Source of the DNA: Escherichia coli
GTDB taxonomy: Bacteria; Pseudomonadota; Gammaproteobacteria; Enterobacterales; Enterobacteriaceae
Assembly: GCF_024223415.1 (NCBI RefSeq)
Contig: NZ_CP100500.1
Length of the DNA stretch: 64,000 nt
Reading direction: 5' to 3' (one strand)
Shown here: positions 1-64,000 of the stretch, piece by piece
Numbering within the stretch: position 1 is the first letter of the stretch
Layout of the letters: each line of letters starts with the position of its first letter
The notes under the pieces: generated by a model
Told to the model about the DNA's origin: nothing
The model's database searches: none
The model's input: the letters and a program-made list of their open reading frames with translations, nothing else
Position numbers and translations under genes: made by a program

Positions 1-35
1 TGAAGCGTATTCACACTTCAGATCAGTGGATTCGA

Positions 36-245
36 TCAGATAGCTGTTACGTTAACAGCTGCCGGACCTTTCTGGCCGTCCTGAATTTCGAACTCAACGT
101 TCTGACCTTCAGCCAGAGTTTTGAAGCCATTACCCTGGATAGCGGAGAAGTGTACGAACACGTCTTTGCTGCCATCAGCAGGAGTAATGAAGCCAAAACC
201 TTTAGACTCGTTGAACCACTTAACCTGACCTTTAATCTTTGCCAT
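36..245 (-). CDS. cspC: cold-shock-domain protein CspC
   Basis: 69-aa [36 protein letters not shown]..., CspA-family with RNP motifs; position next to yobF as in K-12. Confidence 0.93.
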
Positions 246-257
246 TTGAAAAATTCC

Positions 258-401
258 TTAGATTGTTTTCTTCGCCCGCAGGCATAACATAGATAAAACT
301 GACACATTACTGCATGAGGCACCAATATAAGGCTCGGCAGAGAAGCGGTATTCAACGTCAACGTGTTTACTCAGGACTTCTTTACTGAAAATGCCACACA
401 T
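258..401 (-). CDS. yobF: small protein YobF (47 aa)
   Basis: Manual translation of minus strand gives [47 protein letters not shown]; below the 60-aa cutoff of the ORF track. Confidence 0.85.
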
Positions 402-1072
402 AAACAGAACTGTACCTCGTTTAACCCGAAATCTGTTATCACATACAACGTTAATTATGGCAAGCCATTTTTAAACATGTCTCGATCAGACGCACAAATC
501 TCGATACGTCTTCCACTTTTTTTGCACACTTATGCAACGGAATACGCGCCGATATATCATTGTGCTTAACCTTGCCAGTTCCGGCAGATACTTAAACTGG
601 CGTAGTTTCTAACATAGTTCAATAAGTTCAGTTGTTCCAGGCCAGTGGGAGAAGTTATTACATAGTGCGTGCAATATCACATTTTCTGCTATGCAATGAA
701 TAAAAAGTTATATCACTTTTTCTCATAAAACAGTCAGTTAACGGCTATCAATTACCCTAAAGAGAAGTCAATCCCCAAAGGGATTGTAAATTTAAAATAA
801 GAAAAATTGATGAGTGAGCAAAAAAATCAAGAGAGAAACGTTTCGCTAATAAATAATACCACGCTTAATCACAAATCCGATGTAAACATCCTAATAAATT
901 ATAATGAGGAAAATATCTTTTTCTGATATCCCGTTACGCAAATAAATAATATGATAATTATTTGAAGTCAGACCAGAGTTTTAATTTGAAGCAGTTGCAC
1001 CATGACAGTGCGTATAATCAGGATGAATTGAGTAACCCTTCAACGACGGGGTTACTCAAGATTGAGGAAGGA

Positions 1073-1360
1073 TTATCGTTCGGCGACCAGGCGAATAATA
1101 TCTTCGTCTTCAACCGATTTTTGACTCTCAATGGTCTTTTTATCTGCTTTCTCTGGTTCGTTTGCTTCGCACAAACGACGTAACAGTGCATTTTGACGTT
1201 TTTGCTGATCCAGCAACGCCTCAAGCAGTTCAATCTGTTCGTTAGTCCGAGAACTGGCACGATTAATAAAAAACCACAAGATGAGCCCGATAAGAAGAAC
1301 CACCACCGATACAACCAAAGACGCAATGTTCATCACGCCTGAATTTACAACTTCGTTCAT
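1073..1360 (-). CDS. yebO: small membrane protein YebO
   Basis: 95-aa ORF with N-terminal TM helix; position matches K-12. Confidence 0.85.
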   Translation of the reverse strand: MNEVVNSGVMNIASLVVSVVVLLIGLILWFFINRASSRTNEQIELLEALLDQQKRQNALLRRLCEANEPEKADKKTIESQKSVEDEDIIRLVAER

Positions 1361-1434
1361 TTCACCACCTCTGAGTAGAGGCGCTATTCTACCACTGCTG
1401 GAGAGGAAGAAAATCTAGTGCTGAAAAAATGATA

Positions 1435-1578
1435 TCACCACGGGATAAACTGGTTAATGGCACAAATTCCGCTGAAAAATTGTACATCCTGATCGCACAT
1501 CATGTTGAATACCTGCGCCCAAAGCAGCAAGCAAGCCAACACCACGACAACCAGAACGACCCATCGAAACTTTTTCAC
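1435..1578 (-). CDS. mgrB: PhoQ-inhibitory small membrane protein MgrB (47 aa, GTG start)
   Basis: Manual translation gives [47 protein letters not shown]; not in ORF track because under 60 aa. Confidence 0.85.
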
Positions 1579-1736
1579 TCCAATCTCCGTTTCACCTACC
1601 TTATGTCATTAAACTAGCATGCGTTAGTTAAACAGCGCCTAACTATGTCGATATTCGTGCTTTTTCGGAATGAGTCGCTTGCTTCAGCGCATATTGCCGC
1701 TACGATTAAGCGAACATAAAAAGAGAAGAGGTTGTA

Positions 1737-1976
1737 ATGCGATTCATCATTCGCACAGTTATGCTGATAGCACTGGTATGGATAGGATTATTACTCAGCG
1801 GATATGGCGTTTTGATTGGAAGCAAAGAGAATGCCGCAGGATTAGGTTTGCAATGTACCTATCTGACTGCCAGAGGCACCAGCACGGTACAATACTTGCA
1901 CACTAAAAGTGGTTTTTTGGGGATAACAGATTGCCCGCTGTTACGCAAAAGCAATATCGTGGTCGATAATGGTTAA
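1737..1976 (+). CDS. yobH: small protein YobH
   Basis: 79-aa ORF with signal/TM segment; K-12 synteny. Confidence 0.8.
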   Translation: MRFIIRTVMLIALVWIGLLLSGYGVLIGSKENAAGLGLQCTYLTARGTSTVQYLHTKSGFLGITDCPLLRKSNIVVDNG

Positions 1977-2119
1977 GGGCAATAAATAACCAGATTCTCA
2001 CTCCTGAGTAAAATACTCTTATAGCAAGCGCGTTTAATATAACGCCACCTTCAACTTTATTTTTCTCATGCTAAATAAAGAACCTGTCTGTTTGATATTC
2101 CGACAGGTTCTTACTCTCA

Positions 2120-2911
2120 TCAGAACGGATAGTCGTGATAACCCATTTGGGCAGAAATTTTGCGCGCTGCGGTATGCAACATTGCGACATATTCCTGTAA
2201 ACGCTCTTCAGAGAAACGCAACGTCGGGAAGGAGATGCTCAAACCGGCAATGACCACGCCAAAGCGATCAAATACCGGTACCGCAATGCATCGCAGCCCT
2301 TCTTCCTGCTCTTCGTTATCTTCGCCATACCCCTGCTCGCGCACCTGGTCCAGAACGGGTAATAACGCTTCTGTACTGGTGATGGTCCGCTCGGTACTGC
2401 GTTTATACTCCACGCCCTCAAGAATTTGCTTCACTTCATCGCGATCGCGCCATGCCAGCAGTACCTTACCAATCGCGGTGCTGTACAGCGGATTACGACG
2501 CCCAATCCGTGAATACATGCGCAAATTGTACATAGAGTCAATTTTGTGAATGTAAACAATACTGTCTTCGTCCAGTGCGCCGAGGTGGATAGTTTCTTTG
2601 GTCAGGCGGGAGATCTCACGCATCTGGATATCTGCGCTACGAATTAAATCGACGTTTTGTAACGCGCGAGCGCCCAGTTCAAACAATTTCAGGGTCAGGG
2701 AATATTTCTCCGACTCCCCTTCCTGCGCCACATAACCTAAGGTTTTCATGGTCTGTAAAAAGCGATAAACGGTGCTTTTTGACATCATGACGCGCTGCGA
2801 CAGCTCGGTTATCCCTATTTCGCGCTCTTCACCCAGCGCCTGCAAAATGCCAAAAACTTTTAGCACGGAAGATACAGAATCAGGCTGTTTATCCAGATCT
2901 GCGTTAGCCAT
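2120..2911 (-). CDS. kdgR: IclR-family transcriptional repressor KdgR
   Basis: 263-aa ORF with N-terminal HTH and IclR effector domain; synteny. Confidence 0.92.
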   Translation of the reverse strand: MANADLDKQPDSVSSVLKVFGILQALGEEREIGITELSQRVMMSKSTVYRFLQTMKTLGYVAQEGESEKYSLTLKLFELGARALQNVDLIRSADIQMREISRLTKETIHLGALDEDSIVYIHKIDSMYNLRMYSRIGRRNPLYSTAIGKVLLAWRDRDEVKQILEGVEYKRSTERTITSTEALLPVLDQVREQGYGEDNEEQEEGLRCIAVPVFDRFGVVIAGLSISFPTLRFSEERLQEYVAMLHTAARKISAQMGYHDYPF

Positions 2912-3087
2912 TTATCACCTCATTGCGAGTGTTTTATAAAAATCAGAACTGTTTTTTATTATAATTTCGCACCAGGGTGGTCGCAATCCATCTTTTGCCG
3001 GTTAGTTACAATTCTGCGACATCCACCGTGAATATCAGTGCTAGAATCATACCCCTGTTGATTATTCACCAAAGATATAAAATTCCT

Positions 3088-4461
3088 ATGCCAAAAGTTC
3101 AGGCCGACGGCCTGCCATTGCCCCAGCGATACGGTGCGATATTAACCATTGTGATTGGTATTTCGATGGCTGTCCTTGACGGCGCAATCGCCAACGTCGC
3201 CCTGCCAACAATCGCCACGGACCTTCATGCCACGCCAGCCAGTTCCATCTGGGTAGTGAACGCCTATCAAATCGCCATTGTCATCTCCCTGCTCTCGTTT
3301 TCGTTTCTGGGCGATATGTTTGGCTATCGACGTATTTATAAATGCGGTCTGGTCGTTTTTCTGTTGTCTTCACTGTTCTGCGCCCTTTCTGATTCGCTGC
3401 AAATGCTCACCCTTGCGCGTGTCATACAAGGTTTCGGCGGTGCAGCGTTGATGAGCGTTAATACCGCACTTATCCGCCTGATCTATCCACAACGTTTTCT
3501 GGGTAGAGGGATGGGCATAAACTCGTTTATTGTTGCCGTCTCTTCTGCTGCCGGGCCGACAATTGCTGCAGCAATCCTCTCCATCGCATCCTGGAAATGG
3601 TTATTTTTAATCAACGTACCGTTAGGTATTATCGCCCTGCTTCTGGCGATGCGTTTTCTGCCGCCCAATGGTTCTCGCGCCAGTAAACCCCGTTTCGACC
3701 TGCCCAGCGCCGTGATGAACGCGTTAACCTTCGGCCTGCTTATCACTGCGTTGAGTGGTTTCGCTCATGGGCAATCGCTGACGTTAATTGCTGCGGAACT
3801 GGTGGTAATGGTTGTTGTTGGTATTTTCTTTATTCGCCGCCAGCTTTCTCTTCCAGTACCGCTGCTACCGGTGGATTTACTGCGTATCCCGCTGTTTTCA
3901 CTTTCTATTTGCACATCTGTTTGCTCTATCTGCGCACAAATGCTGGCAATGGTTTCCCTGCCCTTTTACCTGCAAACCGTGCTCGGGCGTAGTGAAGTCG
4001 AAACAGGTTTACTTCTGACACCGTGGCCGTTAGCAACGATGGTGATGGCTCCGCTGGCAGGCTATTTGATTGAACGCGTACATGCAGGATTGCTGGGTGC
4101 TTTAGGATTATTCATCATGGCTGCGGGGCTTTTTTCCCTGGTTCTGCTGCCCGCGTCACCTGCGGATATCAATATTATCTGGCCGATGATCTTATGTGGC
4201 GCTGGATTTGGCTTGTTCCAGTCACCCAATAACCACACCATTATTACCTCCGCGCCTCGCGAACGTAGCGGTGGAGCCAGTGGCATGTTAGGAACGGCTC
4301 GTCTACTGGGTCAGAGTAGCGGCGCGGCGCTGGTGGCGCTGATGCTAAATCAGTTTGGAGATAATGGTACACACGTCTCGCTGATGGCTGCGGCTATTCT
4401 GGCAGTGATTGCTGCCTGTATCAGTGGGTTACGTATCACTCAGCCACGATCCAGGGCATAA
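3088..4461 (+). CDS. yebQ: MFS transporter YebQ
   Basis: Multi-TM MFS protein; start placed at internal Met (MPKVQADG...) to give the 457-aa K-12 length; the ORF track extends 37 codons upstream. Confidence 0.85.
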   Translation: MPKVQADGLPLPQRYGAILTIVIGISMAVLDGAIANVALPTIATDLHATPASSIWVVNAYQIAIVISLLSFSFLGDMFGYRRIYKCGLVVFLLSSLFCALSDSLQMLTLARVIQGFGGAALMSVNTALIRLIYPQRFLGRGMGINSFIVAVSSAAGPTIAAAILSIASWKWLFLINVPLGIIALLLAMRFLPPNGSRASKPRFDLPSAVMNALTFGLLITALSGFAHGQSLTLIAAELVVMVVVGIFFIRRQLSLPVPLLPVDLLRIPLFSLSICTSVCSICAQMLAMVSLPFYLQTVLGRSEVETGLLLTPWPLATMVMAPLAGYLIERVHAGLLGALGLFIMAAGLFSLVLLPASPADINIIWPMILCGAGFGLFQSPNNHTIITSAPRERSGGASGMLGTARLLGQSSGAALVALMLNQFGDNGTHVSLMAAAILAVIAACISGLRITQPRSRA

Positions 4462-4491
4462 AAAAAGCGCGTCGAGCAGGACGCGCTTTTT
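4461..4491. terminator. bidirectional intrinsic terminator between yebQ and htpX
   Basis: GCGCGTC-gagcag-GACGCGC stem-loop flanked by an A-run upstream and T-run downstream. Confidence 0.7.
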
Positions 4492-4506
4492 AGTATTTAC
4501 TTCATA

Positions 4507-5388
4507 TTACTTCAGGTATTCACCCGTACGCAGAGCTTCAATACGTTTATCCAGCGGCGGGTGAGTCATAAACAACTCACTGAGCGATTTCGACTTACCG
4601 TTAATGCAGAAAGCCATCATGCTGGTTGCTTCTTGCGGTTCATAGCTGGTTTTCAGGCGCTGCAGCGCGGCAATCATTTTCTCGCGACCAACCAGTTTTG
4701 CCGAACCGGCATCAGCATGGAATTCACGATGACGCGAGAACCACATGGTGATAATGCTCGCCAGAATACCAAACACCAGTTCCAGAACCGTTGCAACCGC
4801 AAAGTAGATCAGCGGGTTGCCGTTGCTCTCTTCACCTTCATCACGATTTCCGCCCATAAAACCCGCGGCAAGCTGCGCCAGAATACGGGAAATAAAGATA
4901 ACGAAGGTATTCACCACGCCCTGAATCAGCGTCATGGTGACCATATCGCCATTGGCGATGTGGCTGATTTCGTGAGCAATTACCGCCTCGGCTTCATCCG
5001 GGCTCATGTTCTGCAGCAAACCGGTGCTGACAGCAACCAGAGAGGCATCACGGCGCGCACCGGTTGCAAAAGCGTTGATGTCCGGCGCATGGTAGATAGC
5101 CACTTGCGGCATAGCGATCCCCGCCTGACGAGCCTGGGTTGCTACAGTATTGACCAGCCAACGTTCCCTTTCGTTACGCGGTTGCTCGATCACTTCCCCG
5201 CCAACAGATCGTAATGCCATCCATTTGGACATCAGAAGCGAAACGAAAGAACCACCAAAACCGAACAGCAAGGCCATGATCATCAGCCCCTGAACGCTGC
5301 TCGACTGTATCCCTGTCAGGCTCAGTACCAGCCCGAAAACGACCATTACGGCCAGGTTCGTTAGCAGGAAGAGCGCGATTCGCATCAT
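4507..5388 (-). CDS. htpX: membrane zinc metalloprotease HtpX
   Basis: 293-aa ORF with HEISH (HExxH) motif and TM segments. Confidence 0.95.
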
Positions 5389-5579
5389 AATTTTCTTTTT
5401 ACCTCAGTTTAACAAAACGCAATATGCGATACCCACATCGTATGGGTTACGCGACTATTTTCAAGTCTGGATAGTGCGTAAGTCACCAGAAAGACACAAC
5501 TTTACATTTTGTAGCATCTGATTTACGGCATCTTGCCGCTGTTAAAAAATCAGGCACAATTTCTTGTGCCTGATTGATA

Positions 5580-7628
5580 TTACTTGACGGGTGCGGGTTG
5601 TTCCGCGGGTCTGGCTTTTTCAAGCTTCGCCAGATCGAGTGCGATATTCACCGTCTCATCCAGATAAGGATCCGGCTCCTGGTAATCTTTCGGTAGATCA
5701 TCCAGTTTCTTCAACTCCGGTTTACCTTCGCGTTTAAAGCGTTCGTTCAAACGCGCCAGACGCGTCGCATCATCTTCATTATTCTCTTTCTCACGCACAG
5801 CGTAATTCAGAGAAACGATATTGCGCTTGTCCTTCATGGCGTTGAAGCGCGCGATATCCTTCATGATGTTCTGGAACTCAGGATCTTTCGCGATACGCGC
5901 ATTATGTTCCTTCAGCAGCTCCGGTTCAAAGGCCGTTAAATCGCCTGATTTCACATAGGTCGCGGCATCAATGCTATCCCACGGCAGCGCGTTATCTTCG
6001 AATTTCTCACCCGTTTCCGTTTCTTCATTACCCGTCGGCATGATGATGTCTGGCGTTACGCCTTTACGTTGCGTACTGCCGCCGTTAACGCGATAGAATT
6101 TCTGGATCGTGTACTGCACAGATCCCAGCGCTGGCCATTCAGGACGTAACATCTGATCGTAGATACGGTTCAATGAACGGTATTGCTGAACGGTGCCTTT
6201 ACCAAACGTCGGTTCACCCACAACCAGCGCACGACCGTAATCCTGCATTGCCGCGGCAAAAATTTCTGAAGCCGAAGCACTGAAACGGTCAACCAGTACC
6301 ACCAGCGGGCCTTTATAGAAGACCTGTCCGTCGGTATCGCTGTCTTCACGAACTTTACCGTTGTTATCGCGGACCTGAACAATAGGACCCGCAGGAATAA
6401 ACAGACCTGAGAGCGATACCGCTTCGGTCAACGCCCCACCGCCATTGCTACGCAGGTCGATGATCACACTGCTGACATTCTGTTTTTCCAGTTTCTGCAG
6501 TTGTACTTTGACATCGTCTGTCAAACCCACATAGAAGCCCGGAATATCCAGTACGCCGACTTTCTCTTTACCGACGGTCTTCACCGACATTTTAACCGCG
6601 CGGTCTTCGAGACGAATACGTTCACGGGTCAATGTTACAGTGCGGGTCTTGGTCCCTTTACCAGCAGGTAAAATTTCCAGACGAACTTTACTGCCCTTCG
6701 GCCCTTTAATTAAGGCAACCACATCATCAAGACGCCAGCCAATCACGTCAACCATCGGCTTGCCTGTTTGACCAACACCGACAATTTTGTCACCAACGCT
6801 GATAGCTTTACTCTTCGCTGCCGGACCACCTGCCACCATCGAATTGATAACGGTGTAGTCATCATCCATTTGCAGCACTGCGCCAATACCTTCCAGCGAC
6901 AAACTCATTTCAGTGTTGAACTGTTCGGTATTACGCGGGGAAAGATAGTTGGTATGCGGGTCGATTTCACGCGCAAACGCCGTCATTGCCAGCGAGAAAA
7001 CATCTTCGCTGTTGGTTTGCGCCAGACGACGAATGGCAAATTTGTAGCGGCGAGTCAGGGTTTCACGAATTTCTTTATCCGTTTTTCCTGCCAGCTTCAG
7101 GCTTAACTCGTCGAATTTGACTTTACTGTCCCACAGCGCGTTCAACTCAGCCTCGTTTTTCGGCCAGGGCGCTTTGCTGCGGTCAAGGTTATAAGTGTCG
7201 TTGCCGGTGAAATCCATCGGCTTTTCCAGTACCGACAAAGCGTACTGGTAACGTTCAAAACGACGCTTTTGCGCCAGATTGTAGAGATCGTAGAAAACGT
7301 CGAGTTTGCCTGAACGCAGTTCATCGCCTAACTCGGTTTTCTTTTTCGCGAACTGTTCAACATCGCTTGCCAACAGCACGTTGTGGCTGTAATCGAGCAG
7401 ATTCAGGTAGCGGTCAAAGATTTTGGCCGAAAATGCCTGATCGAGGTCAAACTGGCGATAATGAGAACGGGTGAAGCGCGACGTTACGCGCTCACTTACC
7501 GTCGCATGCTGCGTCTCTTCCTTTAATACCGGAATTTGATCAGCACGCGTGATATCTTCTACAGCGAAGGTCTGGCCTGCTATTGCAAGCAGGCCAGCTA
7601 ACGCGGTAAGCCTAAAAAACATGTTCAT
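5580..7628 (-). CDS. prc: tail-specific periplasmic protease Prc (Tsp)
   Basis: 682-aa product from Met MNMFFRLTALAGLLA (signal peptide), PDZ/S41 peptidase; the ORF track extends 16 codons upstream. Confidence 0.95.
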   Translation of the reverse strand: MNMFFRLTALAGLLAIAGQTFAVEDITRADQIPVLKEETQHATVSERVTSRFTRSHYRQFDLDQAFSAKIFDRYLNLLDYSHNVLLASDVEQFAKKKTELGDELRSGKLDVFYDLYNLAQKRRFERYQYALSVLEKPMDFTGNDTYNLDRSKAPWPKNEAELNALWDSKVKFDELSLKLAGKTDKEIRETLTRRYKFAIRRLAQTNSEDVFSLAMTAFAREIDPHTNYLSPRNTEQFNTEMSLSLEGIGAVLQMDDDYTVINSMVAGGPAAKSKAISVGDKIVGVGQTGKPMVDVIGWRLDDVVALIKGPKGSKVRLEILPAGKGTKTRTVTLTRERIRLEDRAVKMSVKTVGKEKVGVLDIPGFYVGLTDDVKVQLQKLEKQNVSSVIIDLRSNGGGALTEAVSLSGLFIPAGPIVQVRDNNGKVREDSDTDGQVFYKGPLVVLVDRFSASASEIFAAAMQDYGRALVVGEPTFGKGTVQQYRSLNRIYDQMLRPEWPALGSVQYTIQKFYRVNGGSTQRKGVTPDIIMPTGNEETETGEKFEDNALPWDSIDAATYVKSGDLTAFEPELLKEHNARIAKDPEFQNIMKDIARFNAMKDKRNIVSLNYAVREKENNEDDATRLARLNERFKREGKPELKKLDDLPKDYQEPDPYLDETVNIALDLAKLEKARPAEQPAPVK

Positions 7629-7647
7629 GCCTGGCCCGGCCTCCGTT

Positions 7648-8346
7648 TCAGAACACCAGGTGTTCTGCGCGCACAATCAAAGACATACCCGAATTCAGCT
7701 GGACGCGGACGCCGTCTTTGGTGATTTCTAATACGGTGGCATCCATCGCGTTTTGACCCGCTTTCACCTTCAGGGCTTGTCCGACAGTCAGAGCTGAAAT
7801 GTCAGAAACTGGGGTGTGCTGTTCTTCGCGAGGTGCTTTTGCTGTTTTTGGCGCTTTCTCTACCGGCTTTTGCGCACGAGGTTTACGTTCAGCGCCTTCT
7901 TTGCGGCGTGGCGTGGTCGGACGTGGCTTGCGTTCGCGACGCGGTGCGTCTTCTTTCTCACCAGCAGCTGCGGCAGCTTCGCGTTTTTTCGCTTGCTGTT
8001 CAGCACGCTGTGCCTGAACACGCGCTTTCGCTTCTTCAAGCTGCTTGCGAGCATGCTCTACATGTTGCTCGTCCAGCTCACCGCATGGGTTGCCGTCAAG
8101 ATCGACACGCGTTGCGCCGGGTTTAACACCGTAAAGGTAACGCCAGCTCGAAGTGTAGAGACGTAAAGCGGATCGTAATTGCGTTTTGCTCAGGTTCATT
8201 TCCCCGGCAACACGATCGACCAAATCCTGAAAAATACCGATTTTCAGCGGACGCGCTTCACCTTCCGCACTGAAACAGTGGGGAAAACGTTCGGCCAGAA
8301 ACGCGATTACTTCTTTACTGCTATTCAACTTAGGTTGATTTTCCAT
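7648..8346 (-). CDS. proQ: RNA chaperone ProQ
   Basis: 232-aa ORF with FinO-like N-domain and lysine/arginine-rich linker. Confidence 0.95.
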
Positions 8347-8442
8347 GAAATTTCCTGATTACAACGGACGTAGCCAACAAGCGCAGGCATGAACAGGCGT
8401 CATTATAATGACGCTATCAGTAAATGCTACGTTATCCGTTGA

Positions 8443-8940
8443 TTATCCTGCGACGCTCGCAAAGAATTTTTTGTAATCCGTCGTTGCAAGCACTTTTTCA
8501 AGCTGTGCCACAAGCTGACGTAAGCCTTGCTCGTCCTCGTCTGTAAAGCGACCGAAGACGGTACTATCGATGTCGAGAACACCAATAATCTGATTTTTCA
8601 CCACCAGCGGCAGAACAATTTCAGAATTACTCGCCGCATCACAGGCAATATGCCCGTCAAACGCGTGAACATCCTCGATACGCTGCACTTGATTGCGGGC
8701 AACCGCAGTGCCGCACACGCCGCGCCCGACGGGTATCCGGACACAGGCAATTTTGCCCTGAAATGGTCCGAGCACCAGTGTATCGTCCTCAAGCAAATAA
8801 AAACCTGCCCAGTTTACGTCAGTGAGACGCTCATATAACAACGCACTGGTGTTCGCAAGCGTTGCCAGAAAACTGGTTTCTCCCGCCATCAGCGCGTTAA
8901 AGTCGCGATTTAAATCCGCGTAAAATTCTGTTTTGTTCAT
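8443..8940 (-). CDS. msrC: free methionine-(R)-sulfoxide reductase MsrC (GAF domain)
   Basis: 165-aa product from Met MNKTEFYADL; GAF-domain protein; synteny. Confidence 0.9.
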   Translation of the reverse strand: MNKTEFYADLNRDFNALMAGETSFLATLANTSALLYERLTDVNWAGFYLLEDDTLVLGPFQGKIACVRIPVGRGVCGTAVARNQVQRIEDVHAFDGHIACDAASNSEIVLPLVVKNQIIGVLDIDSTVFGRFTDEDEQGLRQLVAQLEKVLATTDYKKFFASVAG

Positions 8941-9069
8941 TATATAATCACTTGGTTGTCTTACCTGGAACTGCCAGCCTATTAAAATAAGCATTAAATG
9001 CGTTAATGCTCAAGATCATTCCCATCATGGGTTAAGATTAATGTTAATTCTTATTACATTTGGCACGTC

Positions 9070-10353
9070 ATGGCTCTTAACACACCACAAATTACGCCGA
9101 CAAAAAAGATAACAGTGAGGGCAATCGGCGAGGAACTGCCGCGTGGTGATTACCAACGTTGTCCGCAATGTGACATGCTGTTTAGCCTACCCGAGATAAA
9201 TTCTCATCAGAGTGCCTATTGTCCGCGCTGTCAGGCAAAAATTCGCGACGGGCGCGACTGGTCGCTAACGCGCCTGGCGGCAATGGCCTTCACCATGCTG
9301 TTGCTTATGCCGTTTGCCTGGGGCGAACCGCTGTTGCATATCTGGCTGTTAGGTATTCGTATCGACGCCAATGTCATGCAAGGCATCTGGCAAATGACCA
9401 AACAGGGCGATACGATAACGGGGGCGATGGTCTTTTTCTGCGTTATTGGTGCCCCCCTCATTCTGGTGTCCTCCATAGCATATTTATGGTTTGGTAACCG
9501 ACTGGGAATGAATTTACGTCCGGTACTGCTGATGCTTGAGCGACTTAAAGAGTGGGTAATGCTCGATATCTACCTGGTCGGCATTGGCGTTGCTTCTATA
9601 AAGGTACAGGATTATGCCCATATCCAGGCGGGTGTCGGCTTGTTCTCTTTTGTGGCGTTGGTGATTTTAACGACGGTGACGTTGTCACATCTTAATGTCG
9701 AAGAACTGTGGGAGCGATTTTATCCGCAGCGTCCCGCTACGCGTAGGGACGAGAAACTTCGTGTCTGTCTTGGGTGCCATTTTACCGGCTATCCTGATCA
9801 GCGTGGTCGCTGCCCGCGTTGTCATATTCCGCTACGCCTGCGTCGCCGTCATAGTTTGCAAAAATGCTGGGCGGCGCTGTTAGCGTCAATCGTTTTGTTG
9901 TTACCTGCCAACCTGTTGCCTATTTCTATCATTTATCTGAATGGTGGCCGGCAGGAAGATACGATTCTTTCCGGGATTATGTCGCTGGCAAGTAGCAACA
10001 TTGCCGTTGCGGGAATCGTGTTTATCGCCAGTATTCTGGTACCGTTTACTAAAGTGATCGTCATGTTCACTTTACTGTTGAGCATTCATTTTAAATGCCA
10101 GCAAGGTTTACGCACACGCATTCTGTTACTGCGAATGGTGACCTGGATTGGTCGCTGGTCGATGCTCGACCTGTTTGTCATATCTTTAACCATGTCGCTG
10201 ATTAATCGCGATCAGATCCTCGCTTTTACTATGGGACCGGCTGCGTTTTATTTCGGCGCAGCGGTAATTTTGACTATTCTTGCTGTGGAATGGCTGGACA
10301 GCCGCTTACTTTGGGATGCACATGAGTCAGGAAACGCCCGCTTCGACGACTGA
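9070..10353 (+). CDS. letA: inner-membrane protein LetA (YebS), PqiA-like
   Basis: 427-aa polytopic membrane protein with two Cys-x2-Cys pairs; precedes letB. Confidence 0.9.
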
Positions 10354-12955
10354 AGCGCAGATTAAAAATAAACGCCGTATCTCACCTTTCTGGCTGCTGC
10401 CGTTCATCGCGCTAATGATTGCCGGTTGGCTGATTTGGGACAGTTATCAGGACCGGGGTAATACTGTCACCATCGACTTTATGTCGGCGGATGGTATTGT
10501 TCCAGGCCGTACGCCTGTTCGTTATCAGGGCGTTGAAGTCGGAACAGTGCAGGATATCAGCCTCAGCGACGATCTTCGTAAGATTGAAGTCAAGGTCAGC
10601 ATCAAATCCGATATGAAAGATGCGCTGCGCGAAGAGACTCAATTCTGGCTGGTGACGCCAAAGGCCTCATTGGCAGGTGTCTCCGGGCTGGACGCCCTCG
10701 TCGGTGGTAACTATATCGGCATGATGCCAGGTAAAGGTAAAGAGCAGGATCACTTTGTCGCACTCGATACCCAACCGAAGTATCGGCTGGATAACGGCGA
10801 TCTGATGATCCACCTGCAAGCTCCCGATCTCGGTTCGCTGAACAGCGGTTCATTGGTCTATTTCCGCAAGATCCCGGTGGGTAAAGTCTACGACTATGCC
10901 ATCAATCCCAATAAACAAGGCGTGGTGATTGATGTCCTGATCGAGCGGCGTTTTACCGACCTGGTGAAAAAAGGTAGCCGTTTCTGGAATGTTTCTGGCG
11001 TTGATGCCAACGTCAGTATCAGTGGCGCGAAGGTGAAACTGGAAAGTCTGGCGGCACTGGTTAACGGTGCGATTGCCTTCGATTCACCTGAAGAGTCGAA
11101 ACCTGCCGAGGCGGAAGATACCTTTGGTCTGTATGAAGATCTGGCCCACAGCCAGCGTGGCGTAATAATAAAACTGGAACTGCCGAGTGGGGCAGGATTA
11201 ACCGCCGACTCGACGCCGTTAATGTATCAGGGGCTGGAAGTCGGACAGCTGACTAAACTGGATTTAAATCCTGGTGGTAAAGTCACCGGAGAAATGACCG
11301 TTGATCCCAGCGTCGTTACGCTGTTACGGGAAAATACCCGCATCGAATTACGCAACCCGAAATTATCCCTTAGCGATGCCAATCTCAGCGCCCTGCTGAC
11401 CGGAAAAACCTTTGAGTTGGTGCCTGGCGATGGCGAGCCACGCAAAGAGTTCGTTGTTGTGCCAGGCGAAAAAGCACTGCTGCATGAACCTGATGTTCTG
11501 ACACTGACCCTGACAGCACCGGAAAGTTACGGTATTGATGCTGGTCAGCCGCTCATTCTTCACGGCGTGCAGGTAGGCCAGGTTATTGATCGTAAACTCA
11601 CCAGCAAAGGCGTTACCTTTACCGTCGCCATTGAGCCTCAGCATCGCGAACTGGTAAAAGGCGATAGCAAATTTGTCGTCAACAGCCGTGTCGACGTGAA
11701 GGTGGGGCTGGATGGCGTTGAGTTTCTCGGTGCCAGCGCCTCAGAATGGATTAACGGCGGGATACGTATTCTGCCGGGCGATAAAGGCGAGATGAAAGCC
11801 AGCTATCCACTGTATGCCAATCTGGAAAAAGCGCTGGAGAACAGCCTTAGCGATTTACCCACCACAACCGTGAGTTTGAGTGCAGAGACGCTGCCGGATG
11901 TGCAGGCAGGATCGGTAGTGCTGTACCGTAAATTTGAAGTTGGTGAAGTTATTACCGTGCGTCCGCGAGCTAACGCGTTTGATATCGATCTGCATATTAA
12001 GCCGGAGTATCGCAACCTTCTGACCAGCAATAGCGTGTTCTGGGCAGAAGGCGGGGCGAAAGTTCAGCTGAATGGCAGCGGCCTGACCGTACAGGCATCC
12101 CCGCTCTCCAGAGCATTAAAGGGAGCCATTAGCTTCGATAACCTCAGCGGTGCCAGCGCCAGTCAGCGTAAAGGAGACAAACGTATTCTGTATGCTTCCG
12201 AAACAGCAGCCCGTGCGGTTGGCGGGCAGATTACGCTTCACGCTTTCGATGCCGGAAAACTGGCGGTCGGGATGCCAATTCGCTATCTCGGTATTGATAT
12301 CGGGCAAATCCAGACGCTGGATCTGATTACCGCGCGCAATGAAGTACAGGCAAAGGCGGTACTTTACCCGGAATATGTCCAGACCTTCGCCCGCGGCGGT
12401 ACGCGCTTCTCAGTGGTCACACCGCAAATTTCGGCAGCTGGCGTTGAGCATCTTGATACTATCCTCCAGCCGTATATCAACGTCGAACCAGGCCGGGGCA
12501 ATCCTCGCCGCGACTTTGAATTACAAGAGGCCACCATTACTGATTCGCGTTACCTGGATGGCTTAAGCATTATTGTTGAAGCGCCGGAAGCCGGTTCGTT
12601 AGGCATCGGTACGCCTGTGCTGTTCCGTGGTCTGGAAGTCGGTACGGTTACCGGAATGACGCTGGGGACATTGTCAGATCGCGTGATGATTGCGATGCGC
12701 ATCAGTAAACGCTATCAACACCTGGTGCGTAACAATTCCGTCTTCTGGTTGGCATCGGGTTACAGTCTGGACTTTGGTCTGACGGGCGGCGTAGTGAAAA
12801 CCGGCACCTTTAACCAGTTTATCCGTGGCGGCATCGCCTTCGCCACGCCTCCGGGTACGCCACTGGCACCGAAAGCCCAGGAAGGCAAGCACTTCCTGTT
12901 GCAGGAAAGTGAACCGAAAGAGTGGCGTGAATGGGGTACTGCGCTTCCCAAATAA
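10322..12955 (+). CDS. letB: MCE-domain lipid transport protein LetB (YebT)
   Basis: 877-aa product from [10 protein letters not shown], repeated MCE domains; overlaps letA 3' end. Confidence 0.9.
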
Positions 12956-13028
12956 TGCCCACTGCTCCGGCGTGCCTGCGCCGGAGCGTTTATGCTAAAC
13001 TGCGCGCCTGTTTTTTTGCCAGTGGTAT

Positions 13029-14474
13029 ATGCTCGTGGCCCAACACACCGTTTATTTCCCGGACGCCTTTCTGACGCAAATGCGCGAAGCAATGCCTTCG
13101 ACGCTCTCTTTTGATGATTTTCTTGCCGCCTGTCAGCGCCCGTTGCGCCGCAGCATTCGCGTTAATACGCTGAAAATCTCCGTTGCTGATTTCCTGCAAT
13201 TAACCGCTCCTTATGGCTGGACGCTTACGCCAATTCCGTGGTGTGAAGAAGGTTTCTGGATTGAACGCGACGATGAAGATGCATTGCCATTGGGTAGTAC
13301 CGCCGAGCATTTAAGTGGCCTGTTTTATATTCAGGAAGCCAGTTCAATGTTGCCCGTCGCCGCCTTGTTTGCTGACGGTAATGCACCACAGCGGGTGATG
13401 GATATCGCTGCTGCGCCAGGCTCCAAAACGACGCAAATTGCCGCGCGGATGAATAACGAAGGGGCAATCCTTGCCAATGAGTTTTCCGCCAGTCGGGTAA
13501 AAGTGTTACATGCCAATATCAGCCGCTGTGGCATCAGTAATGTTGCGCTCACACATTTTGATGGCCGCGTGTTTGGTGCGGCAGTGCCAGAAATGTTCGA
13601 TGCCATTTTGCTGGACGCTCCCTGCTCTGGCGAAGGCGTGGTGCGTAAAGATCCCGATGCGCTAAAAAACTGGTCACCAGAAAGCAATCAGGAAATCGCA
13701 GCTACACAACGGGAGCTTATCGACAGCGCCTTTCATGCATTACGTCCTGGTGGTACGCTGGTTTACTCGACCTGTACCTTAAACAGGGAAGAAAACGAAG
13801 CCGTTTGCCTGTGGCTGAAAGAGACTTACCCTGACGCAGTAGAGTTTTTACCGCTTGGCGATCTCTTCCCTGGTGCAAACAAAGCGCTGACCGAAGAAGG
13901 CTTTTTGCATGTTTTCCCACAAATTTACGACTGCGAAGGCTTCTTCGTTGCTCGTCTGCGTAAAACTCAGGCCATTCCCGCCTTACCCACCCCAAAATAC
14001 AAAGTGGGCAATTTCCCGTTCAGCCCGGTGAAAGATCGCGAAGCCGGACAAATTCGTCAGGCGGCTGCAAGTGTTGGCTTAAACTGGGATGAAAACCTGC
14101 GCCCCTGGCAGCGTGACAAAGAACTGTGGTTGTTCCCGGTGGGCATTGAAGCCCTGATCGGTAAAGTCCGATTTTCTCGCCTGGGGATTAAACTTGCCGA
14201 GACGCATAACAAAGGTTATCGCTGGCAGCATGAAGCGGTTATTGCTCTTGCCTCCCCCGACAACGAGAACGCTTTTGAACTGACACCGCAAGAAGCGGAG
14301 GAGTGGTATCGCGGGCGCGATGTTTACCCGCAAGCCGCGCCAGTGGCGGATGACGTGTTGGTTACTTTCCAGCATCAGCCGATTGGTTTAGCCAAACGGA
14401 TTGGTTCGCGACTGAAAAACAGCTACCCGCGTGAACTGGTGCGGGACGGGAAACTTTTTACCAGTAACGCATGA
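13029..14474 (+). CDS. rsmF: 16S rRNA m5C1407 methyltransferase RsmF (YebU)
   Basis: AdoMet-dependent methyltransferase motifs; the true start may be the GTG two codons downstream. Confidence 0.9.
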
Positions 14475-14591
14475 CAGCGCACAAAAAAAGCGCACTTTTT
14501 GACTGGCACATTCGGCGGCCTCAACTAGGCTGAAAAATGGTGCGATCGGACTGGTCGTACCACAATCGGCAGCTAAATGGAGAGCACGAAG

Positions 14592-14828
14592 ATGAAAACC
14601 AGTGTGCGCATAGGCGCTTTTGAAATCGACGACGGCGAATTACACGGTGAATCGCCGGGTGATCGAACGTTAACCATTCCTTGTAAATCTGACCCCGATT
14701 TATGTATGCAACTGGATGCCTGGGATGCTGAAACCAGTATCCCTGCCCTGCTAAATGGCGAACACTCTGTCCTTTACCGTACCCGTTACGATCAACAATC
14801 TGATGCCTGGATTATGCGTCTTGCCTGA
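14592..14828 (+). CDS. yebV: uncharacterized protein YebV
   Basis: 78-aa product from MKTSVRIGAFEIDDGE; synteny. Confidence 0.8.
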   Translation: MKTSVRIGAFEIDDGELHGESPGDRTLTIPCKSDPDLCMQLDAWDAETSIPALLNGEHSVLYRTRYDQQSDAWIMRLA

Positions 14829-14932
14829 TCCAAAAAGAACCCGTCGGCATGGCGGGTTATTTGTCCTGGTTATTCCCCCGTTGTAAAATCTCTCCTAAAC
14901 TTAACGGTACGGCACCACACTTCGGGGATGAA

Positions 14933-15124
14933 ATGTTCGCGCTGGTACTTTTTGTTTGCTACCTGGATGGCGGTTGTGAAGATATTGTTGTGGATGTCTA
15001 CAACACGGAACAGCAGTGTCTTCATTCTATGAGCGATCAACGGATCCGCCATGGCGGTTGTTTTCCGATTGAGGATTTTATAGATGGTTTCTGGCGACCT
15101 GCACAGGAGTACGGTGATTTTTAA
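14933..15124 (+). CDS. yebW: uncharacterized protein YebW
   Basis: 63-aa product from MFALVLFVCYLDGG; synteny. Confidence 0.75.
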   Translation: MFALVLFVCYLDGGCEDIVVDVYNTEQQCLHSMSDQRIRHGGCFPIEDFIDGFWRPAQEYGDF

Positions 15125-15781
15125 TTATTGCAATTGCACAAGAGTCAGTTCGCCCCCAAAGACAGCACCGGTATCAATATAATGCAGGTTGCCAATATCC
15201 ACGCGATGTCGCAACGGTGTATGACCAAACCAGAAATGATCAGCACCTGTAATTCCCTGCACTTTTTGGCGTTCACTTAATCGCGAGCGGCTCCACAAGA
15301 CCTGATGCAAATCGACGTCCTTTTGCCATTCATAAACATCATCTGGATAATCGGCATGAGCAATAACATGCTTGCCGGTGCGACTGTGTACTTCAAGAAT
15401 AAAGGGCAAATGCTGACATTTCCCCAGCGCCGTTTTCGCTTGTTTCTGTTGATTATCTGCCAGCGCAATAAACCAGTCGCCGCCATTCATCAACCATAAA
15501 GACATCTGCTGGGATGCCAGCGCATCCATCGCCATCTGTTCATGATTGCCTCTTACCGCACGAACCCAATGTTGTTCCAGTAACTGCAGACAACGTAAAC
15601 TTTGCGGCCCACGATCGATAACGTCTCCCACTGAGATAAGTAAATCTCGCCACGGATCAAAACGACAATGCCATAATTTGCGGCGCAACTGCTCAAGACA
15701 ACCGTGTATATCGCCAGAAAGCCAGATATGTCGCCATTGATGACCCGCAATTCTCTGATAAACGGGCGCAGGCTGTTTCAT
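15125..15781 (-). CDS. pphA: serine/threonine protein phosphatase 1 (PphA/PrpA)
   Basis: Metallophosphatase motifs GDxHG, GDxxDRG, GNHE. Confidence 0.92.
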   Translation of the reverse strand: MKQPAPVYQRIAGHQWRHIWLSGDIHGCLEQLRRKLWHCRFDPWRDLLISVGDVIDRGPQSLRCLQLLEQHWVRAVRGNHEQMAMDALASQQMSLWLMNGGDWFIALADNQQKQAKTALGKCQHLPFILEVHSRTGKHVIAHADYPDDVYEWQKDVDLHQVLWSRSRLSERQKVQGITGADHFWFGHTPLRHRVDIGNLHYIDTGAVFGGELTLVQLQ

Positions 15782-15915
15782 CAATATTTTCCTCCCGCGC
15801 TAAAGATCACATAATCTTAACAAGAATGTTAAAAAATGCTGGACTCAGACAGTAGAGTGTGTGTTATGGTTGACTATAAAGTCAGCGAAGGAAATGCTTC
15901 TGGCTTTTAACAGAT

Positions 15916-16018
15916 AAAAAGAGACCGAACACGATTCCTGTATTCGGTCCAGGGAAATGGCTCTTGGGAGAGAGCCGTGCGCTAAAAGTTGGCATTAATG
16001 CAGGCTTAGTTGCCTTGC
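15916..16018 (-). ncRNA. sdsR: sRNA SdsR (RyeB)
   Basis: Minus-strand sequence GCAAGGCAACUAAGCCUGCAUUAAUGCC...CCGAAUACAGGAAUCGUGUUCGGUCUCUUUUU matches my recollection of SdsR, ending in a hairpin plus U-tract. Confidence 0.8.
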
Positions 16019-16105
16019 CCTTTAAGAATAGATGACGACGCCAGGTTTTCCAGTTTGCGTGCAAAATGGTCAATAAAAAGCGCGGTGGTCATCAGCTTAA
16101 ATGTT

Positions 16106-16148
16106 AAAAACCGCCCGTTCTGGTGAAAGAACTGAGGCGGTTTTTTTA
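16106..16148. terminator. bidirectional intrinsic terminator (yebY / RyeA)
   Basis: ACCGCC...GGCGGT stem followed by T7 on plus strand and preceded by A5. Confidence 0.65.
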
Positions 16149-16176
16149 TTGGAAATCAAAAGGCTATTTTAGGTAA

Positions 16177-16518
16177 TTAACAGAGTTTTTCAGCTCGTTC
16201 TATAAACGGTGCCAGACTCATTTTTTCGCCGGGATTGTTAGGATCATCAATCTGAATCACCGAAATGGGTTGGGCTTTAGTCTTCCCACTGGCAACTTCC
16301 TTCTGTGCGATATCGTTTAAAGGATACTGCACGAGGGTACTTGGGTTGATGACATACAAAGCATTACCCGGTCGGCAAGTCAGCATCACCTCTTCGCGAT
16401 TAAACGCCCATTTGTCTTTACCCACTTCAAAACGGCTGACGGTAATCACCTGCGGTGCCGCCAGCGCCGCTGCAGAACTGGTGAGTAACAGAAACGCCAG
16501 AATACTTTTTTTCATCAT
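16177..16518 (-). CDS. yebY: periplasmic protein YebY (DUF2511)
   Basis: 113-aa ORF with signal peptide; synteny with yebZ-yobA. Confidence 0.85.
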
Positions 16519-16530
16519 TTTCGTAATCCA

Positions 16531-17403
16531 TCAAAAAGGTTCGAGAGTCGCAAGCAGGCTGATGATCACCAGCACTACCGCACCTATCGCCCATTCGAGT
16601 TTAGTCATCCACACAAACCAGGGTGCCGCACGATCTTCATCCTGCCTCATGCGCGGTACAAGAACATAACGATTAGCCAGCGCAATGACCACCATAATCA
16701 TCACCAGGATGGCTTTGAGCAATAAGAGTTGGCCCCAGTAAGTCGTAAGCGTGGGGGGAAATCCGGTAATCAACAATGCATTAAGCACGCCGCTTGCCAG
16801 TACGCCGATCACCGCAAAATGCCCGCACCAGGAAAAACGCATCAGCGCCTGAATAGCCTGGTGTCGCCAACGGCCTTTGATGAGTTGCATACACCAGAGC
16901 ACCGGCAGTAATCCCCCAAACCACGCCGCCGCACAAATCAGGTGAATCGCGTGATTAGTCTGATGGATTTTCGCCGTTACCCCTTCATTCAGCGTCGCAT
17001 GCCCCACTCCCGCCAGCAGAATAAATTGCGCGGTAGTGAGCATAAACAGCAAACGTGGCATATTCCGCGGTTGCATAAGGGCGACGATCAACGTTACGAG
17101 GGCGAGAACAATTTGCCATAACCAGACGCCACCAAACTGCGTTTGCAAAACAGCCTGCCAAATGTTTGGCGAAAATACATCTTTCCATCCCGTTCCCATC
17201 AACCCGCCCTGAACGGCGAGCATTGCAGTGGCACTGATCAAACTCCAGACGGCAGCGTGCTGTTGTAAACGCAGAAAACGCTTCGCCAGCAAACGACGAA
17301 TCGTTAAGGGGGCCAGCCAGGCACCGTACATTGCGAAGCCAAAGACCAGCATCAGCGAGGTGAAATGGATAAATCGCAGCGCGATCCAGGTAAACGCCAG
17401 CAT
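16531..17403 (-). CDS. yebZ: CopD-family inner membrane protein YebZ
   Basis: 290-aa polytopic membrane protein. Confidence 0.88.
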   Translation of the reverse strand: MLAFTWIALRFIHFTSLMLVFGFAMYGAWLAPLTIRRLLAKRFLRLQQHAAVWSLISATAMLAVQGGLMGTGWKDVFSPNIWQAVLQTQFGGVWLWQIVLALVTLIVALMQPRNMPRLLFMLTTAQFILLAGVGHATLNEGVTAKIHQTNHAIHLICAAAWFGGLLPVLWCMQLIKGRWRHQAIQALMRFSWCGHFAVIGVLASGVLNALLITGFPPTLTTYWGQLLLLKAILVMIMVVIALANRYVLVPRMRQDEDRAAPWFVWMTKLEWAIGAVVLVIISLLATLEPF

Positions 17404-17406
17404 GAT

Positions 17407-17781
17407 TTATTTCACGCTAAAGGTGTAGTGTCCTTTCGTTTTATGCCCGTCCACCGAAACAACATGCCAGTCAACGGTGTAGGTTCCGGGTTTCAGCGAA
17501 TCGGCCAGTGGAACAATCAGTTGCTTTTGGTCCTGCTCATTTCGCTTCGCCGGTAATGTTTTAATATTTTCGTTTTTTGGCCCCGTGATTTTTGCACCAC
17601 TGAATCCTGTTTCAACACCTTCCGAGAAGTTTAAAGTGATTGCCTGCGGTGCAGCTGTCACTTGCGCGTTTGCCGCAGGATACTGATGCGTTAAATGCGC
17701 ATGTGCCCAGACGGAAGGTGTCACCAACGAAGTGGTCAGGATTGCCAGCGCGTAGCGAAGGGAGCGTGCAGTTGAAGCCAT
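17407..17781 (-). CDS. yobA: CopC-family periplasmic copper-binding protein YobA
   Basis: 124-aa ORF with signal peptide and His-rich N-terminus of mature protein. Confidence 0.88.
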   Translation of the reverse strand: MASTARSLRYALAILTTSLVTPSVWAHAHLTHQYPAANAQVTAAPQAITLNFSEGVETGFSGAKITGPKNENIKTLPAKRNEQDQKQLIVPLADSLKPGTYTVDWHVVSVDGHKTKGHYTFSVK

Positions 17782-17919
17782 ATTATCTATTCCTTTTTGT
17801 AATAACTTTTTTACAGAGCATAACCTTGTCTAATGTCTGAGTCGAGGATCATCAATTCCGGCTTGCCATCCAGGCTCACTCTTAGTAACTTTTGCCCGCG
17901 AATGATGAGGAGATTAAGA

Positions 17920-18150
17920 ATGCTGAAGAATCTGGCTAAACTGGATCAAACAGAAATGGATAAAGTGAATGTCGATTTGGCGGCGGCCGGGGTGGCATTT
18001 AAAGAACGCTACAATATGCCGGTGATCGCTGAAGCGGTTGAACGTGAACAGCCTGAACATTTGCGCAGCTGGTTTCGCGAGCGGCTTATTGCCCACCGTT
18101 TGGCTTCGATCAATCTGTCACGTTTACCTTACGAGCCCAAACTTAAATAA
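17920..18150 (+). CDS. holE: DNA polymerase III theta subunit
   Basis: 76-aa product from [35 protein letters not shown]. Confidence 0.9.
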
Positions 18151-18251
18151 AACTTATACAGAGTTACACTTTCTTACATAACGCCTGCTAAATTATGAGT
18201 ATTTTCTAAACCGCCCCAATAATTTGCAGTCATTTTGAAAAGGAAGTCATT

Positions 18252-18908
18252 ATGTCGTTCTGGAAAGTTGCAGCAGCGCAATATGAGCCTCGTAAAACCT
18301 CACTCACCGAACAGGTAGCTCATCATCTGGAGTTTGTGAGGGCCGCCGCCAGGCAACAATGTCAGCTGTTAGTTTTTCCATCGCTTTCTTTACTGGGGTG
18401 TGATTATTCGCGACGTGCCCTTCCTGCCCCACCCGATCTCTCACTGTTAGACCCGCTTTGTTATGCCGCAACGACCTGGCGAATGACCATCATTGCCGGC
18501 CTTCCCGTTGAATATAACGATCGCTTTATTCGTGGAATTGCGGTGTTCGCACCGTGGCGAAAAACGCCTGGGATCTACCATCAGAGTCATGGTGCATGTC
18601 TGGGCCGTCGTTCCAGAACCATCACGGTGGTCGATGAACAACCGCAAGGTATGGATATGGACCCGACCTGTTCACTGTTTACGACAGGGCAATGTCTGGG
18701 AGAACCCGACCTGCTGGCGTCGGCCCGTCGCTTACAATTTTTTTCACATCAGTACTCCATTGCCGTGCTGATGGCAAATGCCCGTGGTAACAGTGCACTA
18801 TGGGATGAACATGGTCGTCTCATCGTTCGCGCCGATCGTGGTTCATTATTGTTAGTCGGTCAGCGTTCATCACAGGGTTGGCAAGGCGATATCATTCCAT
18901 TACGCTAG
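18252..18908 (+). CDS. yobB: carbon-nitrogen hydrolase-family protein YobB
   Basis: 218-aa ORF; synteny. Confidence 0.8.
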   Translation: MSFWKVAAAQYEPRKTSLTEQVAHHLEFVRAAARQQCQLLVFPSLSLLGCDYSRRALPAPPDLSLLDPLCYAATTWRMTIIAGLPVEYNDRFIRGIAVFAPWRKTPGIYHQSHGACLGRRSRTITVVDEQPQGMDMDPTCSLFTTGQCLGEPDLLASARRLQFFSHQYSIAVLMANARGNSALWDEHGRLIVRADRGSLLLVGQRSSQGWQGDIIPLR

Positions 18909-18931
18909 GCTTTTTCGGCCTGGAGCATGCC

Positions 18932-21678
<2,747 letters not shown>

Positions 21679-21859
21679 TTATAAGGGTGGCAAAACTCAC
21701 CGGGGATGCAAGCGAAACAGGGCAGTCATTGCTTAGATGATGACAGGTAATGGCGCGAATATCGAATGTTATGCAGACAGAGAAAATCAGCCTGTTCAAA
21801 TGGCTGTGCGGTTCTGGATAGCCCGAAATAGTCAACTTCAGGCTATCCAGAGAGCGGGA

Positions 21860-22519
21860 TTATTCCGCCAAAGTGCGTTTTTGCTGTTCGAGATCGCGTT
21901 CAATGCCTTCACGAACATCCTGGGGGATTTTCAGCGCGTCACCCAGTGCATTCAGGTAACTGCGTTCCATAAAATGGTCAATATCAATAGCCGCGCAGCT
22001 CAGGAAATAGATTTCCAGCGCCTCTTCTTCATTGCGGACCCCGGTAGCCAGGCGTTGTGGATCCAGCGGTTGTTCGATTGCCTGCTCAATGAGTACCCGC
22101 CCCTGCTCTTCCACGCCGGCTTCACGCAATTGCTGGTCGATTGCCGCACGTTCTTTGGCATCAATATGACCATCACTTTTAGCGGCAAAGACTAGCGCAA
22201 GGATCAAACGTTCCGTACGCTCATCCAGCGGCGTACTTTGCGCGCCAAACTGCGGTTCGTCCTGATGCGCCGCGCGAATTTTATCTTTGTATTTATTCCA
22301 CAGCACCGTACCCGCTACCGCTCCGCCGCCAATCAGCAACGCGTTGGTGCCATATTTCGTAAGAAGTTTACGTGCTGATTTATTTGCGACCAGCAGTCCA
22401 GCCAGTCCACCTAATGCGCCCGGCACTAAAAGTTTGCCCAATCCCTGATCCGCAGACGAGGAGGTAGAAGAACTGCTTTGCCCAAGCAGGGATTGCAGTT
22501 GATTTAACCAGTTAGCCAT
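21860..22519 (-). CDS. yebE: inner membrane protein YebE (DUF533)
   Basis: 219-aa ORF; synteny. Confidence 0.85.
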
Positions 22520-22842
22520 ATTTGCTCCTCAATAACCATTTTAGTGCCTGTAGCATAGTGGATGAGGATGTCAGAAAATGTATATCGAGACAAAAGATGC
22601 GCAAATAAGCGGGGCTGTTGGCCGTTATTCAAAGAAATTCGCGCCAGGTAAGGTGTTTACTGTATATCAGGTGATAAGGGTATTTTAGGTGAAAGTAGTT
22701 TGACGTTTTGAGTGGCACTGTATGATGCTGATTGCCCGATGCTACGCTGTTGCGTCTTCTCAGGCCTACGATTGTGGTGTGTTGTGGCGGACAAGGCACT
22801 CGCGCCGCATCCGCCAACGGTCAATCGAATTATCAGAAGCCA

Positions 22843-23247
<405 letters not shown>

Positions 23248-23265
23248 TCAGGAGCGCAAGTTGCT

Positions 23266-23556
23266 TCAGGCCGCGTGTGAGGCATCTTCCTCTTCGGATT
23301 CAGCACCGACGACCTGTGGGGACGGTAATTTGCCGGTTTTCAGAATGGTGCTCAGCACATCTTTTTGTTCTGCCAGCCATAGCGAAAGGGCTTCACGTTG
23401 CTCGTCTTCCATTTGCACTGGAGAATTTGTCAGCCAGGTGTCAAGCAGATCCGCCGTATCAAGCATTTTGTCATAAGCATCGGCTTCCTTTTTGCTGGTA
23501 AACGACATTTTCTCTTCGCCCTCACGAATGACTACGTATTTAACTTCAACCGCCAT
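23266..23556 (-). CDS. yebG: SOS-inducible protein YebG
   Basis: 96-aa ORF; LexA box immediately upstream. Confidence 0.9.
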   Translation of the reverse strand: MAVEVKYVVIREGEEKMSFTSKKEADAYDKMLDTADLLDTWLTNSPVQMEDEQREALSLWLAEQKDVLSTILKTGKLPSPQVVGAESEEEDASHAA

Positions 23557-23575
23557 TTGCAGCCTCTCATAATAA

Positions 23576-23591
23576 CTGTGATTTTATACAG
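23576..23591. promoter_or_regulatory. LexA box (SOS box) of yebG
   Basis: CTGTGATTTTATACAG, CTGT-N8-ACAG palindrome ~20 bp upstream of yebG start. Confidence 0.75.
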
Positions 23592-23636
23592 TATATTTCT
23601 TTTCGGTTGAGAAATCAACACCAGCAATAAAGACAC

Positions 23637-23652
23637 ACGCAAACGTTTTCGT
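23637..23652. promoter_or_regulatory. PurR operator upstream of purT
   Basis: ACGCAAACGTTTTCGT matches the PurR box consensus ACGCAAACGTTTGCGT; ~40 bp upstream of purT start. Confidence 0.75.
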
Positions 23653-23689
23653 TTATACTGCGCGCGGAATTAATCAGGGGATATTAGTT

Positions 23690-24868
23690 ATGACGTTATT
23701 AGGCACTGCGCTGCGTCCGGCAGCAACTCGCGTGATGTTATTAGGCTCCGGTGAACTGGGTAAAGAAGTGGCAATCGAGTGTCAGCGTCTCGGCGTAGAG
23801 GTGATTGCCGTCGATCGCTATGCCGACGCACCAGCCATGCATGTCGCGCATCGCTCCCATGTCATTAATATGCTTGATGGTGATGCATTACGCCGTGTGG
23901 TTGAACTGGAAAAACCACATTATATCGTGCCGGAGATCGAAGCTATTGCCACCGATATGCTGATCCAACTTGAAGAGGAAGGACTGAATGTTGTCCCCTG
24001 CGCTCGCGCAACGAAATTAACGATGAATCGCGAGGGTATCCGTCGCCTGGCGGCAGAAGAGCTGCAGCTGCCCACTTCCACTTATCGTTTTGCCGATAGC
24101 GAAAGCCTTTTCCGCGAGGCGGTTGCCGCCATTGGCTATCCCTGCATTGTAAAACCGGTGATGAGCTCTTCCGGCAAGGGGCAGACGTTTATTCGCTCTG
24201 CAGAGCAACTTGCTCAGGCATGGGAATACGCTCAGCAAGGCGGTCGCGCCGGAGCGGGCCGCGTAATTGTTGAAGGCGTCGTTAAGTTTGACTTCGAAAT
24301 TACCCTGCTAACCGTCAGCGCGGTGGATGGCGTCCATTTCTGTGCACCAGTAGGTCATCGCCAGGAAGATGGCGACTACCGTGAATCCTGGCAACCACAG
24401 CAAATGAGCCCGCTTGCCCTTGAACGTGCGCAGGAGATTGCCCGTAAAGTGGTGCTGGCACTGGGCGGTTATGGTCTGTTTGGTGTCGAGCTGTTTGTCT
24501 GTGGTGATGAGGTGATTTTCAGTGAGGTCTCCCCTCGTCCACATGATACCGGGATGGTGACGTTAATTTCTCAAGATCTCTCAGAGTTTGCCCTGCATGT
24601 ACGTGCCTTCCTCGGACTTCCGGTTGGCGGGATCCGTCAGTATGGTCCTGCAGCTTCTGCCGTTATTCTGCCACAACTGACCAGTCAGAATGTCACGTTT
24701 GATAATGTGCAGAATGCCGTAGGCGCAGATTTGCAGATTCGTTTATTTGGTAAGCCGGAAATTGATGGCAGCCGTCGTCTGGGGGTGGCACTGGCTACGG
24801 CAGAGAGTGTTGTTGACGCCATTGAACGCGCGAAGCACGCCGCCGGACAGGTAAAAGTACAGGGTTAA
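23690..24868 (+). CDS. purT: formate-dependent GAR transformylase PurT
   Basis: 392-aa ATP-grasp enzyme. Confidence 0.95.
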
Positions 24869-24891
24869 ACCCGGCAAAAAAACGCTACAAA

Positions 24892-24918
24892 AATGCCCGA
24901 TCCTCGATCGGGCATTTT
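24892..24918. terminator. bidirectional intrinsic terminator between purT and eda
   Basis: ATGCCCGATC-ctc-GATCGGGCAT stem-loop with A-run before and T-run after. Confidence 0.7.
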
Positions 24919-24923
24919 GACTT

Positions 24924-39055: not shown

Positions 39056-39658
39056 GTGAATATTAATTACCCTGCTGAATATGAAATTGGAGATATCGTC
39101 TTTACATGTATAGGTGCTGCCTTATTTGGTCAAATATCAGCTGCATCAAATTGCTGGAGTAATCACGTCGGGATCATTATCGGTCATAACGGTGAAGACT
39201 TCCTGGTTGCAGAAAGCCGGGTTCCCCTTTCAACCATCACCACGCTATCTCGTTTTATTAAACGTTCGTCTAATCAACGCTATGCTATAAAGCGATTAGA
39301 CGCTGGGCTGACAGAACAACAAAAACAACGAATTGTTGAACAGGTTCCCTCCCGGCTACGCAAACTTTACCACACCGGTTTTAAATACGAATCTTCGCGC
39401 CAGTTCTGTTCAAAATTTGTTTTTGATATTTATAAAGAAGCGCTATGTATTCCGGTGGGTGAAATAGAGACGTTTGGAGAATTGTTAAATAGCAATCCGA
39501 ATGCAAAACTCACTTTCTGGAAATTCTGGTTCCTGGGTTCTATTCCGTGGGAGCGTAAAACCGTCACGCCAGCCAGTTTGTGGCATCATCCGGGTTTGGT
39601 GTTGATTCATGCGGAGGGAGTGGAAACGCCTCAGCCGGAACTGACCGAGGCGGTATAA
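39056..39658 (+). CDS. yebB: uncharacterized protein YebB (GTG start)
   Basis: 200-aa product from [16 protein letters not shown]; AT-rich upstream region; the ORF track extends 33 codons upstream. Confidence 0.75.
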
Positions 39659-39659
39659 C

Positions 39660-40181
39660 TTAACGCAGTCGCCCTCTCGCCAGGTTCAGCCGCGATTCGC
39701 TCATCTGCATCGCATTCTGACTAACGTGGCAGTGGGTGATGGCAATCGCCAGCGCATCGGCGGCATCCGCCTGTGGATTAGCGGGCAGTTTCAGCAAGGT
39801 GCGGACCATATGCTGCACCTGGCTTTTTTCGGCACTACCAATACCTACCACCGTTTGCTTTACCTGACGTGCCGCGTATTCAAATACTGGCAACTCCTGA
39901 TTCACCGCCGCCACAATCGCCACGCCGCGCGCCTGGCCCAGTTTCAGGGCTGAGTCAGCGTTCTTTGCCATAAAGACTTGTTCAATGGCGAAATAATCAG
40001 GCTGGAACTGGGTGATGATTTCCGTCACGCCCGCATAGATGAGTTTCAGACGAGACGGTAAATCATCCACTTTGGTGCGGATGCATCCGCTACCCAGGTA
40101 GGACAGTTGCCTACCTACCTGGCGGATGACGCCGTAGCCGGTCACGCGCGAACCCGGATCAATGCCGAGAATAATAGCCAT
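39660..40181 (-). CDS. ruvC: Holliday junction resolvase RuvC
   Basis: 173-aa product from [18 protein letters not shown]. Confidence 0.96.
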
Positions 40182-40215
40182 CACGCGTCTCCGTTTTGCT
40201 GTTTAGCAGGCCTCA

Positions 40216-40956
40216 TCAGAGAGTCGCTGCGACCTCATCAGAGATTTCACCGTTATGGTAAACTTCCTGCACGTCGTCGCAATCTTCCAGCATATCGATC
40301 AGACGCATCAGTTTCGGTGCGGTTTCTGCATCCATATCAGCTTTGGTAGACGGGATCATGGAAACTTCCGCGCTGTCTGCTTTCAGACCTGCCGCTTCCA
40401 GAGCGTCGCGCACTTTACCCATTTCTTCCCATGCAGTGTAGACATCAATCGCGCCGTCATCATAGGTCACAACGTCTTCAGCACCTGCTTCCAGTGCTGC
40501 TTCCATGATGGTGTCTTCATCGCCTTTCTCGAAGGAGATGACGCCTTTTTTGCTGAACAGATAGGCTACGGAACCATCAGTACCGAGGTTACCGCCACAT
40601 TTGCTGAATGCATGACGCACTTCAGCAACGGTACGGTTGCGGTTGTCAGACAGACATTCAATCATGATTGCCGTGCCGCCAGGACCGTAACCTTCGTAGA
40701 TGATGGTTTCCATGTTCGCATCATCATCACCGCCCACACCACGTGCAATTGCGCGGTTCAGCGTGTCACGGGTCATGTTGTTAGACAGTGCTTTATCCAC
40801 CGCTGCACGCAGACGCGGGTTAGCGTCCGGATCGCCACCGCCCAGCTTAGCCGCGGTTACCAGCTCACGAATGATTTTAGTGAAGATTTTACCGCGCTTA
40901 GCATCCTGCGCAGCTTTACGATGTCTGGTGTTGGCCCATTTACTATGACCTGCCAT
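40216..40956 (-). CDS. yebC: YebC/PmpR-family transcriptional regulator
   Basis: 246-aa [26 protein letters not shown]... Confidence 0.93.
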
Positions 40957-40984
40957 AAAAATATCTCCAGATAGCCCTGCCTGT

Positions 40985-41437
40985 TCAGGCAGCGTTAATT
41001 ACAAACTGTTCAATCGCCTGCCGGTTGCTCCAGGACTTAGTGAGCGCCGCCGCAGCAGGCGCATCAAGCCACTTGTAAGCCAGATGTTCAGTGAAAACGA
41101 TCTGCCGCTCGTGCGGAAGCGCAAGACAGAACCATGATTCCGTATTACGCGTCACGCCCGGCGCATAGCGATGACGTAAATGTGAAAAAATTTCAAACTC
41201 TACCGTGCGATGACAGTCAATTAAGGTCAGTTGTTCAGCGACAACATCAATGGTGACCTCTTCCTTTACTTCGCGCATGGCAGCTTGCGGCGCGGTTTCA
41301 CCCTCTTCCACGCTGCCGGTTACCGACTGCCAGAAATCGGGGTCATCACGCCGCTGCAACATCAGCACCCGTTTCGTATCTTGTGCGTAGATGACCACTA
41401 AGATCGAAACGGGACGCTTATACACTTTATCCTTCAC
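40985..41437 (-). CDS. nudB: dihydroneopterin triphosphate pyrophosphatase (Nudix)
   Basis: 150-aa product with Nudix box [20 protein letters not shown]; GTG start assumed; the ORF track extends 19 codons upstream. Confidence 0.88.
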
Positions 41438-41554
41438 GCTGCCTCTTCGTTGACTGCCTTCGCTCATCCCATTCACATAGTTATCTATGCTCATGGGTGT
41501 TCACTCAGTTGCCGCCTCGATGCAACGCGAATGATTTCGTGTATTTGAGTCATA

Positions 41555-43327
41555 TCAGTTATTCTCAGCCTTCTTCACAACCTGAATGCTCAGCTCAGCC
41601 AGTGCAGTCGGGTTAGCAAAGCTCGGTGCTTCAGTCATCAGACACGCTGCCGCCGTGGTTTTCGGGAAGGCGATAACGTCACGGATATTGTCGGTGCCGG
41701 TCAGCAGCATGGTCAGACGGTCAAGACCGAATGCCAGACCTGCGTGCGGCGGAGTACCGTATTTCAGAGCGTCGAGCAGGAAGCCGAATTTCTCGCGCTG
41801 TTCCTCTTCGTTGATACCCAGAATACCAAACACCGTCTGCTGCATATCACCATTATGGATACGTACTGAACCACCGCCCACTTCGTAACCATTGATGACC
41901 ATATCGTAAGCGTTCGCCACCGCATTTTCCGGTGCAGCTTTCAGCTCTGCAGCCGTCATGTCTTTCGGTGAGGTGAACGGATGGTGCATTGCCGTCAGGC
42001 CGCCTTCACCGTCGTCTTCAAACATCGGGAAGTCGATAACCCACAGCGGTGCCCATTTGCTTTCGTCGGTCAGACCAAGGTCTTTACCCACTTTCAGGCG
42101 CAGTGCGCCCATCGCGTCGGCAACAATTTTCTTGTTATCGGCACCGAAGAAAATCATATCGCCATCTTGCGCGGCAGTACGATCCAGGATGGCTTCGATG
42201 ATTTCTGCATTAAGGAACTTCGCTACCGGGCTGTTGATACCTTCCAGACCTTTCGCGCGTTCGTTAACTTTGATGTAAGCCAGACCTTTCGCGCCGTAGA
42301 TTTTAACGAAGTTACCGTATTCGTCGATCTGCTTACGGGTCAGCGATGCGCCACCCGGAACACGCAGAGCGGCAACGCGACCTTTCGGATCGTTCGCCGG
42401 ACCTGCAAATACTGCAAACTCAACAGATTTCAGCAGATCAGCAACGTCGGTCAGTTCCATCGGGTTACGCAGATCCGGTTTATCAGAACCATAACGGCGT
42501 TCGGCTTCCGCAAAGGTCATTACCGGGAAATCGCCCAGATCCACGCCCTTCACTTCCAGCCACAGATGGCGCACCAGCGCTTCCATCACTTCACGCACTT
42601 GCGGCGCGGTCATGAAAGAAGTTTCCACATCGATCTGAGTAAATTCAGGCTGACGATCAGCGCGCAGGTCTTCGTCACGGAAGCATTTAACGATCTGATA
42701 GTAGCGGTCAAAGCCGGACATCATCAGCAGCTGTTTGAACAACTGCGGGGATTGTGGCAGCGCGTAGAATTTACCTTTGTGCACACGAGAAGGCACCAGG
42801 TAGTCACGCGCGCCTTCCGGCGTGGCTTTGGTCAGCATCGGAGTTTCGATGTCGAGGAAGCCGTGGTCATCCATAAAACGGCGCACCAGGCTGGTGATTT
42901 TAGCGCGGGTTTTCAGGCGCTGAGCCATTTCCGGGCGACGCAGGTCGAGGTAGCGGTATTTCAGACGCGCTTCTTCGGTGTTGACGTGGTTAGAGTCAAG
43001 CGGCAGAACATCTGCGCGGTTGATGATAGTCAGCGAGGACGCCAGCACTTCGATTTCGCCGGTCGCCATATCGCGGTTAATATTTTTTTCGTCACGCGCA
43101 CGTACGGTGCCCGTGACCTGAATGCAGAACTCATTACGCAGTTCAGAGGCCAGCTTTAACGCGTCCGCACGATCCGGATCGAAAAATACCTGCACGATAC
43201 CTTCGCGGTCGCGCATATCGATGAAGATCAGGCTACCAAGATCACGACGACGGTTGACCCAACCACACAGAGTCACCTGCTGCCCCACGTGGGACAAACG
43301 GAGCTGTCCACAATATTCTGTACGCAT
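41555..43327 (-). CDS. aspS: aspartate--tRNA ligase
   Basis: 590-aa class II aaRS. Confidence 0.97.
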
Positions 43328-43636
43328 GAGATATCCCTTAACTTAGCTGCCGGCGGATGCCCCCTGCTGCGCAGGTGACCAAGTCGCAGCGTTAGCTGTA
43401 TGTCACAACTGAATGAAAAAAGGCGGCTATTATACTGGAAATTCTGCCGCACCGTAAGAGCCTGGCCCGCGCTGGAACGCCTCGTTACCACTTTATATCG
43501 GGCCTGAAATCAGACTCTACGCCAGTTTGCTATAAAGGTGTTGCCCGAACTCATAAAAATTAACAAAATTTGTCGTTCCGCCATCGGCTAATCGCATTAA
43601 GGTGTGAGGCACGATTTTGTTTTTTCAGGAGTCATT

Positions 43637-44203
43637 ATGCTTGAACTTAATGCTAAAACCACTGCGCTGGTGGTGATCGATTTACAAGAAGGCATCTTAC
43701 CTTTTGCCGGTGGTCCACATACTGCCGATGAGGTAGTTAATCGCGCCGGGAAGCTGGCGGCGAAATTTCGCGCCAGCGGTCAGCCCGTGTTTCTGGTGCG
43801 AGTTGGCTGGTCTGCCGATTACGCCGAAGCATTAAAACAGCCGGTTGATGCCCCCTCCCCCGCTAAAGTGTTGCCCGAAAACTGGTGGCAACATCCAGCT
43901 GTATTAGGTGCAACTGACAGTGATATCGAAATCATCAAACGTCAGTGGGGTGCGTTTTACGGTACGGATCTGGAGTTGCAATTACGCCGCCGAGGTATCG
44001 ATACAATAGTGTTATGTGGGATCTCGACCAATATCGGTGTTGAATCCACCGCCCGCAATGCCTGGGAACTTGGCTTTAATCTGGTGATTGCCGAAGACGC
44101 CTGTAGTGCCGCCAGCGCCGAGCAACACAATAACAGCATTAATCATATCTACCCGCGCATCGCCCGTGTGCGTAGCGTGGAAGAGATCCTTCACGCGTTA
44201 TGA
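43637..44203 (+). CDS. yecD: isochorismatase-family hydrolase YecD
   Basis: 188-aa product from [17 protein letters not shown]; the ORF track begins at an upstream GTG. Confidence 0.88.
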
Positions 44204-44310
44204 TTTACATCGGTCTACCGCAATGGTCGCATCCTAAATGGGTGCGGTTGGGGATCACCAGCCTTGAAGAGTATGCCCGCCACTTTAACTGCGTGATACG
44301 GGATTTTTAA
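44200..44310 (+). pseudogene. yecE: yecE 5' fragment, disrupted by prophage insertion
   Basis: Reads [32 protein letters not shown], then diverges from K-12 yecE and stops after 5 more codons; AT-rich phage-like DNA follows. Confidence 0.8.
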
Positions 44311-44411
44311 AAATCACTAAAGAACGCCCAAGAGCATGAGTTTTCTTTAGCATAATCAAAGCGTTGAATTTCCATGCCATATGAAAATCGGCAAAGTTCA
44401 TATGTAACAAA

Positions 44412-44471
44412 GTGTCCCAATCATGCCCCAAATTGCCCCACAACAGACATTTTTGCCCCATGCATGCCCCA
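44412..44471. repeat. phased direct repeats of TG(C/T)CCCA near the prophage-host junction
   Basis: Five copies (TGTCCCA, TGCCCCA x4) starting at 44413, 44424, 44434, 44454, 44465, spaced at ~10-bp multiples. Confidence 0.6.
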
Positions 44472-44492
44472 AAAAATCACTTTCCCTCACCC

Positions 44493-44542
44493 TTGACACT
44501 GTTTATCCATACAGTTAAAAATAATACTGTATACAAACACAG
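44493..44542 (+). promoter_or_regulatory. putative SOS-regulated promoter of phage dinI: -35 TTGACA with two LexA-box-like palindromes
   Basis: TTGACA at 44493-44498; CTGTTTATCCATACAG at 44499-44514; CTGTATACAAACACAG at 44527-44542; both fit CTGT-N8-ACAG. Confidence 0.6.
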
Positions 44543-44557
44543 TGTAGAGGGATTTTT

Positions 44558-44806
44558 ATGCGTATTGAAATCTGTATCGCTAAAGAAAAATTCAGCAAAA
44601 TGCCAAAAGGCTCTGTACCTGCTCTACAACAGGAAATGTCTCGCCGTATCAGAAAACAATACGACGATGTGGAGGTTATAGTAAAATCCGCCAGTAATGA
44701 CGGACTGACCATTTTAAGAGCCGTAGATAAAGAAAACGCTCAGAAGTTCATACAGGAAACGCTGCAGGAAGTCTGGGAAACTGCTGATGACTGGTTTTTT
44801 CACTAA
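44558..44806 (+). CDS. DinI-family DNA-damage-inducible protein (prophage-encoded)
   Basis: 82-aa [22 protein letters not shown]...[16 protein letters not shown], resembling DinI incl. C-terminal acidic WExADDWF motif; good SD (AGAGGG). Confidence 0.8.
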
Positions 44807-44873
44807 TCAGGACGTCAAATAAATAACAACTGTAATTATTCTCTCCAAATTAACAATCTCTGTATACATACTC

Positions 44874-44910
44874 AGGCGTGTTCACGCATACAACACGCCT
44901 TTCTGATATT
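44874..44910 (+). terminator. intrinsic terminator downstream of dinI-like gene
   Basis: AGGCGTGTT-cacgcatac-AACACGCCT followed by TTCTGATATTT. Confidence 0.55.
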
Positions 44911-44982
44911 TAATTGTTTACAGAAATATTGCCGAATAAAAATATAAACCATAGTCTTAAAAAAATAATAATTCCACTATAG

Positions 44983-45078
44983 CTATCCCAGAACAACCAG
45001 TACAAATAATAAAAGACATATCACAGCAACACTCCACACTGACAGCGCAAAAATAAATGCCGCCTTTGTTATCTTCAT
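44983..45078 (-). CDS. hypothetical 31-aa hydrophobic peptide (speculative)
   Basis: Manual translation: MKITKAAFIFALSVWSVAVICLLLFVLVVLG; single predicted TM helix; weak SD; lies in an AT-rich spacer. Confidence 0.2.
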   Translation of the reverse strand: MKITKAAFIFALSVWSVAVICLLLFVLVVLG

Positions 45079-45189
45079 ATACAAGCAACCTGTCCTGATA
45101 ATCACCAACTCATGTTTTATTCTTAACCATTCGTCACAAATACAACAAAAAATAACAGCAGCAGCACCGATATCACAATATAAGATACA

Positions 45190-45645
45190 TTATTCAACAC
45201 CTGAATCCCCCGCAGCTTCTCTCCCCTTTATAAAACGCCCCTTCCGGAATCCAGACCGCTGCAGTGCACGACGAAGATGACCGTATACCGTCTTGTCATT
45301 CTGCCCCGTCTCTTCTGTAATCTCCGCAATACTTAAACCTCTGTAATACCGGTTCAGTACCGCTCTGCGCTCTTCCAGCGTCAACACACCTCCGGCCGCT
45401 CTCAGATTCAGCATCGACTTATTCAGAATACAGCAGGCCTCTCCGGTAAAAAGAATACGAACAATATCTGTATACTCATCATCACAGAATACAAAATAAT
45501 ATCTGAATGACCTGCCTGACTGCACCCTTCTTCTGTCTGATATGGCATCTTCTATATATCTGATTCGACTGCTTACGGTTCCAAATATCTCTCGCAGGGC
45601 TTTTTCAAAATAAATATCTCTCGTCGCCAGGATTATATCCAGCAT
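45190..45645 (-). CDS. LuxR/GerE-type HTH transcriptional regulator (prophage accessory)
   Basis: 151-aa ORF; C-terminal LTLEERRAVLNRYYRGLSIAEITEETGQNDKTVYGHLRRALQR fits the GerE/LuxR HTH pattern; Arg codons almost all AGA/AGG/CGA and frequent ATA Ile. Confidence 0.6.
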   Translation of the reverse strand: MLDIILATRDIYFEKALREIFGTVSSRIRYIEDAISDRRRVQSGRSFRYYFVFCDDEYTDIVRILFTGEACCILNKSMLNLRAAGGVLTLEERRAVLNRYYRGLSIAEITEETGQNDKTVYGHLRRALQRSGFRKGRFIKGREAAGDSGVE

Positions 45646-45661
45646 CTCTGTACCTCATTAT

Positions 45662-45682
45662 ATCCCGGGGGACTCCCCCGGG
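45662..45682. other. GC-rich hairpin between eib-like gene and regulator
   Basis: TCCCGGGGG-ACT-CCCCCGGGA, 9-bp perfect stem, no U-tract. Confidence 0.5.
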
Positions 45683-45705
45683 ACAGATATCTAAATCCTG
45701 ACCTG

Positions 45706-46833
45706 TCAGAACTCAAAATTCACACCAGCATTCCACGATGCGGATGACCCACCTGCAGCAACTGCAACTTTTCCTGCCACATTCTCTGTGAAACGGTAGC
45801 CCACGCCCACCGCAATGGCCTGCTCATCACGGTAACCACCAACGGCTGCTGTCGCGTTAAATTTTCCAACACTGTATGGCTGGAAAAGACCGGCCAGTGC
45901 CGCGCTCTGGGCTGCACTCTCCCTTAACTCCTTCCGGTTCTCTTTAATCTGCTCCTGCATATTATTCATTCTCTCTGTCGCCATCTTCTGCCAGGCTTCC
46001 GTCAAATCCAGACGATGACTGTTATTCCTTATCGCTGCTGTATTTGAGGCTATTGCTGCATCCGTCTGCGCCCTGTTCTTCACAAGCACATCGCTGAGAT
46101 GTTCTGCCTGGCTTTTCACCTCGTTACGGACAGTACGCACACTGCTGTCTGTATATGTACGCGTCTCGTCCAGAACATCCGACTTCACCGCATCCGTGTA
46201 TTCCTGCGCAGAAGCCCTGGCAGCTGTAATATTACCGTTAAGTCTGTTTTCTGCCGATTCCACTCGACTCTTAGCATCAGCAACAGCATCACGGTAGACA
46301 GCTCCTATCTCACCGCGCAGGGCATCCCCCGACTCCCGTACAGCATCTGCAATGGCGTTGTCCATCTGTCCTTTTGTGGCCGCATCACTATCCTTAACAC
46401 CATCTGAAACATTTATAATCCGGCGGGTTTCCGGTGCACCATCAACTGAAAATCCATATCCTGAAGGACCGGCCCCTACAGAAAGTACATTGCTTTCTCC
46501 ATTCACCTGAGAGCCATACCCCAGAGCGACACTGTTGTCTGCATTAAAAACAGCTGTATTATTTCCCACAGCCATGGATTTATCCGCATCCCAAATTATT
46601 GCATCGGAACCAACAGCAAAGTTTTTTCCAGTAACACTACCATCACTGTTAAAATTTCCATTTCTGTCAACCACAGTTGCACTTTCAAGTGAATGAGTGC
46701 CATTATCAATCCAGATAATACCCGTCGATGACTCAGTAAGTGTTTTATGAGCCAAAGCCTGAGATGAGAGCAGCAGGGCCACACTCACTGCCAGCGCGCT
46801 TTTCTTTAAAAAAGCATCACGTCTTTTAAGCAT
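45706..46833 (-). CDS. trimeric autotransporter adhesin, Eib-like (E. coli immunoglobulin-binding protein family) candidate
   Basis: 375-aa product from MLKRRDAFLKKSALAVSVALLLSSQALA (signal peptide; SD AGGAG 9 nt upstream); coiled-coil stalk; C-terminal YadA-like anchor ...WNAGVNFEF; Eib genes are known prophage cargo; the ORF track extends 18 codons upstream. Confidence 0.7.
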   Translation of the reverse strand: MLKRRDAFLKKSALAVSVALLLSSQALAHKTLTESSTGIIWIDNGTHSLESATVVDRNGNFNSDGSVTGKNFAVGSDAIIWDADKSMAVGNNTAVFNADNSVALGYGSQVNGESNVLSVGAGPSGYGFSVDGAPETRRIINVSDGVKDSDAATKGQMDNAIADAVRESGDALRGEIGAVYRDAVADAKSRVESAENRLNGNITAARASAQEYTDAVKSDVLDETRTYTDSSVRTVRNEVKSQAEHLSDVLVKNRAQTDAAIASNTAAIRNNSHRLDLTEAWQKMATERMNNMQEQIKENRKELRESAAQSAALAGLFQPYSVGKFNATAAVGGYRDEQAIAVGVGYRFTENVAGKVAVAAGGSSASWNAGVNFEF

Positions 46834-47181
46834 TCTGTTATTCTCCTGTATTATTACTTCACCAGCCAGAACGGTAGTGCGGAGCAAAAATACAGTGATA
46901 AGAATCCTCTTTTATTAATTTAATAATATCAGGAATATTATTGTGTATAATATGCGCCCTCAATTTAAGCAGCAGAAAAGCAATGACGCGAAAATCATTA
47001 AAATACATAAAGATAAAACATCATAACTATAATTATAATAAGCGCGCTTATTTTAGCATCTGAACATTTAAAGTACTGCTATCACAAAACAATAAAAATC
47101 CTGGGTAATATCTCTGATGATTGAATGAGAAATTCACGATGTCTGGTGAGAATTCTGTTCAAAACGAGGAATGCAGACGTA

Positions 47182-47268
47182 CACGTGGCACGCACCACGT
47201 GATCCGTAGAAAAGCCTCTTGTTACGAATTTCGTAAACCGCACGTCTGTCTGGTCGTGCGGATTTTTT
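47182..47268 (+). other. three consecutive hairpins ending in an intrinsic terminator (candidate structured RNA 3' end)
   Basis: CACGTGG-cacgca-CCACGTG (47182-47201); perfect 15-bp palindrome TTACGAATTTCGTAA (47222-47236); CCGCACG-tctgtctggt-CGTGCGG + ATTTTTT (47238-47268). Confidence 0.45.
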
Positions 47269-47454
47269 ATCCGTCAACTTCACATGAAACCCGCCAGAGC
47301 ACTGTTTCCGGATTCAGACATCAGGCATATTATCATCCACAATATCGTGAACAAGATCACCTTTTTGCAATTCCTTTATTGATCGAAAGCAGTTAATCAC
47401 TGAAATTAATTACCGGAGTGAAAGCATTACTGCATAATAAATATAGATCCTTGC

Positions 47455-47488
47455 CCCCCTCTGACAGAATTTTCAGAGGGGTTTTTTT
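47455..47488 (+). terminator. strong plus-strand intrinsic terminator
   Basis: CCCCCTCTGA-cagaattt-TCAGAGGGGG followed by T7; plus-strand only. Confidence 0.65.
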
Positions 47489-47496
47489 TATCAGTT

Positions 47497-48072
47497 TCAC
47501 CATCCAACCCTGTACGCCAGAATGGTTTCACTGTCACTCAGTTCTGCTATTGCCTTTTTCATCTCCCTTTGCCTTATATGTATTTCAAGGCCTTTCCTGA
47601 ACATCGCTTTACCAGCAGCATCACTCAGGGATATCAGTTCATCTGCCGTCATCGGTACATCATTATTCTCTGCGTCCGTCCAGAAAAATCCTTCCGGCAA
47701 CACTCCGCCTCTGGCCGCTGATGCCGACATTCCAAGACGTGTCATGGCTTCCTTTCCATAATCCCATTTCCGTCCTCTGTGCTCAAAAACATACCCTGAC
47801 GCCTCCATCGCATCACGCCAGGCATTTATCTCCGCGTTTTTCATCCTGCGTGCTTCTTCCACAGCCATATCATCATTTGCCCGGTACTCACCTACCGGCC
47901 CTGCATCACCTCTTATGCAGGCTTCAAATATTTCACGACCGTAAGACTCAGGATCATCCGCACTTGCTGTAAATACACATTCTGTTTCCGCGTCTGAAAA
48001 CTTCACTATACAGTTTATGGTCGTATGACCCCTGTCAGCCCACACTGGTGACGTGATTTTATCGACCTTCAT
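47497..48072 (-). CDS. hypothetical phage protein at the tail-fibre-assembly (tfa) position
   Basis: 191-aa ORF immediately downstream of the stf-like gene with SD GGGGAGAAA; does not resemble lambda Tfa as far as I can recall; assignment is positional. Confidence 0.4.
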   Translation of the reverse strand: MKVDKITSPVWADRGHTTINCIVKFSDAETECVFTASADDPESYGREIFEACIRGDAGPVGEYRANDDMAVEEARRMKNAEINAWRDAMEASGYVFEHRGRKWDYGKEAMTRLGMSASAARGGVLPEGFFWTDAENNDVPMTADELISLSDAAGKAMFRKGLEIHIRQREMKKAIAELSDSETILAYRVGW

Positions 48073-48086
48073 TCATTTCTCCCCTG

Positions 48087-49892
48087 TCACCGTATTCTCT
48101 GAAACAGGCCCCAAATCGTCCCAATGATATTATTCACTGTCATGTTAGTTGTGCATAACATCCATGTACCAAGCATAGGATTGCCAAATAAAAAGCGGAT
48201 ATCTGTAAGTTTATCCGATGACGACGACACAATAACGGCCTGTCTGATACGATACCCGGGTATTTCACGGGTATTTGTTACCTCATGATTTCGTTCTATG
48301 ATCCCCAGAACATAAGACCCCACGGAATAAACACTTCCGACGCTCGCTGGCTGCCCCGGCTGTCCCTGTGGTCCTGCCGGGCCGCGTTCACCTGTATACC
48401 CTCTTGGCCCCTGAGGACCTGCCGGGCCGCGTTCACCTGTATCCCCCTTTAGTCCCTGTGGACCTGCCGGACCGCGTTCACCTGTATCGCCCTTTGGTCC
48501 CTGTGGACCACGCTCCCCCTGGGCTCCCAGCTCTTTCCATTCAGACCAGGGGCCATTACCGGTAAAATTACCAGTAACAGTTCTTACGAACTTTCGTGGT
48601 GGGTTCCAGGTTGTATATTCATGCTGGCAATATCCCCATGCACCAACTCTTACCTGAAGATAACCCGCTCTCTGAATCGGATAATTATTTTCTCGTGTAG
48701 CCCCACTGTCTGATGGCTGATAATAATCACCCTGATCGGTCACTCGTCCCAGTCGGTTCAGATCACCATTCAGCAGTTGTCCACGGGCTGACTCTCCTCT
48801 TGGTCCCTGAGGACCTGCCGGACCGCGTGCTCCTGTTTCACCTTTTGCTCCCTGTGGACCTGTCGGACCGCGTTCACCTGTTTCACCTTTTGGTCCCTGT
48901 GGTCCTGCCGGGCCGCGTTCACCTGTTTCACCCTTTGCTCCCTGTGGACCTTCCGGGCCACGTTCACCTGTATCCCCCTTTGGTCCCTGAGGACCTGCCG
49001 GGCCACGTTCACCTGTATCGCCCTTTGATCCCTGTGGACCTGCCGGGCCGCGTTCACCTGTATCCCCCTTTGGTCCCTGTGGACCTCCCGGATCTCCTTT
49101 ATCCCCCTTAGGGCCTTTTTCTCCTCGCTCACCCTTTTCTCCCTTCAGACCCTGAGGGCCTTCCGGACCACGTGCACCTGTTTCGCCCTTTGCTCCCTGT
49201 GGACCTGCCGGGCCGCGTTCACCTGTTTCGCCCTTTGCTCCCTGTGGACCTGCCGGGCCGCGTGCACCTGTTTCACCCTTTGGTCCCTGTGGACCTGCCG
49301 GGCCGCGTTCACCTGTATCGCCCTTTAGTCCCTGTGGACCTGCCGGACCGCGTTCACCTGTTTCACCTTTTGGTCCCTGTGGTCCTGCCGGGCCACGTGC
49401 TCCTGTTTCACCTTTTGGCCCCTGTGGCCCGGTAATGCCTCTTTCACCACGAGCGCCGGTATCCCCTTTCTCTCCTCGTGGTCCCCGGGCAGATGCTGCT
49501 CGTTTCCGGGCTTCCTCCGCCTCAGATGCCGCGGACTCTGCTCTGTGCAGTATGGACTGCACCACAGCCTCCAGCTCTGACAACGCCTTCGGATAATAAG
49601 GAGCATCTTCCAGCTCCATCAGAAATTTATTCAGTGTTCCCGGTGAAGAATCCTCCCTGACCACGATATCTCCCACATACGAAGGACGGTAACCTTCTGT
49701 ATTGAGTGTCACCCTGTATATTCCTGGCTCCACATCCATACTGTAACTCCCCGTCTCTTCCGGCATGCCATAAGCCACTGTCGTGGCGATGACTGTCTCG
49801 CTGGTTCTCTTCGCTTTCAGCTCAATAATGCATCCCGGTACCGGTTTTCCGGTTCCGTCCCTCAGCACGCCTGAAATTTTTACAGCCGCCAT
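48087..49892 (-). CDS. stf: side tail fibre protein (Stf-like) with collagen-like G-X-Y repeats
   Basis: 601-aa ORF; N-terminus [18 protein letters not shown]... resembles lambda Stf N-domain; two long blocks of GPxGxKGxTGxRG repeats; distinct C-terminal domain. Confidence 0.8.
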
Positions 49893-49964
49893 ACTCGCTC
49901 CATAAAAAATAATCCCGCAAAATTGCGGGCGTCGTCATTCATTTACAATCGGGTGTTTTTATGA

Positions 49965-50210
49965 TTACTTCACGCACGAAACTTTCGTAAACATATCTTC
50001 ACTCACCCACTGACCATAAAATCTCGGAGCTGATACTTTATACACAGTGCCGCTTTTCGTTTCTATTTTCCCTGTAAGATCTACCGTATAAGCTCGCTGT
50101 AAAACCCCGGGACTCAGCACACCGGTGCACCGGACTCTCTCCGTAACGGAACGGTACCCCGCGCAACCTGATACAAGAAACAGCAAAAAAGTGCAGACGA
50201 TTATTTTCAT
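49965..50210 (-). CDS. small lipoprotein, Cor-like candidate
   Basis: 81-aa ORF with signal peptide and lipobox LVSGC; sits at the lom/cor position; no homology recalled. Confidence 0.5.
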   Translation of the reverse strand: MKIIVCTFLLFLVSGCAGYRSVTERVRCTGVLSPGVLQRAYTVDLTGKIETKSGTVYKVSAPRFYGQWVSEDMFTKVSCVK

Positions 50211-50231
50211 TACATGCCCTCAACATAACTA

Positions 50232-50894
50232 TCAGTACGCATCATAAATTTCTGCATTTATGTAATAACAGAGGTTATTAACAACACCTGAATTATCATT
50301 GGGCGCCGCTACGTTATCTTCAGCAAAAGTTGACTGACGCCATAACTGTGAGTTTCTGGCATTAAAACTGGCGGTATACCAGTAATAACTCTCCCCTTCC
50401 TGAACTGTCGTCCACTGGGTACACCCCGGCATTACGGCCACATCATGTCCCACACTGATCGGTACATCCTTTTCCCATATTCGCGTCATTTTTACTTCCA
50501 GTGGCAGCATTTCCGTGTTCCAGACCACCCTGCCATGACTGTCGCACAACTGTATTCCCCATTGCGGCCATACATTCACCATGTTGGCAAAAACATAAAC
50601 AACATATGTGCTGTCCTGTTCCATGCCCGGCTCCTGCCCTGTACCAGCGCTGAAAATGTCATACTGCCAGGTACCGTTAAGCTGAACCATTTCACCATGG
50701 AAGGACTGATTACCGCTTATCTGTTTAATAAAAATCACGCAACGATAATTCGTCGGCACCCCAGTGTCGATAAACTGCATCACCGCATCACGCGCACTCA
50801 GTGTGAAATGAAAACGGCGCACAAGGTTCAGTGGCGGCGCAACAGGTGATATCCATTCTCTCCCCCGCTCATCAGTTAATTTAAGTGCAAACAT
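50232..50894 (-). CDS. hypothetical tail-associated protein
   Basis: 220-aa ORF; start ATG overlaps stop of upstream 86-aa ORF (ATGA). Confidence 0.55.
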   Translation of the reverse strand: MFALKLTDERGREWISPVAPPLNLVRRFHFTLSARDAVMQFIDTGVPTNYRCVIFIKQISGNQSFHGEMVQLNGTWQYDIFSAGTGQEPGMEQDSTYVVYVFANMVNVWPQWGIQLCDSHGRVVWNTEMLPLEVKMTRIWEKDVPISVGHDVAVMPGCTQWTTVQEGESYYWYTASFNARNSQLWRQSTFAEDNVAAPNDNSGVVNNLCYYINAEIYDAY

Positions 50895-51154
50895 CAGATC
50901 CCCCTTATCATGACCAGCACGGGTCTTAACCAGCTTGTGTTGGCATAGTGCACTGTCCAGCCGGATACACTGGCACTGGTATGACTTCCCTGACCGTTAA
51001 TCAGAATGGCCGGTGAACAGACTTCCAGACGCCAGCCCTGCAAAGGAGTATAAGAACGCTGCCCCGTCCCTTCAGTGATCACATCCAGCACCCCTGTTGG
51101 GTTTATTTCATGTGTCACAAGGCGCCCTTTGCGCCATACCCGGACTCCGAACAT
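50894..51154 (-). CDS. hypothetical small protein coupled to J
   Basis: 86-aa ORF; start overlaps J stop (TAATG). Confidence 0.5.
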   Translation of the reverse strand: MFGVRVWRKGRLVTHEINPTGVLDVITEGTGQRSYTPLQGWRLEVCSPAILINGQGSHTSASVSGWTVHYANTSWLRPVLVMIRGI

Positions 51155-54100
51155 TACAGTCTCCCCAGTCGTACTCTTAACACATTGTTATCGTCATATA
51201 CGTCGATTCGCTCGCCATTGAAAAACAGGCGGCCTGCGCCGGGCCTTCCTGAGTTAATTTCAAGGCTGCCGTTTCTTGATAAACGCCACCCCGGACTACC
51301 GGAATGAAAATTATCTGACCGGATATCTCCCGTCACTCTGGCAAAATCCACGGTCAGTTTTTTCATGAAAACATCATTCATGAACAGCTGATCACCCTGA
51401 GCCACAAACAAAGGTGTTGTATTGCCATTTTCCGGGTTAATCATCGCAATACGATCTGCCTGCATCAGGATCTGACTCTGAATTCCGTCAGACGTATTTT
51501 CGATTCCGGCACCAATACCTGCAATATAGAGACGTCCATCCCGTGTCTGCTGCAGCTTCACAGCCCACATGCTGTTCAGGTTCCGGCGCGTGTCCTCCTG
51601 AACTTTCTGTATCTGCTCAATGCTGGCATTCCAGGATCCCAGTTTTTTATCCGTGCTCTGTGTGATCTGACTTCCCTTATCATCAACATACTGTCTGATC
51701 TGCGCTATCTGTCGGCTGTTCTCCTCCGTGCTCCTGCTTACTGTCTGCCGGATTTCGCTTCCCATCCTGTCAACTTTTCTGTCAACTTCCGCAATGGCCA
51801 TTGACTGTTCAGCGCTCTTTTTCGCCACAACAGTACTTATTTGCGCACTTTTATCATCAACATACTGCCTGACCTGCGCTATCTGTCGGCTGTTCTCCTC
51901 CGTGCTCCTGCTCACTGTCTGCCGGATTTCACTGCTCACGCTGTCAACTTTCCTGTCGACTTTCGCAATGGCCAGCGACTGTTCACCGCTCTTTTTCGCC
52001 ACCAGTTCCGTTATGCTGTTTTCAGACGCCGTGATTTTTTTCGTCACCTCTGCGATATCACGCTCCGCACGCTGCCTCACATCTTTCTCCAGCTGCGTCA
52101 TTTCGCGGTTAATCGCATTCTCCAGTTGCTCAACTTCAGTGCGCCGTGCAGAGGCATCAATGCGTTCATTGATCTCCCGTCCCAGATGCGTTTTATTTAT
52201 CGCCCCCCTGAAAAAATTAAGGTAACCGGCAGGATCATTACTCGCCCGACCGACTGCCTCCACGAATGCCGATTTACCGACAGTGTTAACACTGCGGATA
52301 TAAAAGTAATAATCATGGCCAGGTTTAATATTCTGGCCGGAGACAAGCCACTGACTTCCGGTACCAAGATAACGGGCTGTGGTTTCAACCTGCCTGATAT
52401 CGGTAATCCGCGTTTCCGAGAACCAGAACTCAAACTGTACCGTCGGATCGTAAACCGCAAGATGCGGCGTGGCGGTTATCTGAAAATAGCCCGGCGTCAG
52501 CTCAATCCGCGACGGCGCTGCCGGTGCGGCAATCCGGAACGATACCGACGCCGGGTCTCCCTGCTGCCCCCGGGCATTTACTGCCCGGACTGTCAGCCTG
52601 TAGTTCCCCGGCGCCAGCTGCCTGAAGCGGTATGTGGTTTCCGTCGTCCGGGCCGTGCTGACCAGCCGCTCACTGCCATCATCCGCGGCCACGGTCAGGC
52701 GAAGCAGGAAGCTCACGCCCTTCACCACCTTCGGCGTGTCCCAGCGCGCCAGCACCTGATATTCCCCGCTGTCTGCGGTGACTTCTGCGGTCAGGTGCTG
52801 CACCGCTGGCGGCGTGACACCATTCACCGTTCCGCTCTGGTCGCCGTCAAAGTGCGCCCCGTTATCCACGATGGCCTCTTTTTCCGGTACATGCTGCACG
52901 GCAGTGATGGCATACGTGCCGTCGTCGTTCTCACGGATACTCACGCAGCGGAACAGGCGCTGGCGCAGCGTCGGCAGCTTCAGCCCCCACACGCTGTACT
53001 CGGCAACGCCGTCAGGAACCCGGCTCACTTTTACCTTCACGCCGTCGGTGACGGACTGAACCTCCACGCTGACCGGATTGCCACTTCCGTCAACCAGACT
53101 TATCAGCGTGGTACCGGAGGATGGCAGCGTGATTTCACGGTCGAGCGTCAGCGTCCGGGTCTGGCTGTTCACCGCCAGCACACGACCACCGGTGCTGATA
53201 CCGGCATAGTCATCATCACAGATTTCAATGACATCGCCCGGTACATGGCGAAGCCCTTCAGCACCCACGCTGAAATCCACGGTCTGCGTCTCCAGCAGTT
53301 CTGTTTTAATCAGCCACAGCCCGGCGCGGTGTGCCTGCCCCCGGCTGGTACAGCCAAAGGCATCCATCTTCGTGACGTTACGACCGTAACGGGCAATGGC
53401 CTGCGTGTCCTCCACAAGCTCTGTCGCCGTCTCCTGGCCGTTATCCGGGTCACTCCAGTTCACCTCAACGGCATTATGGCGGTCCTTCAGGGCGCTGAAG
53501 CTGTAGCGGAACGGCGCGCCATCATCCGGCATCACCACATTACTGCGGTTATAGGTCCACACCTTATCCGACGGTCGGTCCTGCACGAACGTCAGCGTCT
53601 GCCCGTTCCATACCGGCATACAGCGCATCGCCGAGCAGAAATCACTGAGCACATCCCACGCCTTACGCTGCCTGGTCAGCCAGGCATTACAGGTGATGCG
53701 CGGCTCCGTGCCACCAGAGCCGTCCGGCACCGACTGGTCGCAGTACTGGCCGATGACATACAGCGCCCATTTGTCCACATCCGCTGCGCCAACACGTTTC
53801 CCCATGCCGTAGCGCGGGTGGGTCAGCATATCCCACAGACACCAGGCCGGGTTATCGCTGTATGCCGGTTTAAACGTTCCGTCCCAGATACCGCTGTATT
53901 GCCGCGTCTGCGGGTTATAGTTCGACGGCACCTGCAGAATGCGCCCGCGAAGATGATAATTACGGCTCACCTGCTGGCTGCCGAACTGCTCCGAATCCAC
54001 CTGCACACCGACCAGTGCCGTGTTCGGGTAGCACTGTTTCACATCGATGATTTCGGTGTATGACGACCAGAGCGTTTTGTTCTGCAGCTGGTCTGTGGTG

Positions 54101-54663
54101 CTGTCCGGCGTCATCCTGCGCATCCGGATACTGAACGGGCGCGGCGGCAGGTTACCCACCACCACCGGGGCCAGATACTGCGAGGTGGTTTTGCCCTTAA
54201 TGGTGATGTCTTTTTCCGTTAACCAGCGACCGTTACGCTGTATCTGAACCAGCAGGCGGACTTCCGACGGATTCCGGTCCCCCTTTGAGGTGGTTTCCAC
54301 CAGTGCCTGCACACCGAAGGTCAGGCGCAGACGGTCGATGTTTGCCGACGTGATGGTCCGGGTAATCGGCGTGTCGTACTTCACTTCCGTACCCAGCACC
54401 GTCTCGGAGCCGGAGGATTCAAATCCCTCCGGCGGCGTCTGCTCCTGCTCACCGGCCCGGAATACCACCGTGACGCCGGATATATTGGTATTCCCCTCAC
54501 TGTCCAGCACCGGCGTACCGTTCAGCAGCACGCTTTTTAATCCATCCACCGGTCCTTGTATCGGCCCTTCGCTGATGACATCGATCACACTCAGCAACTG
54601 CGTGGACTTCAGGTTGTCCTTCGCTTCGCGCGGGGTATGCCCCTTACTGCTGCCTTTACCCAT
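51154..54663 (-). CDS. J: tail tip / host specificity protein J (central fibre), variant C-terminus
   Basis: 1169-aa ORF; N-terminal ~900 aa match lambda gpJ as I recall it ([24 protein letters not shown]...); C-terminal ~270 aa differ and include two 58-aa tandem repeats. Confidence 0.92.
51678..52025. repeat. 174-bp tandem duplication inside J
   Basis: Two adjacent ~174-bp copies (starting 51678 and 51852), ~90% identical, encoding [20 protein letters not shown]... Confidence 0.8.
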
Positions 54664-54679
54664 TCCTCACACTCCATAA

Positions 54680-54706
54680 ACAACAAAGCCGCCCAAAAGG
54701 CGGCTC
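54680..54706 (-). terminator. intrinsic terminator-like hairpin downstream of moron lipoprotein gene
   Basis: Minus strand: AGCCGCC-ttttg-GGCGGCT followed by TTGTTGTTTAT, just upstream of the J ribosome binding site. Confidence 0.5.
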
Positions 54707-54729
54707 ATGAGTTACGGCAGGATTAACTA

Positions 54730-55068
54730 TTATTTACATGCATTAACACTATCAGCAAAAATTTTTGGCGTTAATGCTGGTACGCGTTCATAAAGAGTAA
54801 AACTACTGCCATTTCCTGCTTTTTTGATATCAAGCACAACATCATACCCACCCATAGCCTGTGGAACTAAAAGGCTTACCCCATTCTCAATAGGAATGGA
54901 TGTTATAGGTGTTCCATTACCAGCCCATTGTCTGGATATGCAGCCTGACAATTCATCAATATTTTTTAATGAATTACCTTCCATTACAGGCTTGCCGGAT
55001 TTTACGTAATCCAAAGATTTACATCCTGTTAAGGCAATAATCGTGCAGAATAAAATCGTTTTGTTCAT
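54730..55068 (-). CDS. AT-rich moron lipoprotein inserted between tail genes I and J
   Basis: 112-aa product from MNKTILFCTIIALTGC (lipobox LTGC); markedly AT-rich versus flanking genes; own promoter-like AT-rich upstream region and downstream hairpin. Confidence 0.65.
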   Translation of the reverse strand: MNKTILFCTIIALTGCKSLDYVKSGKPVMEGNSLKNIDELSGCISRQWAGNGTPITSIPIENGVSLLVPQAMGGYDVVLDIKKAGNGSSFTLYERVPALTPKIFADSVNACK

Positions 55069-55140
55069 ATAGCTAACCAACAGAATAATTATCAGTGTTC
55101 GATATAAATATTAAATCAGTTAGAACATGAGTAAATAATA

Positions 55141-55782
55141 TTACCGCCCAATTACCACAACCTGACCACCATCCCCTTCATCTGCCGTGCTAATCTCCTG
55201 AGATGCCACACGTGACCCCACGCGCATTTCACCGTACAGAACAGGCAGGACATTGCCCTGGGCAACCATGTTATCCAATGAGGAAAAATAGGTATTTTGC
55301 TTACCGTTATCAGTGGCTGACACTTTAGGCGTTTTGGCTTTCGGTGCCAGCATCTGCGCAACACCGCCTAAAACCATACCTGCCCCAAGAGAGAACATGA
55401 GATTACTTGCAACAATACTAAGCCCCGGCATCCAGATTGCCGTAGCAATTAGCGCCGCACCCAGCACTGCCTGAAAAATACCGCCACTTTTGGCACCCGC
55501 CAGACGCGGTACGATGTGGATCACGGCACCATTTGCCAGCGGCTCATTAAGACGGGCAGATAATTCGTTTTCGCCTGCATCACGCCCGGCAATGCGCACC
55601 TGATACCAGCCGTCATTCAGTTTCTGACGAAACGCCGGGAGCTGTGTGGCCAGTGCCCGGATGGCTTCAGCCCCCGTTTTCACACGAAGGTCGATGCGGC
55701 GGCCAAATCGTTGCAAATCCCCGTAAAGGCAGATGCGTGCCATGCCCGGTGACGCCTGAGGGAGTGTGTGCGTCGCTGCCAT
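55141..55782 (-). CDS. I: tail assembly protein I
   Basis: 213-aa ORF similar to lambda gpI; follows K with overlap. Confidence 0.88.
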   Translation of the reverse strand: MAATHTLPQASPGMARICLYGDLQRFGRRIDLRVKTGAEAIRALATQLPAFRQKLNDGWYQVRIAGRDAGENELSARLNEPLANGAVIHIVPRLAGAKSGGIFQAVLGAALIATAIWMPGLSIVASNLMFSLGAGMVLGGVAQMLAPKAKTPKVSATDNGKQNTYFSSLDNMVAQGNVLPVLYGEMRVGSRVASQEISTADEGDGGQVVVIGR

Positions 55783-56423
55783 TTGTCGGTGTACCTCTCT
55801 CGTTTGCTAAGTTGTTCAGGAATATGGTGCAGCAGCCCGCCGTCGCCGCAGTAAATGGCGGCATGATTCGGCACCGATGAACCAAAACAGCACAGCAGCA
55901 CGTCGCCGGGCTGCGCCTCTGTCAGTGCGACACGGTAAAAACCAGTCGCCTCCATATTGTCAAGATAGAGATTCTGACCGTTACGCCACCAGTCATCCCC
56001 GCGATGAAAATCCGGCATCTCAATTCCCGCCAGATGGTAAGCATCCCGGAACAGCGTGTAACAGTCCGTCACCCCGTGCTCAAAGCACCGCCCGGTGAGA
56101 TGCGGCACACAGCGGAACTTGTGAATCGCCCCCCGGCAGACCAGCCACCACGGCAAATCACTCTGCACCTGCAGCCGCCGGTCGGCCTCACTCAGCCAGG
56201 GCAGACCACCGGGGTGACTGTGGACCAGTGCCACAATCTCACCCTGCATTTCTGCCTGCAGCCAGTCCTCCGGCGACATCCGGAAATACGCCTCCGGCTC
56301 ACCGGAGATATTCACGCAGGGGAAATATCTTTCCCCCTCCGGCGCTCTCACCACGAAGCCGCACGACTCCGCTGGCGCACATCGCCGGGCGTGCGCCAGA
56401 ATCGCTGATTCTGTCTCTGTCAT
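55680..56423 (-). CDS. K: tail assembly protein K (NlpC/P60 + JAB-like)
   Basis: Product from MTETESAILAHARRCAPAESCGFV..., matching lambda gpK as recalled; the ORF track extends upstream. Confidence 0.88.
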   Translation of the reverse strand: MTETESAILAHARRCAPAESCGFVVRAPEGERYFPCVNISGEPEAYFRMSPEDWLQAEMQGEIVALVHSHPGGLPWLSEADRRLQVQSDLPWWLVCRGAIHKFRCVPHLTGRCFEHGVTDCYTLFRDAYHLAGIEMPDFHRGDDWWRNGQNLYLDNMEATGFYRVALTEAQPGDVLLCCFGSSVPNHAAIYCGDGGLLHHIPEQLSKRERYTDKWQRRTHSLRRHRAWHASAFTGICNDLAAASTFV

Positions 56424-56427
56424 GGAA

Positions 56428-57126
56428 TTACTGCGAAAGTTTGTGAATGGAAAGAAAACCGCCAAAGTTGCCGACGTTATTGCGAAACTTACAGCCGCTC
56501 AGGCATTTGCTGCATTTATCCTTCGTGATATCGGACGTCGGCTGATCATATTCATCCGCGACCGCCGGACCGCTATAACCGCACTCATCGCCGCGATAGG
56601 TCCAGGTGCAGGTGTTGGCCAGCATGATACGTCCCGGAAAAACAGCGCCGTCCGTTTCCGTCGGCGTGGCCAGTACAAAGGTCGCGCTGACCGCTGTCAA
56701 ATCACTGCACTGCTCGATGCGCCAGCGGCTGATAACCTCCTGCTCCGGATCGGCGTCACTGTTTCCGTTGACGAAGTTCACCGCATCCAGAAAACGGGCA
56801 TAAACTTTACGCCGGACCACCGTTCCGCCGACCAGACTCTGCATATCTTCCACCATACCGGTGACCATACCGTACAGGTTAGAAACCGTCAGCGTGGGGC
56901 GCGTACTGGTGCCTTTGCCATTCAGTTCAAAACCACTCCCCTGAATGGGATACGGCTGATACTGTCGCCCCTGCCAGGTGACCGGCTCACCTTTTTCGTT
57001 CTGCTCATTACAGAAAAAATAACGTTCTCCACCGACCTCTGTCAGATCGATTTCCCAGAGCACCACGCTGGCCGACTGCTCCGCACGGGTGCATTCATTC
57101 AGTGTTTCCTGCCGGATATCCTGCAT
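56428..57126 (-). CDS. L: minor tail protein L
   Basis: 232-aa ORF MQDIRQETLNECTRAEQSASVVLWEIDL..., lambda gpL length and sequence as recalled. Confidence 0.92.
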   Translation of the reverse strand: MQDIRQETLNECTRAEQSASVVLWEIDLTEVGGERYFFCNEQNEKGEPVTWQGRQYQPYPIQGSGFELNGKGTSTRPTLTVSNLYGMVTGMVEDMQSLVGGTVVRRKVYARFLDAVNFVNGNSDADPEQEVISRWRIEQCSDLTAVSATFVLATPTETDGAVFPGRIMLANTCTWTYRGDECGYSGPAVADEYDQPTSDITKDKCSKCLSGCKFRNNVGNFGGFLSIHKLSQ

Positions 57127-57455
57127 CAGTTCACCACCTGTTCAAACTCTGCGCTGAACTCAACACGCAGCATACTGACCCGCGACGACCATTTTGCGCA
57201 GGTCACCTTTATCTGCCGCCACTCATAAGGCGGCGTCCACAGAAAGGATTTCCAGCCCCCGTGCTCTTCCAGAAACGACTCCAGTACCGTGGCCTCCTCA
57301 CGGGGGACAGAAAGCGTCACGCTGTACGTTTTCAGGTTGGCATTCAGCCCGGCAGGCGCTCGCTGGGAATAGCCATCACCAAAGCGCACCTTTCTTACAG
57401 AAGGGACCGAAGCCACATCCATACCGGGTTTCACTTTCCAGCGGAAGGTTTTCAT
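57126..57455 (-). CDS. M: minor tail protein M
   Basis: 109-aa ORF, lambda gpM length; overlaps L start. Confidence 0.9.
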   Translation of the reverse strand: MKTFRWKVKPGMDVASVPSVRKVRFGDGYSQRAPAGLNANLKTYSVTLSVPREEATVLESFLEEHGGWKSFLWTPPYEWRQIKVTCAKWSSRVSMLRVEFSAEFEQVVN

Positions 57456-60013
57456 CGTCCACCTCCGGAGAACAGACCACCATCACGCATCTGTGTCTGA
57501 ATTTCATCACGGGCACCCTTGCGGGCCATGTCATACACCGCCTTCAGCATCTGTGGACCTGGCAGACCATTCGTACCGTCGTTCTGAATCACCACGTTGT
57601 TGTTCTGCTCAAACCTGATACCCTCTGAACGCCGCATTTGTGCCGGACTTCCGGTGCCACCGACATAACCACCAGTGGCATAGCCGCGCATCAGCCGGTA
57701 GAGATTTCCCACGCCAATCCGGCTGGTTGCCTCCTTCGTGAAGACAAACTCACCACGGTGAACAATCCCCGCTGGCTCATATTTGCCGCCGGTTCCCGTA
57801 AATCCCCCGGTCGCAAAATGGAATTTTGCCGCAGCAGCCTGAATGGCTGTACCGCCTGACACTGATGCGCCACCACCGGCAGCACCGCCAATGACGCTGC
57901 CGATACTCCCGACAATCCCCACCATTGCCTGCTTAAGCAGAATTTCTGTCATCATGGACAGCACGGAACGGGTGAAGCTGCGCCAGTTCTGCTCACTGCC
58001 GGTCAGCATCGCCGCCATATTCTGTGCAATTCCATCAAAGGTCTGCGTGGCTGCACTTTTTACCTGCGACATACTGTCCGTGGCGCTCTCTTCCCACTCA
58101 CTCCAGCCGGACTTCAGGCCTGCCATCCAGTTCCCGCGAAGCTGGTCTTCAGCCGCCCAGGTCTTTTTCTGCTCTGACATGACGTTATTCAGCGCCAGCG
58201 GATTATCGCCATACTGTTCCTTCAGGCGCTGTTCCGTGGCTTCCCGTTCTGTCTGCCGGTCAGTCAGCCCCCGGCTTTTCGCATCAATGGCGGCCCGTTT
58301 TGCCCGTTGCTGCTGTGCGAATTTATCCGCCTGCTGCGCCAGCGCGTTCAGGCGCTCCTGATACGTAACCTTGTCGCCAAGTGCAGCCAGCTGGCGTTTG
58401 TACTCCAGCGTCTCATCTTTATGCGCCAGCAGGGATTTCTCCTGTGCAGACAGCTGGCGACGTTGCGCCGCCTCCTCCAGTACCGCGAACTGACTCTCCG
58501 CCTTCCACAAATCCCGGCGCTGCTGGCTGATTTTCTCATTTGCTCCGGCATGCTTCTCCAGCGTCCGGAGTTCTGCCTGAAGCGTCAGCAGGGCGGCATG
58601 AGCACTGTCTTCCTGACGATCGCCCGCAGACACCTTCACGCCGGACTGTTTCGGCTTTTTCAGCGTCGCTTCATAATCCTTTTTCGCCGCCGCCATCAGC
58701 GTGTTGTAATCTGCCTGCAGGATTTTTCCGTCTTTCAGTGCCTTGTTCAGTTCTTCCTGACGGGCGGTATATTTCTCCAGCGGTGTCTGCAGGCGTTCGT
58801 AAGCCTTCTGCGCCTCTTCGGTATATTTCAGCCGTGACGCTTCGGTATCGCTCTGCTGCTGCGCATTTTTGTCCTGTTGACTCTGCTGCTCAGCCTTCTT
58901 TCGGGCGGCTTCAAGCGCAAGACGGGCCTTTTCACGATCATCCCAGTAACGCGCCCGCGCTTCATCGTTAACAAAATAATCATCCTTGCGCAGATTCCAG
59001 ATATCGTCCGCTTTCTTAAACGCGGCCTCTGCCTTAATCAGCATCTCCTGCGCGGTATCAGGACGACCAGTATCCAGCACCGCATCCCACATGGATTTGA
59101 ATGCCCGTGCTGTCCTGTCTGCCCAGGTTTCCAGCGTGCCCATGTTCTCTTTCAGGCGGCGGGTCTGGTCATCAAACCCTTTCGTTGCGGCCTCGTTCGC
59201 CGCCTGCAATGCCCCTGCCTCATCGCCGGAACGCTGCAACTGAGCAACATACGCAATCTGCTCCGCCGTCACGTTATGGAACTGGCGCGCCATCGCCGTC
59301 AGCCCCGACGTCGGGTCTGTGGTCAGCTTCCCGAAGGCTTCAGCGACCTTGTCCACCTCCACGCCGGATGCAGAGGAGAAACGCGCCACACTCTGGCTGA
59401 TGGACGCAATCTGAGCCTCACCGCTTACCCCCGCCTTAACCAGTGCGCTGAGTGACTCGCTGGTCTGGTTAAACGTCAGCCCTGCCGCCTGCCCGGCTCT
59501 GGACAGGACCAGCATACGATCTGCCGTCAGTCCCGCCTGATTGCCGGAAAGGACCAGCGTTTTGTTGAAATCGGACAGGGTTGAGTTGCCCTGATACCAG
59601 GCATACGCCAGCGCACCGGTCGCCACCGCCAGCGAGGTGGCCCCGACCATCGGCAGGGTGATCGCACCGGCAAGCCCCCTGAACATGGGGATCATCCCGC
59701 CGAAGGAGTCCTTCACCTGACCACCCTGTTGCAGCAGGATCAGCCACGGACTCTGCCCGCCTGCAAGCTGTGTGGCCACGTCGGTGAACTGTGCAGGCAG
59801 CATACGCATGGCGGCTTTATACTGTCCGACGGAAATCCCCGCTTTCTGTGCAGCCAGCGCCTGCCGGTTCATTGACTGTTCAACGACTGCCGCTGTTTTT
59901 TTCGCATCACTTTCCGTACCGGAAAAATGACGCCTGACTCTGGCCATCTGCTCGTCAAACCTGGCCGCATCCAGACTTAAATCAACGACCAGATCGCCTA
60001 CCGGTTCAGCCAT
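57452..60013 (-). CDS. H: tail tape measure protein H
   Basis: 853-aa ORF, same length as lambda gpH; matches recalled sequence over most of its length. Confidence 0.93.
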   Translation of the reverse strand: MAEPVGDLVVDLSLDAARFDEQMARVRRHFSGTESDAKKTAAVVEQSMNRQALAAQKAGISVGQYKAAMRMLPAQFTDVATQLAGGQSPWLILLQQGGQVKDSFGGMIPMFRGLAGAITLPMVGATSLAVATGALAYAWYQGNSTLSDFNKTLVLSGNQAGLTADRMLVLSRAGQAAGLTFNQTSESLSALVKAGVSGEAQIASISQSVARFSSASGVEVDKVAEAFGKLTTDPTSGLTAMARQFHNVTAEQIAYVAQLQRSGDEAGALQAANEAATKGFDDQTRRLKENMGTLETWADRTARAFKSMWDAVLDTGRPDTAQEMLIKAEAAFKKADDIWNLRKDDYFVNDEARARYWDDREKARLALEAARKKAEQQSQQDKNAQQQSDTEASRLKYTEEAQKAYERLQTPLEKYTARQEELNKALKDGKILQADYNTLMAAAKKDYEATLKKPKQSGVKVSAGDRQEDSAHAALLTLQAELRTLEKHAGANEKISQQRRDLWKAESQFAVLEEAAQRRQLSAQEKSLLAHKDETLEYKRQLAALGDKVTYQERLNALAQQADKFAQQQRAKRAAIDAKSRGLTDRQTEREATEQRLKEQYGDNPLALNNVMSEQKKTWAAEDQLRGNWMAGLKSGWSEWEESATDSMSQVKSAATQTFDGIAQNMAAMLTGSEQNWRSFTRSVLSMMTEILLKQAMVGIVGSIGSVIGGAAGGGASVSGGTAIQAAAAKFHFATGGFTGTGGKYEPAGIVHRGEFVFTKEATSRIGVGNLYRLMRGYATGGYVGGTGSPAQMRRSEGIRFEQNNNVVIQNDGTNGLPGPQMLKAVYDMARKGARDEIQTQMRDGGLFSGGGR

Positions 60014-60440
60014 ACCGGACTCCTCCTGCGATCCCTTCTGATACTGTCATCAGCATTACGTCATCCTCCGTCATGTCCGCCACATCCGGGGATGCAGGGA
60101 TAACTTCATTCCCGTCCGGGCCAAAGCGGACGCCTCCGGCAAGCCCTGCCGCTTTCTGCATCAGCACATCATCTTCAGGCTCTTCGTCAGCCTCGCGCCG
60201 GTTCAGCAGACTGAAATCCAGCGGATGCATATCCGGATCGCTGAAAAACAGGCTGAGCACGGTGTACGTCAGCCCGGAAAAGTGCATATCCAGCAGAACA
60301 TCATGAAAATAATGGGTACTGTAAAAGCGGTGCCAGTCGGCATACTCCGTGGATGACATCCCGGCAAGCATGGCGCGCCAGTCGGGTCGCCCCATCTCAC
60401 GCGCCAGTTTCAGGGCAAAACTCAGCTCACCGTCGAACAC
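60006..60440 (-). CDS. T: tail assembly chaperone T segment (expressed as G-T fusion by -1 frameshift)
   Basis: 144-aa ORF MFDGELSFALKLAREMGRPDWRAMLAG..., lambda gpT-like; overlaps 3' end of G in the -1 frame. Confidence 0.88.
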   Translation of the reverse strand: MFDGELSFALKLAREMGRPDWRAMLAGMSSTEYADWHRFYSTHYFHDVLLDMHFSGLTYTVLSLFFSDPDMHPLDFSLLNRREADEEPEDDVLMQKAAGLAGGVRFGPDGNEVIPASPDVADMTEDDVMLMTVSEGIAGGVRYG

Positions 60441-60844
60441 TTTCCCGCAGAAACAGGCTCTGCAGGCCCGGCGTCATCTGCCTGTTCAGGGGCATTATTC
60501 ACAACAAACTCAGACATTCCGGACAGACGTAACACCACGTTTTCAGCCTGAGCAATTGCCTCCGTGGGCCAGGTGGTAAGCACTTCCTGCTCAATCTGCG
60601 TAATGGCTTCATTCATGGGCAGCAGCTTTGTCTTCTGCGGATGGTTATGCCACAGAGACATCGCCACCAGAAACGCCCCGCCTCTGATAAGATCCTCTAC
60701 AGACACCTGCAGGTTGCCACTGGATTCAGCCTTTTTTTCCTGCTCTTTCAACCAGGCAAGATGCTCAATACGCTGCAGGGCTGACAGTTCAGAAAGCGTG
60801 ACGGTCACGCCGTTATGTTCAAATGATTCGTTTTTCAGGAACAT
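60422..60844 (-). CDS. G: tail assembly chaperone G
   Basis: 140-aa ORF, lambda gpG length. Confidence 0.9.
   Translation of the reverse strand: MFLKNESFEHNGVTVTLSELSALQRIEHLAWLKEQEKKAESSGNLQVSVEDLIRGGAFLVAMSLWHNHPQKTKLLPMNEAITQIEQEVLTTWPTEAIAQAENVVLRLSGMSEFVVNNAPEQADDAGPAEPVSAGKCSTVS
60440..60446 (-). other. G-T programmed -1 ribosomal frameshift slippery site
   Basis: GGGAAAG heptamer on the minus strand, a few codons before the G stop, as in lambda. Confidence 0.8.
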
Positions 60845-60859
60845 CGCTGACTCTCCGGA

Positions 60860-61600
60860 TTAACTGGCGGTGACGTTGATTTCTGCAACCGCAGCAAGTT
60901 CACCATTACCGGATACGACCGGAATGTTGACCCTGCCTGCAGCAACGCCCTTCACGGTGATGGTCATACCACTGACCGACACGGTGGCTTTTGTTTTATC
61001 CGCAGACACCGCACGGAAGCTCTTGTCGGTTGCGCCTTCCGGCTGGAATGCCACGGTCAGCGTGGTGCTCTGCCCTTTCACCACCGAGGTGCTGGCAGGC
61101 GTCACGGTCATGCCGGTTGCCGCTGTTAGCGTGCTGCGATCTTCTGCCATCGACGGACGTCCCACGTTGGTGACTTTCACCGTGCGGGTGATCACTTCCT
61201 TCGCTGTCACCGCCTTACCGATGCTGCTGACCCAGCCGCGGAACACATCGACCGTGCCGTTCGGGAAGCGGATTTTATAGGCACGGGTATCACCTTCATT
61301 AAACCACGCCAGCAGCGCCTGCTGCCCCTGCTCTCCGGGCATCCACGCCAGCGTGAAGCTGGTATCTCCGGCGGATTTCTGCCCCTGTCCGGTCGCGGCC
61401 CAGTCCGAATCTTCATCATCGAGATAGCTGTCGTCATAGAAATCTGCGGTCAGTTCGCCGGGCGTCAGGTCTTTAACTTTAGCCAGACGCGACCAGTCAT
61501 TGTCTGAAAGCGGGTTCGCATAAGGGTCACCGTTCCCCTTATAAACCCACAGTGTGGTCCCGGCCCCTTTCACCGGTGCCAGAGGATTTGGTGTTGGCAT
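60860..61600 (-). CDS. V: major tail protein V
   Basis: 246-aa product from [22 protein letters not shown]...; C-terminal Ig-like domain; the ORF track extends 10 codons upstream. Confidence 0.93.
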
Positions 61601-61607
61601 ATCGTCC

Positions 61608-62003
61608 TCACATTTCATAGGTAATGACATAAGTCAGATCGGCTGAACTCCACAGGCCCGCATCATCGTCGCGCCGGTAGTCATAGCCACTGGCCACCAT
61701 ACTGGTGATCAAATCTGACAGTGCCGGGATATCGCTCATCACCGGATAAATCCGGGACTCCATCCACGAATCCAGCTCTGAATCCGGCACCTGAGCAGGC
61801 AGGAAAACTTCAATATGCAGCTCCGCCTGCCAGGTATCGCTGTCCAGCTCTTCGCCCGTGTATTCAGCGCCGGTGAGATAAACGGCAACTGCCGGAAAAT
61901 CCGCCTCATCAAAAACAGCGGGGCGACCATCAAAAAACGTCGCCCCGGTGTCATGCTTCTCCAGTGCATCCAGTACGGCTGTACGGATATCAGTATTTTT
62001 CAT
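61608..62003 (-). CDS. U: tail terminator protein U
   Basis: 131-aa ORF, lambda gpU length. Confidence 0.92.
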
Positions 62004-62575
62004 CGCTTTATCACAATCCTCAGTTGTTGTTTCAGCGCATAGCTCAGTTCTTTTGGCAGACGTTCGCGTCGGATACGGTTAACGTTCTCATCAAAAGCCT
62101 GTTTCAGTGGGGCCGACATCGGAATTTTCACCACCTGAATGGGAAGACGATTACGCTTTTTCCTTCCCTTATCGTCATTGCCCTTCGCATACCTGGCTTC
62201 TGGCAGACGTTGCATAACATGCCAGCGCCCATTATTCAGTCGCTGGATGAATGCCCGCTGATAACGATGCTGACCGGCTTTGAGTATGCTGTTCGGGCGA
62301 CGTCCCAGCATCCTGATCCCCAGCTTAATCACAGGAAGATCGCCGCGGTTAACGATAATTTTTGCGTTCGGATTTCTGACCGTAGCCCGTTTCAGTCTGG
62401 ATCGCTCTTTAACAAGTTTTCTCGGCACCCGGGTTTCACGGGCGACCTGAGACGAAGACTGATTAATCGCCGTTGTGGCCACGCGGTTAATGGCCATTGC
62501 GGCGGCACCAGGCACCGCCGTTCTGCTGATACGGCTGAGGTTTTCAACGGCCTGCTCAAGACCCTGTATGGCCAT
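62000..62575 (-). CDS. Z: tail completion protein Z
   Basis: 191-aa ORF MAIQGLEQAVENLSRISRTAVPGAAAMAINRV..., lambda gpZ-like. Confidence 0.9.
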   Translation of the reverse strand: MAIQGLEQAVENLSRISRTAVPGAAAMAINRVATTAINQSSSQVARETRVPRKLVKERSRLKRATVRNPNAKIIVNRGDLPVIKLGIRMLGRRPNSILKAGQHRYQRAFIQRLNNGRWHVMQRLPEARYAKGNDDKGRKKRNRLPIQVVKIPMSAPLKQAFDENVNRIRRERLPKELSYALKQQLRIVIKR

Positions 62576-62586
62576 ACATCCCCCTT

Positions 62587-62949
62587 TCAGCGGCGACGAT
62601 TAACGGCAGGCGGTACGCCCCGCCCAAGCCAGAGATGACAGCTTCCGCCATCATCCGGCGAAACCCGGTCTATCCAGAAGTTTTCCTCACCGATGGTCAG
62701 CGTGTCTCCACGCCGCAGTTGCCGCACATCATCAGTCCGGACAAACAGGGACGGGCTGGAGCCTTCAACGCGCACGCCCTGTCCGGCATAGCTGATATTT
62801 TCAGGGTCATCAAAAACACCACGTATTACTGCGCCGGGCTGCTCACCGGATGTAATGGTGGCTGACGTTCCCATATGCCCGCGTATCGTTTCATCAGCCC
62901 GGGCAATGGCTGTATCAAAACCGTTATCCCTGATATTAATAACTTTCAT
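62587..62949 (-). CDS. FII: head-tail connector protein FII
   Basis: C-terminal ~100 aa match lambda gpFII as recalled (...AIARADETIRGHMGTSATITSGEQ...); N-terminus differs; the ORF track extends upstream. Confidence 0.85.
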   Translation of the reverse strand: MKVINIRDNGFDTAIARADETIRGHMGTSATITSGEQPGAVIRGVFDDPENISYAGQGVRVEGSSPSLFVRTDDVRQLRRGDTLTIGEENFWIDRVSPDDGGSCHLWLGRGVPPAVNRRR

Positions 62950-63298
62950 CTGTAACAAGCCCCTCCAGGACAAGTTCCGCAACATTCACTGGATCAACTC
63001 TGACAGTCATACCTGTAACAACAATCTCCATATCACTGTCATCATGCGGATGTTTTCCCGCCACATGCAGGGTTTTGAGTACACGAACAGTGCTCATTTC
63101 ATCCCCGCCAGTGGAGTGGCTATACGTCATCAAATGCCTTTCGTTCTCATCACTCTCCTGGTTTTTGTCCTCTGCTTCCTCTTCCCATTCCGCCACCCGC
63201 TGCGCTATCTCTGCGGCACTCCCGGATATATCCGGCTCACGCCCCAGAATCAGGGCCAGTTCATCAAGCCGTTTCAGATTTTGCTCTTTCGTTGCCAT
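62936..63298 (-). CDS. FI: DNA packaging / head assembly protein FI-like
   Basis: ~120-aa product from MATKEQNLKRLDELA... at the lambda FI position; sequence diverged from lambda FI. Confidence 0.7.
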   Translation of the reverse strand: MATKEQNLKRLDELALILGREPDISGSAAEIAQRVAEWEEEAEDKNQESDENERHLMTYSHSTGGDEMSTVRVLKTLHVAGKHPHDDSDMEIVVTGMTVRVDPVNVAELVLEGLVTDESY

Positions 63299-63349
63299 AT
63301 CAGCCCCCTGTGAAAAAAGACACGGGGGCATTTCGCCCCCGCTCACGGA

Positions 63350-64000
63350 TTATTTCACCTGTACCACCACAAACTCATCCGGGTCCGGCAACACCATCAG
63401 CGGCGCGGACTGCGTCATGGTAAATTCACGGGCGGGATCCCCCACCGTCAGCCAGTGTTTCGGATAACGGGAAGAGGCCACCACTCCTTCAGACAACGCC
63501 TGTGCATCCTGAATGGCACCGTAACAACGGATCCCATCTGCAGCAGTATTCCCCAGGACCAGCGTGCCGTCTGGCAGATAACGTTTTTCGGTACCGTCCT
63601 CTGCCACATAAGACGTTTTCGCCACCACAATGGCCAGATCACCGTAATACCCTTTGAAAGACACCACCGCCCCCAGGTCTTTCACTGCCGTTTCGAGTTG
63701 CGAATTTGAACCGCGACGGGTATCCAGTTTTTCGCGGAACAGCTTAAAACCATTCAGCAGACGCCAGACGGTACCGTCCATAATGGCAATATTCACAAGG
63801 CCGCTGGCCTGGTCGCAGTAGAGGTCAATATCATGCGCAGGATCGAACGTGTCACGATCGTGCTCAGACCATTTTTTACCACTGGCCTGCGTAATGTTAT
63901 TCTTCGTCGACCTGCCAAAATCGACCTCAATTTTCTCGAACTGGTCTCCTTCCATGGTGTATTTGCCATACAGCACGGCATTTACCGCCTGCATTTCTTC
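63350..64000 (-). CDS. E: major capsid protein E (C-terminal part; gene continues beyond window end)
   Basis: 214-aa partial ORF ...AVNAVLYGKYTMEGDQFEKIEVDFGRST...PDEFVVVQVK at the lambda E position. Confidence 0.9.
   Translation of the reverse strand, partial: EEMQAVNAVLYGKYTMEGDQFEKIEVDFGRSTKNNITQASGKKWSEHDRDTFDPAHDIDLYCDQASGLVNIAIMDGTVWRLLNGFKLFREKLDTRRGSNSQLETAVKDLGAVVSFKGYYGDLAIVVAKTSYVAEDGTEKRYLPDGTLVLGNTAADGIRCYGAIQDAQALSEGVVASSRYPKHWLTVGDPAREFTMTQSAPLMVLPDPDEFVVVQVK

Follow-up and report, generated by a model that had tools for sequence, protein, structure and literature searches.

An intact, K-12-like SdsR/RyeA antisense small RNA pair between pphA and yebY in Escherichia coli

The window analysed here is a 64,000-nucleotide stretch of Escherichia coli DNA in which the minus-strand genes pphA and yebY are separated by 395 bp (Table 1). 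PGAP RefSeq records of E. coli carry no feature under this stretch, and both of its non-coding RNAs are annotated only in the curated K-12 MG1655 record, so that a track based on open reading frames shows an empty gap, as an earlier note on this DNA had remarked. That note had placed the small RNA SdsR (RyeB) on the minus strand at 15916-16018 and RyeA on the opposite strand, and had proposed an Rfam scan and an alignment to K-12 as checks. Scanning the whole 64-kb window at gathering thresholds returned three matches, two of which fall at the pphA-yebY locus, far above the gathering scores of both families: SdsR_RyeB (RF00111) on the minus strand at 16015-15916 (model positions 1-100 of 100, 114.4 bits against a gathering score of 38, E 1.8e-21) and SraC_RyeA (RF00101) on the plus strand at 15912-16056 (model positions 1-145 of 145, 175.1 bits against a gathering score of 37, E 2.9e-40). 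These families, joined in Rfam clan CL00105, are those of E. coli K-12 MG1655 sdsR (b4433) and ryeA (b4432), respectively. The outcome that the note had named as refuting the pair, an Rfam scan blank at this position, did not occur.

The alignment to K-12 led to the same identification, and no observation speaks against it. Positions 15780-16180 of the window match MG1655 without gaps at 398 of 401 sites (99.3%), and none of the three substitutions lies within SdsR. The curated K-12 record has ryeA at 1923066-1923337 (plus strand, 272 nt) and sdsR at 1923104-1923207 (minus strand, 104 nt), in the same arrangement as here; sdsR is identical at 104 of 104 nucleotides and ryeA at 270 of 272, and the position between pphA and yebY, the geometry, the sdsR promoter, the probable ryeA promoter and the terminators are all shared. 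Transferring the K-12 coordinates places sdsR in the intergenic region on the same strand as pphA, and entirely enclosed by the ryeA unit on the other strand, with the start of RyeA 38 nt beyond the 3' end of SdsR. The pair is thus located where the earlier note had boxed it (15900-16150), except that the box opens too late: RyeA begins 22 nt before 15900. We are dealing with an already known pair, which is the K-12 locus itself and no variant of it. Every feature by which the two families are defined in sequence is present, the hexamers of the ryeA promoter alone being probable assignments.

Of the substitutions relative to K-12, one, 15837 (T for C), falls at -41 in the ryeA promoter. The other two, 16083 (C for T) at RyeA +206 and 16098 (T for G) at RyeA +221, are in the RyeA-specific 3' part, which SdsR does not overlap; counted on the sdsR promoter, they are at -65 and -80. 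Other E. coli, ECONIH4 for instance, carry this allele unchanged, which marks it as ordinary polymorphism. Of 5426 complete E. coli genomes, all but one (5425) contain the 401-bp locus, with flanks annotated as pphA and yebY, and in 3985 of them it is at least 99% identical.

Table 1. Features of the pphA-yebY region (window positions).
Feature	Positions	Strand	Description and basis
pphA (phosphoprotein phosphatase 1)	15125-15781	-	ORF and K-12 annotation
ryeA sigma-70 promoter (probable)	15840-15870	+	Extended -10 TGtTATGGT 15862-15870; weak -35 candidate TGGACT 15840-15845
ryeA (sraC)	15878-16149	+	Antisense RNA, ~272 nt; K-12 coordinates transferred, Rfam RF00101
SdsR Rho-independent terminator	15916-15950	-	Stem 15950-15922 (11 pairs), U-run 15921-15916, CUUUUU; pattern scan, fold, compensatory pairs
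sdsR (ryeB)	15916-16019	-	SdsR sRNA, ~102-104 nt; K-12 coordinates transferred, Rfam RF00111
sdsR sigma-S promoter	16025-16052	-	-35 TGGAAA 16052-16047, 16-nt spacer, -13C 16031, -10 TATTCT 16030-16025, A/T-rich discriminator; read from sequence
Bidirectional Rho-independent terminator	about 16106-16148	both	A5-stem-loop-stem-T7; folding, RyeA 3' RACE
yebY	16177-16518	-	ORF and K-12 annotation

The third Rfam match lies elsewhere, at window positions 1-421 on the minus strand, where the cspA thermoregulator model scores 127 bits (gathering score 78) over an open reading frame for a 69-aa cold-shock protein with a CspC-like sequence (36-245, minus strand). This match aligns well over the coding part but poorly over the 5' UTR, and so is probably a paralogue that the model caught by its CDS portion, and a putative thermosensor at most.

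The sdsR promoter has the features that Frohlich 2012 (PMC3333887) associated with sigma-S selectivity (-13C, a TATTCT -10 element, a 16-nt spacer and an A/T-rich discriminator), and its -13C, -12T, -11A, -7T and the TGG of its -35 element are invariant in 79 of 79 Enterobacterales relatives. A consensus promoter scan left it uncalled; it is this conservation, together with published end mapping, that establishes it. Dependence of SdsR on sigma-S has been reported previously (Frohlich 2012, PMC3333887), including by in vitro transcription (Choi 2019, PMC6610125). Primer extension moved the SdsR +1 inwards by 1 nt from the older 5' end, to 16018, exactly the 5' end given in the earlier note; the 3' ends lie at +100 to +102 (Choi 2019, PMC6610125).

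SdsR folds into three hairpins (-35.2 kcal/mol, z -3.8). Across 30 diverse sequences, the single-stranded core AAUGCCAACUUUUAGCGCAC is invariant or nearly so, and in the same alignment the single-stranded core AATGCCAACTTTTAGCGCAC and the middle hairpin are almost invariant. The terminator hairpin, which the earlier note had also recognised, was the only element called at the locus by the consensus promoter and terminator scan, and five of its pairs show compensatory double changes among the 30 Enterobacterales sequences. Mirrored on the plus strand, it folds weakly (-11.1 kcal/mol, z -1.5) and lacks a U-run, which fits RyeA reading through it. In vitro transcription has identified the SdsR and the RyeA 3' ends alike as Rho-independent termini (Choi 2019, PMC6610125).

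RyeA has three start sites, of which the one furthest downstream gives the mature 5' end (Choi 2019, PMC6610125); from the construct coordinates in that study we placed this end at 15878. The extended -10 element in Table 1 ends 7 nt before this mapped +1; the consensus promoter scan made no call there, and the -10 and -35 hexamers are probable assignments, made by setting the sequence beside the start site published for RyeA. At the other end of RyeA, the proposal of a bidirectional terminator held up well. The hairpin at 16106-16148 is bidirectional in form, folding on the plus strand with -20.0 kcal/mol (z -5.2, with a U7 tail after 16106-16140) and on the minus strand with -19.8 kcal/mol (z -6.3, with a U5 tail). 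We identify it as the RyeA terminator because the 3' ends determined for RyeA by 3' RACE (+261 to +270, corresponding to 16138-16147; Choi 2019, PMC6610125) fall at the same place, and K-12 ryeA ends at 16149. The consensus terminator scan did not call it, on account of a bulged stem that exceeds the loop limit of the scan, and so it is folding and published end mapping that establish it. On the minus strand, the same hairpin lies 30 nt past the yebY stop (16177), making it reasonable to infer that this face probably terminates yebY as well.

To follow the locus beyond E. coli, we used a 16-mer of the SdsR core to scan genome contigs and filtered the matches by BLAST against SdsR, which removed chance 16-mer matches in unrelated phyla and left 79 Enterobacterales species for alignment. 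Mean identity to the window was 92% for the SdsR terminator segment, 97% for the middle segment, 81% for the 5' segment and 76% for the sdsR promoter; the corresponding values were 40% for the ryeA promoter, 31% for the RyeA 5' leader, 35% for the RyeA 3' part and 44% for the RyeA terminator. Conservation is strong over the body of SdsR and over the sigma-S promoter that drives it, and absent from the parts belonging only to RyeA. This profile reproduces the conclusion of Frohlich 2012 (PMC3333887), by which SdsR belongs to the core sRNAs of enterobacteria and SraC/RyeA is conserved only over the SdsR overlap, and the gap between 31-44% and 81-97% suggests, as was argued in the same study, that a regulatory role of RyeA may be lineage-restricted. 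Salmonella, whose SdsR and SraC are the subject of Frohlich 2012 and 2016, illustrates the difference: SdsR of S. enterica subsp. arizonae (locus L113) is 96% identical, and Salmonella SdsR has the same sigma-S promoter architecture and terminator as the window, whereas the RyeA-only segments of the arizonae locus are 37-52% identical, and the promoter of Salmonella SraC lies ~35 nt further upstream, with a differing sequence outside the overlap (PMC3333887). The ompD target is specific to Salmonella.

All but one of the retrieved species are represented by a single locus. Edwardsiella piscicida ACC35.1 carries two SdsR-like copies ~65 kb apart on one scaffold (L119 7345-7433 and L120 987-1088), each 86% identical to E. 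coli SdsR.

The 3' end of sdsR is also a site of phage integration. Its terminal ~30 bp, which comprise the terminator, serve as a prophage attachment site in other strains; in the window this site (15916-15946) is empty, as in K-12. In E. coli E423, a prophage (with integrase, excisionase, recET and ralR) lies right next to SdsR, and 15915/15916 is where homology to the window ends; a related flank with the same breakpoint is present in the E. albertii type strain (the loci considered for integration at this end were L002 2936-3105 and L009 10665-10835). For a 100-bp junction probe, two places were seen in about 236 of the 5425 E. coli genomes. Where a prophage occupies the site, SdsR remains intact and RyeA is left without its own promoter and 5' leader. 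The sdsR 3' end has been named as the site of Salmonella phage PhiW104, an attribution to Balbontin 2008 that we take from its citation in PMC7380047.

Partial matches among E. coli genomes led us to look for disruption of the window locus itself by mobile DNA, of which we found none: insertions occur only in other strains. One of these, E. coli FDAARGOS_944 (L003 3137-4024), has an IS1A inside the 5' part of sdsR, flanked by SdsR 8-104 and 1-27, an arrangement that would disrupt SdsR and separate pphA from the sdsR promoter. We also considered, and rejected, an IS insertion described in PMC5495878 as an event within the ryeA/sdsR locus, as that paper reports altered ryeA expression only.

With SdsR identical to that of K-12 and RyeA differing at only two positions outside the duplex, the pair in the window is expected to behave as it does in K-12. 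SdsR would be made in stationary phase and under stress from its near-consensus sigma-S promoter and would stop at an intrinsic terminator that is leaky; acting in trans and in association with Hfq, it would repress mRNAs through its core AAUGCCAACUUUUAGCGCAC, among them tolC, mutS and yhcB and, in Salmonella, ompD. RyeA would be transcribed from its sigma-70 promoter in exponential growth, converging through the whole sdsR unit, promoter included, as far as the hairpin at ~16106-16148. The two RNAs would pair perfectly over ~100 bp, and cleavage of this duplex by RNase III would lead to their mutual degradation, and convergent ryeA transcription would interfere at the sdsR promoter, reducing the transcript that reads through from sdsR into pphA.

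Each of these expectations has its source in published work. Association with Hfq and control by sigma-S were reported alongside the ompD target by Frohlich 2012 (PMC3333887). Transcription of SdsR by sigma-S RNA polymerase and of RyeA by the sigma-70 polymerase, mutual degradation of the two RNAs, interference of ryeA with the sdsR promoter, and the production of pphA mRNA mainly by read-through of the sdsR terminator are all from Choi 2019 (PMC6610125). In the same study SdsR is described as an sRNA toxin that inhibits growth via yhcB when overexpressed, and RyeA as its sRNA antitoxin, a pairing also credited to Choi 2018. The pair resembles type I toxin-antitoxin and other cis-antisense pairs, such as ldrD/rdlD and GadY/gadX, in that what one strand produces is neutralised by an antisense RNA from the other, by way of a duplex and RNase III. 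However, its "toxin" is not an mRNA for a toxic peptide but a non-coding sRNA that acts in trans on yhcB and other targets, and the literature accordingly treats SdsR/RyeA as a separate, sRNA-sRNA type of toxin-antitoxin system (PMC6610125).

How much of this depends on RyeA as an RNA is the point at which another reading deserves attention. SdsR might be the only product under selection, with RyeA a lineage-specific antisense transcript that acts mainly or only through promoter interference by convergent transcription, without a dedicated RNA function such as that of an antitoxin. Outside Escherichia, the RyeA-only segments are near background, and in some E. coli strains, as in E. albertii, prophages at the sdsR 3' end have taken the place of RyeA's promoter and 5' leader, with SdsR left intact; in addition, pphA is lowered by ryeA transcription but is unaffected by RyeA RNA supplied in trans (Choi 2019, PMC6610125). 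Against this, the SdsR/RyeA (ryeA-ryeB) duplex is the top, most abundant cluster of RNase III-cleaved dsRNA in stationary-phase E. coli (PMC7373196). The RyeA-specific DNA is also nearly invariant within E. coli (at least 99% over the 401 bp in 3985 genomes), yet this would be expected of any core DNA within one species. Work in K-12 from the Lee laboratory reportedly found that plasmid-borne RyeA, acting in trans, lowers SdsR and rescues SdsR toxicity when the chromosomal ryeA promoter is inactive. On balance, we consider a RyeA without a function of its own as an RNA to be unlikely.

A wider circuit can be imagined, in which the shared terminator and the passage of RyeA across the sdsR promoter would couple the copper-related yebY-yebZ-yobA genes to SdsR, RyeA and pphA; it can likewise be imagined, as a separate matter, that the three substitutions would shift the balance between SdsR and RyeA. 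Both are speculations to which we give very little credence.

It is highly improbable that the locus encodes a small protein. Two open reading frames are mechanically present, one of 63 codons (16073-15882, minus strand) and one of 38 codons (16010-16126, plus strand), but neither is maintained outside Escherichia, and we rejected both as coding. Among the 79 relatives, the start codon of the 63-codon frame is kept in four, and start, frame and openness together only in other E. coli; its start moreover lies upstream of the SdsR transcription start, so that SdsR could not encode it. The 38-codon frame survives in E. coli and E. albertii alone. Conservation at the locus instead tracks RNA structure, as seen in the compensatory pairs, and promoter elements, and the lack of conservation of the overlapping frames indicates that the locus is non-coding. 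That the resemblance to SdsR/RyeA reflects a chance match or a decayed remnant can be dismissed outright, being refuted by the Rfam scan and the K-12 alignment: both models are matched over their full length at the E values given above, SdsR is identical to that of K-12, and the sdsR promoter, the probable ryeA promoter and the terminators are intact.

Cumulatively, we put the probability at about 97% that the stretch between pphA and yebY is the known SdsR/RyeA antisense sRNA pair, intact and K-12-like, its identity, boundaries, structures, promoter elements and conservation being drawn from the analysis presented here and its mechanism from the literature. What appears as a 395-bp gap contains a pair of characterised regulatory RNAs, along with the promoter from which pphA is mainly transcribed and an already known attachment site of prophages. 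Recognising the pair here adds no new biology; its value is that of correct annotation only, which keeps the gap from passing as unexplained non-coding DNA.

Follow-up and report, generated by a model that had tools for sequence, protein, structure and literature searches.

LexA and PurR operators in the divergent yebG-purT intergenic region of Escherichia coli

Genes, operators and promoters of the yebG-purT region

The window, by which the whole 64-kb stretch of analysed DNA is meant, carries yebG and purT in divergent orientation, and according to its list of open reading frames the two coding sequences are separated by a 133-bp spacer of the E. coli chromosome. The coordinates of the features are presented in Table 1. 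The gene identities given in the first-pass annotation agreed with RefSeq and with protein family scores: YebG reached 206 bits against the NCBIfam equivalog NF007475 (cut-off 161) and PurT 653 bits against NF006766 (cut-off 339), the latter protein also matching TIGR01142. The locus, annotated as yebG and purT, was found in 5425 of 5426 complete E. coli genomes. Positions 23200-23800 were 100% identical to a record of E. coli O157:H7. Compared with the window, the spacer of K-12 MG1655 (b1848/b1849) has two base differences, at 23621 and 23686, and neither falls within the boxes or the promoter hexamers. Since the two bases lie outside every element, the results published for K-12 can be transferred directly to the window. 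A scan of 23150-23800 against Rfam with permissive filters gave no RNA family match at E-values up to 1.

Table 1. Positions of genes and regulatory elements around the yebG-purT spacer in the window.
Feature	Position	Strand	Description and basis
yebF CDS (RefSeq start)	22843-23199	minus	annotation
yebG CDS	23266-23556	minus	96 aa, DNA damage-inducible protein YebG; ORF, NCBIfam and RefSeq annotation
yebG Shine-Dalgarno GAGG (putative; CCTC on plus)	23563-23566	minus	direct reading; predicted ribosome-binding site
LexA operator (SOS box), 20 nt	23574-23593	minus	TACTGTATAAAATCACAGTT on the yebG-sense strand; PWM, published box, conservation
yebG -10 hexamer TATACT	23590-23595	minus	promoter scan; same hexamer in PMC3946193; 97% conserved
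yebG -35 hexamer TTGATT	23613-23618	minus	promoter scan; PMC3946193; 17-bp spacer to -10; 70% conserved
purT -35 hexamer AAGACA	23630-23635	plus	promoter scan; PMC3946193; 18-bp spacer to -10; 84% conserved
PurR operator (pur box), 16 bp	23637-23652	.	PWM, ChIP-chip motif identity, 97% conserved
purT -10 hexamer TATACT	23654-23659	plus	promoter scan; PMC3946193; 98% conserved
purT ribosome-binding site GGGGA	23677-23681		
purT CDS	23690-24868	plus	392 aa, formate-dependent GAR transformylase; ORF, NCBIfam and RefSeq annotation

On the yebG side, the sequence CTGTGATTTTATACAG with the core CTGT-N8-ACAG was read at 23576-23591. Both arms of the LexA box are perfect, 15 of its 20 positions agree with the consensus TACTG(TA)5CAGTA, and it lies 17 bp from the yebG ATG. 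The published SOS box of yebG is the identical 20-mer (PMC3009722 Table 4). The promoter scan of 23200-23750 returned exactly two sigma-70-like promoters, that of yebG on the minus strand and that of purT on the plus strand. Both hexamer pairs also appear for this spacer in the RpoD genomic SELEX table of Shimada 2014 (PMC3946193). The predicted yebG -10 hexamer, TATACT, shares 4 bp with the LexA box. An alternative -10-like hexamer, TAAAAT (23586-23581), is located inside the box, 9 bp downstream of TATACT. In the Sort-Seq study of Belliveau 2018, the RNA polymerase site of yebG was shifted downstream by 9 bp relative to a previous computational placement (PMC6003448), and the offset between the two hexamers equals this disagreement; the LexA box covers the -10 element either way.

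The function of the box was determined previously in K-12. Sort-Seq of the yebG promoter detected LexA and RNA polymerase sites, and the promoter was induced by mitomycin C (PMC6003448). Induction of yebG by UV was also published (PMC3009722), and AZT induced the gene 4.4-fold with a lexA dependence of 9.7-fold (PMC11228462). The heterology index of the yebG box was given as 6.3, compared with about 2 for umuD (PMC11228462). A tiling array resulted in a single 'yebG, yebF' transcript, and yebF was described as being under full LexA control (PMC3009722). The LexA-controlled yebG transcript thus probably extends into yebF. A crude scan found no terminator-like sites between yebG and yebF, which fits co-transcription and is no proof of it.

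On the purT side, ACGCAAACGTTTTCGT was read at 23637-23652. Its reverse complement, ACGAAAACGTTTGCGT, agrees at every specified position with the pur box consensus ACGNAAACGTTTGCNT, a 16-bp imperfect palindrome with a central CG, and is the motif listed for purT under the PurR ChIP-chip peak (PMC3159470 Table 1). In K-12, this peak was enhanced by adenine, and purT was derepressed in a purR deletion (PMC3159470). In the purT promoter, the PurR box fills the space separating the two hexamers and lies 37 bp from the start codon. The Sort-Seq data on the purT promoter likewise resulted in a repressor site between -35 and -10 which appeared with adenine and vanished in the purR deletion, and from which PurR was recovered by DNA-affinity mass spectrometry (PMC6003448). 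The first-pass annotation had placed a LexA box controlling yebG at 23576-23591 and a PurR box before purT at 23637-23652; both positions were exact, and the experiments cited above bear out both assignments.

The back-to-back arrangement named in the first-pass annotation corresponds to a gap of 43 bp from the LexA 20-mer to the PurR 16-mer, which contains both -35 hexamers, 11 bp apart. Together, the operators, the promoter hexamers and the two ribosome-binding sites take up almost the whole spacer. The description of two unrelated regulons within an intergenic region of about 130 bp was correct. Directly 3' of the purT -10 hexamer, a GC-rich stretch, GCGCGCGG (23660-23667), was observed, the first positions of which are 70-90% conserved in 59 species. 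Discriminators rich in GC are commonly seen at promoters under inhibition by ppGpp/DksA.

Motif scores in the 64-kb window

The LexA position weight matrix (PWM) was built from 17 boxes of PMC3009722 Table 4 with the yebG site left out, and the PurR PWM from 27 motifs under ChIP-chip peaks of PMC3159470 Table 1 with the purT site left out. Both strands of the 64 kb were scanned, and 200 shuffles served as the control. With 22.99 bits, the yebG box ranked first among the LexA matches of the window (the training sites cover 16.8-30.2 bits, with a median of 22.5). The best PurR match was the purT box with 25.14 of the possible 25.25 bits (training range 12.0-23.8, median 20.2), and the next-best PurR locus reached 14.6 bits. 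Neither the LexA nor the PurR score was reached in any of the 200 shuffles. The PurR 16-mer was also the sole match in the window with two or fewer mismatches. The first-pass annotation had proposed PWM scans as the check on its two sites, with poor scores counting against them; both sites came out at the top of the window. The locus is useful as a positive control, in which simple LexA and PurR PWMs retrieve true sites as top matches.

The remaining PurR-like matches (14.6 bits or less, e.g. 3769-3784 and 13795-13810) were rejected as chance, the mean best score of the shuffled windows being about 14.3 bits. The same applies to LexA-like matches of 12.8 bits or less (e.g. 22494-22513), for which the corresponding mean was about 13.2 bits. 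The ruvAB LexA box CGCTGGATATCTATCCAGCA (38831-38850), downstream of which ruvA is annotated in a related record, was recovered at 21.4 bits; it belongs to the training set and is not an independent result.

The pattern CTGT-N8-ACAG occurs 4 times in the window, whereas 0.72 copies are expected. The copy at 57946-57961, with a GC-rich spacer, was not among the ten best LexA PWM matches, i.e. it scored below 12.24 bits. Two perfect copies, CACTGTTTATCCATACAGTT (22.0 bits) and TACTGTATACAAACACAGTG (22.4 bits), are arranged in tandem at 44497-44544, 8 bp apart, and 13 bp lie between the end of the second and the start codon of a DinI-like ORF (44558-44806, 82 aa). This ORF scored 71.8 bits against NF007893, below the cut-off of 111. 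Judged by sequence, two of the other three copies, those before the DinI-like gene, look like genuine LexA boxes, and 44497-44806 looks like an SOS-controlled dinI paralogue on a mobile element. The window departs from O157:H7 strain TR01 after yecD (about 44204-47200 and beyond), yecE being the next gene in TR01. The insertion carries cargo resembling that of mobile elements (DinI-like, sigma-like HTH and YadA-like proteins, with an integrase in related records). Among the 5426 complete E. coli genomes, just 4 contain 80% or more of the 3-kb post-yecD stretch in one place.

Conservation in Enterobacterales and allelic variation

A scan based on YebG with one genome per species yielded 80 loci, from Escherichia to Yersinia, Serratia, Erwinia and Pantoea. 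The best LexA match of each locus of about 5 kb adjoined the yebG 5' end in all 80 species, scoring at least 16 bits in 79 of them. A PurR box of at least 20.5 bits was located 35-87 bp upstream of purT in each of the 79 loci with purT. The two genes directly adjoin each other in divergent orientation in 58 loci, where the spacer measures 128-141 bp. In these compact loci, 14-19 bp separate the LexA box from the start codon of yebG and 35-43 bp the PurR box from that of purT, and in 54 of them the distance between the box centres is 59-63 bp.

The footprint of conservation was determined from a MAFFT alignment of 59 distinct compact spacers. The LexA arms were conserved at about 100%, the PurR box at 97% and both -10 hexamers at 97-98%, the stretches in between at about 50%. 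The block at 23558-23566 around the yebG Shine-Dalgarno sequence was 80-90% conserved. No conserved block of the 59-spacer footprint was left without explanation.

In 20 Yersiniaceae loci, yebG and purT are 1.7-2.1 kb apart and a gene on the yebG strand lies between them. The intervening gene was identified as dbpA, encoding a DEAD-box RNA helicase (NF008744, 772 bits). These loci (L053, L055, L056, L058-L061, L065-L068, L071-L075, L077-L079 and L081) belong to Yersinia, Serratia, Chimaeribacter and Edaphovirga. The PurR box was found in the purT-dbpA gap and the LexA box in the dbpA-yebG gap of about 90 bp. In Klebsiella spallanzanii (L048), the spacer is extended to 261 bp by a repeat of about 126 bp, which sits precisely between the -35 hexamers of yebG and purT and leaves operators and promoters intact. 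The inserted sequence is a repeat dispersed over intergenic regions, E. coli genomes containing a median of 6 copies of it, and resembles ERIC. In all 21 split loci, the start codon of yebG is preceded at 15-38 bp by a LexA box of 21.5-29.1 bits, and that of purT at 40-87 bp by a PurR box of 22.9-25.1 bits. Where dbpA or the repeat splits the spacer, the boxes thus remain with their respective genes, which indicates that the modules are independent. The adjacency of the two regulons is accordingly an accident of gene order and not a functional unit.

A degenerate yebG LexA box, TCGCGGATATTAATACAGTT, was observed in Yersinia nurmii (L054, about 2455-2474). It scores 9.5 bits, and its right half alone is kept. 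An extra 232-aa ORF is located upstream, and purT is absent from the locus, which suggests a rearrangement breakpoint inside the LexA box.

Within E. coli, the yebG LexA box is polymorphic, and the PWM scores of the alleles range from 20.9 to 23.8 bits. The 36-mer shared by the window and K-12 (23562-23597) was present exactly in 4335 of the 5426 genomes, and about 530 genomes, not counting those with the typed alleles given next, carry a single difference somewhere in it. The allele 23581 A>G was found in 548 genomes, about 10% of the complete genomes, and 23580 G>A in 7 genomes. The change 23584 T>C was seen in one O157:H7 strain. The allele CTGTATTTTTATACAG of L002, a record labelled E. coli, gave 0 matches among the 5426 complete E. 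coli genomes, where masking of low-complexity sequence by BLAST is possible. In Salmonella, the ON subpopulation is altered when one base of the yebG box is changed (PMC8072944); by analogy, a natural E. coli allele such as 23581 A>G might make the yebG-ON fraction of cells larger or smaller. The PurR box varies at its first base, 23637: the window and K-12 have A there (25.1 bits), E. albertii and some strains of E. coli (L084, L085) have G (23.0 bits).

Regulation of the two promoters and comparison with known systems

With a probability of about 0.95, the spacer consists of two back-to-back sigma-70 promoters which point in opposite directions, act independently and are each controlled by simple repression from an operator of their own; none of the evidence speaks against this arrangement. 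The binding and the regulation were shown in the K-12 literature and should apply to the strain of the window, given the identity of the boxes; the start sites and the repression by steric occlusion are predicted. At the yebG promoter (TTGATT-17-TATACT), a LexA dimer at 23574-23593 would lie over the -10 hexamer and the predicted start and thereby block RNA polymerase. Upon DNA damage, RecA-stimulated self-cleavage of LexA would release yebG, with the transcript probably running on into yebF. At the purT promoter (AAGACA-18-TATACT), PurR bound to hypoxanthine or guanine, as in purine-replete cells, would exclude RNA polymerase. The label of known biology in the first-pass annotation was appropriate, both sites having already been demonstrated as functional in K-12. 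Both operators and promoters are known and experimentally dissected there, and the locus is of little value as a discovery.

The closeness of the two modules raises the question of coupling, in which PurR occupancy would modulate yebG, or purT would respond to LexA or, by way of local supercoiling or polymerase competition, to divergent transcription. Purine status would then be linked to part of the SOS response. The PurR box lies at about -54 to -69 from the predicted yebG start, within reach of the alpha C-terminal domain of RNA polymerase, and the -35 hexamers are separated by just 11 bp. The spacer length of 128-141 bp in 58 species and the distance of 59-63 bp between the box centres in 54 of 58 loci are kept despite intervening sequence of only about 50% conservation. 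The tight spacing of the compact loci is more simply due to the functional elements which fill nearly all of the spacer and leave no spare DNA. After AZT treatment, purine genes tend to fall while yebG rises (PMC11228462); the fall was described for purine genes generally and not for purT specifically. Sort-Seq detected at each promoter its own features alone and 'distinguishes directional regulatory features' (PMC6003448). The adjacency is also dispensable, as the boxes are fully kept with dbpA (20 Yersiniaceae loci) or the 126-bp repeat (L048) in between. The split loci and the directional Sort-Seq results make coupling quite improbable. A weaker cross-talk, in which PurR occupancy or purT transcription tunes the level or the cell-to-cell variability of yebG/yebF, or the reverse, is hardly more probable; it would make purine status an input to one SOS transcription unit.

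Two further readings concern the motifs themselves. The yebG element CTGTGATTTTATACAG contains TGTGA at 23577-23581 and could be, or double as, a CRP site through this half-site. In older work, the expression of yebG was reported to depend on cAMP and H-NS. For the yebG/purT spacer (23557-23689), H-NS is marked in the RpoD genomic SELEX table (PMC3946193). However, the second half after the 6-bp gap is ACAGT, which agrees with the CRP consensus TCACA in just 2 of 5 bases. The G at 23580 is confined to E. coli, with A or T in its place in E. albertii, E. whittamii and most other genera, in contrast to the invariant LexA arms. Due to the poor second half-site and the non-conserved G, the CRP reading of TGTGA was rejected as very improbable. 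Short palindromes generally turn up by chance, as the low-scoring copy at 57946-57961 illustrates, and one or both motifs could in principle be chance matches without function. This has a negligible probability considering that each site is the top PWM match of the 64 kb and was equalled in 0 of 200 shuffles, that position and sequence are conserved in 79-80 species, and that direct experiments exist for K-12.

The two independent, back-to-back repressible promoters correspond to known systems. The yebG-purT region of K-12 MG1655 is the same locus, with the LexA 20-mer and the PurR 16-mer as published and a different strain background. The O157:H7 record is identical over 23200-23800 and lacks the post-yecD insertion, with no functional difference at yebG-purT. 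The canonical SOS operators of recA, sulA, umuDC and dinI, which overlap the -10 element or the start site, resemble the yebG box in having CTGT-N8-ACAG with an AT-rich centre over the core promoter and in acting by simple repression that is relieved by LexA cleavage. With 22.7-23.0 bits, the yebG box is of middling strength in comparison with the umuDC and sbmC boxes (29-30 bits). The location of the purT operator between -35 and -10 is found also at other pur regulon promoters, 14 of the 32 PurR-regulated promoters having this arrangement according to Cho et al. (PMC3159470). The purT operator is close to the consensus (25.14 of 25.25 bits) and above most members of the pur regulon (median 20.2 bits). 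The uvrA-ssb pair also has a short divergent region, in which a single LexA box serves both genes. Unlike there, LexA serves only the yebG side of the spacer described here, and the purT promoter answers to an unrelated repressor.

Follow-up and report, generated by a model that had tools for sequence, protein, structure and literature searches.

With high confidence, positions 44296-64000 of the window, the 64,000-nucleotide stretch of Escherichia coli DNA analyzed here, are read as the tail-proximal end of a lambdoid siphovirus prophage that a tyrosine integrase inserted, by site-specific recombination, into a 21-23-bp att sequence at codons 25-32 of yecE. The element is a new mosaic of known parts, and its distal accessory genes are of known kinds. 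Since nothing in the collections of E. coli and phage records matched the whole ~19.8 kb (best match: 81% coverage, 97.6% identity), the exact mosaic is undocumented. The features are collected in Table 1.

Table 1 Features at the yecE junction and in the prophage part of the window.
Feature	Position	Strand	Basis or remark
yecD	43637..44203	+	host gene adjoining the insertion; colinear with MG1655 yecD
yecE'	44200..44295	+	nt 1-96 (32 codons), severed by the insertion; identical to K-12
att repeat	44273..44295		ATGCCCGCCACTTTAACTGCGTG, at the junction
five direct copies of TG(C/T)CCCA	44413..44471	+	candidate integrase arm-type binding sites (putative function)
two LexA-box matches, CTGT-N8-ACAG	44499..44542	+	starting at 44499 and 44527; overlie the DinI-like gene's promoter-like site
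DinI-like protein, 82 residues	44558..44806	+	PHROG 189, E 2.5e-27
HTH protein, 151 residues	45190..45645	-	C-terminal sigma-70 region-4 / LuxR-type HTH; Pfam Sigma70_r4_2, E 4e-7
YadA-like trimeric autotransporter adhesin, 375 residues	45706..46833	-	Pfam YadA_anchor, E 2e-16; Eib-related
tail fibre assembly-like protein, 191 residues	47497..48072	-	ORF-191 type, DUF4376; PHROG 1141, E 5e-62
side tail fibre, 601 residues	48087..49892	-	PHROG 366, E 2e-119
terminator-like hairpin	49914..49929	-	3' of the Cor-like gene; phi80 terminator at the same position
Cor-like exclusion lipoprotein, 81 residues	49965..50210	-	lipobox LVSGC; PHROG 1119 (Cor), E 8e-7
gp23-like, 220 residues	50232..50894	-	PHROG 425, E 3e-27; candidate receptor-binding accessory protein
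gp22-like, 86 residues	50894..51154	-	PHROG 557, E 2.8e-4 only (weak); position as phi80 gp22 and T1 ST32
J, central tail fibre, 1169 residues	51154..54663	-	NCBIfam lambda_TipJ, 1978 bits
terminator-like hairpin	54686..54706	-	3' of the lipoprotein gene; 9 pairs, 6 G-C, then T-rich tail
lipoprotein, 112 residues	54730..55068	-	lipobox LTGC; PHROG 914, E 6e-33
I, tail assembly protein	55141..55782	-	78% identity to lambda
K, C40-family peptidase	55680..56423	-	93% identity to lambda; start per RefSeq homologues
L, minor tail protein	56428..57126	-	97% identity to lambda
M, minor tail protein	57126..57455	-	100% identity to lambda
H, tape measure protein, 853 residues	57452..60013	-	97% identity to lambda; TIGR01541
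G and G-T fusion, tail assembly chaperones	60006..60844	-	TIGR01674, TIGR01715
V, major tail protein	60860..61600	-	94% identity to lambda
U, tail terminator	61608..62003	-	96% identity to lambda
Z, tail completion protein	62000..62575	-	63% identity to lambda; PHROG 27
FII, head-tail joining protein	62587..62949	-	95% identity to lambda
FI, DNA-packaging chaperone	62936..63301	-	non-lambda allele; PHROG 92, E 2e-33
E, major capsid protein	63350..64000	-	PHROG 6020, E 2e-106

The host part of the window (1-44295) aligned with MG1655 in one megablast HSP with 98.85% identity, 497 mismatches, and 10 gap openings. The original prediction had called it base-for-base colinear with K-12; the colinearity stands, the base-for-base identity does not. 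The K-12 alignment proposed there fixed the junction to the base: identity to yecE runs through nucleotide 96, directly after codon 32 (window 44295) where the break had been estimated, and is gone from 44296. The host part has a GC content of 0.503; over 44296-45189 the value drops to 0.368, in keeping with the AT-rich sequence foreseen past the junction. The prophage reading itself was borne out by this junction together with E. coli TUM1886 (NZ_CP128970.1, 2,235,5xx-2,280,5xx), which has a complete prophage at yecE with an identical junction and in which yecE' is annotated by RefSeq as a partial pseudogene. The prophage part makes up the last ~19.7 kb of the window. Only one junction falls within the window, the integrase end lying outside it as anticipated; the integrase, immunity, replication, lysis, and packaging genes are past the window end.

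On the int side of the TUM1886 prophage, an imperfect direct repeat of the att sequence is found, ATACCCGTCATGTTAACTGTGTG. The copies have TTAACTG(C/T)GTG in common, with C in the yecD-side (host-type) copy and T in the int-side copy of TUM1886; because the repeat is imperfect, the crossover can be placed no finer than within this core. The attP of phage PhiR49_2 is the same att sequence, core included, and this inducible phage has the same int/xis/att/DinI module. Beyond the junction, the five copies of TG(C/T)CCCA lie within 59 bp, compared with 0.33 per kb across the whole window, and their spacing is kept in the PhiR49_2 arm.

It was considered whether the 44295/44296 joint could be an assembly or scaffolding artefact in which a chromosomal contig was fused to an unrelated phage contig. 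Nothing specific points to such a fusion, which was raised solely since the whole 19.8 kb is not contained in any collection record. The 140-bp junction, however, is 100% identical in TUM1886 and, with coverage of 80% or more required, was counted in no fewer than 329 of 5426 complete genomes; the break coincides exactly with the att core found in PhiR49_2 attP, and phi80 carries an embedded copy of this yecD'-yecE'-att junction. The probability of an artefact is practically nil; the recurrence of the junction rules it out.

That yecE is a known phage integration site, as originally stated, is documented for Stx1a, Stx2a, Stx2d, and non-Stx phages, with 21-bp attL/R (PMC8112680). The insertion described here lies at a 21-23-bp att within the 5' part of yecE, which places the element among the yecE-integrating phages. 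With yecE being a classic Stx-phage site, the element might be the tail end of a Shiga-toxin-converting phage, a reading that we regard as highly improbable. Megablast against the phage collection gave many Stx-phage records, with partial matches, and the DinI arm resembles the arms of yecE-integrated Stx2 phages; this att-arm similarity is nevertheless low (~73% identity), the site is shared with non-Stx phages, the place where stx would be expected falls beyond the window, and in the TUM1886 prophage the interval from Q to the lysis genes is occupied by a porin gene and lacks stx.

Lambda genes were placed by tblastn with lambda proteins against the window and, for FI, by PHROG. As predicted, E through J follow one another on the minus strand in lambda order, and the head-tail genes share 63-100% identity with lambda or match a PHROG, by which the element would be classed as lambdoid. 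Lambda sizes had also been expected, and they hold for T, H, M, L, G, U, and V, whereas J has 1169 residues compared with 1132. The window end cuts E, of which the C-terminal 216 residues are present (64% identity to lambda E residues 127-335), and FI gave no BLAST match to lambda FI. G and T are 81% and 100% identical to lambda, respectively. A slippery heptamer, GGGAAAG, occurs at 60440-60446 in the correct frame, and a simulated -1 shift produced a 279-residue G-T fusion, consistent with a predicted programmed -1 frameshift.

The E-to-J morphogenesis block is unbroken, with all reading frames open and the G/G-T frameshift site included. This bears on the question of whether the prophage is a defective (cryptic) remnant, with its tail end intact and its unseen part deleted or inactivated. 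A defective state is common among E. coli lambdoid prophages. The int, cI, O/P, Q, and terminase genes are out of view of the window, the relative F1022 has an IS66 element in its cargo region, the same lipoprotein-J block sits in a truncated remnant of MS20649, and all ompW prophages have been judged defective (PMC8112680). In the visible prophage part, on the other hand, 23 of 23 phage genes have open, full-length reading frames, the frameshift site is retained, IS elements are absent, and TUM1886, the closest analogue at the same site, has the full gene complement. We consider a remnant possible, if rather unlikely.

Between I and J, the lambdoid block contains an AT-rich insert of 477 bp (54664-55140, GC 0.365), missed in the original prediction, with the 112-residue lipoprotein gene and its hairpin. 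The protein had no Pfam match; its gene was found in the same context in 333 of 5426 genomes and is absent from TUM1886, F1022, and lambda. It would represent an independent moron.

Everything distal of I had been held to be non-lambda, which proved wrong for three quarters of J: residues 1-836 are lambda-type (93% identity), and the switch to non-lambda sequence lies inside J at about residue 837 (window ~52155). Residues 837-1169 are phi80/T1-type, the C-terminus sharing 38% identity with that of phi80 J (E 3e-28). J contains a recombination breakpoint at which its body, of lambda type, gives way to a distal end of the phi80/N15/T1 type; it also has an internal duplication of 58 residues. 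The start of the gp22-like gene overlaps the J stop, and its stop overlaps the start of the gp23-like gene. The product of the latter belongs to the family of N15 gp23, phi80 gp23, and T1 ST31, with 21-23% identity to phi80 gp23, T1 ST31, and orkinos_28 (E 3e-14 to 9e-5); in phi80, T1, and orkinos, the gp23-type gene adjoins the J homologue. A J-like protein whose C-terminal domain is not of the lambda type, with genes for gp22-like and gp23-like proteins after it, makes this a phi80/N15/T1-type locus as judged by sequence. The Cor-like protein shares 32% identity with phi80 Cor (E 1e-7) and scored 28.4 bits with NCBIfam Cor, just under the cut-off of 31.

Receptor-binding protein loci that lie downstream of gpJ and are paired with cognate exclusion proteins have been described (PMC8594841; preprint 10.64898/2026.04.02.716166). 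By analogy, J and the gp22-like and gp23-like proteins would jointly build the receptor-recognition tip, and the Cor-like lipoprotein, made in the lysogen, would block that receptor against superinfection. The gp22, gp23, and Cor alleles share 20-32% identity with those of phages with known receptors; receptor-specific families have been defined at 30% identity (preprint 10.64898/2026.04.02.716166), and the window alleles are below this value. Because of this low identity and the Cor score below the NCBI cut-off, naming a receptor is a guess, for which FhuA may serve as the default choice, being the receptor of phi80, T1, and N15.

The distal part had been described as cargo. Strictly, the term fits only the adhesin cassette together with the DinI-like gene and both lipoproteins; roughly half of the distal part consists of virion host-recognition genes of the phi80/N15/T1 type and side tail fibre genes. 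The side tail fibre has 97 collagen-like Gly-X-Y triplets in runs of 45, 32, and 20. Its N-terminus is 31% identical to lambda Stf, and it shares 43% identity with the ORF-401-like protein of P-EibA, one of the prophages P-EibA, P-EibC, P-EibD, and P-EibE of E. coli ECOR-9 (AF151091, AF151674-6; Sandt and Hill 2000, as cited in PMC3368898). The 191-residue assembly-like protein is 59% identical to ORF-191D of P-EibD and is annotated with DUF4376 in TUM1886 and F1022. Together, the collagen-repeat Stf and the assembly protein would form the side fibres.

The adhesin has stalk and head repeats and matches the PDB YadA anchor 2lme (E 1e-17); its ATG start was fixed by homologues that are 98-99% identical and 375-377 residues long. 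It shares 39% identity with EibC and EibD and 57% with the EibA C-terminus. The predicted YadA-type C-terminal anchor, coiled stalk, and signal peptide are features of the Eib proteins, which are immunoglobulin-binding trimeric autotransporters, and the position between ORF-191-type and putative ORF-156-type genes is that of eib in its prophages, the ORF-156 similarity being marginal. Leo et al. reportedly located, in 2011, an IgG-Fc binding site in a stalk segment of Eib, at about EibD 384-418. This segment is identical at 79 of 86 positions between EibA and EibD; against the conserved segment, the adhesin showed only 19-20 of 72 identical residues and a 10-residue deletion at DRIDYAVGAI, and in this it departs from Eib. 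Related non-binding lineages, Cla and Yal, have been described (preprint 10.64898/2025.12.25.695649), and the protein would be a surface adhesin for lysogenic conversion, akin to Eib, Cla, and Yal. The adhesin gene has its own AT-rich upstream region and is followed downstream by the gene for the small HTH protein. The latter occupies the ORF-156 place of the P-Eib prophages; its hhalign comparison with ORF-156A/C/D/E was marginal (probability 66%, E 5.5e-5, 128 columns), and no relatives outside E. coli and Salmonella were found among 1.84 billion representatives.

Next to att, the plus-strand gene scored 71.8 bits with NCBIfam DinI, under the equivalog cut-off of 111, and is therefore called DinI-like rather than DinI itself, the SOS protein that binds RecA filaments. 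A promoter-like TTGACA site is present at 44493-44522, and the equivalent genes in phi80 and VT1-Sakai have annotated LexA sites; the DinI-like gene would be SOS-controlled.

Among known systems, the TUM1886 prophage, complete at 44,940 bp and lambdoid, with int and xis at the far side and an imperfect 23-bp att repeat, has the E-to-DinI gene order of the window and is 97.9% identical over 1.6 kb. Protein identity amounts to 99.5-100% for J and the gp22-like and gp23-like proteins, to 99% for the HTH protein, and to 99.5% for the Tfa-like protein. The TUM1886 prophage differs in the missing I-J lipoprotein, in an adhesin allele of 513 residues (70% identity over the C-terminal part), in an Stf with 76% identity along a portion of the protein, and in H and G (90% and 79% identity, respectively). 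Lambda (NC_001416) shares the E-J order and sizes, the G/G-T frameshift, and 93-100% identity for FII, U, V, T, H, M, L, K, and J residues 1-836. In contrast to lambda, the window has E, Z, and I that are only 63-78% identical, another FI allele, a J C-terminus that is not lambda's LamB-binding domain, a collagen-like Stf, no lom, a replaced b region, and an att in yecE, lambda attB lying between gal and bio.

The succession of J, gp22, gp23, and Cor, and after these a terminator, a tail fibre gene, and a dinI-like gene under LexA control (predicted in the case of the window), is that of phi80, N15, and T1, whose alleles are highly diverged from those of the window and whose J lacks the window's lambda-type body. 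For phi80, identity is 38% in the J C-terminus, 32% in Cor, and 21% in gp23, and its I-J gap also holds a moron, morF, to which the window's I-J gene is unrelated. Compared with the P-Eib prophages, the window is without orf-60 or eaa, its adhesin passenger shares only 16-31% identity, its HTH protein bears no more than a marginal similarity to ORF-156, and the stalk segment shows 27% identity in the window, compared with 92% conservation among EibA, C, D, and E, and carries the 10-residue deletion. P-EibA has the order J, lom, orf-401, orf-191, eib, orf-156, which, apart from lom, is the distal order of the window; collagen-like ORF-401-type fibre, ORF-191, YadA-like adhesin, hairpin, and ORF-156-type gene follow in the same succession, with 56-59% identity in ORF-191, 73% (55/75) in the adhesin anchor domain, and, for P-EibC, 87% over 510 bp of the att-proximal arm.

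Comparison of positions 1-44295 with the cspC-yecE region of E. coli K-12 MG1655 returned a single megablast segment with 98.85% identity, 497 mismatches, and 10 gap openings. The host part is therefore colinear with K-12, as originally predicted, but not identical base for base, as had also been stated, and the host is an E. coli strain that is about 1% diverged from K-12. When yecE was aligned base by base, the two sequences were identical through nt 96 (codon 32), and similarity was lost from position 44296 onward; the prophage call and insertion point, both made from the raw sequence, were correct, and the breakpoint placed at about codon 32 was exact. GC content dropped from 0.503 to 0.368 within the first 900 bp past the break.

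The 44295/44296 joint is an integration junction. The same joint is found in E. coli TUM1886 (97.9% identity across 1.6 kb and 100% across a 140-bp junction probe), where the inserted element measures 44,940 bp, in the order yecN, yecE, int, xis, immunity, replication, Q, porin gene, lysis, terminase, head, tail, J, cargo, DinI-like gene, yecE', and yecD. The ends of this element form an imperfect direct repeat, with ATGCCCGCCACTTTAACTGCGTG on the yecD side and ATACCCGTCATGTTAACTGTGTG on the int side. The same 437-residue integrase and excisionase are found in the induced phage PhiR49_2, whose attP (…ATACCCGTCATGTTAACTGTGTG/ATACGG…, the slash marking the joint) agrees with the phage side of the window junction (GTG/ATACGGG); the attP predicted for the window prophage is …TTAACTGTGTG/ATACGG…. 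An assembly artefact at this position is excluded by the recurrence of the junction in TUM1886 and by the coverage of at least 80% of the 140-bp probe in 329 of 5426 complete E. coli genomes. A published 21-bp attL/R at yecE serves Stx1a, Stx2a, Stx2d, and non-Stx phages (PMC8112680), in agreement with the earlier designation of yecE as a phage integration site.

Close to the core lie five direct copies of TG(C/T)CCCA within 59 bp; their spacing is identical in PhiR49_2, and they are probably integrase arm-type sites. The adjacent DinI-like gene matches the DinI PHROG and scores below the NCBI equivalog cut-off. Two tandem CTGT-N8-ACAG LexA boxes overlap its promoter-like site, matching the annotation of phi80 and VT1-Sakai, where this gene also has LexA sites. 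Window positions 44101-44475 also have an 88%-identical counterpart in phage phi80, adjoining its dinI-like gene at about 15150-15700 of the phi80 sequence (L016). This counterpart spans the end of yecD, the phage arm, and between them a 96-nt yecE fragment that stops at the same GTG, and is evidently the fossil of a yecE-integrated ancestor that acquired this junction, presumably by aberrant excision followed by inter-phage recombination.

Searches with the lambda proteins (tblastn) and with profiles bore out the prediction that genes E to J lie in lambda order on the minus strand. All reading frames of this block are open, and a simulated -1 shift at a GGGAAAG slippery heptamer yields a 279-residue G-T fusion. 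The uneven identities to lambda show ordinary lambdoid mosaicism. For the entire 19.8 kb, no single matching record was found in the phage or E. coli collections; the best match, E. coli F1022 (81% coverage, 97.6% identity), has the block at a different chromosomal site, and the block therefore moves between att modules. In F1022, the near-identical tail-plus-cargo block is interrupted by IS66, and the same DinI end is joined to a site adjoining yfhH.

Features of the yecE prophage, listed from the junction to the window end, with amino acid identities to lambda where these apply
Feature	Position	Strand	Comparison or extent
Integration junction	44295/44296		
TG(C/T)CCCA copies	44413-44471		
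LexA boxes	44499-44542		
DinI-like gene	44558-44806	+	
HTH protein gene	45190-45645	-	151 residues
Adhesin gene	45706-46833		375 residues
Region upstream of adhesin	46834-47496		660 bp, 37% GC
Hairpin	47456-47481		
Cor-like gene	49965-50210		81 residues
J tandem duplication	~51649-51996		J residues ~890-1005
End of lambda homology in J	~52155		~residue 837
J residues 1-836		-	93% to lambda
I-J insert	54664-55140		36.5% GC
I-J lipoprotein gene	54730-55068	-	112 residues
I		-	78% to lambda
K		-	93% to lambda
L		-	97% to lambda
M		-	100% to lambda
H		-	97% to lambda
T		-	100% to lambda
Slippery heptamer	60440-60446		
G		-	81% to lambda
V		-	94% to lambda
U		-	96% to lambda
Z		-	63% to lambda
FII		-	95% to lambda
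FI		-	without BLAST match to lambda FI; PHROG FI, E 2e-33
E		-	64% to lambda; C-terminal 216 residues, cut by window end

The original prediction that everything distal of I is non-lambda was wrong, as lambda homology extends 2.5 kb into J and the boundary lies inside this gene. Across the remaining 333 residues, J shares 25-28% identity with its counterparts in T1 and the T1-like phage orkinos, and over the last 146 of these residues identity to the phi80 J C-terminus reaches 38% (E 3e-28). Lambda J has a LamB-binding end, whereas the window J is without it. The non-lambda stretch also contains a 58-residue tandem duplication, located in its coiled-coil part.

Three small genes follow J, the first two overlapping the start or stop codons of their neighbors. 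The 86-residue product matches PHROG 557 (E 2.8e-4), and the 220-residue product matches PHROG 425 (E 3e-27) with 21-23% identity to phi80 gp23, T1 ST31, and orkinos_28. The third product, a lipoprotein, is 32% identical to phi80 Cor (E 1e-7), matches the Cor PHROG (E 8e-7), and scores 28.4 bits against the NCBIfam Cor model, just below the cut-off of 31; a terminator lies 3' of its gene. The same layout is found in phi80 (J, gp22, gp23, cor, terminator, tail fiber, and dinL with LexA sites), the arrangement of J and small genes is shared by T1, and in orkinos the homolog of the 220-residue protein directly adjoins the J homolog. In small siphoviruses, such loci downstream of gpJ are reported to encode terminal receptor-binding proteins and cognate superinfection-exclusion lipoproteins (PMC8594841; preprint 10.64898/2026.04.02.716166). 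Because of these published loci and the phi80/T1 arrangement, we read the genes after J as virion host-recognition genes with an exclusion gene rather than as cargo. The earlier description of the distal region as cargo holds for the adhesin cassette, the DinI-like gene, and the I-J lipoprotein, but much of the region would be host-recognition machinery. FhuA serves as the receptor of phages phi80, T1, and N15 and is inactivated by Cor; it is our default guess for the receptor here, the alleles being far too diverged for a confident assignment. The Cor-like open reading frame is 99-100% conserved in TUM1886 (42251-42493 of L002) and F1022 (10735-10977 of L001), where it is unannotated in RefSeq, so the annotation of close relatives misses this gene.

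The gap between I and J measures about 60 bp in lambda, TUM1886, and F1022, compared with 477 bp in the window. The insert contains a lipoprotein gene (lipobox LTGC) and, behind it, a strong terminator-like hairpin, which is a classic moron layout; in phi80, this position is taken by morF, an unrelated moron. The same insert was present in 333 of 5426 complete E. coli genomes (~6%). The lipoprotein had no match in Pfam, NCBIfam, or PADLOC, nor did tblastn find it in 50,697 phage records. Its confident structural model (pLDDT 83) places it in a broad family of ~112-residue proteobacterial lipoproteins, often phage-linked and without a characterized member, a family that is common and unstudied; the best PDB fold match, Francisella Flpp3, was weak (E 5.5e-3, TM 0.5). 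A function as a J-matched receptor blocker was considered. Copies identical at 112 of 112 residues occur in prophages at prfC, torS-torT, and dusA, where a lambda-type J is followed by lom, so the lipoprotein is not tied to the J variant of the window; strict coupling is ruled out, CB9615 and C7 having a 1132-residue lambda-type J and Lom. The Tai tail-assembly-inhibition systems (PMC11364771), considered to account for a gene placed among tail genes, are unrelated and located elsewhere in phi80. The function most likely belongs to the class of exclusion or envelope modification in the lysogen, and we tentatively propose an envelope factor made by the lysogen, possibly a superinfection-exclusion or host-interaction protein.

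The 601-residue side fiber has a prophage tail-fiber N-terminal domain with 31% identity to lambda Stf, and contains 97 Gly-X-Y triplets in three runs; such collagen-like fibers have been catalogued in E. coli prophages (PMC3368898). Downstream lies a 191-residue protein of the ORF-191/DUF4376 tail-fiber assembly type (Tfa-like). A strong hairpin with a T-run on the opposite strand is located just past its stop codon, and the AT-rich segment between this gene and the adhesin is probably a regulatory region.

The adhesin, whose start was set from homologs, comprises a signal peptide, YadA head repeats, a stalk, and a YadA anchor. The P-Eib prophages of E. coli ECOR-9 share its context (collagen-like fiber, ORF-191-type gene, adhesin, hairpin, and a ~150-residue gene), and the att-proximal 510 bp of P-EibC are 87% identical to those of the window. 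A close EibA ortholog was expected from the 393-codon open reading frame, compared with 392 residues in EibA, but this was rejected: the true start gives 375 residues, similarity to EibA covers only the C-terminal 118 residues (57%), and the EibD structures were matched at E 0.22. The adhesin is 39% identical to EibC and EibD, with high identity confined to the anchor (55/75). One segment of the stalk shows 92% conservation between EibA and EibD; in the window adhesin it has 27% identity and lacks ten residues. We take this conserved segment to carry the IgG-Fc site of EibD. EibG-like adhesins include the non-IgG-binding lineages Cla and Yal (2025 preprint 10.64898/2025.12.25.695649); for the residues D378 and Y388 of EibE named there, no correspondence was found on the GenBank EibE sequence. 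Judged by its sequence, the adhesin is not a canonical Eib. Given the divergent stalk, the low identity, and the Cla/Yal precedent, the label "immunoglobulin-binding protein", which databases attach to 98%-identical homologs, is unsupported and should not be relied on. The strain probably expresses a prophage-borne YadA-like adhesin. Among the cassettes of the window, F1022, and TUM1886, the adhesin passenger, at 47-70% identity, is hypervariable next to Tfa-like and HTH genes that are 99-100% identical, which suggests allele swapping or diversifying selection.

The last gene of the cassette encodes a protein with a sigma-70 region-4/LuxR-type HTH. An exhaustive HMMER search of 1.84 billion representative proteins returned only near-identical E. 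coli and Salmonella copies. Similarity to ORF-156 of the P-Eib prophages was marginal (hhalign probability 66%), and the aspartate ending predicted strand 3 is shared with ORF-156. The AlphaFold model (pLDDT 60) was too poor for a fold search, and suggests, with low confidence, a short beta-alpha domain preceding the HTH; that the protein regulates the cassette is a guess.

Scans of the region for Rfam families, tRNAs, and defense systems gave no matches. The finding is real, and its initial interpretation is supported with two corrections, the boundary inside J and the largely host-recognition nature of the "cargo". Its significance is small outside annotation. Only this mosaic and two small genes, those of the I-J lipoprotein and the HTH protein, are undocumented. 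None of the modules is of a new kind, the insertion site is a textbook one, and the prophage serves as a clean worked example of lambdoid mosaicism, in which a lambda tail body with a phi80-type receptor tip is combined with an Eib-type adhesin cassette and the yecE int/att/DinI module.

Follow-up and report, generated by a model that had tools for sequence, protein, structure and literature searches.

Paired TGYCCCA repeats as probable arm-type integrase sites in the attR of a P27-type lambdoid prophage in yecE

Arm-type integrase sites are textbook knowledge for phage lambda, whose attP carries them as P1, P2 and P'1–P'3. The locus described here resembles lambda attP in that short direct repeats lie in both arms of a ~270-bp attP and are distinct from the core, adjacent copies are spaced by about one helical turn, and a candidate IHF site, matching the consensus, lies between arm and core; like lambda Int, the integrase is predicted to have an N-terminal three-stranded DNA-binding domain. 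It differs from lambda in its motif, TGYCCCA, in an arm-binding domain of a different Pfam family (PF12167), in a layout that on sequence grounds consists of strict 11-bp pairs in a single orientation with a minimal set of two plus two sites, and in having the P' pair inside the int coding sequence. The E. coli prophage KplE1/HK620 offers another parallel, since the arm-type sites of its integrase IntS also lie beside a gene's regulatory or coding region; they reportedly overlap the intS promoter and mediate autoregulation. There, however, the integrase and the attachment site are different, and in the present case it is the 3' coding end of int that the P' pair overlaps. In phage phiCTX, whose record (AB008550) notes 'R1, R2 repeats', 7-mer pairs 11 bp apart likewise flank the attP core, and its Int, a distant relative (35% identity), has the same kind of N-terminal domain. 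The phiCTX motif is GTTCCCA, however, with a span of 173 bp against ~208 bp here, both pairs lie outside the int ORF, and the core is the 3' end of a tRNA-Ser gene.

At the protein level, Smyshlyaev et al. 2021 (PMC8138268) assigned the PF12167/DUF3596 'putative integrases' of an Stx2a phage, Gifsy-2 and BPP-1 to the IntBPP-1 subgroup of arm-binding tyrosine recombinases, and the Int of the present prophage type carries the same domain; the portion of that paper considered here classifies proteins, and arm sites do not figure in its account. In the literature searched, we found no published description of the TGYCCCA motif and no binding or recombination study of this integrase family, and a search by motif string returned only papers on phiC31 attP. 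The kind of element is known, while the motif and layout for the PF12167 family appear to be undescribed in that literature. PF12167-type integrases are carried by most Shiga-toxin phages (P27, 933W and the Sakai phages) and by many Klebsiella and Enterobacter phages.

The whole stretch of DNA analysed, here called the window, comprises 64,000 nucleotides of an Escherichia coli genome. Its host part includes aspS (41555–43327, minus strand) and yecD (43604–44203), followed by the first 95 bp of yecE (44201–44295, plus strand), which begin at the overlap with the yecD stop, are identical to K-12 yecE and are cut by the prophage; the same remnant is a partial CDS in the PGAP annotation of E. coli TUM1886. 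By alignment, identity with the uninterrupted K-12 yecE stops at 44295 and phage DNA starts at 44296. From there to the end of the window runs the late end of a lambdoid prophage, with a dinI-like gene, an HTH gene, a YadA/Eib-like gene, tail fibres, J and a tape-measure gene in this order from the junction. The int end of the prophage lies beyond position 64000, and the other junction was therefore studied in relatives. Aligning the window with K-12 yecE and both ends of PhiR49_2 placed the segment common to attB and phage, TTAACTG(C/T)GTG, at 44285–44295 (TTAACTGCGTG in the window), which is attR by the lambda/P27 convention; the P27 record AJ298298 annotates the same 11 bp as attR. Inverted symmetry suggests that core-type sites GCCCGCCAC (44275–44283) and GTGATACGG (44293–44301) flank a 9-bp spacer, and this putative core, GCCCGCCAC-TTTAACTGC-GTGATACGG, is unrelated to the arm motif. 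The C/T difference between attR (TTAACTGCGTG) and attL (TTAACTGTGTG) was considered as a marker of the crossover position and dropped, because a strain polymorphism in yecE or attP could be its cause.

The sequence-only reading had described five copies of TG(C/T)CCCA near this junction, lying on one face of the helix. All five are present on the plus strand at the coordinates it gave, as TGTCCCA at 44413–44419 (predicted site 1) and TGCCCCA at 44424–44430, 44434–44440, 44454–44460 and 44465–44471 (predicted sites 2 to 5). They lie 118–176 bp inside phage DNA, with the junction where that reading had assumed it to be. Consecutive copies are 11, 10, 20 and 11 bp apart, and the offsets from the first copy (0, 11, 21, 41 and 52 bp) are all within ~1 bp of multiples of 10.5, so that they do face the same side of the helix. 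Outside the cluster, the 64-kb window has 16 further matches, both strands counted. Five matches within 60 bp have a chance probability of ~3e-9 by a Poisson estimate, and in 200 Markov-1 random 64-kb sequences, built on the window's own dinucleotide transitions, the largest cluster had two matches per 60 bp. Moreover, two occurrences of TGYCCCA-N4-TGYCCCA were counted in the window, where 0.01 would be expected. The cluster is better described as two 11-bp pairs, a proximal one formed by sites 1 and 2 (44413–44430) and a distal one formed by sites 4 and 5 (44454–44471), together with one extra copy, site 3.

To assess conservation, nine yecE-type arms were aligned, namely those of the window, TUM1886, PhiR49_2, P27, three other E. 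coli genomes, the CharmingMan attP and a copy in phi80. Sites 1, 2 and 5 are invariant, and site 4 is nearly so, reading TG[C/T]CCC[A/G] in 9/9 arms, while the DNA between and around the sites is mostly variable. Site 3 is the least conserved; it is CGTCCCG in P27 and CGTCCTA in CharmingMan and is deleted in the phi80 fossil, and it is therefore probably dispensable. The P27 arm diverges completely directly after site 5. Considered as a case of decay without selection, the phi80 copy, in which four motif copies survive, speaks neither for nor against the sites. Several ORFs have been annotated or are possible across the arm-site region, namely 'L58' of P27 (L100, AJ298298, 700–876), a 5'-extended 'DinI' in CharmingMan (L006, 2628–3083) and a 58-aa ORF on the minus strand of the window (44285–44461); these calls are probably spurious.

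The integrase belonging to such an arm can be read in close relatives. The 800-bp stretch over the junction (44100–44900) is 98% identical to TUM1886, and the arm at 44286–44560 matches the end of PhiR49_2 at 94% identity and P-EibC at 93%. At their far ends, TUM1886 and PhiR49_2 encode a 437-aa tyrosine integrase and a 78-aa excisionase of the DUF1233 family. As identified by Pfam, this integrase has a separate N-terminal arm-binding-type domain, Arm-DNA-bind_2 (PF12167; residues 7–70, E 1e-23), followed by Phage_integrase. It is 95.6% identical to phiP27 Int and 68–79% identical to the Ints of Klebsiella phages, phi297-type yecE phages, VT1-Sakai/BP-4795 and the 933W type, the range for 933W/Sakai-type Ints being 68–76%. 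A sequence search of solved structures with Int matched the core-binding/catalytic part alone, with none to the N-terminal domain, and a fold model was used for the latter for this reason; the AlphaFold model of residues 1–85 (pLDDT 82.6) shows a helix against which a sheet of three strands packs. The int gene of the present prophage is located beyond the window, and it is these close relatives that would tie the repeats seen here to a PF12167 integrase.

The motif recurs at the other junction, a pattern consistent with the earlier suggestion of integrase binding. Specifically, the int-proximal junction of TUM1886 contains two TGTCCCA copies 11 bp apart (L005, 4595 and 4606), ~75–100 bp from the core, and that of PhiR49_2 contains TGTCCCA and TGCCCCA, also 11 bp apart (L001, 78 and 89); in both, the pair points the same way as the five copies beside dinI. 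Other phages that integrate in yecE likewise have the motif in both arms, and so do relatives whose cores differ; the two comparisons put forward by the sequence-only reading thus both came out in favour of arm-type sites. The repeated motif is thereby found in both att arms and outside the core in the attR of the window, the attL of TUM1886 and PhiR49_2, and seven intact attPs. We consider it likely that the five copies are arm-type integrase sites belonging to the P (int-distal) arm of a lambdoid prophage of the P27 type that has inserted into yecE, here as part of attR. Among the arguments for this assignment are the recurrence in both arms, the N-terminal arm-binding domain of the relatives' Int, and the co-variation of motif and domain.

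The seven intact attPs are those of CharmingMan, Klebsiella phage Mulock, phi330, phi315, IdasGreatGrand, Enterobacter phage CobraSix, and HannyBb, whose Ints are 60–85% identical to the P27 type and which have different cores or hosts; the Int of phi330 is of the VT1-Sakai/BP-4795 type and that of phi315 of the 933W type. Both ends of a phi297-type yecE prophage (Stx2_12E129_yecE) were compared as well, as an attL/attR set. All eight sets have, at the 3' end of int, two TGYCCCA copies with 11-bp spacing, and on the other side of the core at least one further pair, or a triple, with unchanged orientation. Measured from the first P' site, the first P site lies 210 bp away in the TUM1886 composite, 209 bp in CharmingMan, 207 bp in Mulock and in HannyBb, 211 bp in phi315, 208 bp in IdasGreatGrand and in CobraSix, and 206 bp in the phi297-type phage. 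In phi330 the separation is 226 bp; its record includes a 20-bp core segment repeated in tandem, which would extend a distance of ~206 bp to this value. The duplicated segment, CCTGTCACGTTACGCGCGTG (L008, PV189401, ~2527–2566), may be real or an assembly artefact.

The DNA between the P' and P pairs is unrelated or partly conserved, with one short block kept, and phages that share the arm motif differ in core. The phi297-type phage occupies the same position in yecE as P27 and has a P arm nearly identical to that of phi330 (yehV-type), which indicates that the arms behave as a module separable from the core. Six phages have the minimal set of two sites per arm, and a second P pair is added in the P27-type, CharmingMan and phi315 arms. 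In Yersinia phage YP3 (L092, 3454–4628), the P' pair is present in int, and the 1.1 kb downstream of it, with a different gene and a gin invertase, contain no TGYCCCA pair; the attP of this phage may have been rearranged or may not function.

The P' pair lies inside the last int codons (…YVPMM(S/P)H…), where TUM1886 and PhiR49_2 show a single difference, Ser to Pro, at the C/T position within the motif. In a scan of IMG/VR with the Int protein, 80/80 loci encoding a P27-type Int had exactly one P' pair, always at one position near the 3' end of int, with no further pair in the rest of the locus; as these loci are 95–100% identical and mostly cut at the int stop, the figure counts the P' pair and does not measure diversity. 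When ten Ints were aligned, 38 columns had an identical four-fold-degenerate amino acid, and the third base was invariant in 3/38 of these. Two of the three are prolines (CCA and CCC) inside the P' pair, and the base directly after the P' motif varies freely, a pattern that establishes a DNA-level constraint on the int-embedded pair. In KT1 and phiCTX, Int ends ~20–25 residues earlier and the P' pair follows the stop codon, which marks the pair as a DNA element and no by-product of coding. By this comparison, the int ORF of the enteric phages simply reads through the pair. The enteric members have a C-terminal extension of 20–25 residues that KT1 and phiCTX lack (alignment A3, columns ~436–462); in it the P' arm sites (…FAPSMPH…) are translated together with the stretch leading to the core, and it varies from one att type to another.

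More distant integrases show how the motif varies with the protein. TGYCCCA is found wherever the arm-binding domain is 71–100% identical. The N-terminal domains of pAEv1818, KT1 and phiCTX are more divergent (31–40% identical in alignment A4; 35–47% over the tblastn-matched stretch), and in all three the 11-bp pairs are kept on both sides of the core despite a changed motif. Aeromonas pAEv1818 has CGCCCCA and TGCCCCA on both sides, with a span across the core of 208 bp; Pseudomonas KT1 has TGCCCTA/TACCCTA and two copies of TGCCCTA, with a span of 207 bp around a tRNA-like core; and phiCTX has two copies of its motif on each side of the annotated attP. A blind detector, defined as an 11-bp pair plus a second pair and given no knowledge of the motif, recovered the sites of Mulock, pAEv1818, KT1 and phiCTX. 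No such pattern was returned for Ralstonia YO375_1, Klebsiella Kp4866-6, Burkholderia phiBt-TXDOH, Pseudomonas MR15 and Yersinia YP3. By eye only, repeat pairs were seen on both sides of the core in MR15 (TCAGCAAC) and phiBt-TXDOH (GCTGKCA), and in YO375_1 and Kp4866-6 the DNA after the tRNA core is apparently host or other-element DNA; YO375_1, Kp4866-6, phiBt-TXDOH and MR15 were all left out of the evidence. Together, the alignments establish the co-variation, and as far as they reach, motif specificity follows the arm-binding domain of the integrase.

The same comparison bears on whether the repeats recruit a host DNA-binding or DNA-bending protein, instead of or besides being bound by the arm domain of Int. 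It ties the motif to the integrase family and is silent on which protein touches the DNA, which leaves some room for such a factor. However, the motif differs between KT1 and phiCTX, although both are Pseudomonas phages, and it follows the N-terminal domain of Int and not the host genus. A dedicated arm-binding-type domain in Int would moreover be without a target, and we know of no E. coli factor with a TGYCCCA motif. We regard recruitment of a host protein as very unlikely.

The sequence-only reading had offered operators for the adjacent dinI promoter as its alternative. The dinI-like gene (44558–44806, plus strand) encodes 82 amino acids (Pfam DinI, E 1.8e-19), and its promoter, which is no part of the att site, has by a promoter scan and direct reading a –35 hexamer TTGACA at 44493–44498 and two LexA-box-like CTGT-N8-ACAG sequences at 44499–44514 and 44527–44542, all on the plus strand, as in an SOS-type dinI promoter. 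The two LexA-box-like sequences bracket the –10 region, and the promoter module is common, almost base for base, to phages with unrelated integrases. An operator or upstream-element function for the repeats would suit the short distance of 22 bp from the end of the last copy to the –35 hexamer, and the 7+4+7 tandem geometry resembles the tandem boxes bound by OmpR/PhoB-type regulators. The comparative evidence speaks against it from both sides, however. Phage mEp460 has an identical –35 hexamer, LexA boxes and dinI directly after the stop codon of an Rci-type integrase and no TGYCCCA nearby, and many phages match the promoter part (44489–44560) only, without the repeats. Conversely, P27, where no dinI promoter follows site 5, and phi315, IdasGreatGrand, Mulock and CobraSix have the repeats without a downstream dinI. 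The second pair inside int would also be left unexplained. The operator alternative is therefore extremely improbable, with the promoter occurring unchanged without repeats and the repeats occurring without dinI in P27, the 933W type and others. On these comparisons, the repeats travel with the integrase and not with dinI, and those in the window are best assigned to the att module and not to dinI regulation.

Besides the repeats, the P arm contains other conserved elements. Just inside the arm lies the block TTTTAAAAATCACTAAAGAACGCCCAAGAGCA (44305–44336, plus strand), a candidate accessory-factor site with one variable position only across the nine yecE-type arms; it is recognisable as AAGATCGYCCARGAGC in the attPs of Mulock, phi330, phi315, IdasGreatGrand and CobraSix, which have other cores, and is absent in either form from that of HannyBb. 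A second inverted repeat, CTAAAGAA-N18-TTCTTTAG (44317–44350), overlaps the block with its left arm. A candidate IHF site, AATCAAAGCGTTG (44354–44366, plus strand), perfectly matches the consensus WATCAANNNNTTR, and it is as a consensus match that it is listed here. Its position is kept in the yecE-type relatives of the nine-arm alignment; in KY204 the consensus is kept with three of the four N positions changed, and P27, CharmingMan and phi80 have one mismatch each. In Mulock, the sole other att type inspected, by eye, the consensus was not found at the equivalent place.

The first of the inverted repeats, CATATGAA-N11-TTCATATG, had been noted from the sequence alone with the right sequence and spacing and the wrong place: instead of 44366–44392, it occupies 44378–44404 (arms at 44378–44385 and 44397–44404), 12 bp to the right. 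It is a candidate site for a dimeric accessory protein, either Xis or a host factor. Its arms are kept while the spacer varies in CharmingMan and phi80, and in P27 the two arms are altered in a matching way (CATACG…CGTATG). Given the weak stem and the lack of an RNA signal, this matched change fits a symmetric protein site better than a hairpin, and we treat the repeat as a candidate of that kind. A structured RNA or sib/tI-like retroregulator was rejected, since the arm has no Rfam match at E<=1, RNA folding of 44296–44480 was no better than that of shuffled sequences (z –1.37), and the arm contains no terminator-like site.

These elements matter for another possibility, that the TGYCCCA repeats are themselves binding sites of the DUF1233 excisionase, a recombination directionality factor, and that excision is directed by a phased nucleoprotein array formed on them in the P arm. 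In other phages the excisionase binds to phased direct repeats located in a single arm, as lambda Xis does; the DUF1233 Xis gene adjoins int in these phages, and KT1 has a small Xis-like ORF upstream of int. However, sites of directionality factors are typically confined to one arm, and the present motif occurs in both with a fixed geometry across the core. The P-arm repeats are also the element furthest from the core, and P2-like phiCTX keeps its pairs on both sides with no excisionase annotated beside int. The motif tracks the divergence of the Int N-terminal domain, and the conserved sequences at 44305–44336 and 44378–44404 remain free to serve as Xis sites; both are obvious candidates for excisionase or host-factor binding. 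Excisionase binding to the repeats is accordingly judged unlikely.

If the repeats are arm-type sites, a mechanism can be outlined by analogy with lambda, from which we infer Int binding, the role of IHF and the distinct use of sites in integration and excision. The phage Int would be heterobivalent, as lambda Int is, with its N-terminal three-stranded-sheet domain (PF12167) binding the 7-bp sites and its core-binding and catalytic domains acting at the core, ~120–180 bp away from the arm sites. An IHF-type bend at the consensus match 44354–44366 would join arm and core. The sites would work as tandem pairs 11 bp apart (44413/44424 and 44454/44465), and these pairs would cooperate with their counterpart in the opposite arm, which lies within the 3' end of int at the far junction. 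Two sites per arm would provide one for each subunit of an Int tetramer. In excision, an Int tetramer together with the DUF1233 excisionase would bridge the arm sites of attR and the pair of attL. The second P pair may be used differently in integration and excision, in the manner of lambda P1 and P2.

A more general proposition is that all PF12167-type (IntBPP-1) phage Ints share one intasome blueprint, with exchangeable arms, cross-talk and a recognition code; we give it slightly less than an even chance. It may extend to the Ints of P27, 933W/VT2-Sakai, VT1-Sakai and phi297-type Stx phages. The blueprint may consist of tandem 7-bp sites 11 bp apart in each arm, in one orientation and ~208 bp apart across the core, with the P' pair of enteric phages possibly written into Int's own C-terminal codons and the arms possibly acting as modules that phages with different cores can exchange. 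Prophages residing together in one EHEC genome would in that case have arm sites in common, so that the Int and Xis of one could hinder or help the excision of another, and such cross-talk between co-resident Stx prophages through common arm sites becomes testable. The natural variants TGCCCCA, TGCCCTA and GTTCCCA would, if this holds, constitute a readable recognition code for the arm-binding domain; the reading of GC-rich 7-mers by a three-stranded domain and the DNA-level constraint on the C-terminal tail of int are likewise made testable. In practical terms, the motif and the ~208-bp span could be used to define a minimal attP (~270–300 bp) for integration vectors, and the motif and pair geometry for precise calling of prophage ends.

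Additional observations concern the surroundings of the junction. Next to dinI, the minus strand of the window at 45190–46887 encodes a 151-aa HTH protein ('sigma factor-like' in TUM1886) and a 393-aa protein with a YadA C-terminal domain; this region matches the P-EibC immunoglobulin-binding prophage region of ECOR-9 and represents prophage cargo. At the int-proximal junction of TUM1886 (L005, 3797–4567 and 4549–5862), PGAP annotates a 256-aa yecE (DUF72) whose start overlaps the last int codons, so that the prophage may supply a replacement 5' end and may thereby leave yecE expressible. Finally, phi80 (L002, JX871397, 2900–3190) contains a fossil attR of a yecE-type phage, ~1.2 kb from phi80's own attP. 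Preserved in it are the 3' end of yecD and the 5' fragment of yecE, together with the core, the conserved block, the inverted repeat and four of the TGYCCCA copies; dinL comes next, and the phi80 record annotates only a DUF72 pseudogene here. This arrangement implies that an ancestor took up the yecE junction by aberrant excision or recombination, and mEp237 matches the same stretch.

Follow-up and report, generated by a model that had tools for sequence, protein, structure and literature searches.

A short gene resembling dinI lies at the edge of a lambdoid prophage of Escherichia coli, behind a promoter that carries two palindromes in tandem. The question raised by this locus is whether both palindromes serve as LexA operators and what kind of unit they control. 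Within the window, meaning the whole 64,000-nt stretch of DNA that was analysed, an initial annotation made from the letters alone had pointed to a TTGACA hexamer, two palindromes, a Shine-Dalgarno (SD) sequence and an 82-aa open reading frame (ORF), and had described them as a prophage dinI-like gene behind two putative LexA boxes. Each of these elements was found in its place when the sequence was read again (Table 1). The locus is very probably a self-contained, monocistronic, SOS-inducible moron with two predicted LexA operators, situated at the att end of a lambdoid prophage in yecE. The gene type and its arrangement are already known, having been annotated or studied in related phages. 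The additions made here are small: box 1, which is unannotated in public records, reads as a good second operator that is conserved in the lineage, and the CC in its spacer does not appear to weaken it.

Table 1. Features of the dinI-like locus and LexA boxes of the window ranked by heterology index (HI; both strands ranked).
Feature	Position	Strand	Description
yecE 5' fragment	44200..44295	+	cut by prophage insertion; junction ~44295/44296
dinI cassette homology block (moron)	44492..44835	+	starts at the -35 hexamer, ends ~30 nt 3' of the stop codon
-35 hexamer TTGACA	44493..44498	+	perfect consensus; read from sequence and consensus scan
LexA box 1 (predicted), 20-mer CACTGTTTATCCATACAGTT	44497..44516	+	fills promoter spacer; rebuilt HI 5.67, rank 3 in the window
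LexA box 1, 16-mer core CTGTTTATCCATACAG	44499-44514	+	directly 3' of TTGACA
-10 region (candidates)	44516..44522	+	TAAAAA (44516-44521, 17-nt spacer) or AAAAAT (44517-44522, 18-nt spacer)
AT-rich linker TTAAAAATAATA		+	between box 1 core and box 2 core
LexA box 2 (predicted), 20-mer TACTGTATACAAACACAGTG	44525..44544	+	covers predicted transcription start; rebuilt HI 5.11, rank 2 in the window
LexA box 2, 16-mer core CTGTATACAAACACAG	44527-44542	+	
SD AGAGGG	44546..44551	+	6 nt 5' of ATG; read from sequence
dinI-like CDS	44558..44806	+	82 aa and stop; ATG at 44558
Probable intrinsic terminator	44874..44911	+	9-bp stem AGGCGTGTT/AACACGCCT (44874-44900), then TTCTGATATTT
yebG box			HI 4.24, rank 1 in the window
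ruvAB box			HI 6.98, rank 4 in the window

The promoter combines a perfect -35 hexamer with a -10 region that reads as weak and for which both a 17-nt and an 18-nt spacer are possible. The consensus scan chose AAAAAT with the 18-nt spacer (10 of 12 positions match), and the A and T at positions 2 and 6 of this version are kept in all four of the diverged lineages described below, as read from alignments. The 17-nt version, TAAAAA, is the one annotated in the VT1-Sakai and mEp460 records. Box 1 shares its first two bases with the end of the -35 hexamer and extends to the -10 region; box 2 begins 3-4 nt past the -10 region and ends 13 nt 5' of the dinI-like ORF. Under either reading, box 1 lies in the spacer, and box 2, following so closely on the -10 region, covers the predicted start. 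Both boxes overlap a promoter or start that is predicted from consensus only, and their positions correspond to classic sites for blocking RNA polymerase.

By its sequence, the 82-aa ORF is clearly a member of the DinI family, in agreement with the initial annotation. It matches the Pfam DinI profile PF06183 over positions 1-63 of 63 (E=1.8e-19; 70.3 bits, cut-off 24.2) and the E. coli DinI structures 1GHH and 7YWA over residues 1-81 (phmmer, E=3.7e-13), and it shares 48% identity with K-12 DinI (BLASTP, E=1e-21) and 44% with the DinI homologue of Gifsy-1. The profile match and the similarity to solved DinI, two of the marks by which family membership was judged, are joined by a third, the residues that contact RecA. 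In E. coli DinI, a hydrophobic pocket (L13, L21, W71, W77 and F78) receives RecA F203, and an acidic patch (E24, E69 and D76) faces RecA K232, R243 and K245; these RecA elements are also the ones to which LexA, UmuD and lambda CI turn (PMC9926225). The prophage protein has seven of the eight unchanged (L21, E24, E69, W71, D76, W77 and F78), and the eighth, L13, is replaced by methionine (Met15 in the prophage protein). Since the contact residues are so largely kept, it is reasonable to infer that the prophage protein would bind the RecA filament groove.

The unit appears to be short. The hairpin 3' of the gene is GC-rich and present in both the MFE and the centroid structures of the folded 3' region, and it probably ends the dinI-like transcript; a terminator scan missed it because its loop is 9 nt. 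The ORF list of the window contains no plus-strand ORF of at least 30 aa between 44807 and 46098. This gap, together with the terminator-like hairpin, suggests that the dinI-like unit is monocistronic.

The prophage setting, also claimed by the initial annotation, is borne out on both sides of the gene. Upstream lie aspS, yecD and a fragment of yecE that is cut at ~44295; its ORF retains 32 yecE residues and then diverges. In a 99.5%-identical RefSeq genome, the yecE stretch is likewise an incomplete CDS without its C-terminus that follows aspS and yecD, and the same junction sequence is found in P-EibC. Downstream, lambdoid tail genes occupy the minus strand, where a sigma-70 region-4-like helix-turn-helix protein, a YadA-type adhesin, tail-fibre genes and a tape-measure-sized ORF are encoded; a minus-strand ORF of 1169 aa has the size of the lambda host-specificity protein J and is named by size only. 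By the order of the predicted genes, therefore, no prophage gene lies further out than the dinI-like gene, which sits at the tail-fibre/att end of this lambdoid yecE prophage and is transcribed inward. Stx phages are known to insert in yecE. Records named PPyecE and Stx2_..._yecE occur among the sequence matches.

In RefSeq, the gene carries the name 'DinI-like family protein'. Its cassette recurs as a unit: a BLAST match in mEp460, cdtI and similar phages runs from about position 193 to 536 of the query. The cassette adjoins the att junction in both the window and VT1-Sakai, but directly follows int in mEp460, where the integrase stop codon abuts the -35 hexamer. Because it is found as a unit in different phage contexts, the cassette behaves as a moron, and it has the promoter and terminator of its own, both predicted, that are looked for in such an element.

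The strength of the two boxes as operators was assessed by HI. The bare pattern CTG-N10-CAG is unspecific, with 33 occurrences in the window against 14 expected; because it is so common, 20-mers were scored instead, using the Berg-von Hippel/Lewis formula and a matrix rebuilt from LexA operators of E. coli, 26 in all. Their sequences follow the published lists and not the original Lewis 1994 table, so that absolute HI values are approximate, and the rebuilt values run about 1-3 units under the published values for the same operators. Two of the training operators, those of yebG and ruvAB, were found verbatim in the 64-kb window, which confirms the sequences used for these two. Only four places in the window, on both strands, score below an HI of 7, namely the yebG and ruvAB boxes and the two boxes of the dinI-like gene, and the next unrelated site has an HI of 11.1. 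In 3 Mb of random sequence, matched to the dinucleotide content of the window or to the local AT-rich content, no site reached an HI of 6 or less, and 0-0.04 sites per 64 kb had an HI of 8 or less. The observation is real and far beyond chance.

Comparison with the training set leads to the same view of the boxes. The leave-one-out HI of the 26 operators has a median of 6.98 and a range of 1.2-12.4, and both boxes lie in the better half; bootstrapping gave ranges of 4.1-7.8 for box 1 and 3.0-8.4 for box 2. Both are palindromes with an AT-rich centre and an HI below about 12.6, as is looked for in a LexA operator. On the published scale, both probably score about 7-8, which is far under the usual cut-off of 12.6. 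The initial annotation had proposed scoring the two sites and had set a line at about 15, beyond which its reading would fail; the rebuilt values of 5.67 and 5.11 are far under that line, and its two tandem putative LexA boxes stand. Its suspicion that box 1 might be weak, owing to a CC in the spacer, does not hold: the sulA operator, which is strong, has CC at that place, and the 16-mer of box 1 matches it at 14 of 16 positions. The match to the ftsK (dinH) operator is 15 of 16. A third candidate box, CTGTATACATACTCAG at 44860-44875, was treated as a chance occurrence. Its HI of 12.6 is worse than that of all 26 training operators, and it lies 3' of the gene, by the base of the terminator stem, in a region common only to near-identical genomes.

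Conservation of the arrangement was followed in relatives from IMG/VR, where 80 of 198 loci encoding a relative were kept, 57 of them with at least 130 nt of upstream sequence. Counting the window and P-EibC (L002), these gave 29 distinct upstream regions, of which 28 have a pair of LexA-like boxes placed near -61 and -33 relative to the ATG. Four diverged lineages can be told apart: the window type, the VT1-Sakai type, L021 and the Citrobacter rodentium phage phiNP. In all four, TTGACA runs directly into CTG, both boxes have their CTG/CAG triplets and the linker is AT-rich, so the operators are conserved in orthologous promoters. The -35 hexamer is changed in only two of the 29 upstream regions (TTGATA and TTAATA), and TTGACA is kept in 9 of 10 aligned dual-box sequences, the exception being a Klebsiella phage (TTGACT, shifted). 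The inner ten bases of each box, by contrast, differ at many positions across the four lineages, with the inner sequences of phiNP also different, and linkers of 10 to 13 nt occur. A geometry that is kept while the inner bases and the linker vary is what would be expected from selection on two independent LexA sites, and not from selection for one given sequence or a constant helical phase. A fixed cooperative spacing is unsupported, as the box centres lie 26 to 29 bp apart depending on the lineage. That the boxes mirror each other was likewise set aside as a feature of the family; such symmetry is confined to the window-type sub-lineage, and the phiNP boxes resemble direct repeats.

Multi-operator SOS promoters include those of lexA and recN. 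The closest annotated counterpart of the window locus is H0001 of VT1-Sakai (Stx1 prophage, AP000400), a homologous cassette of ~72% nucleotide identity that encodes an 82-aa DinI-like product, is likewise att-proximal inside the host junction, and has the same layout of TTGACA, box, AT-rich -10 and box. The AP000400 record annotates a 'putative promoter of H0001 and H0002' and a 'putative SOS box' that is the homologue of box 2, and the mEp460 record (NC_019716) annotates a promoter at the -35/-10 of the cassette. VT1-Sakai differs from the window in that its upstream palindrome, CTGGTTATCCATACAG, is unannotated and has an HI of 9.5, in that the prophage is inserted in yehV and not in yecE, and in that a second small gene, H0002 (YkgJ-like), belongs to the predicted operon, whereas the window locus is read as monocistronic.

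The Gifsy prophages of Salmonella also bear a DinI homologue behind a LexA box. These dinI homologues were found by experiment in 2011 to be LexA-controlled and mitomycin-inducible; each heads an operon whose second gene is an antirepressor that triggers induction, and removing dinI by non-polar deletion did not change induction significantly (PMC3121763). A genome-wide study lists them among the SOS genes with an HI of 3.9-5.3 on its own scale (PMC8072944). Unlike the window gene, Gifsy dinI is located mid-genome after the replication genes, with a single box over the -10, a separate upstream terminator and the antirepressor downstream. An antirepressor operon of the Gifsy type was considered for the window and rejected, the gene having no downstream plus-strand ORF of at least 30 aa and a hairpin at its 3' side.

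Among chromosomal genes, E. coli K-12 dinI is of the same family, keeps the RecA-groove contacts, and forms a short monocistronic unit under LexA control that ends in a terminator of its own; it differs in having one operator that overlaps the -10, an imperfect -35 (TTGTCA) and the standing of a core-genome gene and not of phage cargo. The chromosomal dinI of Salmonella has two boxes, 19 and 42 nt from the ATG, much like the 13 and 41 nt of the window, but its upstream box is very poor, with an HI of 17.6 on the scale of that paper (PMC8072944), whereas both boxes of the window are good. In Klebsiella pneumoniae, LexA binding at the dinI promoter was detected by ChIP, and the dinI-DinR mRNA is LexA-controlled, with a box over the start and a structured 3' end as found here; the 3' part of the Klebsiella mRNA is, however, processed to an Hfq-dependent sRNA that represses ftsZ (PMC10907235). 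A DinR-like sRNA was sought in the window and rejected. The 3' UTR sequence TTCTCTCC (44839-44846) is complementary to the ftsZ SD GGAGAGAA through only the 8-mer UUCUCUCC, and the predicted duplex energy with ftsZ -60..+30 does not improve on that of dinucleotide shuffles (fractions 0.125 and 0.55). A search of 44200-45300 gave no Rfam match.

What was observed here is the sequence anatomy, the operator quality, the protein family and the conserved architecture, whereas occupancy of the two sites by LexA, the start and end of the transcript, binding to RecA and any benefit to the phage are inferred. A sigma-70 promoter, with its perfect -35 and weak AT-rich -10, would be bracketed by the two LexA operators, and in the undamaged lysogen LexA dimers on both sites would exclude RNA polymerase. 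Upon DNA damage, RecA-stimulated self-cleavage of LexA would free the promoter, and a short mRNA ending at the hairpin 44874-44900 would be made. Its product, the 82-aa DinI homologue, would bind activated RecA, stabilising the filament, and would compete with other groove binders such as UmuD, LexA and lambda-type CI repressors. Possible benefits to the phage are a delayed or damped repressor cleavage, a stabilised RecA filament or limited mutagenesis in a host about to lyse; the link to the timing of prophage induction that the initial annotation drew is speculation. Literature searches gave only general mentions of E. coli prophage dinI-like genes, and no direct results on LexA, SOS response or expression for the att-proximal type with two boxes. 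A 2022 preprint on the loss of dinI in irradiated O157 was set aside, as it concerns the chromosomal gene.

The two boxes might also, or instead, act at the level of RNA, a role that is unlikely. Box 1 would pair with box 2 in transcripts that read in from outside and so insulate the gene from outside promoters, the hairpin and its U-run terminating the read-in and burying the ribosome-binding site. Together with their flanks, the boxes make up an imperfect inverted repeat of 26 nt, and as RNA 44484-44566 folds at -23.4 kcal/mol (z=-4.9; 0 of 200 shuffles as good), with a stem that ends at the GAGGG of the SD and AUUUUUAU directly after. Any two palindromic LexA boxes are, however, partly complementary; moreover, internal loops interrupt the AU-rich stem, the short U-run has only 4-5 U, no terminator was called here by the scan and no compensatory changes were seen. 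The hairpin recurs in relatives with the same box 2 type (z -1.4 to -3.9, most -2.5 to -3.9), whereas the VT1-Sakai, L021 and phiNP lineages lack the extended pairing (z -1.6 to +0.7). In mEp460, the hairpin comes directly after the integrase stop codon, which is where an int terminator would be, and the position of the box 1-box 2 hairpin resembles that of the lambda tI/sib region beyond attP. The Gifsy dinI promoters are also preceded by terminator-like palindromes (PMC3121763).

The gene's own transcript, starting inside box 2, could not form the box 1-box 2 hairpin, while transcripts from the att side could. It is doubtful that the window sub-lineage carries a dual-use element, being LexA-binding DNA and, once transcribed by read-in from host yecD-yecE' in the lysogen or from int in phages such as mEp460, an RNA hairpin of ~20 bp that terminates this read-in and hides the ribosome-binding site. 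If such an element were real, the RecA modulator would be made only from its own SOS-gated promoter. As the pairing is limited to one box 2 sub-lineage, an RNA role would be a possible add-on and not the defining property of a promoter read here as governed by two LexA operators.

Whether box 1 contributes at all is a separate matter, and it is rather improbable that box 2 is the only working operator, with box 1 decaying or accessory and the promoter a single-operator SOS promoter like that of chromosomal dinI. The annotators of VT1-Sakai marked only box 2, and in loci of the VT1-Sakai type box 1 scores worse than box 2 (HI 8.7-11 against about 7). A triplet of box 1 is lost in three loci (CAG to CAA in L011 and L013, CTG to CTA in L012), and the Klebsiella phage P12620-1 is without box 1. 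A single strong box over the -10 is likewise found in Gifsy-1, SEN34, mEp237, PHB10 and the dinI genes of Klebsiella and Aeromonas phages (~35-44% identity), and chromosomal K-12 dinI has the same arrangement, so that one box serves in both the K-12 and the Gifsy-type genes. Across relatives, box 1 thus appears less constrained than box 2 and may contribute less. Against its dismissal, the box 1 of the window has an HI on a level with recA-class operators and departs little from the operators of ftsK and sulA. Four diverged lineages whose inner sequences differ also retain box 1 at this place in the spacer, and in the absence of selection that would be difficult to account for.

That the palindromes are operators of a phage repressor or another regulator, and not of LexA, is highly improbable: phage operators are often palindromic and promoter-overlapping, and the immunity region of the prophage lies outside the window, leaving no operators for comparison, but both sites fit the LexA matrix like bona fide operators, CTGT/ACAG ends included, the same sites accompany dinI in phages that differ in immunity type, integration site and host, and dinI genes are LexA targets wherever tested.

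With two predicted LexA operators as the preferred reading, the value of the locus lies mainly in annotation, where a second operator is added to a promoter publicly described with one. The gene would be one more predicted prophage LexA target, and the presence of its transcripts after DNA damage need not, therefore, signal prophage induction. If the predicted binding to the RecA groove holds, extra copies could shift SOS dynamics, mutagenesis and the induction thresholds of Stx phages in pathogenic strains; this is a known question that the window locus alone makes no more testable. Such cassettes are very common: sequence similar to a 601-bp query (44300-44900) was detected by megablast in 1507 of 5426 complete E. 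coli genomes, with up to four copies per genome.

The two predicted LexA boxes of the dinI-like prophage gene, box 1 and box 2, form an imperfect inverted repeat together with their flanks. As RNA, this repeat is predicted to fold at -23.4 kcal/mol (z = -4.9), and the fold hides the Shine-Dalgarno sequence, with AUUUUUAU coming next. The RNA hairpin is kept only in the sub-lineage that has the same type of box 2. If formed in transcripts, such a hairpin could serve as a read-in terminator or insulator.

Features in and around the dinI cassette, elsewhere in the window and in two dual-box relatives (HI, heterology index from a matrix rebuilt from 26 E. coli LexA operators; absolute values approximate)
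Feature	Position	Strand	Remark
26-nt imperfect inverted repeat	44490-44551	+	both boxes plus their flanks
TGYCCCA, five copies	44413-44471 (starts 44413, 44424, 44434, 44454, 44465)	+	all on the same strand
8-mer TTCTCTCC	44839-44846	+	3' UTR of dinI-like gene
Third CTG-N10-CAG palindrome CTGTATACATACTCAG	44860-44875	+	past dinI-like stop codon
31-aa hydrophobic ORF MKITKAAFIFALSVWSVAVICLLLFVLVVLG	44983-45078	-	unannotated
Prophage cargo, two genes	45190-46887	-	adjoins dinI cassette
Weak LexA-like site AACTGGATTTAAATCCTGGT	11256-11275		HI 11.1
Weak LexA-like site AACTGGTTAAATCAACTGCA	22494-22513		HI 11.7
hicA-hicB toxin-antitoxin pair	phiNP 241-937		after dinI
YkgJ-like gene	VT1-Sakai 2006-2206		after dinI

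The TGYCCCA cluster is located between the dinI -35 hexamer and the yecE junction, and packs 5 of the window's 21 matches into 59 bp. Similar repeats likewise lie upstream of dinI in P-EibC and VT1-Sakai. They likely represent arm-type integrase-binding sites in the att arm.

The window also contains the known chromosomal SOS boxes of yebG (TACTGTATAAAATCACAGTT, 23574-23593) and ruvAB (CGCTGGATATCTATCCAGCA, 38831-38850), and the LexA scan used these as its internal positive controls. The two weak sites score at about the level expected by chance. The third palindrome, which overlaps the foot of the putative terminator hairpin, is probably a chance occurrence, as its rebuilt HI (12.6) is poorer than that of all 26 reference operators. 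The nearby 8-mer is complementary to GGAGAGAA, the Shine-Dalgarno sequence of E. coli ftsZ, a match that recalls DinR, the Klebsiella sRNA derived from dinI; the predicted duplex with ftsZ shows no gain over shuffled controls.

In the Citrobacter phage phiNP and VT1-Sakai, the dual-box dinI promoter may drive additional cargo; thus, other genes of these phages could be SOS-controlled. The cargo adjoining the dinI cassette here encodes a 393-aa YadA-type trimeric autotransporter and a 151-aa protein with a helix-turn-helix like that of sigma-70 region 4, a layout similar to the P-Eib prophage loci of ECOR-9. Compared to the immunoglobulin-binding EibC/EibD, the autotransporter has only ~37% identity, over two thirds of its length. 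Directly downstream of the helix-turn-helix gene, and on the same strand, is the 31-aa ORF, the product of which may be a small membrane peptide.

What the first reader, a model, noticed from the sequence alone, without database searches (positions are those of the whole stretch)
44807..45190. AT-rich spacer with a 31-codon hydrophobic ORF downstream of the regulator gene
The ~380-bp gap between dinI and the regulator gene is strongly AT-rich and has no ORF of 60 aa or more. Manual reading of the minus strand gives MKITKAAFIFALSVWSVAVICLLLFVLVVLG (44983-45078), one TM helix in size and composition, like type I toxins and other small membrane peptides. The SD is weak and an ORF of this length can occur by chance, so this is a low-confidence lead.
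Basis: seen in the sequence. Interest (0 to 1): 0.25.

Follow-up and report, generated by a model that had tools for sequence, protein, structure and literature searches.

The report
Two tiny membrane-peptide ORFs after a prophage regulator
The 31-codon hydrophobic ORF is really there and is too membrane-helix-like to be chance, and it has an overlooked 25-codon neighbour with a stronger ribosome-binding site, but both occur only in a young, E. coli-only adhesin/regulator module, so they remain unproven candidate small membrane proteins.

Summary
The dinI–regulator gap (44807-45190) has 33% G+C and no ORF longer than 43 aa. MKITKAAFIFALSVWSVAVICLLLFVLVVLG is encoded at 44983-45078 (-).

ORF length alone means nothing: 70% of shuffles give an ATG ORF of at least 31 codons. 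The transmembrane-like hydrophobicity is not chance (0.3% of shuffles; T at codon position 2 in 19 of 31 codons).

Its GTG overlaps the regulator's stop, and its GGGGG Shine-Dalgarno (-8.6 kcal/mol) is in the top 0.6% of short ORFs in the window. Two tandem hydrophobic ORFs never appeared in 3000 shuffles.

Both ORFs accompany the orphan sigma-70-region-4 regulator and the YadA/Eib-like adhesin in 183 of 5426 complete E. coli genomes, in three downstream contexts. Diversity is too low (95-100% identity) to test selection.

There is no family, Rfam or homolog match, and no evidence of an antisense RNA, so a type I toxin reading is unsupported.

ORF2 is also in frame with the regulator, behind a single TAA. 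A relic membrane anchor is therefore a live rival.

Best reading (about 0.45): unannotated small single-pass membrane peptides at the 3' end of the regulator transcript.

The parts
44983..45078 (-). Two N-terminal lysines, then a 26-residue hydrophobic stretch running to the C-terminus.
   Evidence: KD 19-residue window 3.01; T at codon position 2 in 19 of 31 codons; local shuffle p = 0.0003. Regional shuffle 0.3%. Second of 485 short ORFs. Called as an unnamed gene in public assemblies, with variants V28I, L30M, I20M and F9L.
45089..45096 (-). Weak SD-like AGGACAGG upstream of the ORF2 ATG, spacing about 9-10 nt.
   Evidence: -4.5 to -5.0 kcal/mol, about the top 8% of short ORFs in the window.
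45079..45122 (-). 44-nt spacer between the ORF1 stop and the ORF2 start. It carries the only non-triplet indel seen, apart from the homopolymer indels in L037/L038, and one T/C SNP.
   Evidence: L006 has the 1-nt deletion just after the ORF1 TAA.
45123..45200 (-). The GTG lies 8 nt upstream of the regulator's TAA (GTGTTGAATAA), the layout typical of translational coupling.
   Evidence: KD window 2.85; T at codon position 2 in 17 of 25 codons; local shuffle p = 0.002. Third of 485 short ORFs. The only indel inside it in the E. coli genome copies is an in-frame CTG deletion (L004, L005).
45206..45212 (-). Shine-Dalgarno CGGGGGA for ORF1, 5-6 nt upstream of the GTG, inside the regulator's last codons. 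Its G5 run (45207-45211) is also the site where a 1-nt deletion fuses the regulator to ORF1.
   Evidence: -8.6 kcal/mol, top 0.6% of 485 short ORFs, stronger than the SDs of the regulator (-6.9) and dinI (-6.3). Fusion variants P0020 and P0028.
45190..45645 (-). 151-aa regulator with a C-terminal sigma-70 region 4 HTH and an orphan N-terminal half. Its TAA stop (45190-45192) is followed in frame by 37 stop-free codons and then ORF2.
   Evidence: Pfam PF08281, 2.2e-07. PGAP name 'sigma factor-like helix-turn-helix DNA-binding protein'. No homolog below 94% identity. In-frame relation.
45664..45682 (.). G+C-rich palindrome CCCGGGGG-ACT-CCCCCGGG between the adhesin and the regulator. On the minus strand it is followed by TATAAT and then the regulator's GAGG SD.
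   Evidence: Read directly. Function was not tested.
45706..46887 (-). YadA-like (Eib-type) trimeric autotransporter adhesin, the first gene of the module.
   Evidence: PF03895 YadA_anchor 2.4e-16 and NF033478. PGAP names it YadA C-terminal domain-containing / YadA-like family protein. The module order adhesin, regulator, ORF2 recurs in assemblies.
44875..44899 (+). Hairpin GGCGTGTT-N9-AACACGCC followed by TTTCTGATATTT on the + strand: the dinI terminator. It is also the only candidate stop signal for the convergent minus-strand transcript in this context.
   Evidence: Read, and forms in the fold. It is not in the simple terminator scan.
44558..44806 (+). SOS-type dinI-like gene, convergent with the module. 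It bounds the gap but is not part of the module.
   Evidence: PF06183 1.8e-19 and NF007893. The segment 44790-44985 occurs in only 22 genomes, always next to the module.

Best explanation
The AT-rich 'spacer' is the coding 3' end of a mobile adhesin/regulator module, in the order YadA/Eib-like adhesin, orphan sigma-70-region-4 regulator, ORF1, ORF2, all on the minus strand. It encodes two unannotated single-pass inner-membrane peptides of 25 and 31 aa. ORF1 is probably translated by coupling to the regulator: its GTG overlaps the regulator's stop and a strong GGGGG SD sits 5-6 nt upstream. ORF2 would start 44 nt further on from a weak SD, possibly helped by ribosomes terminating at ORF1. By analogy with MgtR, MgtS, MgrB, SafA and UgtS, the peptides most likely bind and tune a larger partner, either the co-encoded regulator or the adhesin export path. 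Shown: the ORFs, their non-random TM-type codon phase, the SD strengths, their constant linkage to the regulator, and the lack of any homolog. Inferred: co-transcription, translation, membrane insertion and any function.
For: (1) Hydrophobicity is far beyond what composition gives. A window of at least 3.0 occurs in 0.3% of regional dinucleotide shuffles, and two tandem same-strand hydrophobic ORFs in 0 of 3000. Shuffling each ORF's own bases gives p = 0.0003 and 0.002, with T concentrated at codon position 2.
(2) Among 485 ORFs of 25-50 codons in the 64-kb window they rank second and third. The genuine small membrane protein MgrB ranks fifth. Ranks 1 and 4 are off-frame artefacts inside znuA and znuC.
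(3) An independent signal: the ORF1 SD (-8.6 kcal/mol, 5-6 nt spacing) is in the top 0.6% of short ORFs and is stronger than that of the regulator.
(4) Both ORFs are present wherever the regulator is: 182 of 183 genomes carry at least 80% of the region, as do all 28 aligned copies. This holds in three downstream contexts (dinI, MliC, IS256). Homology between the dinI context and the other contexts ends about 12 nt after the ORF2 stop.
(5) Indels respect the frames: an in-frame CTG loss in ORF1, and a 1-nt deletion only in the spacer.
(6) No terminator was predicted between the regulator and ORF2. In the other contexts a hairpin plus TTT lies about 100 nt beyond ORF2.
(7) Narrow distribution does not exclude the class: SafA is found primarily in E. 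coli, and UgtS only in a subset of Salmonella serovars (PMC12648545).
Against: There is no expression or translation evidence of any kind. All copies are 95-100% identical, so purifying selection cannot be shown. The three DNA-level SNPs in ORF2 are all nonsynonymous (A6V, V17I, V28I) and none is synonymous, which fits neutrality and argues against strong constraint. There are no homologs outside this module and no family hit. PGAP annotates neither ORF in any genome inspected. The ORF2 SD is weak. The periodicity of the ORF1 segment could also be read as T-rich third positions in the regulator's frame. ORF2 is in frame with the regulator, so it could be a relic.
Confidence: 0.45

Rival explanations
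1. Relic coding sequence. The region is the decaying remainder of a longer gene. One version is an ancestral membrane-anchored regulator of about 220 aa, truncated by the TAA at 45190-45192, with ORF2 as its former C-terminal anchor. The other is a two-helix membrane protein of about 68 aa, split by a frameshift into ORF1 and ORF2. In both versions the hydrophobic codon phase is inherited and no longer used.
For: ORF2 is in the regulator's frame, with only the TAA and 37 stop-free codons between them. By my own estimate, about 0.04 given that ORF2 exists, from the base composition. The stretch before ORF2 in that frame is rich in R, K and H, like a cytoplasmic loop. All three ORF2 SNPs are nonsynonymous. 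One copy tolerates an IS3 insertion in ORF2. The module is too young for a relic to have decayed.
Against: No longer homolog exists anywhere. The only fused forms, P0020 and P0028, arise from indels that include homopolymer runs (G5, T6) and look like long-read assembly errors. In the regulator's frame the ORF1 segment would have 71% T at third positions, against 30% in the regulator itself, and a cysteine-rich product. In ORF1's own frame it is an ordinary TM helix. The strong, well-spaced SD before ORF1 would be a coincidence. In-frame extensions of at least 68 codons follow 20% of long ORFs in this window.
Confidence: 0.2
2. Untranslated AT-rich 3' UTR or junk. The hydrophobic ORFs are an accident of a T- and G-rich, C-poor strand in horizontally acquired DNA and are never made.
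For: The minus strand is 40% T and 10% C, and every minus-strand ORF in the gap is somewhat hydrophobic. Off-frame hydrophobic artefacts do occur in this window, at 34915-35055 and 36086-36229. There is no annotation, no homolog, and no measurable selection.
Against: Composition-preserving shuffles almost never reproduce even one such ORF, and never two. The signal is phase-specific: the other two frames of the same bases score 1.05-2.0. The ORF1 SD is independently exceptional.
Confidence: 0.2
3. Type I toxin or other toxic membrane peptide. ORF2, ORF1 or both depolarise the membrane when made, are held in check by an antisense or structured RNA, and stabilise the prophage or island.
For: Size and composition match the toxin class. 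Prophage-borne type I systems are known (PMC12648545). A promoter-like site on the + strand at 45074-45102 would give an RNA antisense to ORF1 and to the ORF2 leader, and it is kept in the other context. In the minimum-energy fold the ORF2 SD pairs with the 3' end of ORF2.
Against: That promoter match is 9 of 12, and the number of such sites is below chance expectation (3 found, 4.5 expected). No + strand terminator was predicted in the gap. Folding is no better than shuffles on either strand. There is no Rfam, Pfam, NCBIfam, PHROGs or PADLOC hit. No promoter of its own was found. ORF2 lacks the polar C-terminal tail that most type I toxins have (my own knowledge).
Confidence: 0.08

Closest known systems
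Small single-pass membrane proteins that modulate larger partners: MgtR (30 aa), MgtS (31 aa), UgtS (34 aa), MgrB (47 aa), SafA (65 aa). Source: PMC12648545.
   Same: Size of 25-31 aa, one predicted TM helix, and for ORF2 a short basic N-terminus. They lie inside an operon with a regulatory gene, as UgtS is expressed from a bicistronic operon. The distribution is lineage-restricted, like SafA and UgtS. MgrB itself is in this window (1435-1578, -) and scores similarly on the same hydrophobicity scan.
   Different: No partner, phenotype, expression data or sequence similarity is known. There are two peptides in tandem. ORF1 has no charged residue at all. The module is confined to about 3% of complete E. 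coli genomes.
Type I toxin-antitoxin toxins (TisB, Ibs, ShoB, Hok/Ldr, ZorO)
   Same: A short hydrophobic ORF in AT-rich DNA on a mobile element. ORF1 loosely resembles the near-uncharged Ibs peptides (my recollection, not tested).
   Different: No antitoxin RNA, own promoter, structured leader or family match was found. The ORFs sit at the 3' end of another gene's transcript.
ECF sigma / anti-sigma gene pairs
   Same: A protein with a sigma-70 region 4 domain is followed at once by a translationally coupled single-pass membrane protein gene.
   Different: The regulator lacks a recognisable sigma region 2 and scores far below every sigma-factor cut-off. At 25 aa, ORF1 is too short to hold an anti-sigma domain.
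Membrane-anchored one-component regulators (ToxR, CadC, TcpP)
   Same: Read-through of the TAA, or a +1 shift at the G5 run, would append a TM helix to a DNA-binding protein.
   Different: The stop codon is present in every clean copy. TAA followed by T is a strong stop context in E. coli (my own knowledge). The anchor would be C-terminal with no periplasmic domain.

Membership tests
Bacterial small membrane proteins (Pro-SMP finder criteria, PMC10903887) | ORF of 60-180 nt | tested here: met
   ORF1 is 78 nt and ORF2 is 96 nt, stops included. Criteria.
Bacterial small membrane proteins (Pro-SMP finder criteria, PMC10903887) | One membrane-anchoring hydrophobic segment of 15-30 residues | tested here: met
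   Hydrophobic cores of 18 residues (ORF1) and 26 residues (ORF2). KD 19-residue windows are 2.85 and 3.01, beyond shuffles. Phobius and TMHMM were not available.
Bacterial small membrane proteins (Pro-SMP finder criteria, PMC10903887) | Sequence conservation in other microorganisms | tested here: not met
   Only copies at least 94% identical were found, in E. coli genomes, gut metagenome contigs and one viral contig. No phage or plasmid match.
Bacterial small membrane proteins (Pro-SMP finder criteria, PMC10903887) | Start codon with a ribosome-binding site | tested here: met
   Strong for ORF1 (-8.6 kcal/mol, top 0.6%). Weak for ORF2 (-4.5 to -5.0, about top 8%).
Bacterial small membrane proteins (Pro-SMP finder criteria, PMC10903887) | Demonstrated translation and membrane localisation | not testable with these tools
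   No ribosome profiling or proteomics is available for a strain carrying the module. A literature search for the peptide strings found nothing.
Type I toxin-antitoxin system | Small hydrophobic toxin ORF | tested here: met
Type I toxin-antitoxin system | Antisense or adjacent antitoxin RNA gene with its own promoter and terminator | tested here: inconclusive
   One 9-of-12 promoter-like site on the + strand (45074-45102), no better than chance. No + strand terminator predicted in the gap. The + strand RNA is unstructured (z = +1.45).
Type I toxin-antitoxin system | Similarity to a described toxin or antitoxin family | tested here: not met
   No hit in Rfam, Pfam, NCBIfam, PHROGs or PADLOC.
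Type I toxin-antitoxin system | Toxicity on overexpression | not testable with these tools
   Needs an experiment.
ECF sigma / anti-sigma pair | Sigma factor with regions 2 and 4 | tested here: not met
   Only region 4 matches (PF08281). Sigma-factor models score 12-21 bits against cut-offs of 43-350.
ECF sigma / anti-sigma pair | Downstream membrane protein with a cytoplasmic anti-sigma domain | tested here: not met
   ORF1 is 25 aa with four residues before the helix. No domain hit.

The most novel reading that the evidence does not exclude
The orphan region-4 regulator and the two mini-TM ORFs form one regulatory device. One form: the peptides act as a minimal membrane partner, a stripped-down anti-sigma-like tether, that controls the regulator and through it Eib-type adhesin expression. 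The other form: rare recoding makes a tail-anchored version of the regulator, by +1 slippage at the G5 run into ORF1 or by read-through of the TAA into the in-frame ORF2. The three reading frames are arranged so that either event yields a DNA-binding protein with a C-terminal TM helix.
Probability: 0.06. Interest if true: 0.6.

Novelty: new member of a known kind. Interest (0 to 1): 0.3.

Why it matters
If they are translated, these would be two new lineage-restricted small membrane proteins carried by prophages and islands next to an immunoglobulin-binding-type adhesin and its orphan regulator. That would add a cheap, testable handle on how this virulence-associated module is controlled. It would also be another case where annotation pipelines miss ORFs under 35 codons. 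ORF1, at 78 nt, is to my knowledge below the minimum gene length of a common gene caller (Prodigal, 90 nt). If they are not translated, the region is simply an AT-rich 3' UTR and nothing changes.

Tried and rejected
- Rfam scan of 43000-47000 at E <= 1: nothing.
- Pfam, NCBIfam, PHROGs and PADLOC on both peptides: only noise, Doppel at 0.016 and phrog_29225 at 0.3.
- Comparative test through distant relatives of the regulator, to ask whether they also carry downstream mini-TM ORFs. This was impossible: the word-indexed search, exhaustive phmmer over 1.84 billion representatives, tblastn against phages and a viral-contig scan found nothing below 94% identity except weak matches to the HTH region alone (E about 3e-4).
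- Peptide homolog search with the 41-aa form of ORF2: only near-identical copies and a contig-edge artefact, P0032.
- Phage and plasmid collections: no DNA match.
- dN/dS-type test: 28 copies aligned, but only three SNPs in ORF2 and none in ORF1, so there is no power.
- ORF1 and ORF2 as tandem paralogs: alignment no better than shuffles, p about 0.09.
- Structured RNA or riboswitch reading: folding z-scores of -1.2 and +1.45.
- Defining a moron boundary from prophages that have the dinI-proximal spacer but lack the module: none exist, since the spacer occurs in only 22 genomes, always with the module.
- The natural 'fusion' proteins P0020 (220 aa) and P0028 (95 aa) as evidence for a longer gene. 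Rejected because P0020 arises from indels in homopolymer runs (G5 to G4, T6 to T7), and P0028 comes from an assembly (L038) whose neighbouring genes are fragmented.
- Lipoprotein signal peptide reading of ORF2: AVIC is not a lipobox and only 10 hydrophobic residues follow (by inspection).
- Literature: the Eib/EibG papers searched do not describe the regulator or the downstream ORFs. The peptide strings appear in no paper.

Full report
**Setting.** The window is E. coli chromosome. yecD (43604-44203) is followed by a truncated yecE (44200-44310). PGAP marks the matching feature 'incomplete, missing C-terminus' in a 99.6%-identical genome. From my own knowledge, yecE is a known lambdoid-phage integration site, so a prophage begins here.

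Its first genes are:
- a dinI-like gene (44558-44806, +; PF06183);
- on the minus strand, a YadA/Eib-like trimeric autotransporter (45706-46887; PF03895);
- on the minus strand, a 151-aa protein with a sigma-70 region 4 HTH (45190-45645; PF08281).

Tail-fibre genes lie just beyond the adhesin on the same strand. This is the usual place for prophage cargo genes.

**Checking the observation.**
- The gap 44807-45190 has 33% G+C, against about 45-55% in the flanks.
- No ORF in the gap exceeds 43 aa.
- The minus strand encodes MKITKAAFIFALSVWSVAVICLLLFVLVVLG at 44983-45078, here called ORF2.
- Its SD is indeed weak: -4.5 to -5.0 kcal/mol, 9 nt from the ATG.

**Is it more than chance?** Length alone is not: 70% of dinucleotide-preserving shuffles of the gap contain an ATG ORF of at least 31 codons. 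The membrane-helix character is.
- An ORF that long with a Kyte-Doolittle 19-residue window of at least 3.0 appears in 0.3% of shuffles.
- Shuffling ORF2's own bases reaches the observed value in 0.03% of trials. T sits at codon position 2 in 19 of 31 codons, against 8 and 11 at positions 1 and 3. The other two frames of the same bases score only 1.05 and 1.78.
- Among all 485 ORFs of 25-50 codons in the 64-kb window, ORF2 ranks second.
- The scan has real discriminating power. Rank 5 is MgrB (1435-1578), a proven 47-aa membrane protein. Ranks 1 and 4 are off-frame artefacts inside the His/Asp-rich parts of znuA and znuC.

Rank 3 in the same scan is a second ORF 44 nt upstream on the same strand: 45123-45200, MLNNVSYIVISVLLLLFFVVFVTNG.
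- T is at codon position 2 in 17 of 25 codons, with a local shuffle p of 0.002.
- Its GTG lies 8 nt before the regulator's TAA (GTGTTGAATAA).
- It is preceded at 5-6 nt by CGGGGGA, which pairs with the anti-SD at -8.6 kcal/mol. That is stronger than the regulator's own SD (-6.9) or dinI's (-6.3), and in the top 0.6% of the 485 short ORFs.
- SD strength and hydrophobicity are independent properties, so ORF1 is the better candidate of the two.
- Two non-overlapping hydrophobic ORFs on one strand never arose in 3000 shuffles.
- ORF1 and ORF2 are not detectably related to each other.

**Distribution.** The 276-bp region occurs in 183 of 5426 complete E. coli genomes, at up to 7 places per genome and always at 95-100% identity. 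It is absent from the phage and plasmid collections. PGAP annotates only the regulator. ORF2 has been called as an unnamed gene on a few hundred short assembly contigs.

I aligned 28 copies from genomes, metagenomes and one viral contig. The module sits in three downstream contexts:
- dinI, as here (22 genomes);
- an MliC lysozyme-inhibitor gene;
- an IS256 remnant.

Both ORFs are present in every context. Homology between the dinI context and the others stops about 12 nt past the ORF2 stop, so the mosaic junction lies at the ORF boundary. In the non-dinI contexts a hairpin (GTGACCGTC-CTG-ACGGTCAC plus TTT) lies about 100 nt beyond ORF2. No terminator is predicted between the regulator and ORF2. 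This places both ORFs inside the regulator's transcription unit, by inference.

**Selection.**
- ORF2 shows three DNA-level SNPs: A6V, V17I and the common V28I. All are nonsynonymous and conservative, and none is synonymous. Protein-level variants F9L, I20M and L30M also exist.
- This fits neutrality. It would be unlikely under strong constraint, although with T at position 2 almost any first- or third-position change keeps a hydrophobic residue.
- ORF1 has no SNP and one in-frame CTG deletion.
- The single 1-nt deletion falls in the spacer.
- One decayed locus has an IS3 element inserted after codon 5 of ORF2.

**Homology.** There is none. No family matched in Pfam, NCBIfam, PHROGs or PADLOC, and no Rfam hit was found. 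The ORF2 search of 5.8 billion proteins found only near-identical copies. The regulator is itself an orphan, with nothing below 94% identity in the word-indexed search, in exhaustive phmmer over 1.84 billion representatives, or in tblastn against phages. I could therefore not ask whether distant relatives keep the same architecture.

**A complication.** Translating 44983-45645 in one frame gives the regulator, one TAA, 37 stop-free codons and then ORF2. ORF2 is thus in frame with the regulator. ORF1 is in the +1 frame, and loss of one G from the G5 run (45207-45211) joins the regulator to it.

Public databases hold a 220-aa 'regulator' (P0020) and a 95-aa fusion (P0028). P0020 differs by G5 to G4 plus T6 to T7. 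P0028 comes from an assembly whose neighbouring genes are fragmented. I read both as long-read sequencing errors.

The frame relation still keeps a rival alive: ORF2 could be the remnant of a C-terminal membrane anchor of a once longer regulator, or ORF1 plus ORF2 could be a split two-helix gene. Three points argue against this.
- No longer homolog exists.
- In the regulator's frame the ORF1 segment would have 71% T at third positions, against 30% in the regulator.
- In-frame open extensions of at least 68 codons follow 20% of long ORFs in this window.

**Type I toxin reading.** Only size and composition fit.
- No promoter of its own was found.
- The one + strand promoter-like site (45074-45102, 9 of 12 matches) is no better than chance: 3 sites found against 4.5 expected.
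- No + strand terminator was predicted in the gap.
- Neither strand folds better than shuffles.

**Verdict.**

| Reading | Probability |
|---|---|
| ORF1 and ORF2 are unannotated small single-pass membrane peptides at the 3' end of the regulator transcript. ORF1 is translationally coupled. Function is probably modulatory, by analogy with MgtR, MgtS, UgtS, MgrB and SafA (PMC12648545). | about 0.45 |
| Relic coding sequence | about 0.2 |
| Untranslated AT-rich 3' UTR | about 0.2 |
| Toxic or type I peptide | about 0.08 |

It remains an untested candidate in a narrow, young module, so interest is modest.

Noticed in passing
window 45190-45645 (-): The 151-aa sigma-70-region-4 regulator is an orphan. 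No homolog below 94% identity was found in 5.8 billion clustered proteins, in 1.84 billion representatives read by phmmer, or in 50,697 phage records. Only the HTH gives weak matches. A weak PHROG match (phrog_6585, E = 3e-4) covers its N-terminal half.
   Followed up: partly
window 45207-45211 and 45144-45149 (-); L037, L038: Public assemblies contain a 220-aa regulator–ORF1–ORF2 fusion (P0020) and a 95-aa regulator–ORF1 fusion (P0028). P0020 is created by indels in the G5 and T6 homopolymer runs. Most likely these are long-read errors that PGAP then annotated as real proteins.
   Followed up: yes
window 1435-1578 (-): mgrB, the known 47-aa PhoQ-inhibiting membrane protein (sequence recognised from my own knowledge), is in the window. 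It served as an internal positive control for the hydrophobic small-ORF scan.
   Followed up: partly
window 34915-35055 (+) and 36086-36229 (+): Two very hydrophobic short ORFs (46 and 47 aa) are off-frame or antisense by-products of the His/Asp-rich codon runs in znuA and at the end of znuC. They show that such artefacts do occur.
   Followed up: partly
window 44499-44514 and 44527-44542 (+): Two CTGT-N8-ACAG LexA-box-like sites lie upstream of the prophage dinI-like gene. The first abuts the TTGACA -35 hexamer at 44493-44498.
   Followed up: no
window 44420-44475 (+): Four close copies of TGCCCC(A) lie between the truncated yecE and dinI, near the prophage/host junction. They may be recombinase arm-type binding sites.
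   Followed up: no
window 45664-45682: A perfect G+C-rich palindrome, CCCGGGGG-ACT-CCCCCGGG, lies between the adhesin stop and the regulator start. On the minus strand it is followed directly by TATAAT and the regulator's SD. It could be an attenuator or terminator, or an mRNA-stabilising hairpin.
   Followed up: no
window 46859-47008 (-); L029, L033, L035 about 1031-1184: Gene callers repeatedly call a 49-aa ORF (MYFNDFRVIAFLLLKLRAH...) in the very AT-rich stretch (26% G+C) just upstream of the adhesin gene. It is probably promoter DNA, but this was not examined.
   Followed up: no
L008, L003, L017, L021 (about 100 nt 3' of ORF2): In the non-dinI contexts a hairpin, GTGACCGTC-CTG-ACGGTCAC followed by TTTAAAG, lies downstream of ORF2. 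It is a candidate terminator for the module that is missing from the window's dinI context.
   Followed up: partly
The adhesin–regulator–ORF module is present at up to 7 places in one genome. In short-read assemblies it sits on contigs of only 2-7 kb, so it behaves as a repeat that breaks assemblies.
   Followed up: no

Follow-up and report, generated by a model that had tools for sequence, protein, structure and literature searches.

A two-domain helix-turn-helix protein encoded behind an Eib-like adhesin gene of Escherichia coli, a divergent member of the ORF-156 family

Genes and signals at the adhesin locus

The window analysed is a 64,000-nucleotide stretch of E. coli DNA (contig NZ_CP100500.1). 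On its minus strand, at 45190..45645, lies an open reading frame (ORF) of 151 aa that is a real gene, with an ATG start and a Shine-Dalgarno sequence (GAGG, 45653..45656) 7 nt 5' of that codon. The product, identical in sequence to WP_000884153.1, is an uncharacterised DNA-binding protein and probably a local regulator; the gene is referred to below as the regulator gene. As the original prediction stated, it lies directly downstream of an eib-like gene on the same strand with a GC hairpin between the two, and the spacer that separates them is 60 nt long. The features of the region, in order of coordinate, are:

44983..45078, minus strand: small hydrophobic ORF, 31 aa
45122..45200, minus strand: small hydrophobic ORF, 25 aa, whose GTG start overlaps the regulator stop codon
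45190..45645, minus strand: regulator gene (probable), ORF of 151 aa
45193..45255, minus strand: basic C-terminal tail, predicted to be disordered (pLDDT below 50 for residues 135-151), SGFRKGRFIKGREAAGDSGVE
45256..45387, minus strand: helix-turn-helix (HTH) domain, sigma-70 region 4 / LuxR-GerE class, residues 87-130 (Pfam)
45406..45645, minus strand: N-terminal domain, residues 1-80, predicted β-α-β-α-β-α-β (AlphaFold2 model with the family alignment)
45646..45705, minus strand: spacer between adhesin and regulator, 60 nt, with two hairpins
45662..45684: GC hairpin (the second of the two), 11-bp stem and 3-nt loop, followed by AUAUAAUGAGG and no U tract
45706..46833, minus strand: gene for an Eib-like trimeric autotransporter adhesin, 375 aa from ATG; the frame is open up to a TTG at 46887
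46834..47496, minus strand: AT-rich region upstream of the adhesin gene, 33-41% GC
47034..47055: 22-bp palindrome over a predicted -10
47456..47481: stem-loop 5' of the adhesin gene
47497..48072, minus strand: tail-fibre assembly gene tfa, 191 aa, DUF4376, counterpart of orf-191 in the P-Eib records

The adhesin is recognised by the Pfam family YadA_anchor (E 2.4e-16), with YadA_stalk and YadA_head matching below threshold. Its identity to EibA is 57% over the final 118 aa only, and to EibE 36% over 286 aa; by sequence it is a distinct Eib-like lineage.

The 91-nt stretch that includes the hairpin (45630..45720) has a folding z-score of -3.2 against shuffles, and the hairpin loop comprises 3 or 4 nt depending on the copy. 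A promoter scan returned no promoter-like sites in the spacer or in the 3' end of the adhesin gene; a TATAAT that follows the hairpin was considered as part of a promoter and rejected, having no acceptable -35 and no site in the scan. The scan does report promoter-like sites, 47064..47035 and 47467..47440, on the 5' side of the adhesin gene. Since neither a consensus promoter for the regulator gene nor a U tract behind the hairpin is present, the gene is probably expressed by read-through.

Within the AT-rich upstream DNA, the block 47080..47420 was compared in four genomic contexts: between 47333 and 47182 it shows no differences, and over the remainder it is nearly identical. It always accompanies the 151-aa type of regulator and is missing from the P-EibA and P-EibE loci, and it is a plausible candidate for a cis target. 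Its folding is no better than that of shuffles (z = -0.44). Two other sites were examined as operators and discarded: BEN2908, whose regulator is identical, does not preserve the palindrome at 47034..47055, and an RcsAB-box-like site at 46930..46943 is one of 4 such matches where 2.9 are expected by chance. An Rfam scan of 44200..47700 gave nothing meaningful. On the other side of the regulator gene, the status of the two small ORFs as genes is uncertain, and past them lies a dinI-like gene on the opposite strand.

Domains and family of the 151-aa protein

The C-terminal domain of the protein is an HTH of the sigma-70 region 4 / LuxR-GerE class. Its top Pfam match, over residues 87-130, is Sigma70_r4_2 (30.9 bits against a cut-off of 25.7); other HTH families match more weakly, and GerE (PF00196) is absent from the Pfam results for this protein at E<=1. 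A profile of the wider family described below matches the GerE chain 1fse (E 4.4e-5), GerE gives sub-threshold Pfam matches in 4 of 29 relatives (best E 1.7e-4), and the family member L016 reaches 21.8 bits against the GerE cut-off of 23.5. The LuxR/GerE-type HTH originally proposed therefore stands at the level of superfamily and family, where the profile leads to GerE, and fails as the top Pfam assignment of this particular sequence.

In the predicted structure the tetrahelical HTH fold of GerE, NarL and RcsB is present, and sigma-4 domains superpose on it at 0.6-1.5 Å with 28-33% identity (Foldseek). The protein is labelled 'sigma factor-like helix-turn-helix DNA-binding protein' by PGAP and 'sigma-70 family RNA polymerase sigma factor' in other sources, and both sigma-type names mirror the HTH alone. 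NCBIfam gives sub-threshold ECF-sigma alignments that are limited to region 4 (TIGR02937, 19 bits against 42.9), and Pfam finds no region 2 (Sigma70_r2) at E<=1. The protein is not a sigma factor, because region 2 is absent.

Residues 1-86 searched alone give zero Pfam matches, and the N-terminal domain had first been thought to match nothing. That view no longer holds, since the domain aligns with the N-terminal domain of ORF-156 / phrog_6585 (hhalign probability 90.8%). An AlphaFold2 run with the family alignment gave a mean pLDDT of 78.4, and a run without an alignment (pLDDT 37) was not usable. The elements of the AlphaFold2 model are:

β1: residues 2-7
α1: residues 11-27
β2: residues 28-30
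α2: residues 31-38
β3: residues 49-54
α3: residues 56-65
β4: residues 70-75
HTH helices: residues 90-101, 106-113 and 117-130
disordered basic tail: residues about 131-151 (pLDDT below 50 from residue 135)

When the whole chain is searched with Foldseek, FixJ is matched with probability 0.97 and E 2e-3 over 186 columns, which is marginal; matches to FixJ, StyR and RcsB in the PDB library span about 185-200 columns with probabilities of 0.85-0.97, E 2e-3 or weaker and a TM of about 0.3. The best fold match in the viral library is a CheY-like receiver and HTH protein (E 8.6e-4), JGI calls one cluster member a NarL/FixJ response regulator, and one relative gives a weak match to RcsC-ABL. Asp55, at the end of β3, is invariant across the family, and the 151-aa protein also keeps the family residues T8, Y12, E14, F66, G68 and K118-T119-V120; residues 8-10 read T-R-D here and T-R-N in most relatives. 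By alignment and model, the β3 Asp alone is conserved, and the acidic pair of β1, the Thr/Ser after β4 and the Lys after β5 are missing. The model of the N-terminal domain also contains neither β5 nor α5. As modelled, this domain looks like a truncated pseudo-receiver, (βα)3-β, joined to a LuxR / sigma-4-type HTH.

Proteins of 156-158 aa, the ORF-156 type, are encoded behind other Eib-like genes at the same prophage position. Database annotations call them 'hypothetical' or 'LuxR family transcriptional regulator', and they correspond to the PHROG family phrog_6585 (E 2e-93). Single-sequence searches with the 151-aa protein (a word-indexed search of 5.8 billion proteins and phmmer on 1.84 billion representatives) returned only copies of at least 88% identity and HTH-only matches, and did not connect the 151-aa branch with ORF-156. 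Direct BLASTP comparison with ORF-156-type proteins gives E 6e-6 and 2e-4 in colinear, full-length alignments of about 22% identity. A profile search for the family collects about 50 clusters, nearly all from E. coli, and hhalign of 29 family sequences against the 151-aa protein gives a probability of 96.5% (E 7e-10, 129 columns); taken by halves, the N-terminal domain aligns with E 1.2e-6 and the HTH at 75%. The HMM of phrog_6585 itself matches the protein weakly (E 3.3e-4, N-terminal domain only), as is explained by its ORF-156 relatives being phrog_6585. These profile comparisons place the 151-aa protein in the ORF-156 / phrog_6585 family, as a divergent outlier. Among the ORF-156 proteins themselves, dN/dS values are 0.09-0.24 in unsaturated pairs, which indicates purifying selection.

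The relationship extends to the loci. In the prophages P-EibA, P-EibC, P-EibD and P-EibE of E. coli ECOR-9 (AF151091, AF151674-AF151676), ORF-156 lies on the same strand and in the same place, 3' of the adhesin gene past a stem-loop; the suggestion that other eib loci be checked for the same neighbour is thus answered by a homologous ORF-156 at that place in the classical loci. The gene order common to the P-Eib records and the window is tfa(orf-191), stem-loop, adhesin, stem-loop, regulator, small hydrophobic ORF, dinI-like gene, and the inducible phages PhiR5_1 and GER2 share it. Adhesin followed by regulator recurs in P-EibA, P-EibC, P-EibD, P-EibE, PhiR5_1, GER2 and five further loci. In ORF-156-type loci the regulator is followed by the gene for a conserved small membrane protein (orf-60 in the P-Eib records), at the position of the small ORFs of the window.

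The two types also differ. Both are colinear two-domain proteins, but the window protein (151 aa, against 156-158) is shorter by about 15 residues between the domains, and its HTH scores as sigma-70 region 4 whereas those of its ORF-156 relatives score as GerE. The spacer hairpin is followed by a T run in ORF-156-type loci, where a canonical terminator occupies this position (an annotated stem_loop in the P-Eib records), and by none in the window. The adhesin of the window and the DNA upstream of it belong to a lineage apart from that of the ORF-156 loci. Some members of the family have no adhesin gene beside them, namely a member in phage 2B8, a common copy beside hpaC (the hpa locus) and fragments in 933W and VT2-Sakai.

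Distribution, linkage and codon usage

The regulator gene occurs at 313 places in 183 of 5426 complete E. coli genomes, with up to 8 per genome. In 181 of the 183 carriers it is at least 99% identical near full length, a single match covers at least 80% of the query in 182 of them, and it is annotated as a CDS among the matches listed. The exact 151-aa protein is found on at least 1000 contigs. By tblastn, nothing was found in phage records (at 1e-5) or plasmid records (at 1e-3); a weak full-length match in MT836610.1 (E = 5) was traced to a mobilisable element, where it is a helical ORF with no relation to the protein. PADLOC gave no match for the protein. Neither the profile search nor exhaustive searching of 1.84 billion representative proteins brought up relatives outside E. 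coli, Salmonella and Citrobacter.

Of the 183 carrier genomes, 163 match a 501-nt probe across the adhesin-regulator junction without interruption, and the pair moves together in prophages and in non-phage islands, which upholds the linkage to the adhesin. The copy of strain GF4 belongs to a lambdoid prophage at dusA, with dinI and int as neighbours; that of the window adjoins yecD; that of SMS-3-5 is in a non-phage island beside the aerobactin operon; and that of BEN2908 is in a chromosomal island amid sugar-uptake genes (PTS, transketolase). Homology between prophage and island copies covers 44971..47576, including the last 80 nt of tfa, and the conserved module ends at 44971. Some island copies are bounded by IS elements and retain the stub of phage tfa. 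Since these 80 nt from the 3' end of tfa are retained, the island copies are prophage remnants.

The 3' end of the adhesin gene, the spacer, the regulator gene and 220 nt downstream are 97-100% identical between copies, and at least 99% in most comparisons. Spacer and regulator are at least 99% identical, and the adhesin head and the promoter-proximal DNA are variable. The translation of the regulator gene is the same in GF4 and BEN2908, and in four copies compared the amino-acid differences fall only at residues 144/145. The few substitutions seen in the regulator are mostly non-synonymous (S46L, I19V, F53L, A144V, A145T), and frameshifted variants of 220 and 119 aa exist; a 111-aa 'truncated' cluster (P0004) is an artefact of contig ends and no true truncation. 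Because the regulator gene (99.3-99.8%) and adjacent non-coding DNA (98.6-99.5%) are equally conserved, this near-identity points to recent spread and not to measurable selection on the 151-aa branch. IS421, IS5 and ISKpn26 have inserted independently in the 60-nt spacer, and IS3 inside the regulator gene; 145 contigs carry the resulting 74-aa truncated form, and at least 1000 the intact protein. Such repeated separation and truncation by IS elements means that loss or uncoupling of the regulator is tolerated.

The regulator gene had also been singled out for extreme rare-codon usage. Its 21 Arg codons are AGA (9), AGG (2), CGA (2), CGG (3), CGT (4) and CGC (1), so that AGA, AGG and CGA make up 13 of 21 (62%) and not almost every one, as had been claimed; ATA, described as frequent, accounts for 5 of 13 Ile codons, and CTG for 9 of 13 Leu codons, at a GC content of 45.8%. 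Measured against a local reference set of 40 host ORFs within the window, its codon adaptation index (CAI) is 0.557, the lowest among the prophage-side ORFs of the window, compared with 0.707 +/- 0.067 for the host genes (host minimum 0.475). The adjoining tfa gene is similar (CAI 0.574, rare codons 11/15 for Arg, ATA 9/11 for Ile), and rare codons make up 48% of Arg codons in prophage genes and 20% in host genes. The bias of the regulator gene is real and strong, yet usual for lambdoid cargo and for the cargo of this prophage; it is the extremeness that does not survive comparison with tfa and the prophage as a whole. A recent origin from a low-GC donor, as first proposed, is unsupported given the GC content of 46%, the E. 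coli-like, CTG-rich Leu usage, the bias common to the neighbours and the taxonomic range of the relatives.

Possible roles and related systems

From its sequence, the 151-aa protein is most likely a regulator. On balance we lean towards a divergent two-domain regulator of the ORF-156 branch that is made by read-through, works independently of phosphorylation and has the adhesin promoter, host genes or both as its targets. Transcripts that start at the adhesin promoter, or late transcripts of the phage, would read through into the gene and yield small amounts of the protein, which would bind DNA without phosphorylation, either as a homodimer or with a host partner of the FixJ/NarL family such as RcsB. 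Bound in this way, it might feed back on the AT-rich, probably H-NS-silenced adhesin promoter, and it may also relay the 'adhesin on' state to host genes. Auxiliary regulators of FixJ/NarL type, for example BglJ, activate H-NS-repressed loci together with RcsB (PMC3950696, PMC5651002).

A more detailed version can be entertained tentatively. The 151-aa protein and ORF-156 may form a phage-borne class of truncated pseudo-receiver / LuxR-type proteins that, with the adhesin and the small membrane protein, constitutes a three-gene 'moron', in which the regulator is the local switch for Eib-type adhesins; at the AT-rich promoter it would exert positive feedback or relieve silencing, perhaps as a heterodimer with RcsB. 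If true, this could account for the induction of Eib-type adhesins by static growth and in stationary phase. Eib expression responds to both through unnamed local factors (PMC4352079, PMC5450701). Regulation of Eib has been described in terms of static growth, growth phase, temperature and oxygen, and as complex and strain-dependent (PMC4352079, PMC5450701, PMC12511318, bioRxiv 2025.12.25.695649); a linked regulator is not mentioned in these four papers. A literature search with the regulator accessions found nothing, and one for ORF-156/orf-191 found only papers unrelated to E. coli or Eib.

A strictly cargo-specific role, as a regulator of the adhesin next to it, is weakened by the family members that have no adhesin gene. 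These relatives and the tolerated uncoupling suggest that the regulator may have targets other than, or in addition to, the adhesin gene. By analogy, the protein could then be an output regulator, made through adhesin transcription and acting on host or phage genes elsewhere (e.g., motility, aggregation or envelope genes) and not on the eib promoter, a reading we regard as somewhat doubtful. Its gene follows that of the adhesin, with a hairpin or terminator in between, so that its synthesis would track adhesin transcription; this placement is in keeping with such a role, as are the persistence of relatives without any adhesin gene and the occurrence of identical regulators, in up to 8 copies per genome, beside differing adhesin heads and partly differing promoter-proximal DNA. 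However, a cis target at the adhesin gene would explain equally well why the block 47080..47420 always accompanies this type of regulator, and the analogy with PapX is not based on homology.

Two further explanations were weighed. The 151-aa branch might be a functionless or decaying passenger that hitch-hikes with the 3' end of the adhesin gene in a recently spread block; conservation that does not exceed that of the non-coding flanks, the mostly non-synonymous substitutions, the repeated IS insertions in spacer and gene, the frameshifted 220- and 119-aa variants and the poorest codon usage of the region would all be expected of one. We consider it unlikely, in view of the near full length and at least 99% identity in about 181 of 183 complete genomes, the exact sequence on at least 1000 contigs, the good Shine-Dalgarno sequence and start codon, the confident predicted fold, the retention of the family residues from T8 to K118-T119-V120, and the purifying selection on the sister ORF-156 family. 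It is very improbable that the protein acts on RNA polymerase in a sigma-like manner, whether as an alternative or split sigma or as a mimic of region 4 competing for the beta-flap or an anti-sigma, with the small membrane peptides being anti-sigma-like. The Sigma70_r4_2 score above its cut-off, the 'sigma-70 family RNA polymerase sigma factor' name, the close superposition of sigma-4 domains and the hydrophobic small ORF that overlaps the regulator stop codon all speak for this, and are outweighed by the absence of a Sigma70_r2 match, a TIGR02937 score far short of its cut-off, an N-terminal domain that is alpha/beta where region 2 is all-helical, relatives that score as GerE/LuxR, and small ORFs too short for an anti-sigma domain.

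The chief interest of the gene is as a concrete candidate, open to simple tests, for what controls Eib-type adhesins locally. Such trimeric autotransporters give commensal, avian-pathogenic and Shiga-toxin-producing E. coli resistance to serum, the ability to bind immunoglobulins and a chain-like mode of adherence, and a homologous small HTH protein is encoded behind every classical eib gene and behind this lineage. The analysis also joins two previously unconnected groups of database entries, the 'sigma factor-like HTH protein' of the 151-aa branch and the 'ORF-156', 'hypothetical' or 'LuxR family' entries, and corrects the misleading 'sigma-70 family sigma factor' label.

Several known systems resemble parts of this arrangement. 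IbrA and IbrB were reportedly found by Sandt, Hopper and Hill in 2002 to be trans-activators of eib genes in ECOR-9; they regulate Eib expression, but are unlinked to the eib genes and unrelated to the 151-aa protein in sequence class, and they leave the conserved linked gene unexplained. PapX, SfaX and FocX are small MarR-type regulators whose genes stand at the distal ends of fimbrial operons, so that their synthesis tracks adhesin expression. The placement 3' of the adhesin is the same, but they are not homologous to the 151-aa protein and the analogy is functional only; the link to motility genes has no counterpart in the evidence on the 151-aa protein. The ECF sigma factors have a region 4.2 HTH like that of the 151-aa protein in both sequence and structure, whereas the latter has no region 2, has an alpha/beta N-terminal domain and does not reach the family cut-offs.

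The FixJ/NarL regulators, including RcsB, RcsA, BglJ and MatA/EcpR, join a receiver-like N-terminal domain to a tetrahelical HTH, as the 151-aa protein does in its predicted structure, and the conserved D55 of the 151-aa protein matches the Asp found at the end of β3 in response regulators. Their receiver comprises about 120 aa and five strands, against about 80 aa and four strands in the N-terminal domain described here, which also lacks the β1 acidic pair, the Thr/Ser, the Lys and the α4-β5-α5 face; the 151-aa protein has no Response_reg or GerE match in Pfam, and no cognate kinase is encoded near its gene. MatA/EcpR is itself an adhesin-linked regulator that acts with RcsB. By analogy, the closest working counterparts of the 151-aa protein would be these phosphorylation-independent regulators of FixJ/NarL type, BglJ and MatA/EcpR acting with RcsB.

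Adhesin heads and the prophage end

The adhesin gene, which encodes the Eib-like trimeric autotransporter (45706..46833, minus strand), is a mosaic when compared with three other loci (L001, L005 and L006). The 3' end of the gene, coding for anchor and stalk, is almost identical in all copies, but the head and middle vary by substitutions and indels to give variants of 369 to 421 amino acids. A near-identical 3' end joined to differing head and middle regions suggests that adhesin heads are exchanged through recombination within the gene.

The tail-fibre gene of the window is:
48087..49892, minus strand, tail-fibre protein of 601 aa with long collagen-like G-X-Y repeats
This protein belongs to the EPcl-type prophage collagen-like class (PMC3368898). 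In the stretch 44204..44557, where yecD and the dinI-like gene flank this prophage end, an integrase gene is absent, unlike in GF4, a prophage copy of the module, in which int adjoins dinI at dusA.

Non-coding DNA upstream of the adhesin gene

Between the tail-fibre assembly gene (tfa) and the adhesin gene are the following elements:
47456..47481, strong hairpin
47080..47420, conserved non-coding block 5' of the adhesin gene
47235..47264, short hairpin in the block
47190..47207, short hairpin in the block
47034..47055, 22-bp near-perfect palindrome, minus-strand sequence TAAAATAAGCGCGCTTATTATA

Because its T run is confined to the plus strand, the strong hairpin would terminate transcription arriving from the opposite direction; its counterpart is annotated as "stem_loop" in the records of the ECOR-9 prophages P-EibA, C, D and E. 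Across four different genomic contexts the conserved block shows full identity between 47333 and 47182 and near-identity in the remainder. Rfam had no match to it, and its overall fold was not significant. An 84-bp insertion/deletion at 47181/47182, with CACGTG repeats on its flanks, separates the copies: the segment is carried by the island copies of SMS-3-5 and BEN2908 and is missing from the prophage copies of the window and GF4. The promoter-proximal 100 bp adjoining the block are divergent in BEN2908, in which the palindrome is not conserved. This palindrome overlaps the -10 element of the predicted adhesin promoter, and a second, related copy is found 88 nt downstream (46946..46967).

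The spacer and the genes downstream

Comparison of the window with loci L010, L011, L012 and L013 shows independent insertions of IS421, ISKpn26 and IS5 in the 60-nt spacer between the adhesin and regulator genes (45646..45705). The regulator gene itself has been interrupted by IS3, and the resulting 74-aa form is present on 145 contigs. Such recurrent insertions at the spacer and regulator could reflect either a hot spot for insertion or selection for uncoupling.

Directly 3' of the regulator gene in the window are two small hydrophobic ORFs:
45122..45200, minus strand, 25 aa, with a GTG start overlapping the regulator stop codon
44983..45078, minus strand, 31 aa
Conservation of the module extends to 44971, a little beyond the second of these.

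Behind an Eib-like gene in a deer isolate (L016; NZ_CP166879.1, 1..3788) come a 68-aa ORF, a regulator of the ORF-156 type and a second regulator, of the GerE type (171 aa); a Pmp3-family membrane protein, mscS and a PAPS-reductase-like gene complete the series. IbrA is a member of the PAPS-reductase-like class, and an IbrA-like gene is found near an eib-type module in this isolate.

Loci of the ORF-156 type encode orf-60, a conserved small membrane protein with the motif ...RKRYTxGAMCFMLFVWLGGVV... Although the small ORFs of the window have no sequence similarity to orf-60, they share with it both their position and a single predicted transmembrane helix.

Follow-up and report, generated by a model that had tools for sequence, protein, structure and literature searches.

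What is the function of the perfect G/C-rich palindrome that occupies the short gap between a prophage adhesin gene and the regulator gene behind it? The question is raised by a 64-kb window of Escherichia coli DNA (the whole stretch of 64,000 nucleotides that was analysed), which holds aspS, a yecD-like gene and then the right arm of a lambdoid prophage (Table 1). The late-operon arm lies on the minus strand throughout and runs from a tape-measure-size gene through J, the tail fibre gene (with long collagen-like Gly-X-Y repeat blocks) and tfa to the adhesin and the regulator, which by gene order are the last module of this arm. The first-pass annotation had described the two flanking genes as an adhesin and a regulator, and domain searches bear this out. 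The adhesin, whose mechanical open reading frame extends to a TTG at 46887, contains YadA anchor, stalk and head domains. Its identification with a solved Eib structure was rejected, as only the YadA anchor matched; however, RefSeq relatives share the gene order and one of their adhesins is labelled 'immunoglobulin-binding protein', and the protein is thus of Eib type by context. The 151-residue regulator carries a helix-turn-helix (HTH) of the Sigma70_r4_2 type (PF08281) behind a receiver-like α/β N-terminal domain. Its AF2 model (pLDDT 80.5) has RcsB, StyR, FixJ and DesR as best PDB folds (E ~1e-3), and its RefSeq relatives are annotated as 'sigma factor-like helix-turn-helix DNA-binding protein'. 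A relationship with GadE was discarded at a profile comparison probability of 2.4%, with an approximate GadE sequence as the query.

Table 1. Features of the adhesin-regulator module and its surroundings, IS421 insertions into the hairpin, and hairpins of sister lineages. Coordinates are those of the window or, where a handle (L) precedes them, of the locus named.
Feature	Coordinates	Strand	Basis or details
J tail gene	51154..54663	-	
Collagen-repeat tail fibre gene	48087..49892	-	Pfam Collagen, 6 stretches, E = 1.5e-48
DUF4376 tail-fibre assembly gene (tfa)	47497..48072	-	
Hairpin between tfa and adhesin	47456..47481	+	T8 run on + strand; sense strand has A8 and stem without U-tract
YadA-like (Eib-type context) trimeric autotransporter adhesin gene, 375 aa	45706..46833	-	domain matches; ATG at 46833 after AGGAG
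Upstream 12-bp hairpin, weaker, across adhesin stop codon	45690..45717	-	-10.4 kcal/mol, z = -3.4
Extended 11-bp stem, sense transcript only (added G.U and U:A pairs)	45661..45685	-	fold energies
Core G/C palindrome TCCCGGGGGA-N-TCCCCCGGGA	45663..45683	-	unique in window, 0 expected; fold
TATAAT hexamer directly 3' of stem	45657..45662	-	read from sequence
GAGG Shine-Dalgarno, 7 nt 5' of regulator ATG	45653..45656	-	read from sequence
Regulator gene, 151 aa, receiver-like α/β N-domain and sigma-70 region 4 / LuxR-type HTH	45190..45645	-	PF08281, 30.9 bits
9-bp hairpin AGGCGTGTT...AACACGCCT between convergent regulator (-) and DinI-like (+) genes	44874..44900	.	read from sequence
DinI-like gene, convergent	44558..44806	+	
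IS421 insertions in hairpin	L002 3560..4935; L018 2400..3790; L019 850..2215; L017 2179..2215; L029 1270..1375; L030 1..70		
Sister hairpin, L007			stem GGCAGGC...GCCUGCC; tail U6
Sister hairpin, L020			stem as in L007; tail U6
Sister hairpin, L031			stem CGGCAGG...CCUGCCG; tail U8
Sister hairpin, L033			stem GGCAGACAG...CUGUCUGCC; tail U5
Sister hairpin, L008/L009			stem GGGCAGCG...CGCUGCC; tail UGCUUUUC (UUUU within)
Sister hairpin, L026/L027			tail UUUCCU, partial

The gap between the two genes measures exactly 60 nt (45646..45705), from the adhesin TGA at 45708..45706 to the regulator ATG that begins at 45645. Read along the transcribed strand, the TGA is followed by 23 nt, the sequence UCCCGGGGG-AGU-CCCCCGGGA, UAUAAU, GAGG, 7 nt and the AUG. 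The DNA element is a perfect 21-nt palindrome, TCCCGGGGGACTCCCCCGGGA on the + strand, with 10-nt arms around one central base. In the sense RNA it becomes a 9-bp stem of G/C pairs plus U:A, closed by a 3-nt loop, just as the first-pass annotation had proposed. The sense strand adds two further pairs and folds at -21.9 kcal/mol (z = -3.7), against -19.3 kcal/mol for the antisense RNA, which forms the 9-bp stem only. The weaker stem across the adhesin stop codon contains four G.U pairs and therefore forms in sense RNA only, so that both stems favour the sense strand; no obvious conservation of this second stem was seen in the sister lineages described below. The palindrome is also rare. Its pattern has no second match in the window with up to three mismatches and arose in 0 of 100 shuffles, and in the stability of its local fold it ranks second among the 127,940 31-nt windows of both strands. 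Only 11 of these windows (8.6e-5) fold equally well or better, and a REP-like hairpin at 31907..31937 is the one locus that exceeds it. Downstream, the Shine-Dalgarno (SD) sequence of the regulator lies 5 nt past the extended stem, and both the SD and the regulator ATG are unpaired in the dominant fold. Sequestration of the SD was considered and rejected, since the predicted 5-bp pairing of a UAUCU with the SD region gains about 0.7 kcal/mol and is too weak. In another genome the gap carries an IS5-type insertion, whose junction, placed from match coordinates alone, lies near CTAA at ~45694.

Such a hairpin has part of what makes an intrinsic terminator: the nascent sense RNA is predicted to fold into a stable stem-loop rich in G/C, and on the coding strand this stem-loop follows a stop codon. 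The U-tract, which would require about five or more U among the first 8 nt past the stem, is missing, as the earlier annotation had noted; the tail, UAUAAUGA, has three U in eight positions, and the hairpin is not called by a terminator scan that does call hairpins of sister modules. E. coli RNA polymerase normally requires the U-tract, and intrinsic termination in this species is well established to depend strongly on it.

The sister modules are most informative in this respect. Searches for distant homologues of the regulator with the single sequence returned only near-identical E. coli proteins, and a profile search was required to recover its family, which comprises 74 clusters at E <= 1e-3. 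The family is almost restricted to E. coli (with one Citrobacter and one Salmonella entry), and its members share 18–29% identity with the window regulator in two alignments (A1, A3). In seven diverged lineages a family member lies directly behind a YadA-anchor gene, while other members have no called adhesin gene upstream (L022–L025, L032). All seven of these lineages have a hairpin 25–40 nt past the stop codon and 18–37 nt ahead of the next ATG. Six of the seven hairpins carry U-rich tails and are read as canonical intrinsic terminators, and the distance from sister terminator to regulator ATG is 25–37 nt. A consensus scan calls sense-strand terminators in L007, L020 and L031, and the predicted folds of L007 (-20.4 kcal/mol) and L020 (-16.7 kcal/mol) compare with -21.9 kcal/mol in the window. 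The sister hairpins are unrelated in sequence to the window palindrome. Two of these loci contain an open reading frame for a 68-residue hypothetical protein between the terminator-like hairpin and the regulator homologue (L008 2104..2500, L009 2019..2416), and in both the terminator hairpin is nested within a larger predicted stem.

The scan predicts no sigma-70-like promoter from the adhesin start up to the regulator, either in the window or in the three sister loci to which it was applied (L007, L020 and L031); in these three, neither the final 300–450 nt of the adhesin gene nor the gap contains a promoter-like call. Because no promoters are predicted before the regulators, these must be reached by transcription across the hairpin, and the family design would thus place a terminator between adhesin and regulator and leave the regulator accessible only to transcription that gets past the hairpin. 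The window lineage has in the same slot a more stable stem that lacks a U-tract. Terminators at the equivalent sister position, together with the missing promoter-like site, make a terminator-equivalent intercistronic RNA hairpin the best reading of the palindrome: a leaky terminator or pause site, a stabiliser of the adhesin mRNA, or both (probability roughly 0.55). Two proposals were made when the element was first noticed. The comparative evidence best fits the one in which a partial terminator or an element of RNA stability determines the ratio of adhesin to regulator; that of a separator of two independent promoters receives no support, for the reasons given below. One point against a terminator or stabiliser is that a defining feature of intrinsic terminators is absent. 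In addition, the promoter scan detects only near-consensus sigma-70 sites, which leaves room for a weak or activator-dependent promoter at the TATAAT, and the palindrome is equally a feature of the DNA, as which it is recognised by the insertion sequence IS421.

A stronger version of this reading would hold that the hairpin is an efficient terminator even without a U-tract, acting with NusA/NusG or by virtue of an A/U-rich UAUAAU hybrid. The adhesin mRNA would then be monocistronic, and the regulator would stay silent without antitermination. The stem is indeed very stable, its position is equivalent to that of the true sister terminators, and the first six tail bases are all A or U and would form a weak RNA:DNA hybrid. 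However, the tail has few U for an enzyme that depends on them, and the regulator is present as an intact reading frame with a good SD in about 166 genomes, which argues for its expression. Efficient termination at this site is thus quite improbable.

These genomes come from a survey of complete E. coli genomes, of which 183 of 5426 carry the block of adhesin anchor, hairpin and regulator at >=99% identity, in 315 copies and with up to eight copies per genome; APEC IMT5155, BEN2908 and TUM1886 are among the carrier strains. Prophages at yecD and yfhH harbour the block, as does a non-phage island flanked by PTS and transketolase genes. Neither the cassette DNA nor the regulator protein has a match in 50,697 phage genomes, and a single IMG/VR contig contains the cassette. 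The perfect palindrome of the window (5 G and 5 C, 45667..45679) is rare and occurs in only 4 of these 183 genomes. The remaining 179 carry the common allele, which has six G's on the sense strand, UCCCGGGGGG-AGU-CCCCCGGGA, and is therefore asymmetric (6 G against 5 C). Strain E41 has an A in place of the sixth G, and strain VTB97585v a base substitution beside the loop. The differences between alleles are confined to loop-proximal bases, and every allele folds at -21.8 to -23.9 kcal/mol. In 17 of the 183 genomes the gap is matched only partially.

The TATAAT that follows the stem on the minus strand, pointed out at first reading, is present and perfectly matches the -10 hexamer. Its best -35 candidates 17–18 nt upstream, TGTCCC and CTGTCC, agree at two to three of six positions, the gap sequence contains no TG extension upstream of it, and the promoter scan does not call the site. 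Transcription starting ~7 nt past the hexamer would yield a leader of 4–6 nt that lacks the GAGG, and the hexamer is missing from the sister adhesin-regulator gaps. The absence of a usable -35, the loss of the SD from such a transcript and the absence of the hexamer in the sisters leave the idea of two independent promoters unsupported, and the TATAAT is probably not a working -10 element. A related possibility is that the palindrome serves as a DNA operator or promoter part, where a protein dimer, perhaps of the HTH regulator encoded downstream, would bind at about -33 to -13 of a TATAAT promoter and control independent transcription of the regulator. A perfect palindrome abutting a perfect TATAAT would suit this arrangement, and the HTH gene next to it encodes a protein with a predicted FixJ/NarL-like fold, whose class is one of dimers that bind inverted repeats. 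Against it stand the poor promoter and also the allele distribution, because in 179 of 183 genomes the site is asymmetric, with the half-site spacing shifted by 1 bp, which is harmless to the loop of a hairpin but not to a dimer site. Moreover, no further half-sites beyond chance expectation occur in the adhesin upstream region or nearby, the sister gaps hold terminators and neither TATAAT nor palindrome, and the half-site consists entirely of G and C, unlike the known boxes of FixJ/NarL-type proteins. A role as operator is therefore very doubtful.

The palindrome does have a property at the DNA level that can be demonstrated, namely that it attracts insertion sequences. In strain E41, IS421 (IS4 family, IS186-like) lies exactly inside the hairpin between duplicated copies of GGGGACTTCCCC. 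The same point is hit in A3176, where the element has the opposite orientation, in VTB97585v, which has a different target allele, in VTB97420v, where one end is left, and in two draft assemblies; a third draft contig breaks within the hairpin loop. At least six sequenced E. coli genomes thus carry IS421 in the hairpin, in both orientations and in three target alleles, and from orientation and target allele combined at least four independent events can be counted. The duplicated GGGGACT(T)CCCC(C) abuts the IS421 ends at three loci (L002, L018 and L019), and single junctions are seen at three others (L017, L029 and L030). The IS186 target published by Lee et al. (2016; PMC5009759) is 5'-GGGG(N6/N7)CCCC-3'; of the 59 sites characterised there, 1 had a 5-bp core. 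Exact N6 targets are present in the common allele (GGGG-GACTCC-CCCC) and in that of E41 (GGGG-GACTTC-CCCC), and the IS421 copies inside the hairpin are bordered by G/C-rich target duplications. The window allele itself (GGGG-GACTC-CCCC) falls outside the N6/N7 motif, as the loss of one G leaves it with a core of the disfavoured 5 nt instead of 6 nt. Being an IS target is a liability of the DNA and does not explain why the hairpin is there.

The IS421 data are, nonetheless, part of the case for a palindrome that has no regulatory role at all, neutral or decayed (e.g., a former terminator that has lost its U-tract) and noticeable for its G/C richness, with the attraction of IS421/IS186 as its demonstrable property. 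Insertions that split the hairpin persist in several strains in which the regulator reading frame is intact. Since all cassette copies are >=99% identical, they show no covariation and give no power to detect selection within the lineage. Palindromes of the form TCCCGGGGG-N3-5-CCCCCGGGA occur in 7 of 2.9 million viral contigs, one of which is the same cassette and six of which have unrelated flanks; this pattern indicates independent origins, and it led to the rejection of a mobile palindrome. Yet a strong hairpin is kept at the same position in seven diverged lineages despite unrelated sequence, and the stem is never disrupted by natural alleles. We thus consider the absence of any role unlikely.

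Among the known systems closest to the window hairpin are intrinsic terminators, including those of its sisters (L007, L020, L031 and L033), with which it shares a G/C-rich sense stem-loop of comparable stability ~25 nt past the stop codon, in the same slot. It differs from them in its tail (UAUAAUGA against U5–U8) and in its stem, which is unrelated to GGCAGGC...GCCTGCC. Intercistronic hairpins are also known as mRNA stabilisers that produce differential expression within operons, as the REP sequence between malE and malF and the hairpins of the pap and puf operons. The window has in common with these a stable stem-loop that lacks a U-tract between genes of the same strand, and the mechanism proposed here is the same. 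In those operons a highly expressed structural gene precedes a gene of low abundance, an arrangement that the window would match by analogy, if the proposal is right. The palindrome is not itself a REP/BIME element, as it is present in one copy in 64 kb (up to three mismatches) and has neither a REP consensus nor an Rfam match; where a genome has several copies of it, they lie within copies of the same cassette only. Rfam 15 returns nothing over the gap at E values up to 10, and window-wide, at the gathering threshold, it finds only SraC/RyeA with its antisense SdsR/RyeB (15912..16056) and a cspA-type thermoregulator leader (1..421, minus strand), all outside the gap.

The phage term 'moron' denotes an accessory gene that sits within a late operon and has a promoter and a terminator to itself. 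The adhesin is likewise an accessory gene past the tail-fibre genes, with a long AT-rich upstream region and a hairpin after it, although here the module continues past the hairpin with the regulator as a second gene. A 660-nt AT-rich spacer separates tfa from the adhesin. The ~600 nt upstream of the adhesin (46834..47450, minus strand) are very AT-rich, with weak promoter-like calls only (47064..47035 and 47467..47440), and look like a silenced, horizontally acquired promoter region. The hairpin in this spacer, with its T8 run on the plus strand, reads as a terminator for antisense transcription only, toward the tail genes. At the other end of the module, the regulator and the convergent DinI-like gene are separated by a hairpin that probably ends the regulator transcript and is possibly a shared or bidirectional transcript end; the terminator scan makes no call there. 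Also 3' of the regulator, a 31-codon open reading frame (44983..45078, minus strand) that lacks a clear SD encodes the hydrophobic peptide MKITKAAFIFALSVWSVAVICLLLFVLVVLG and may represent a small membrane protein or nothing.

The hairpin is thus a real and well-defined element of an ordinary kind, and the preferred reading of it as terminator-equivalent would work as follows. Adhesin and regulator would be co-transcribed as a two-gene unit, in which the palindrome would act as a stem-loop of the sense (minus-strand) transcript in the slot of the sister terminators. Lacking a U-tract, it would release RNA polymerase poorly and so behave as a leaky terminator or a pause site. It would also block 3'-exonucleases, protecting the adhesin mRNA and allowing it to accumulate. 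The regulator would be made from the read-through fraction, using its own SD past the stem, and the expected outcome would be much adhesin message and little regulator message. A more elaborate scheme adds an antitermination gate, formed by the hairpin here and by the true terminators in the sister modules, in which the regulator would be made only when Q-modified late transcription crosses J, stf, tfa and the adhesin after prophage induction, while in the lysogen transcripts from the adhesin's own promoter would stop or be trimmed at the hairpin. By analogy with lambda sib/tI retroregulation, the outcome at the hairpin could differ between antiterminated and unmodified polymerase; the hairpin, however, offers no long duplex of the RNase III type, its stem being of 11 bp. 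The gate scheme as a whole is highly improbable. If it were true, a host-directed regulator would be tied to the lytic switch, and IS421 in the hairpin would permanently uncouple the regulator.

Prophage-borne Eib-like trimeric autotransporters are associated, in pathogenic E. coli, with the binding of immunoglobulins, with a chain-like pattern of adherence and with resistance to serum. Open-access papers on Eib proteins make no reference to the gap, to its hairpin or to the regulator. The repeated hits by IS421 show the highly specific IS186 target motif in use in natural strains other than K-12 and illustrate the mutational cost of strong G/C hairpins. If the reading proposed here is right, the hairpin would set the amount of regulator relative to that of the surface adhesin. 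The rule of adhesin, terminator and regulator seen across the family, with the terminator placed ~30 nt before the ATG, is a testable design principle for the wiring of such accessory modules.
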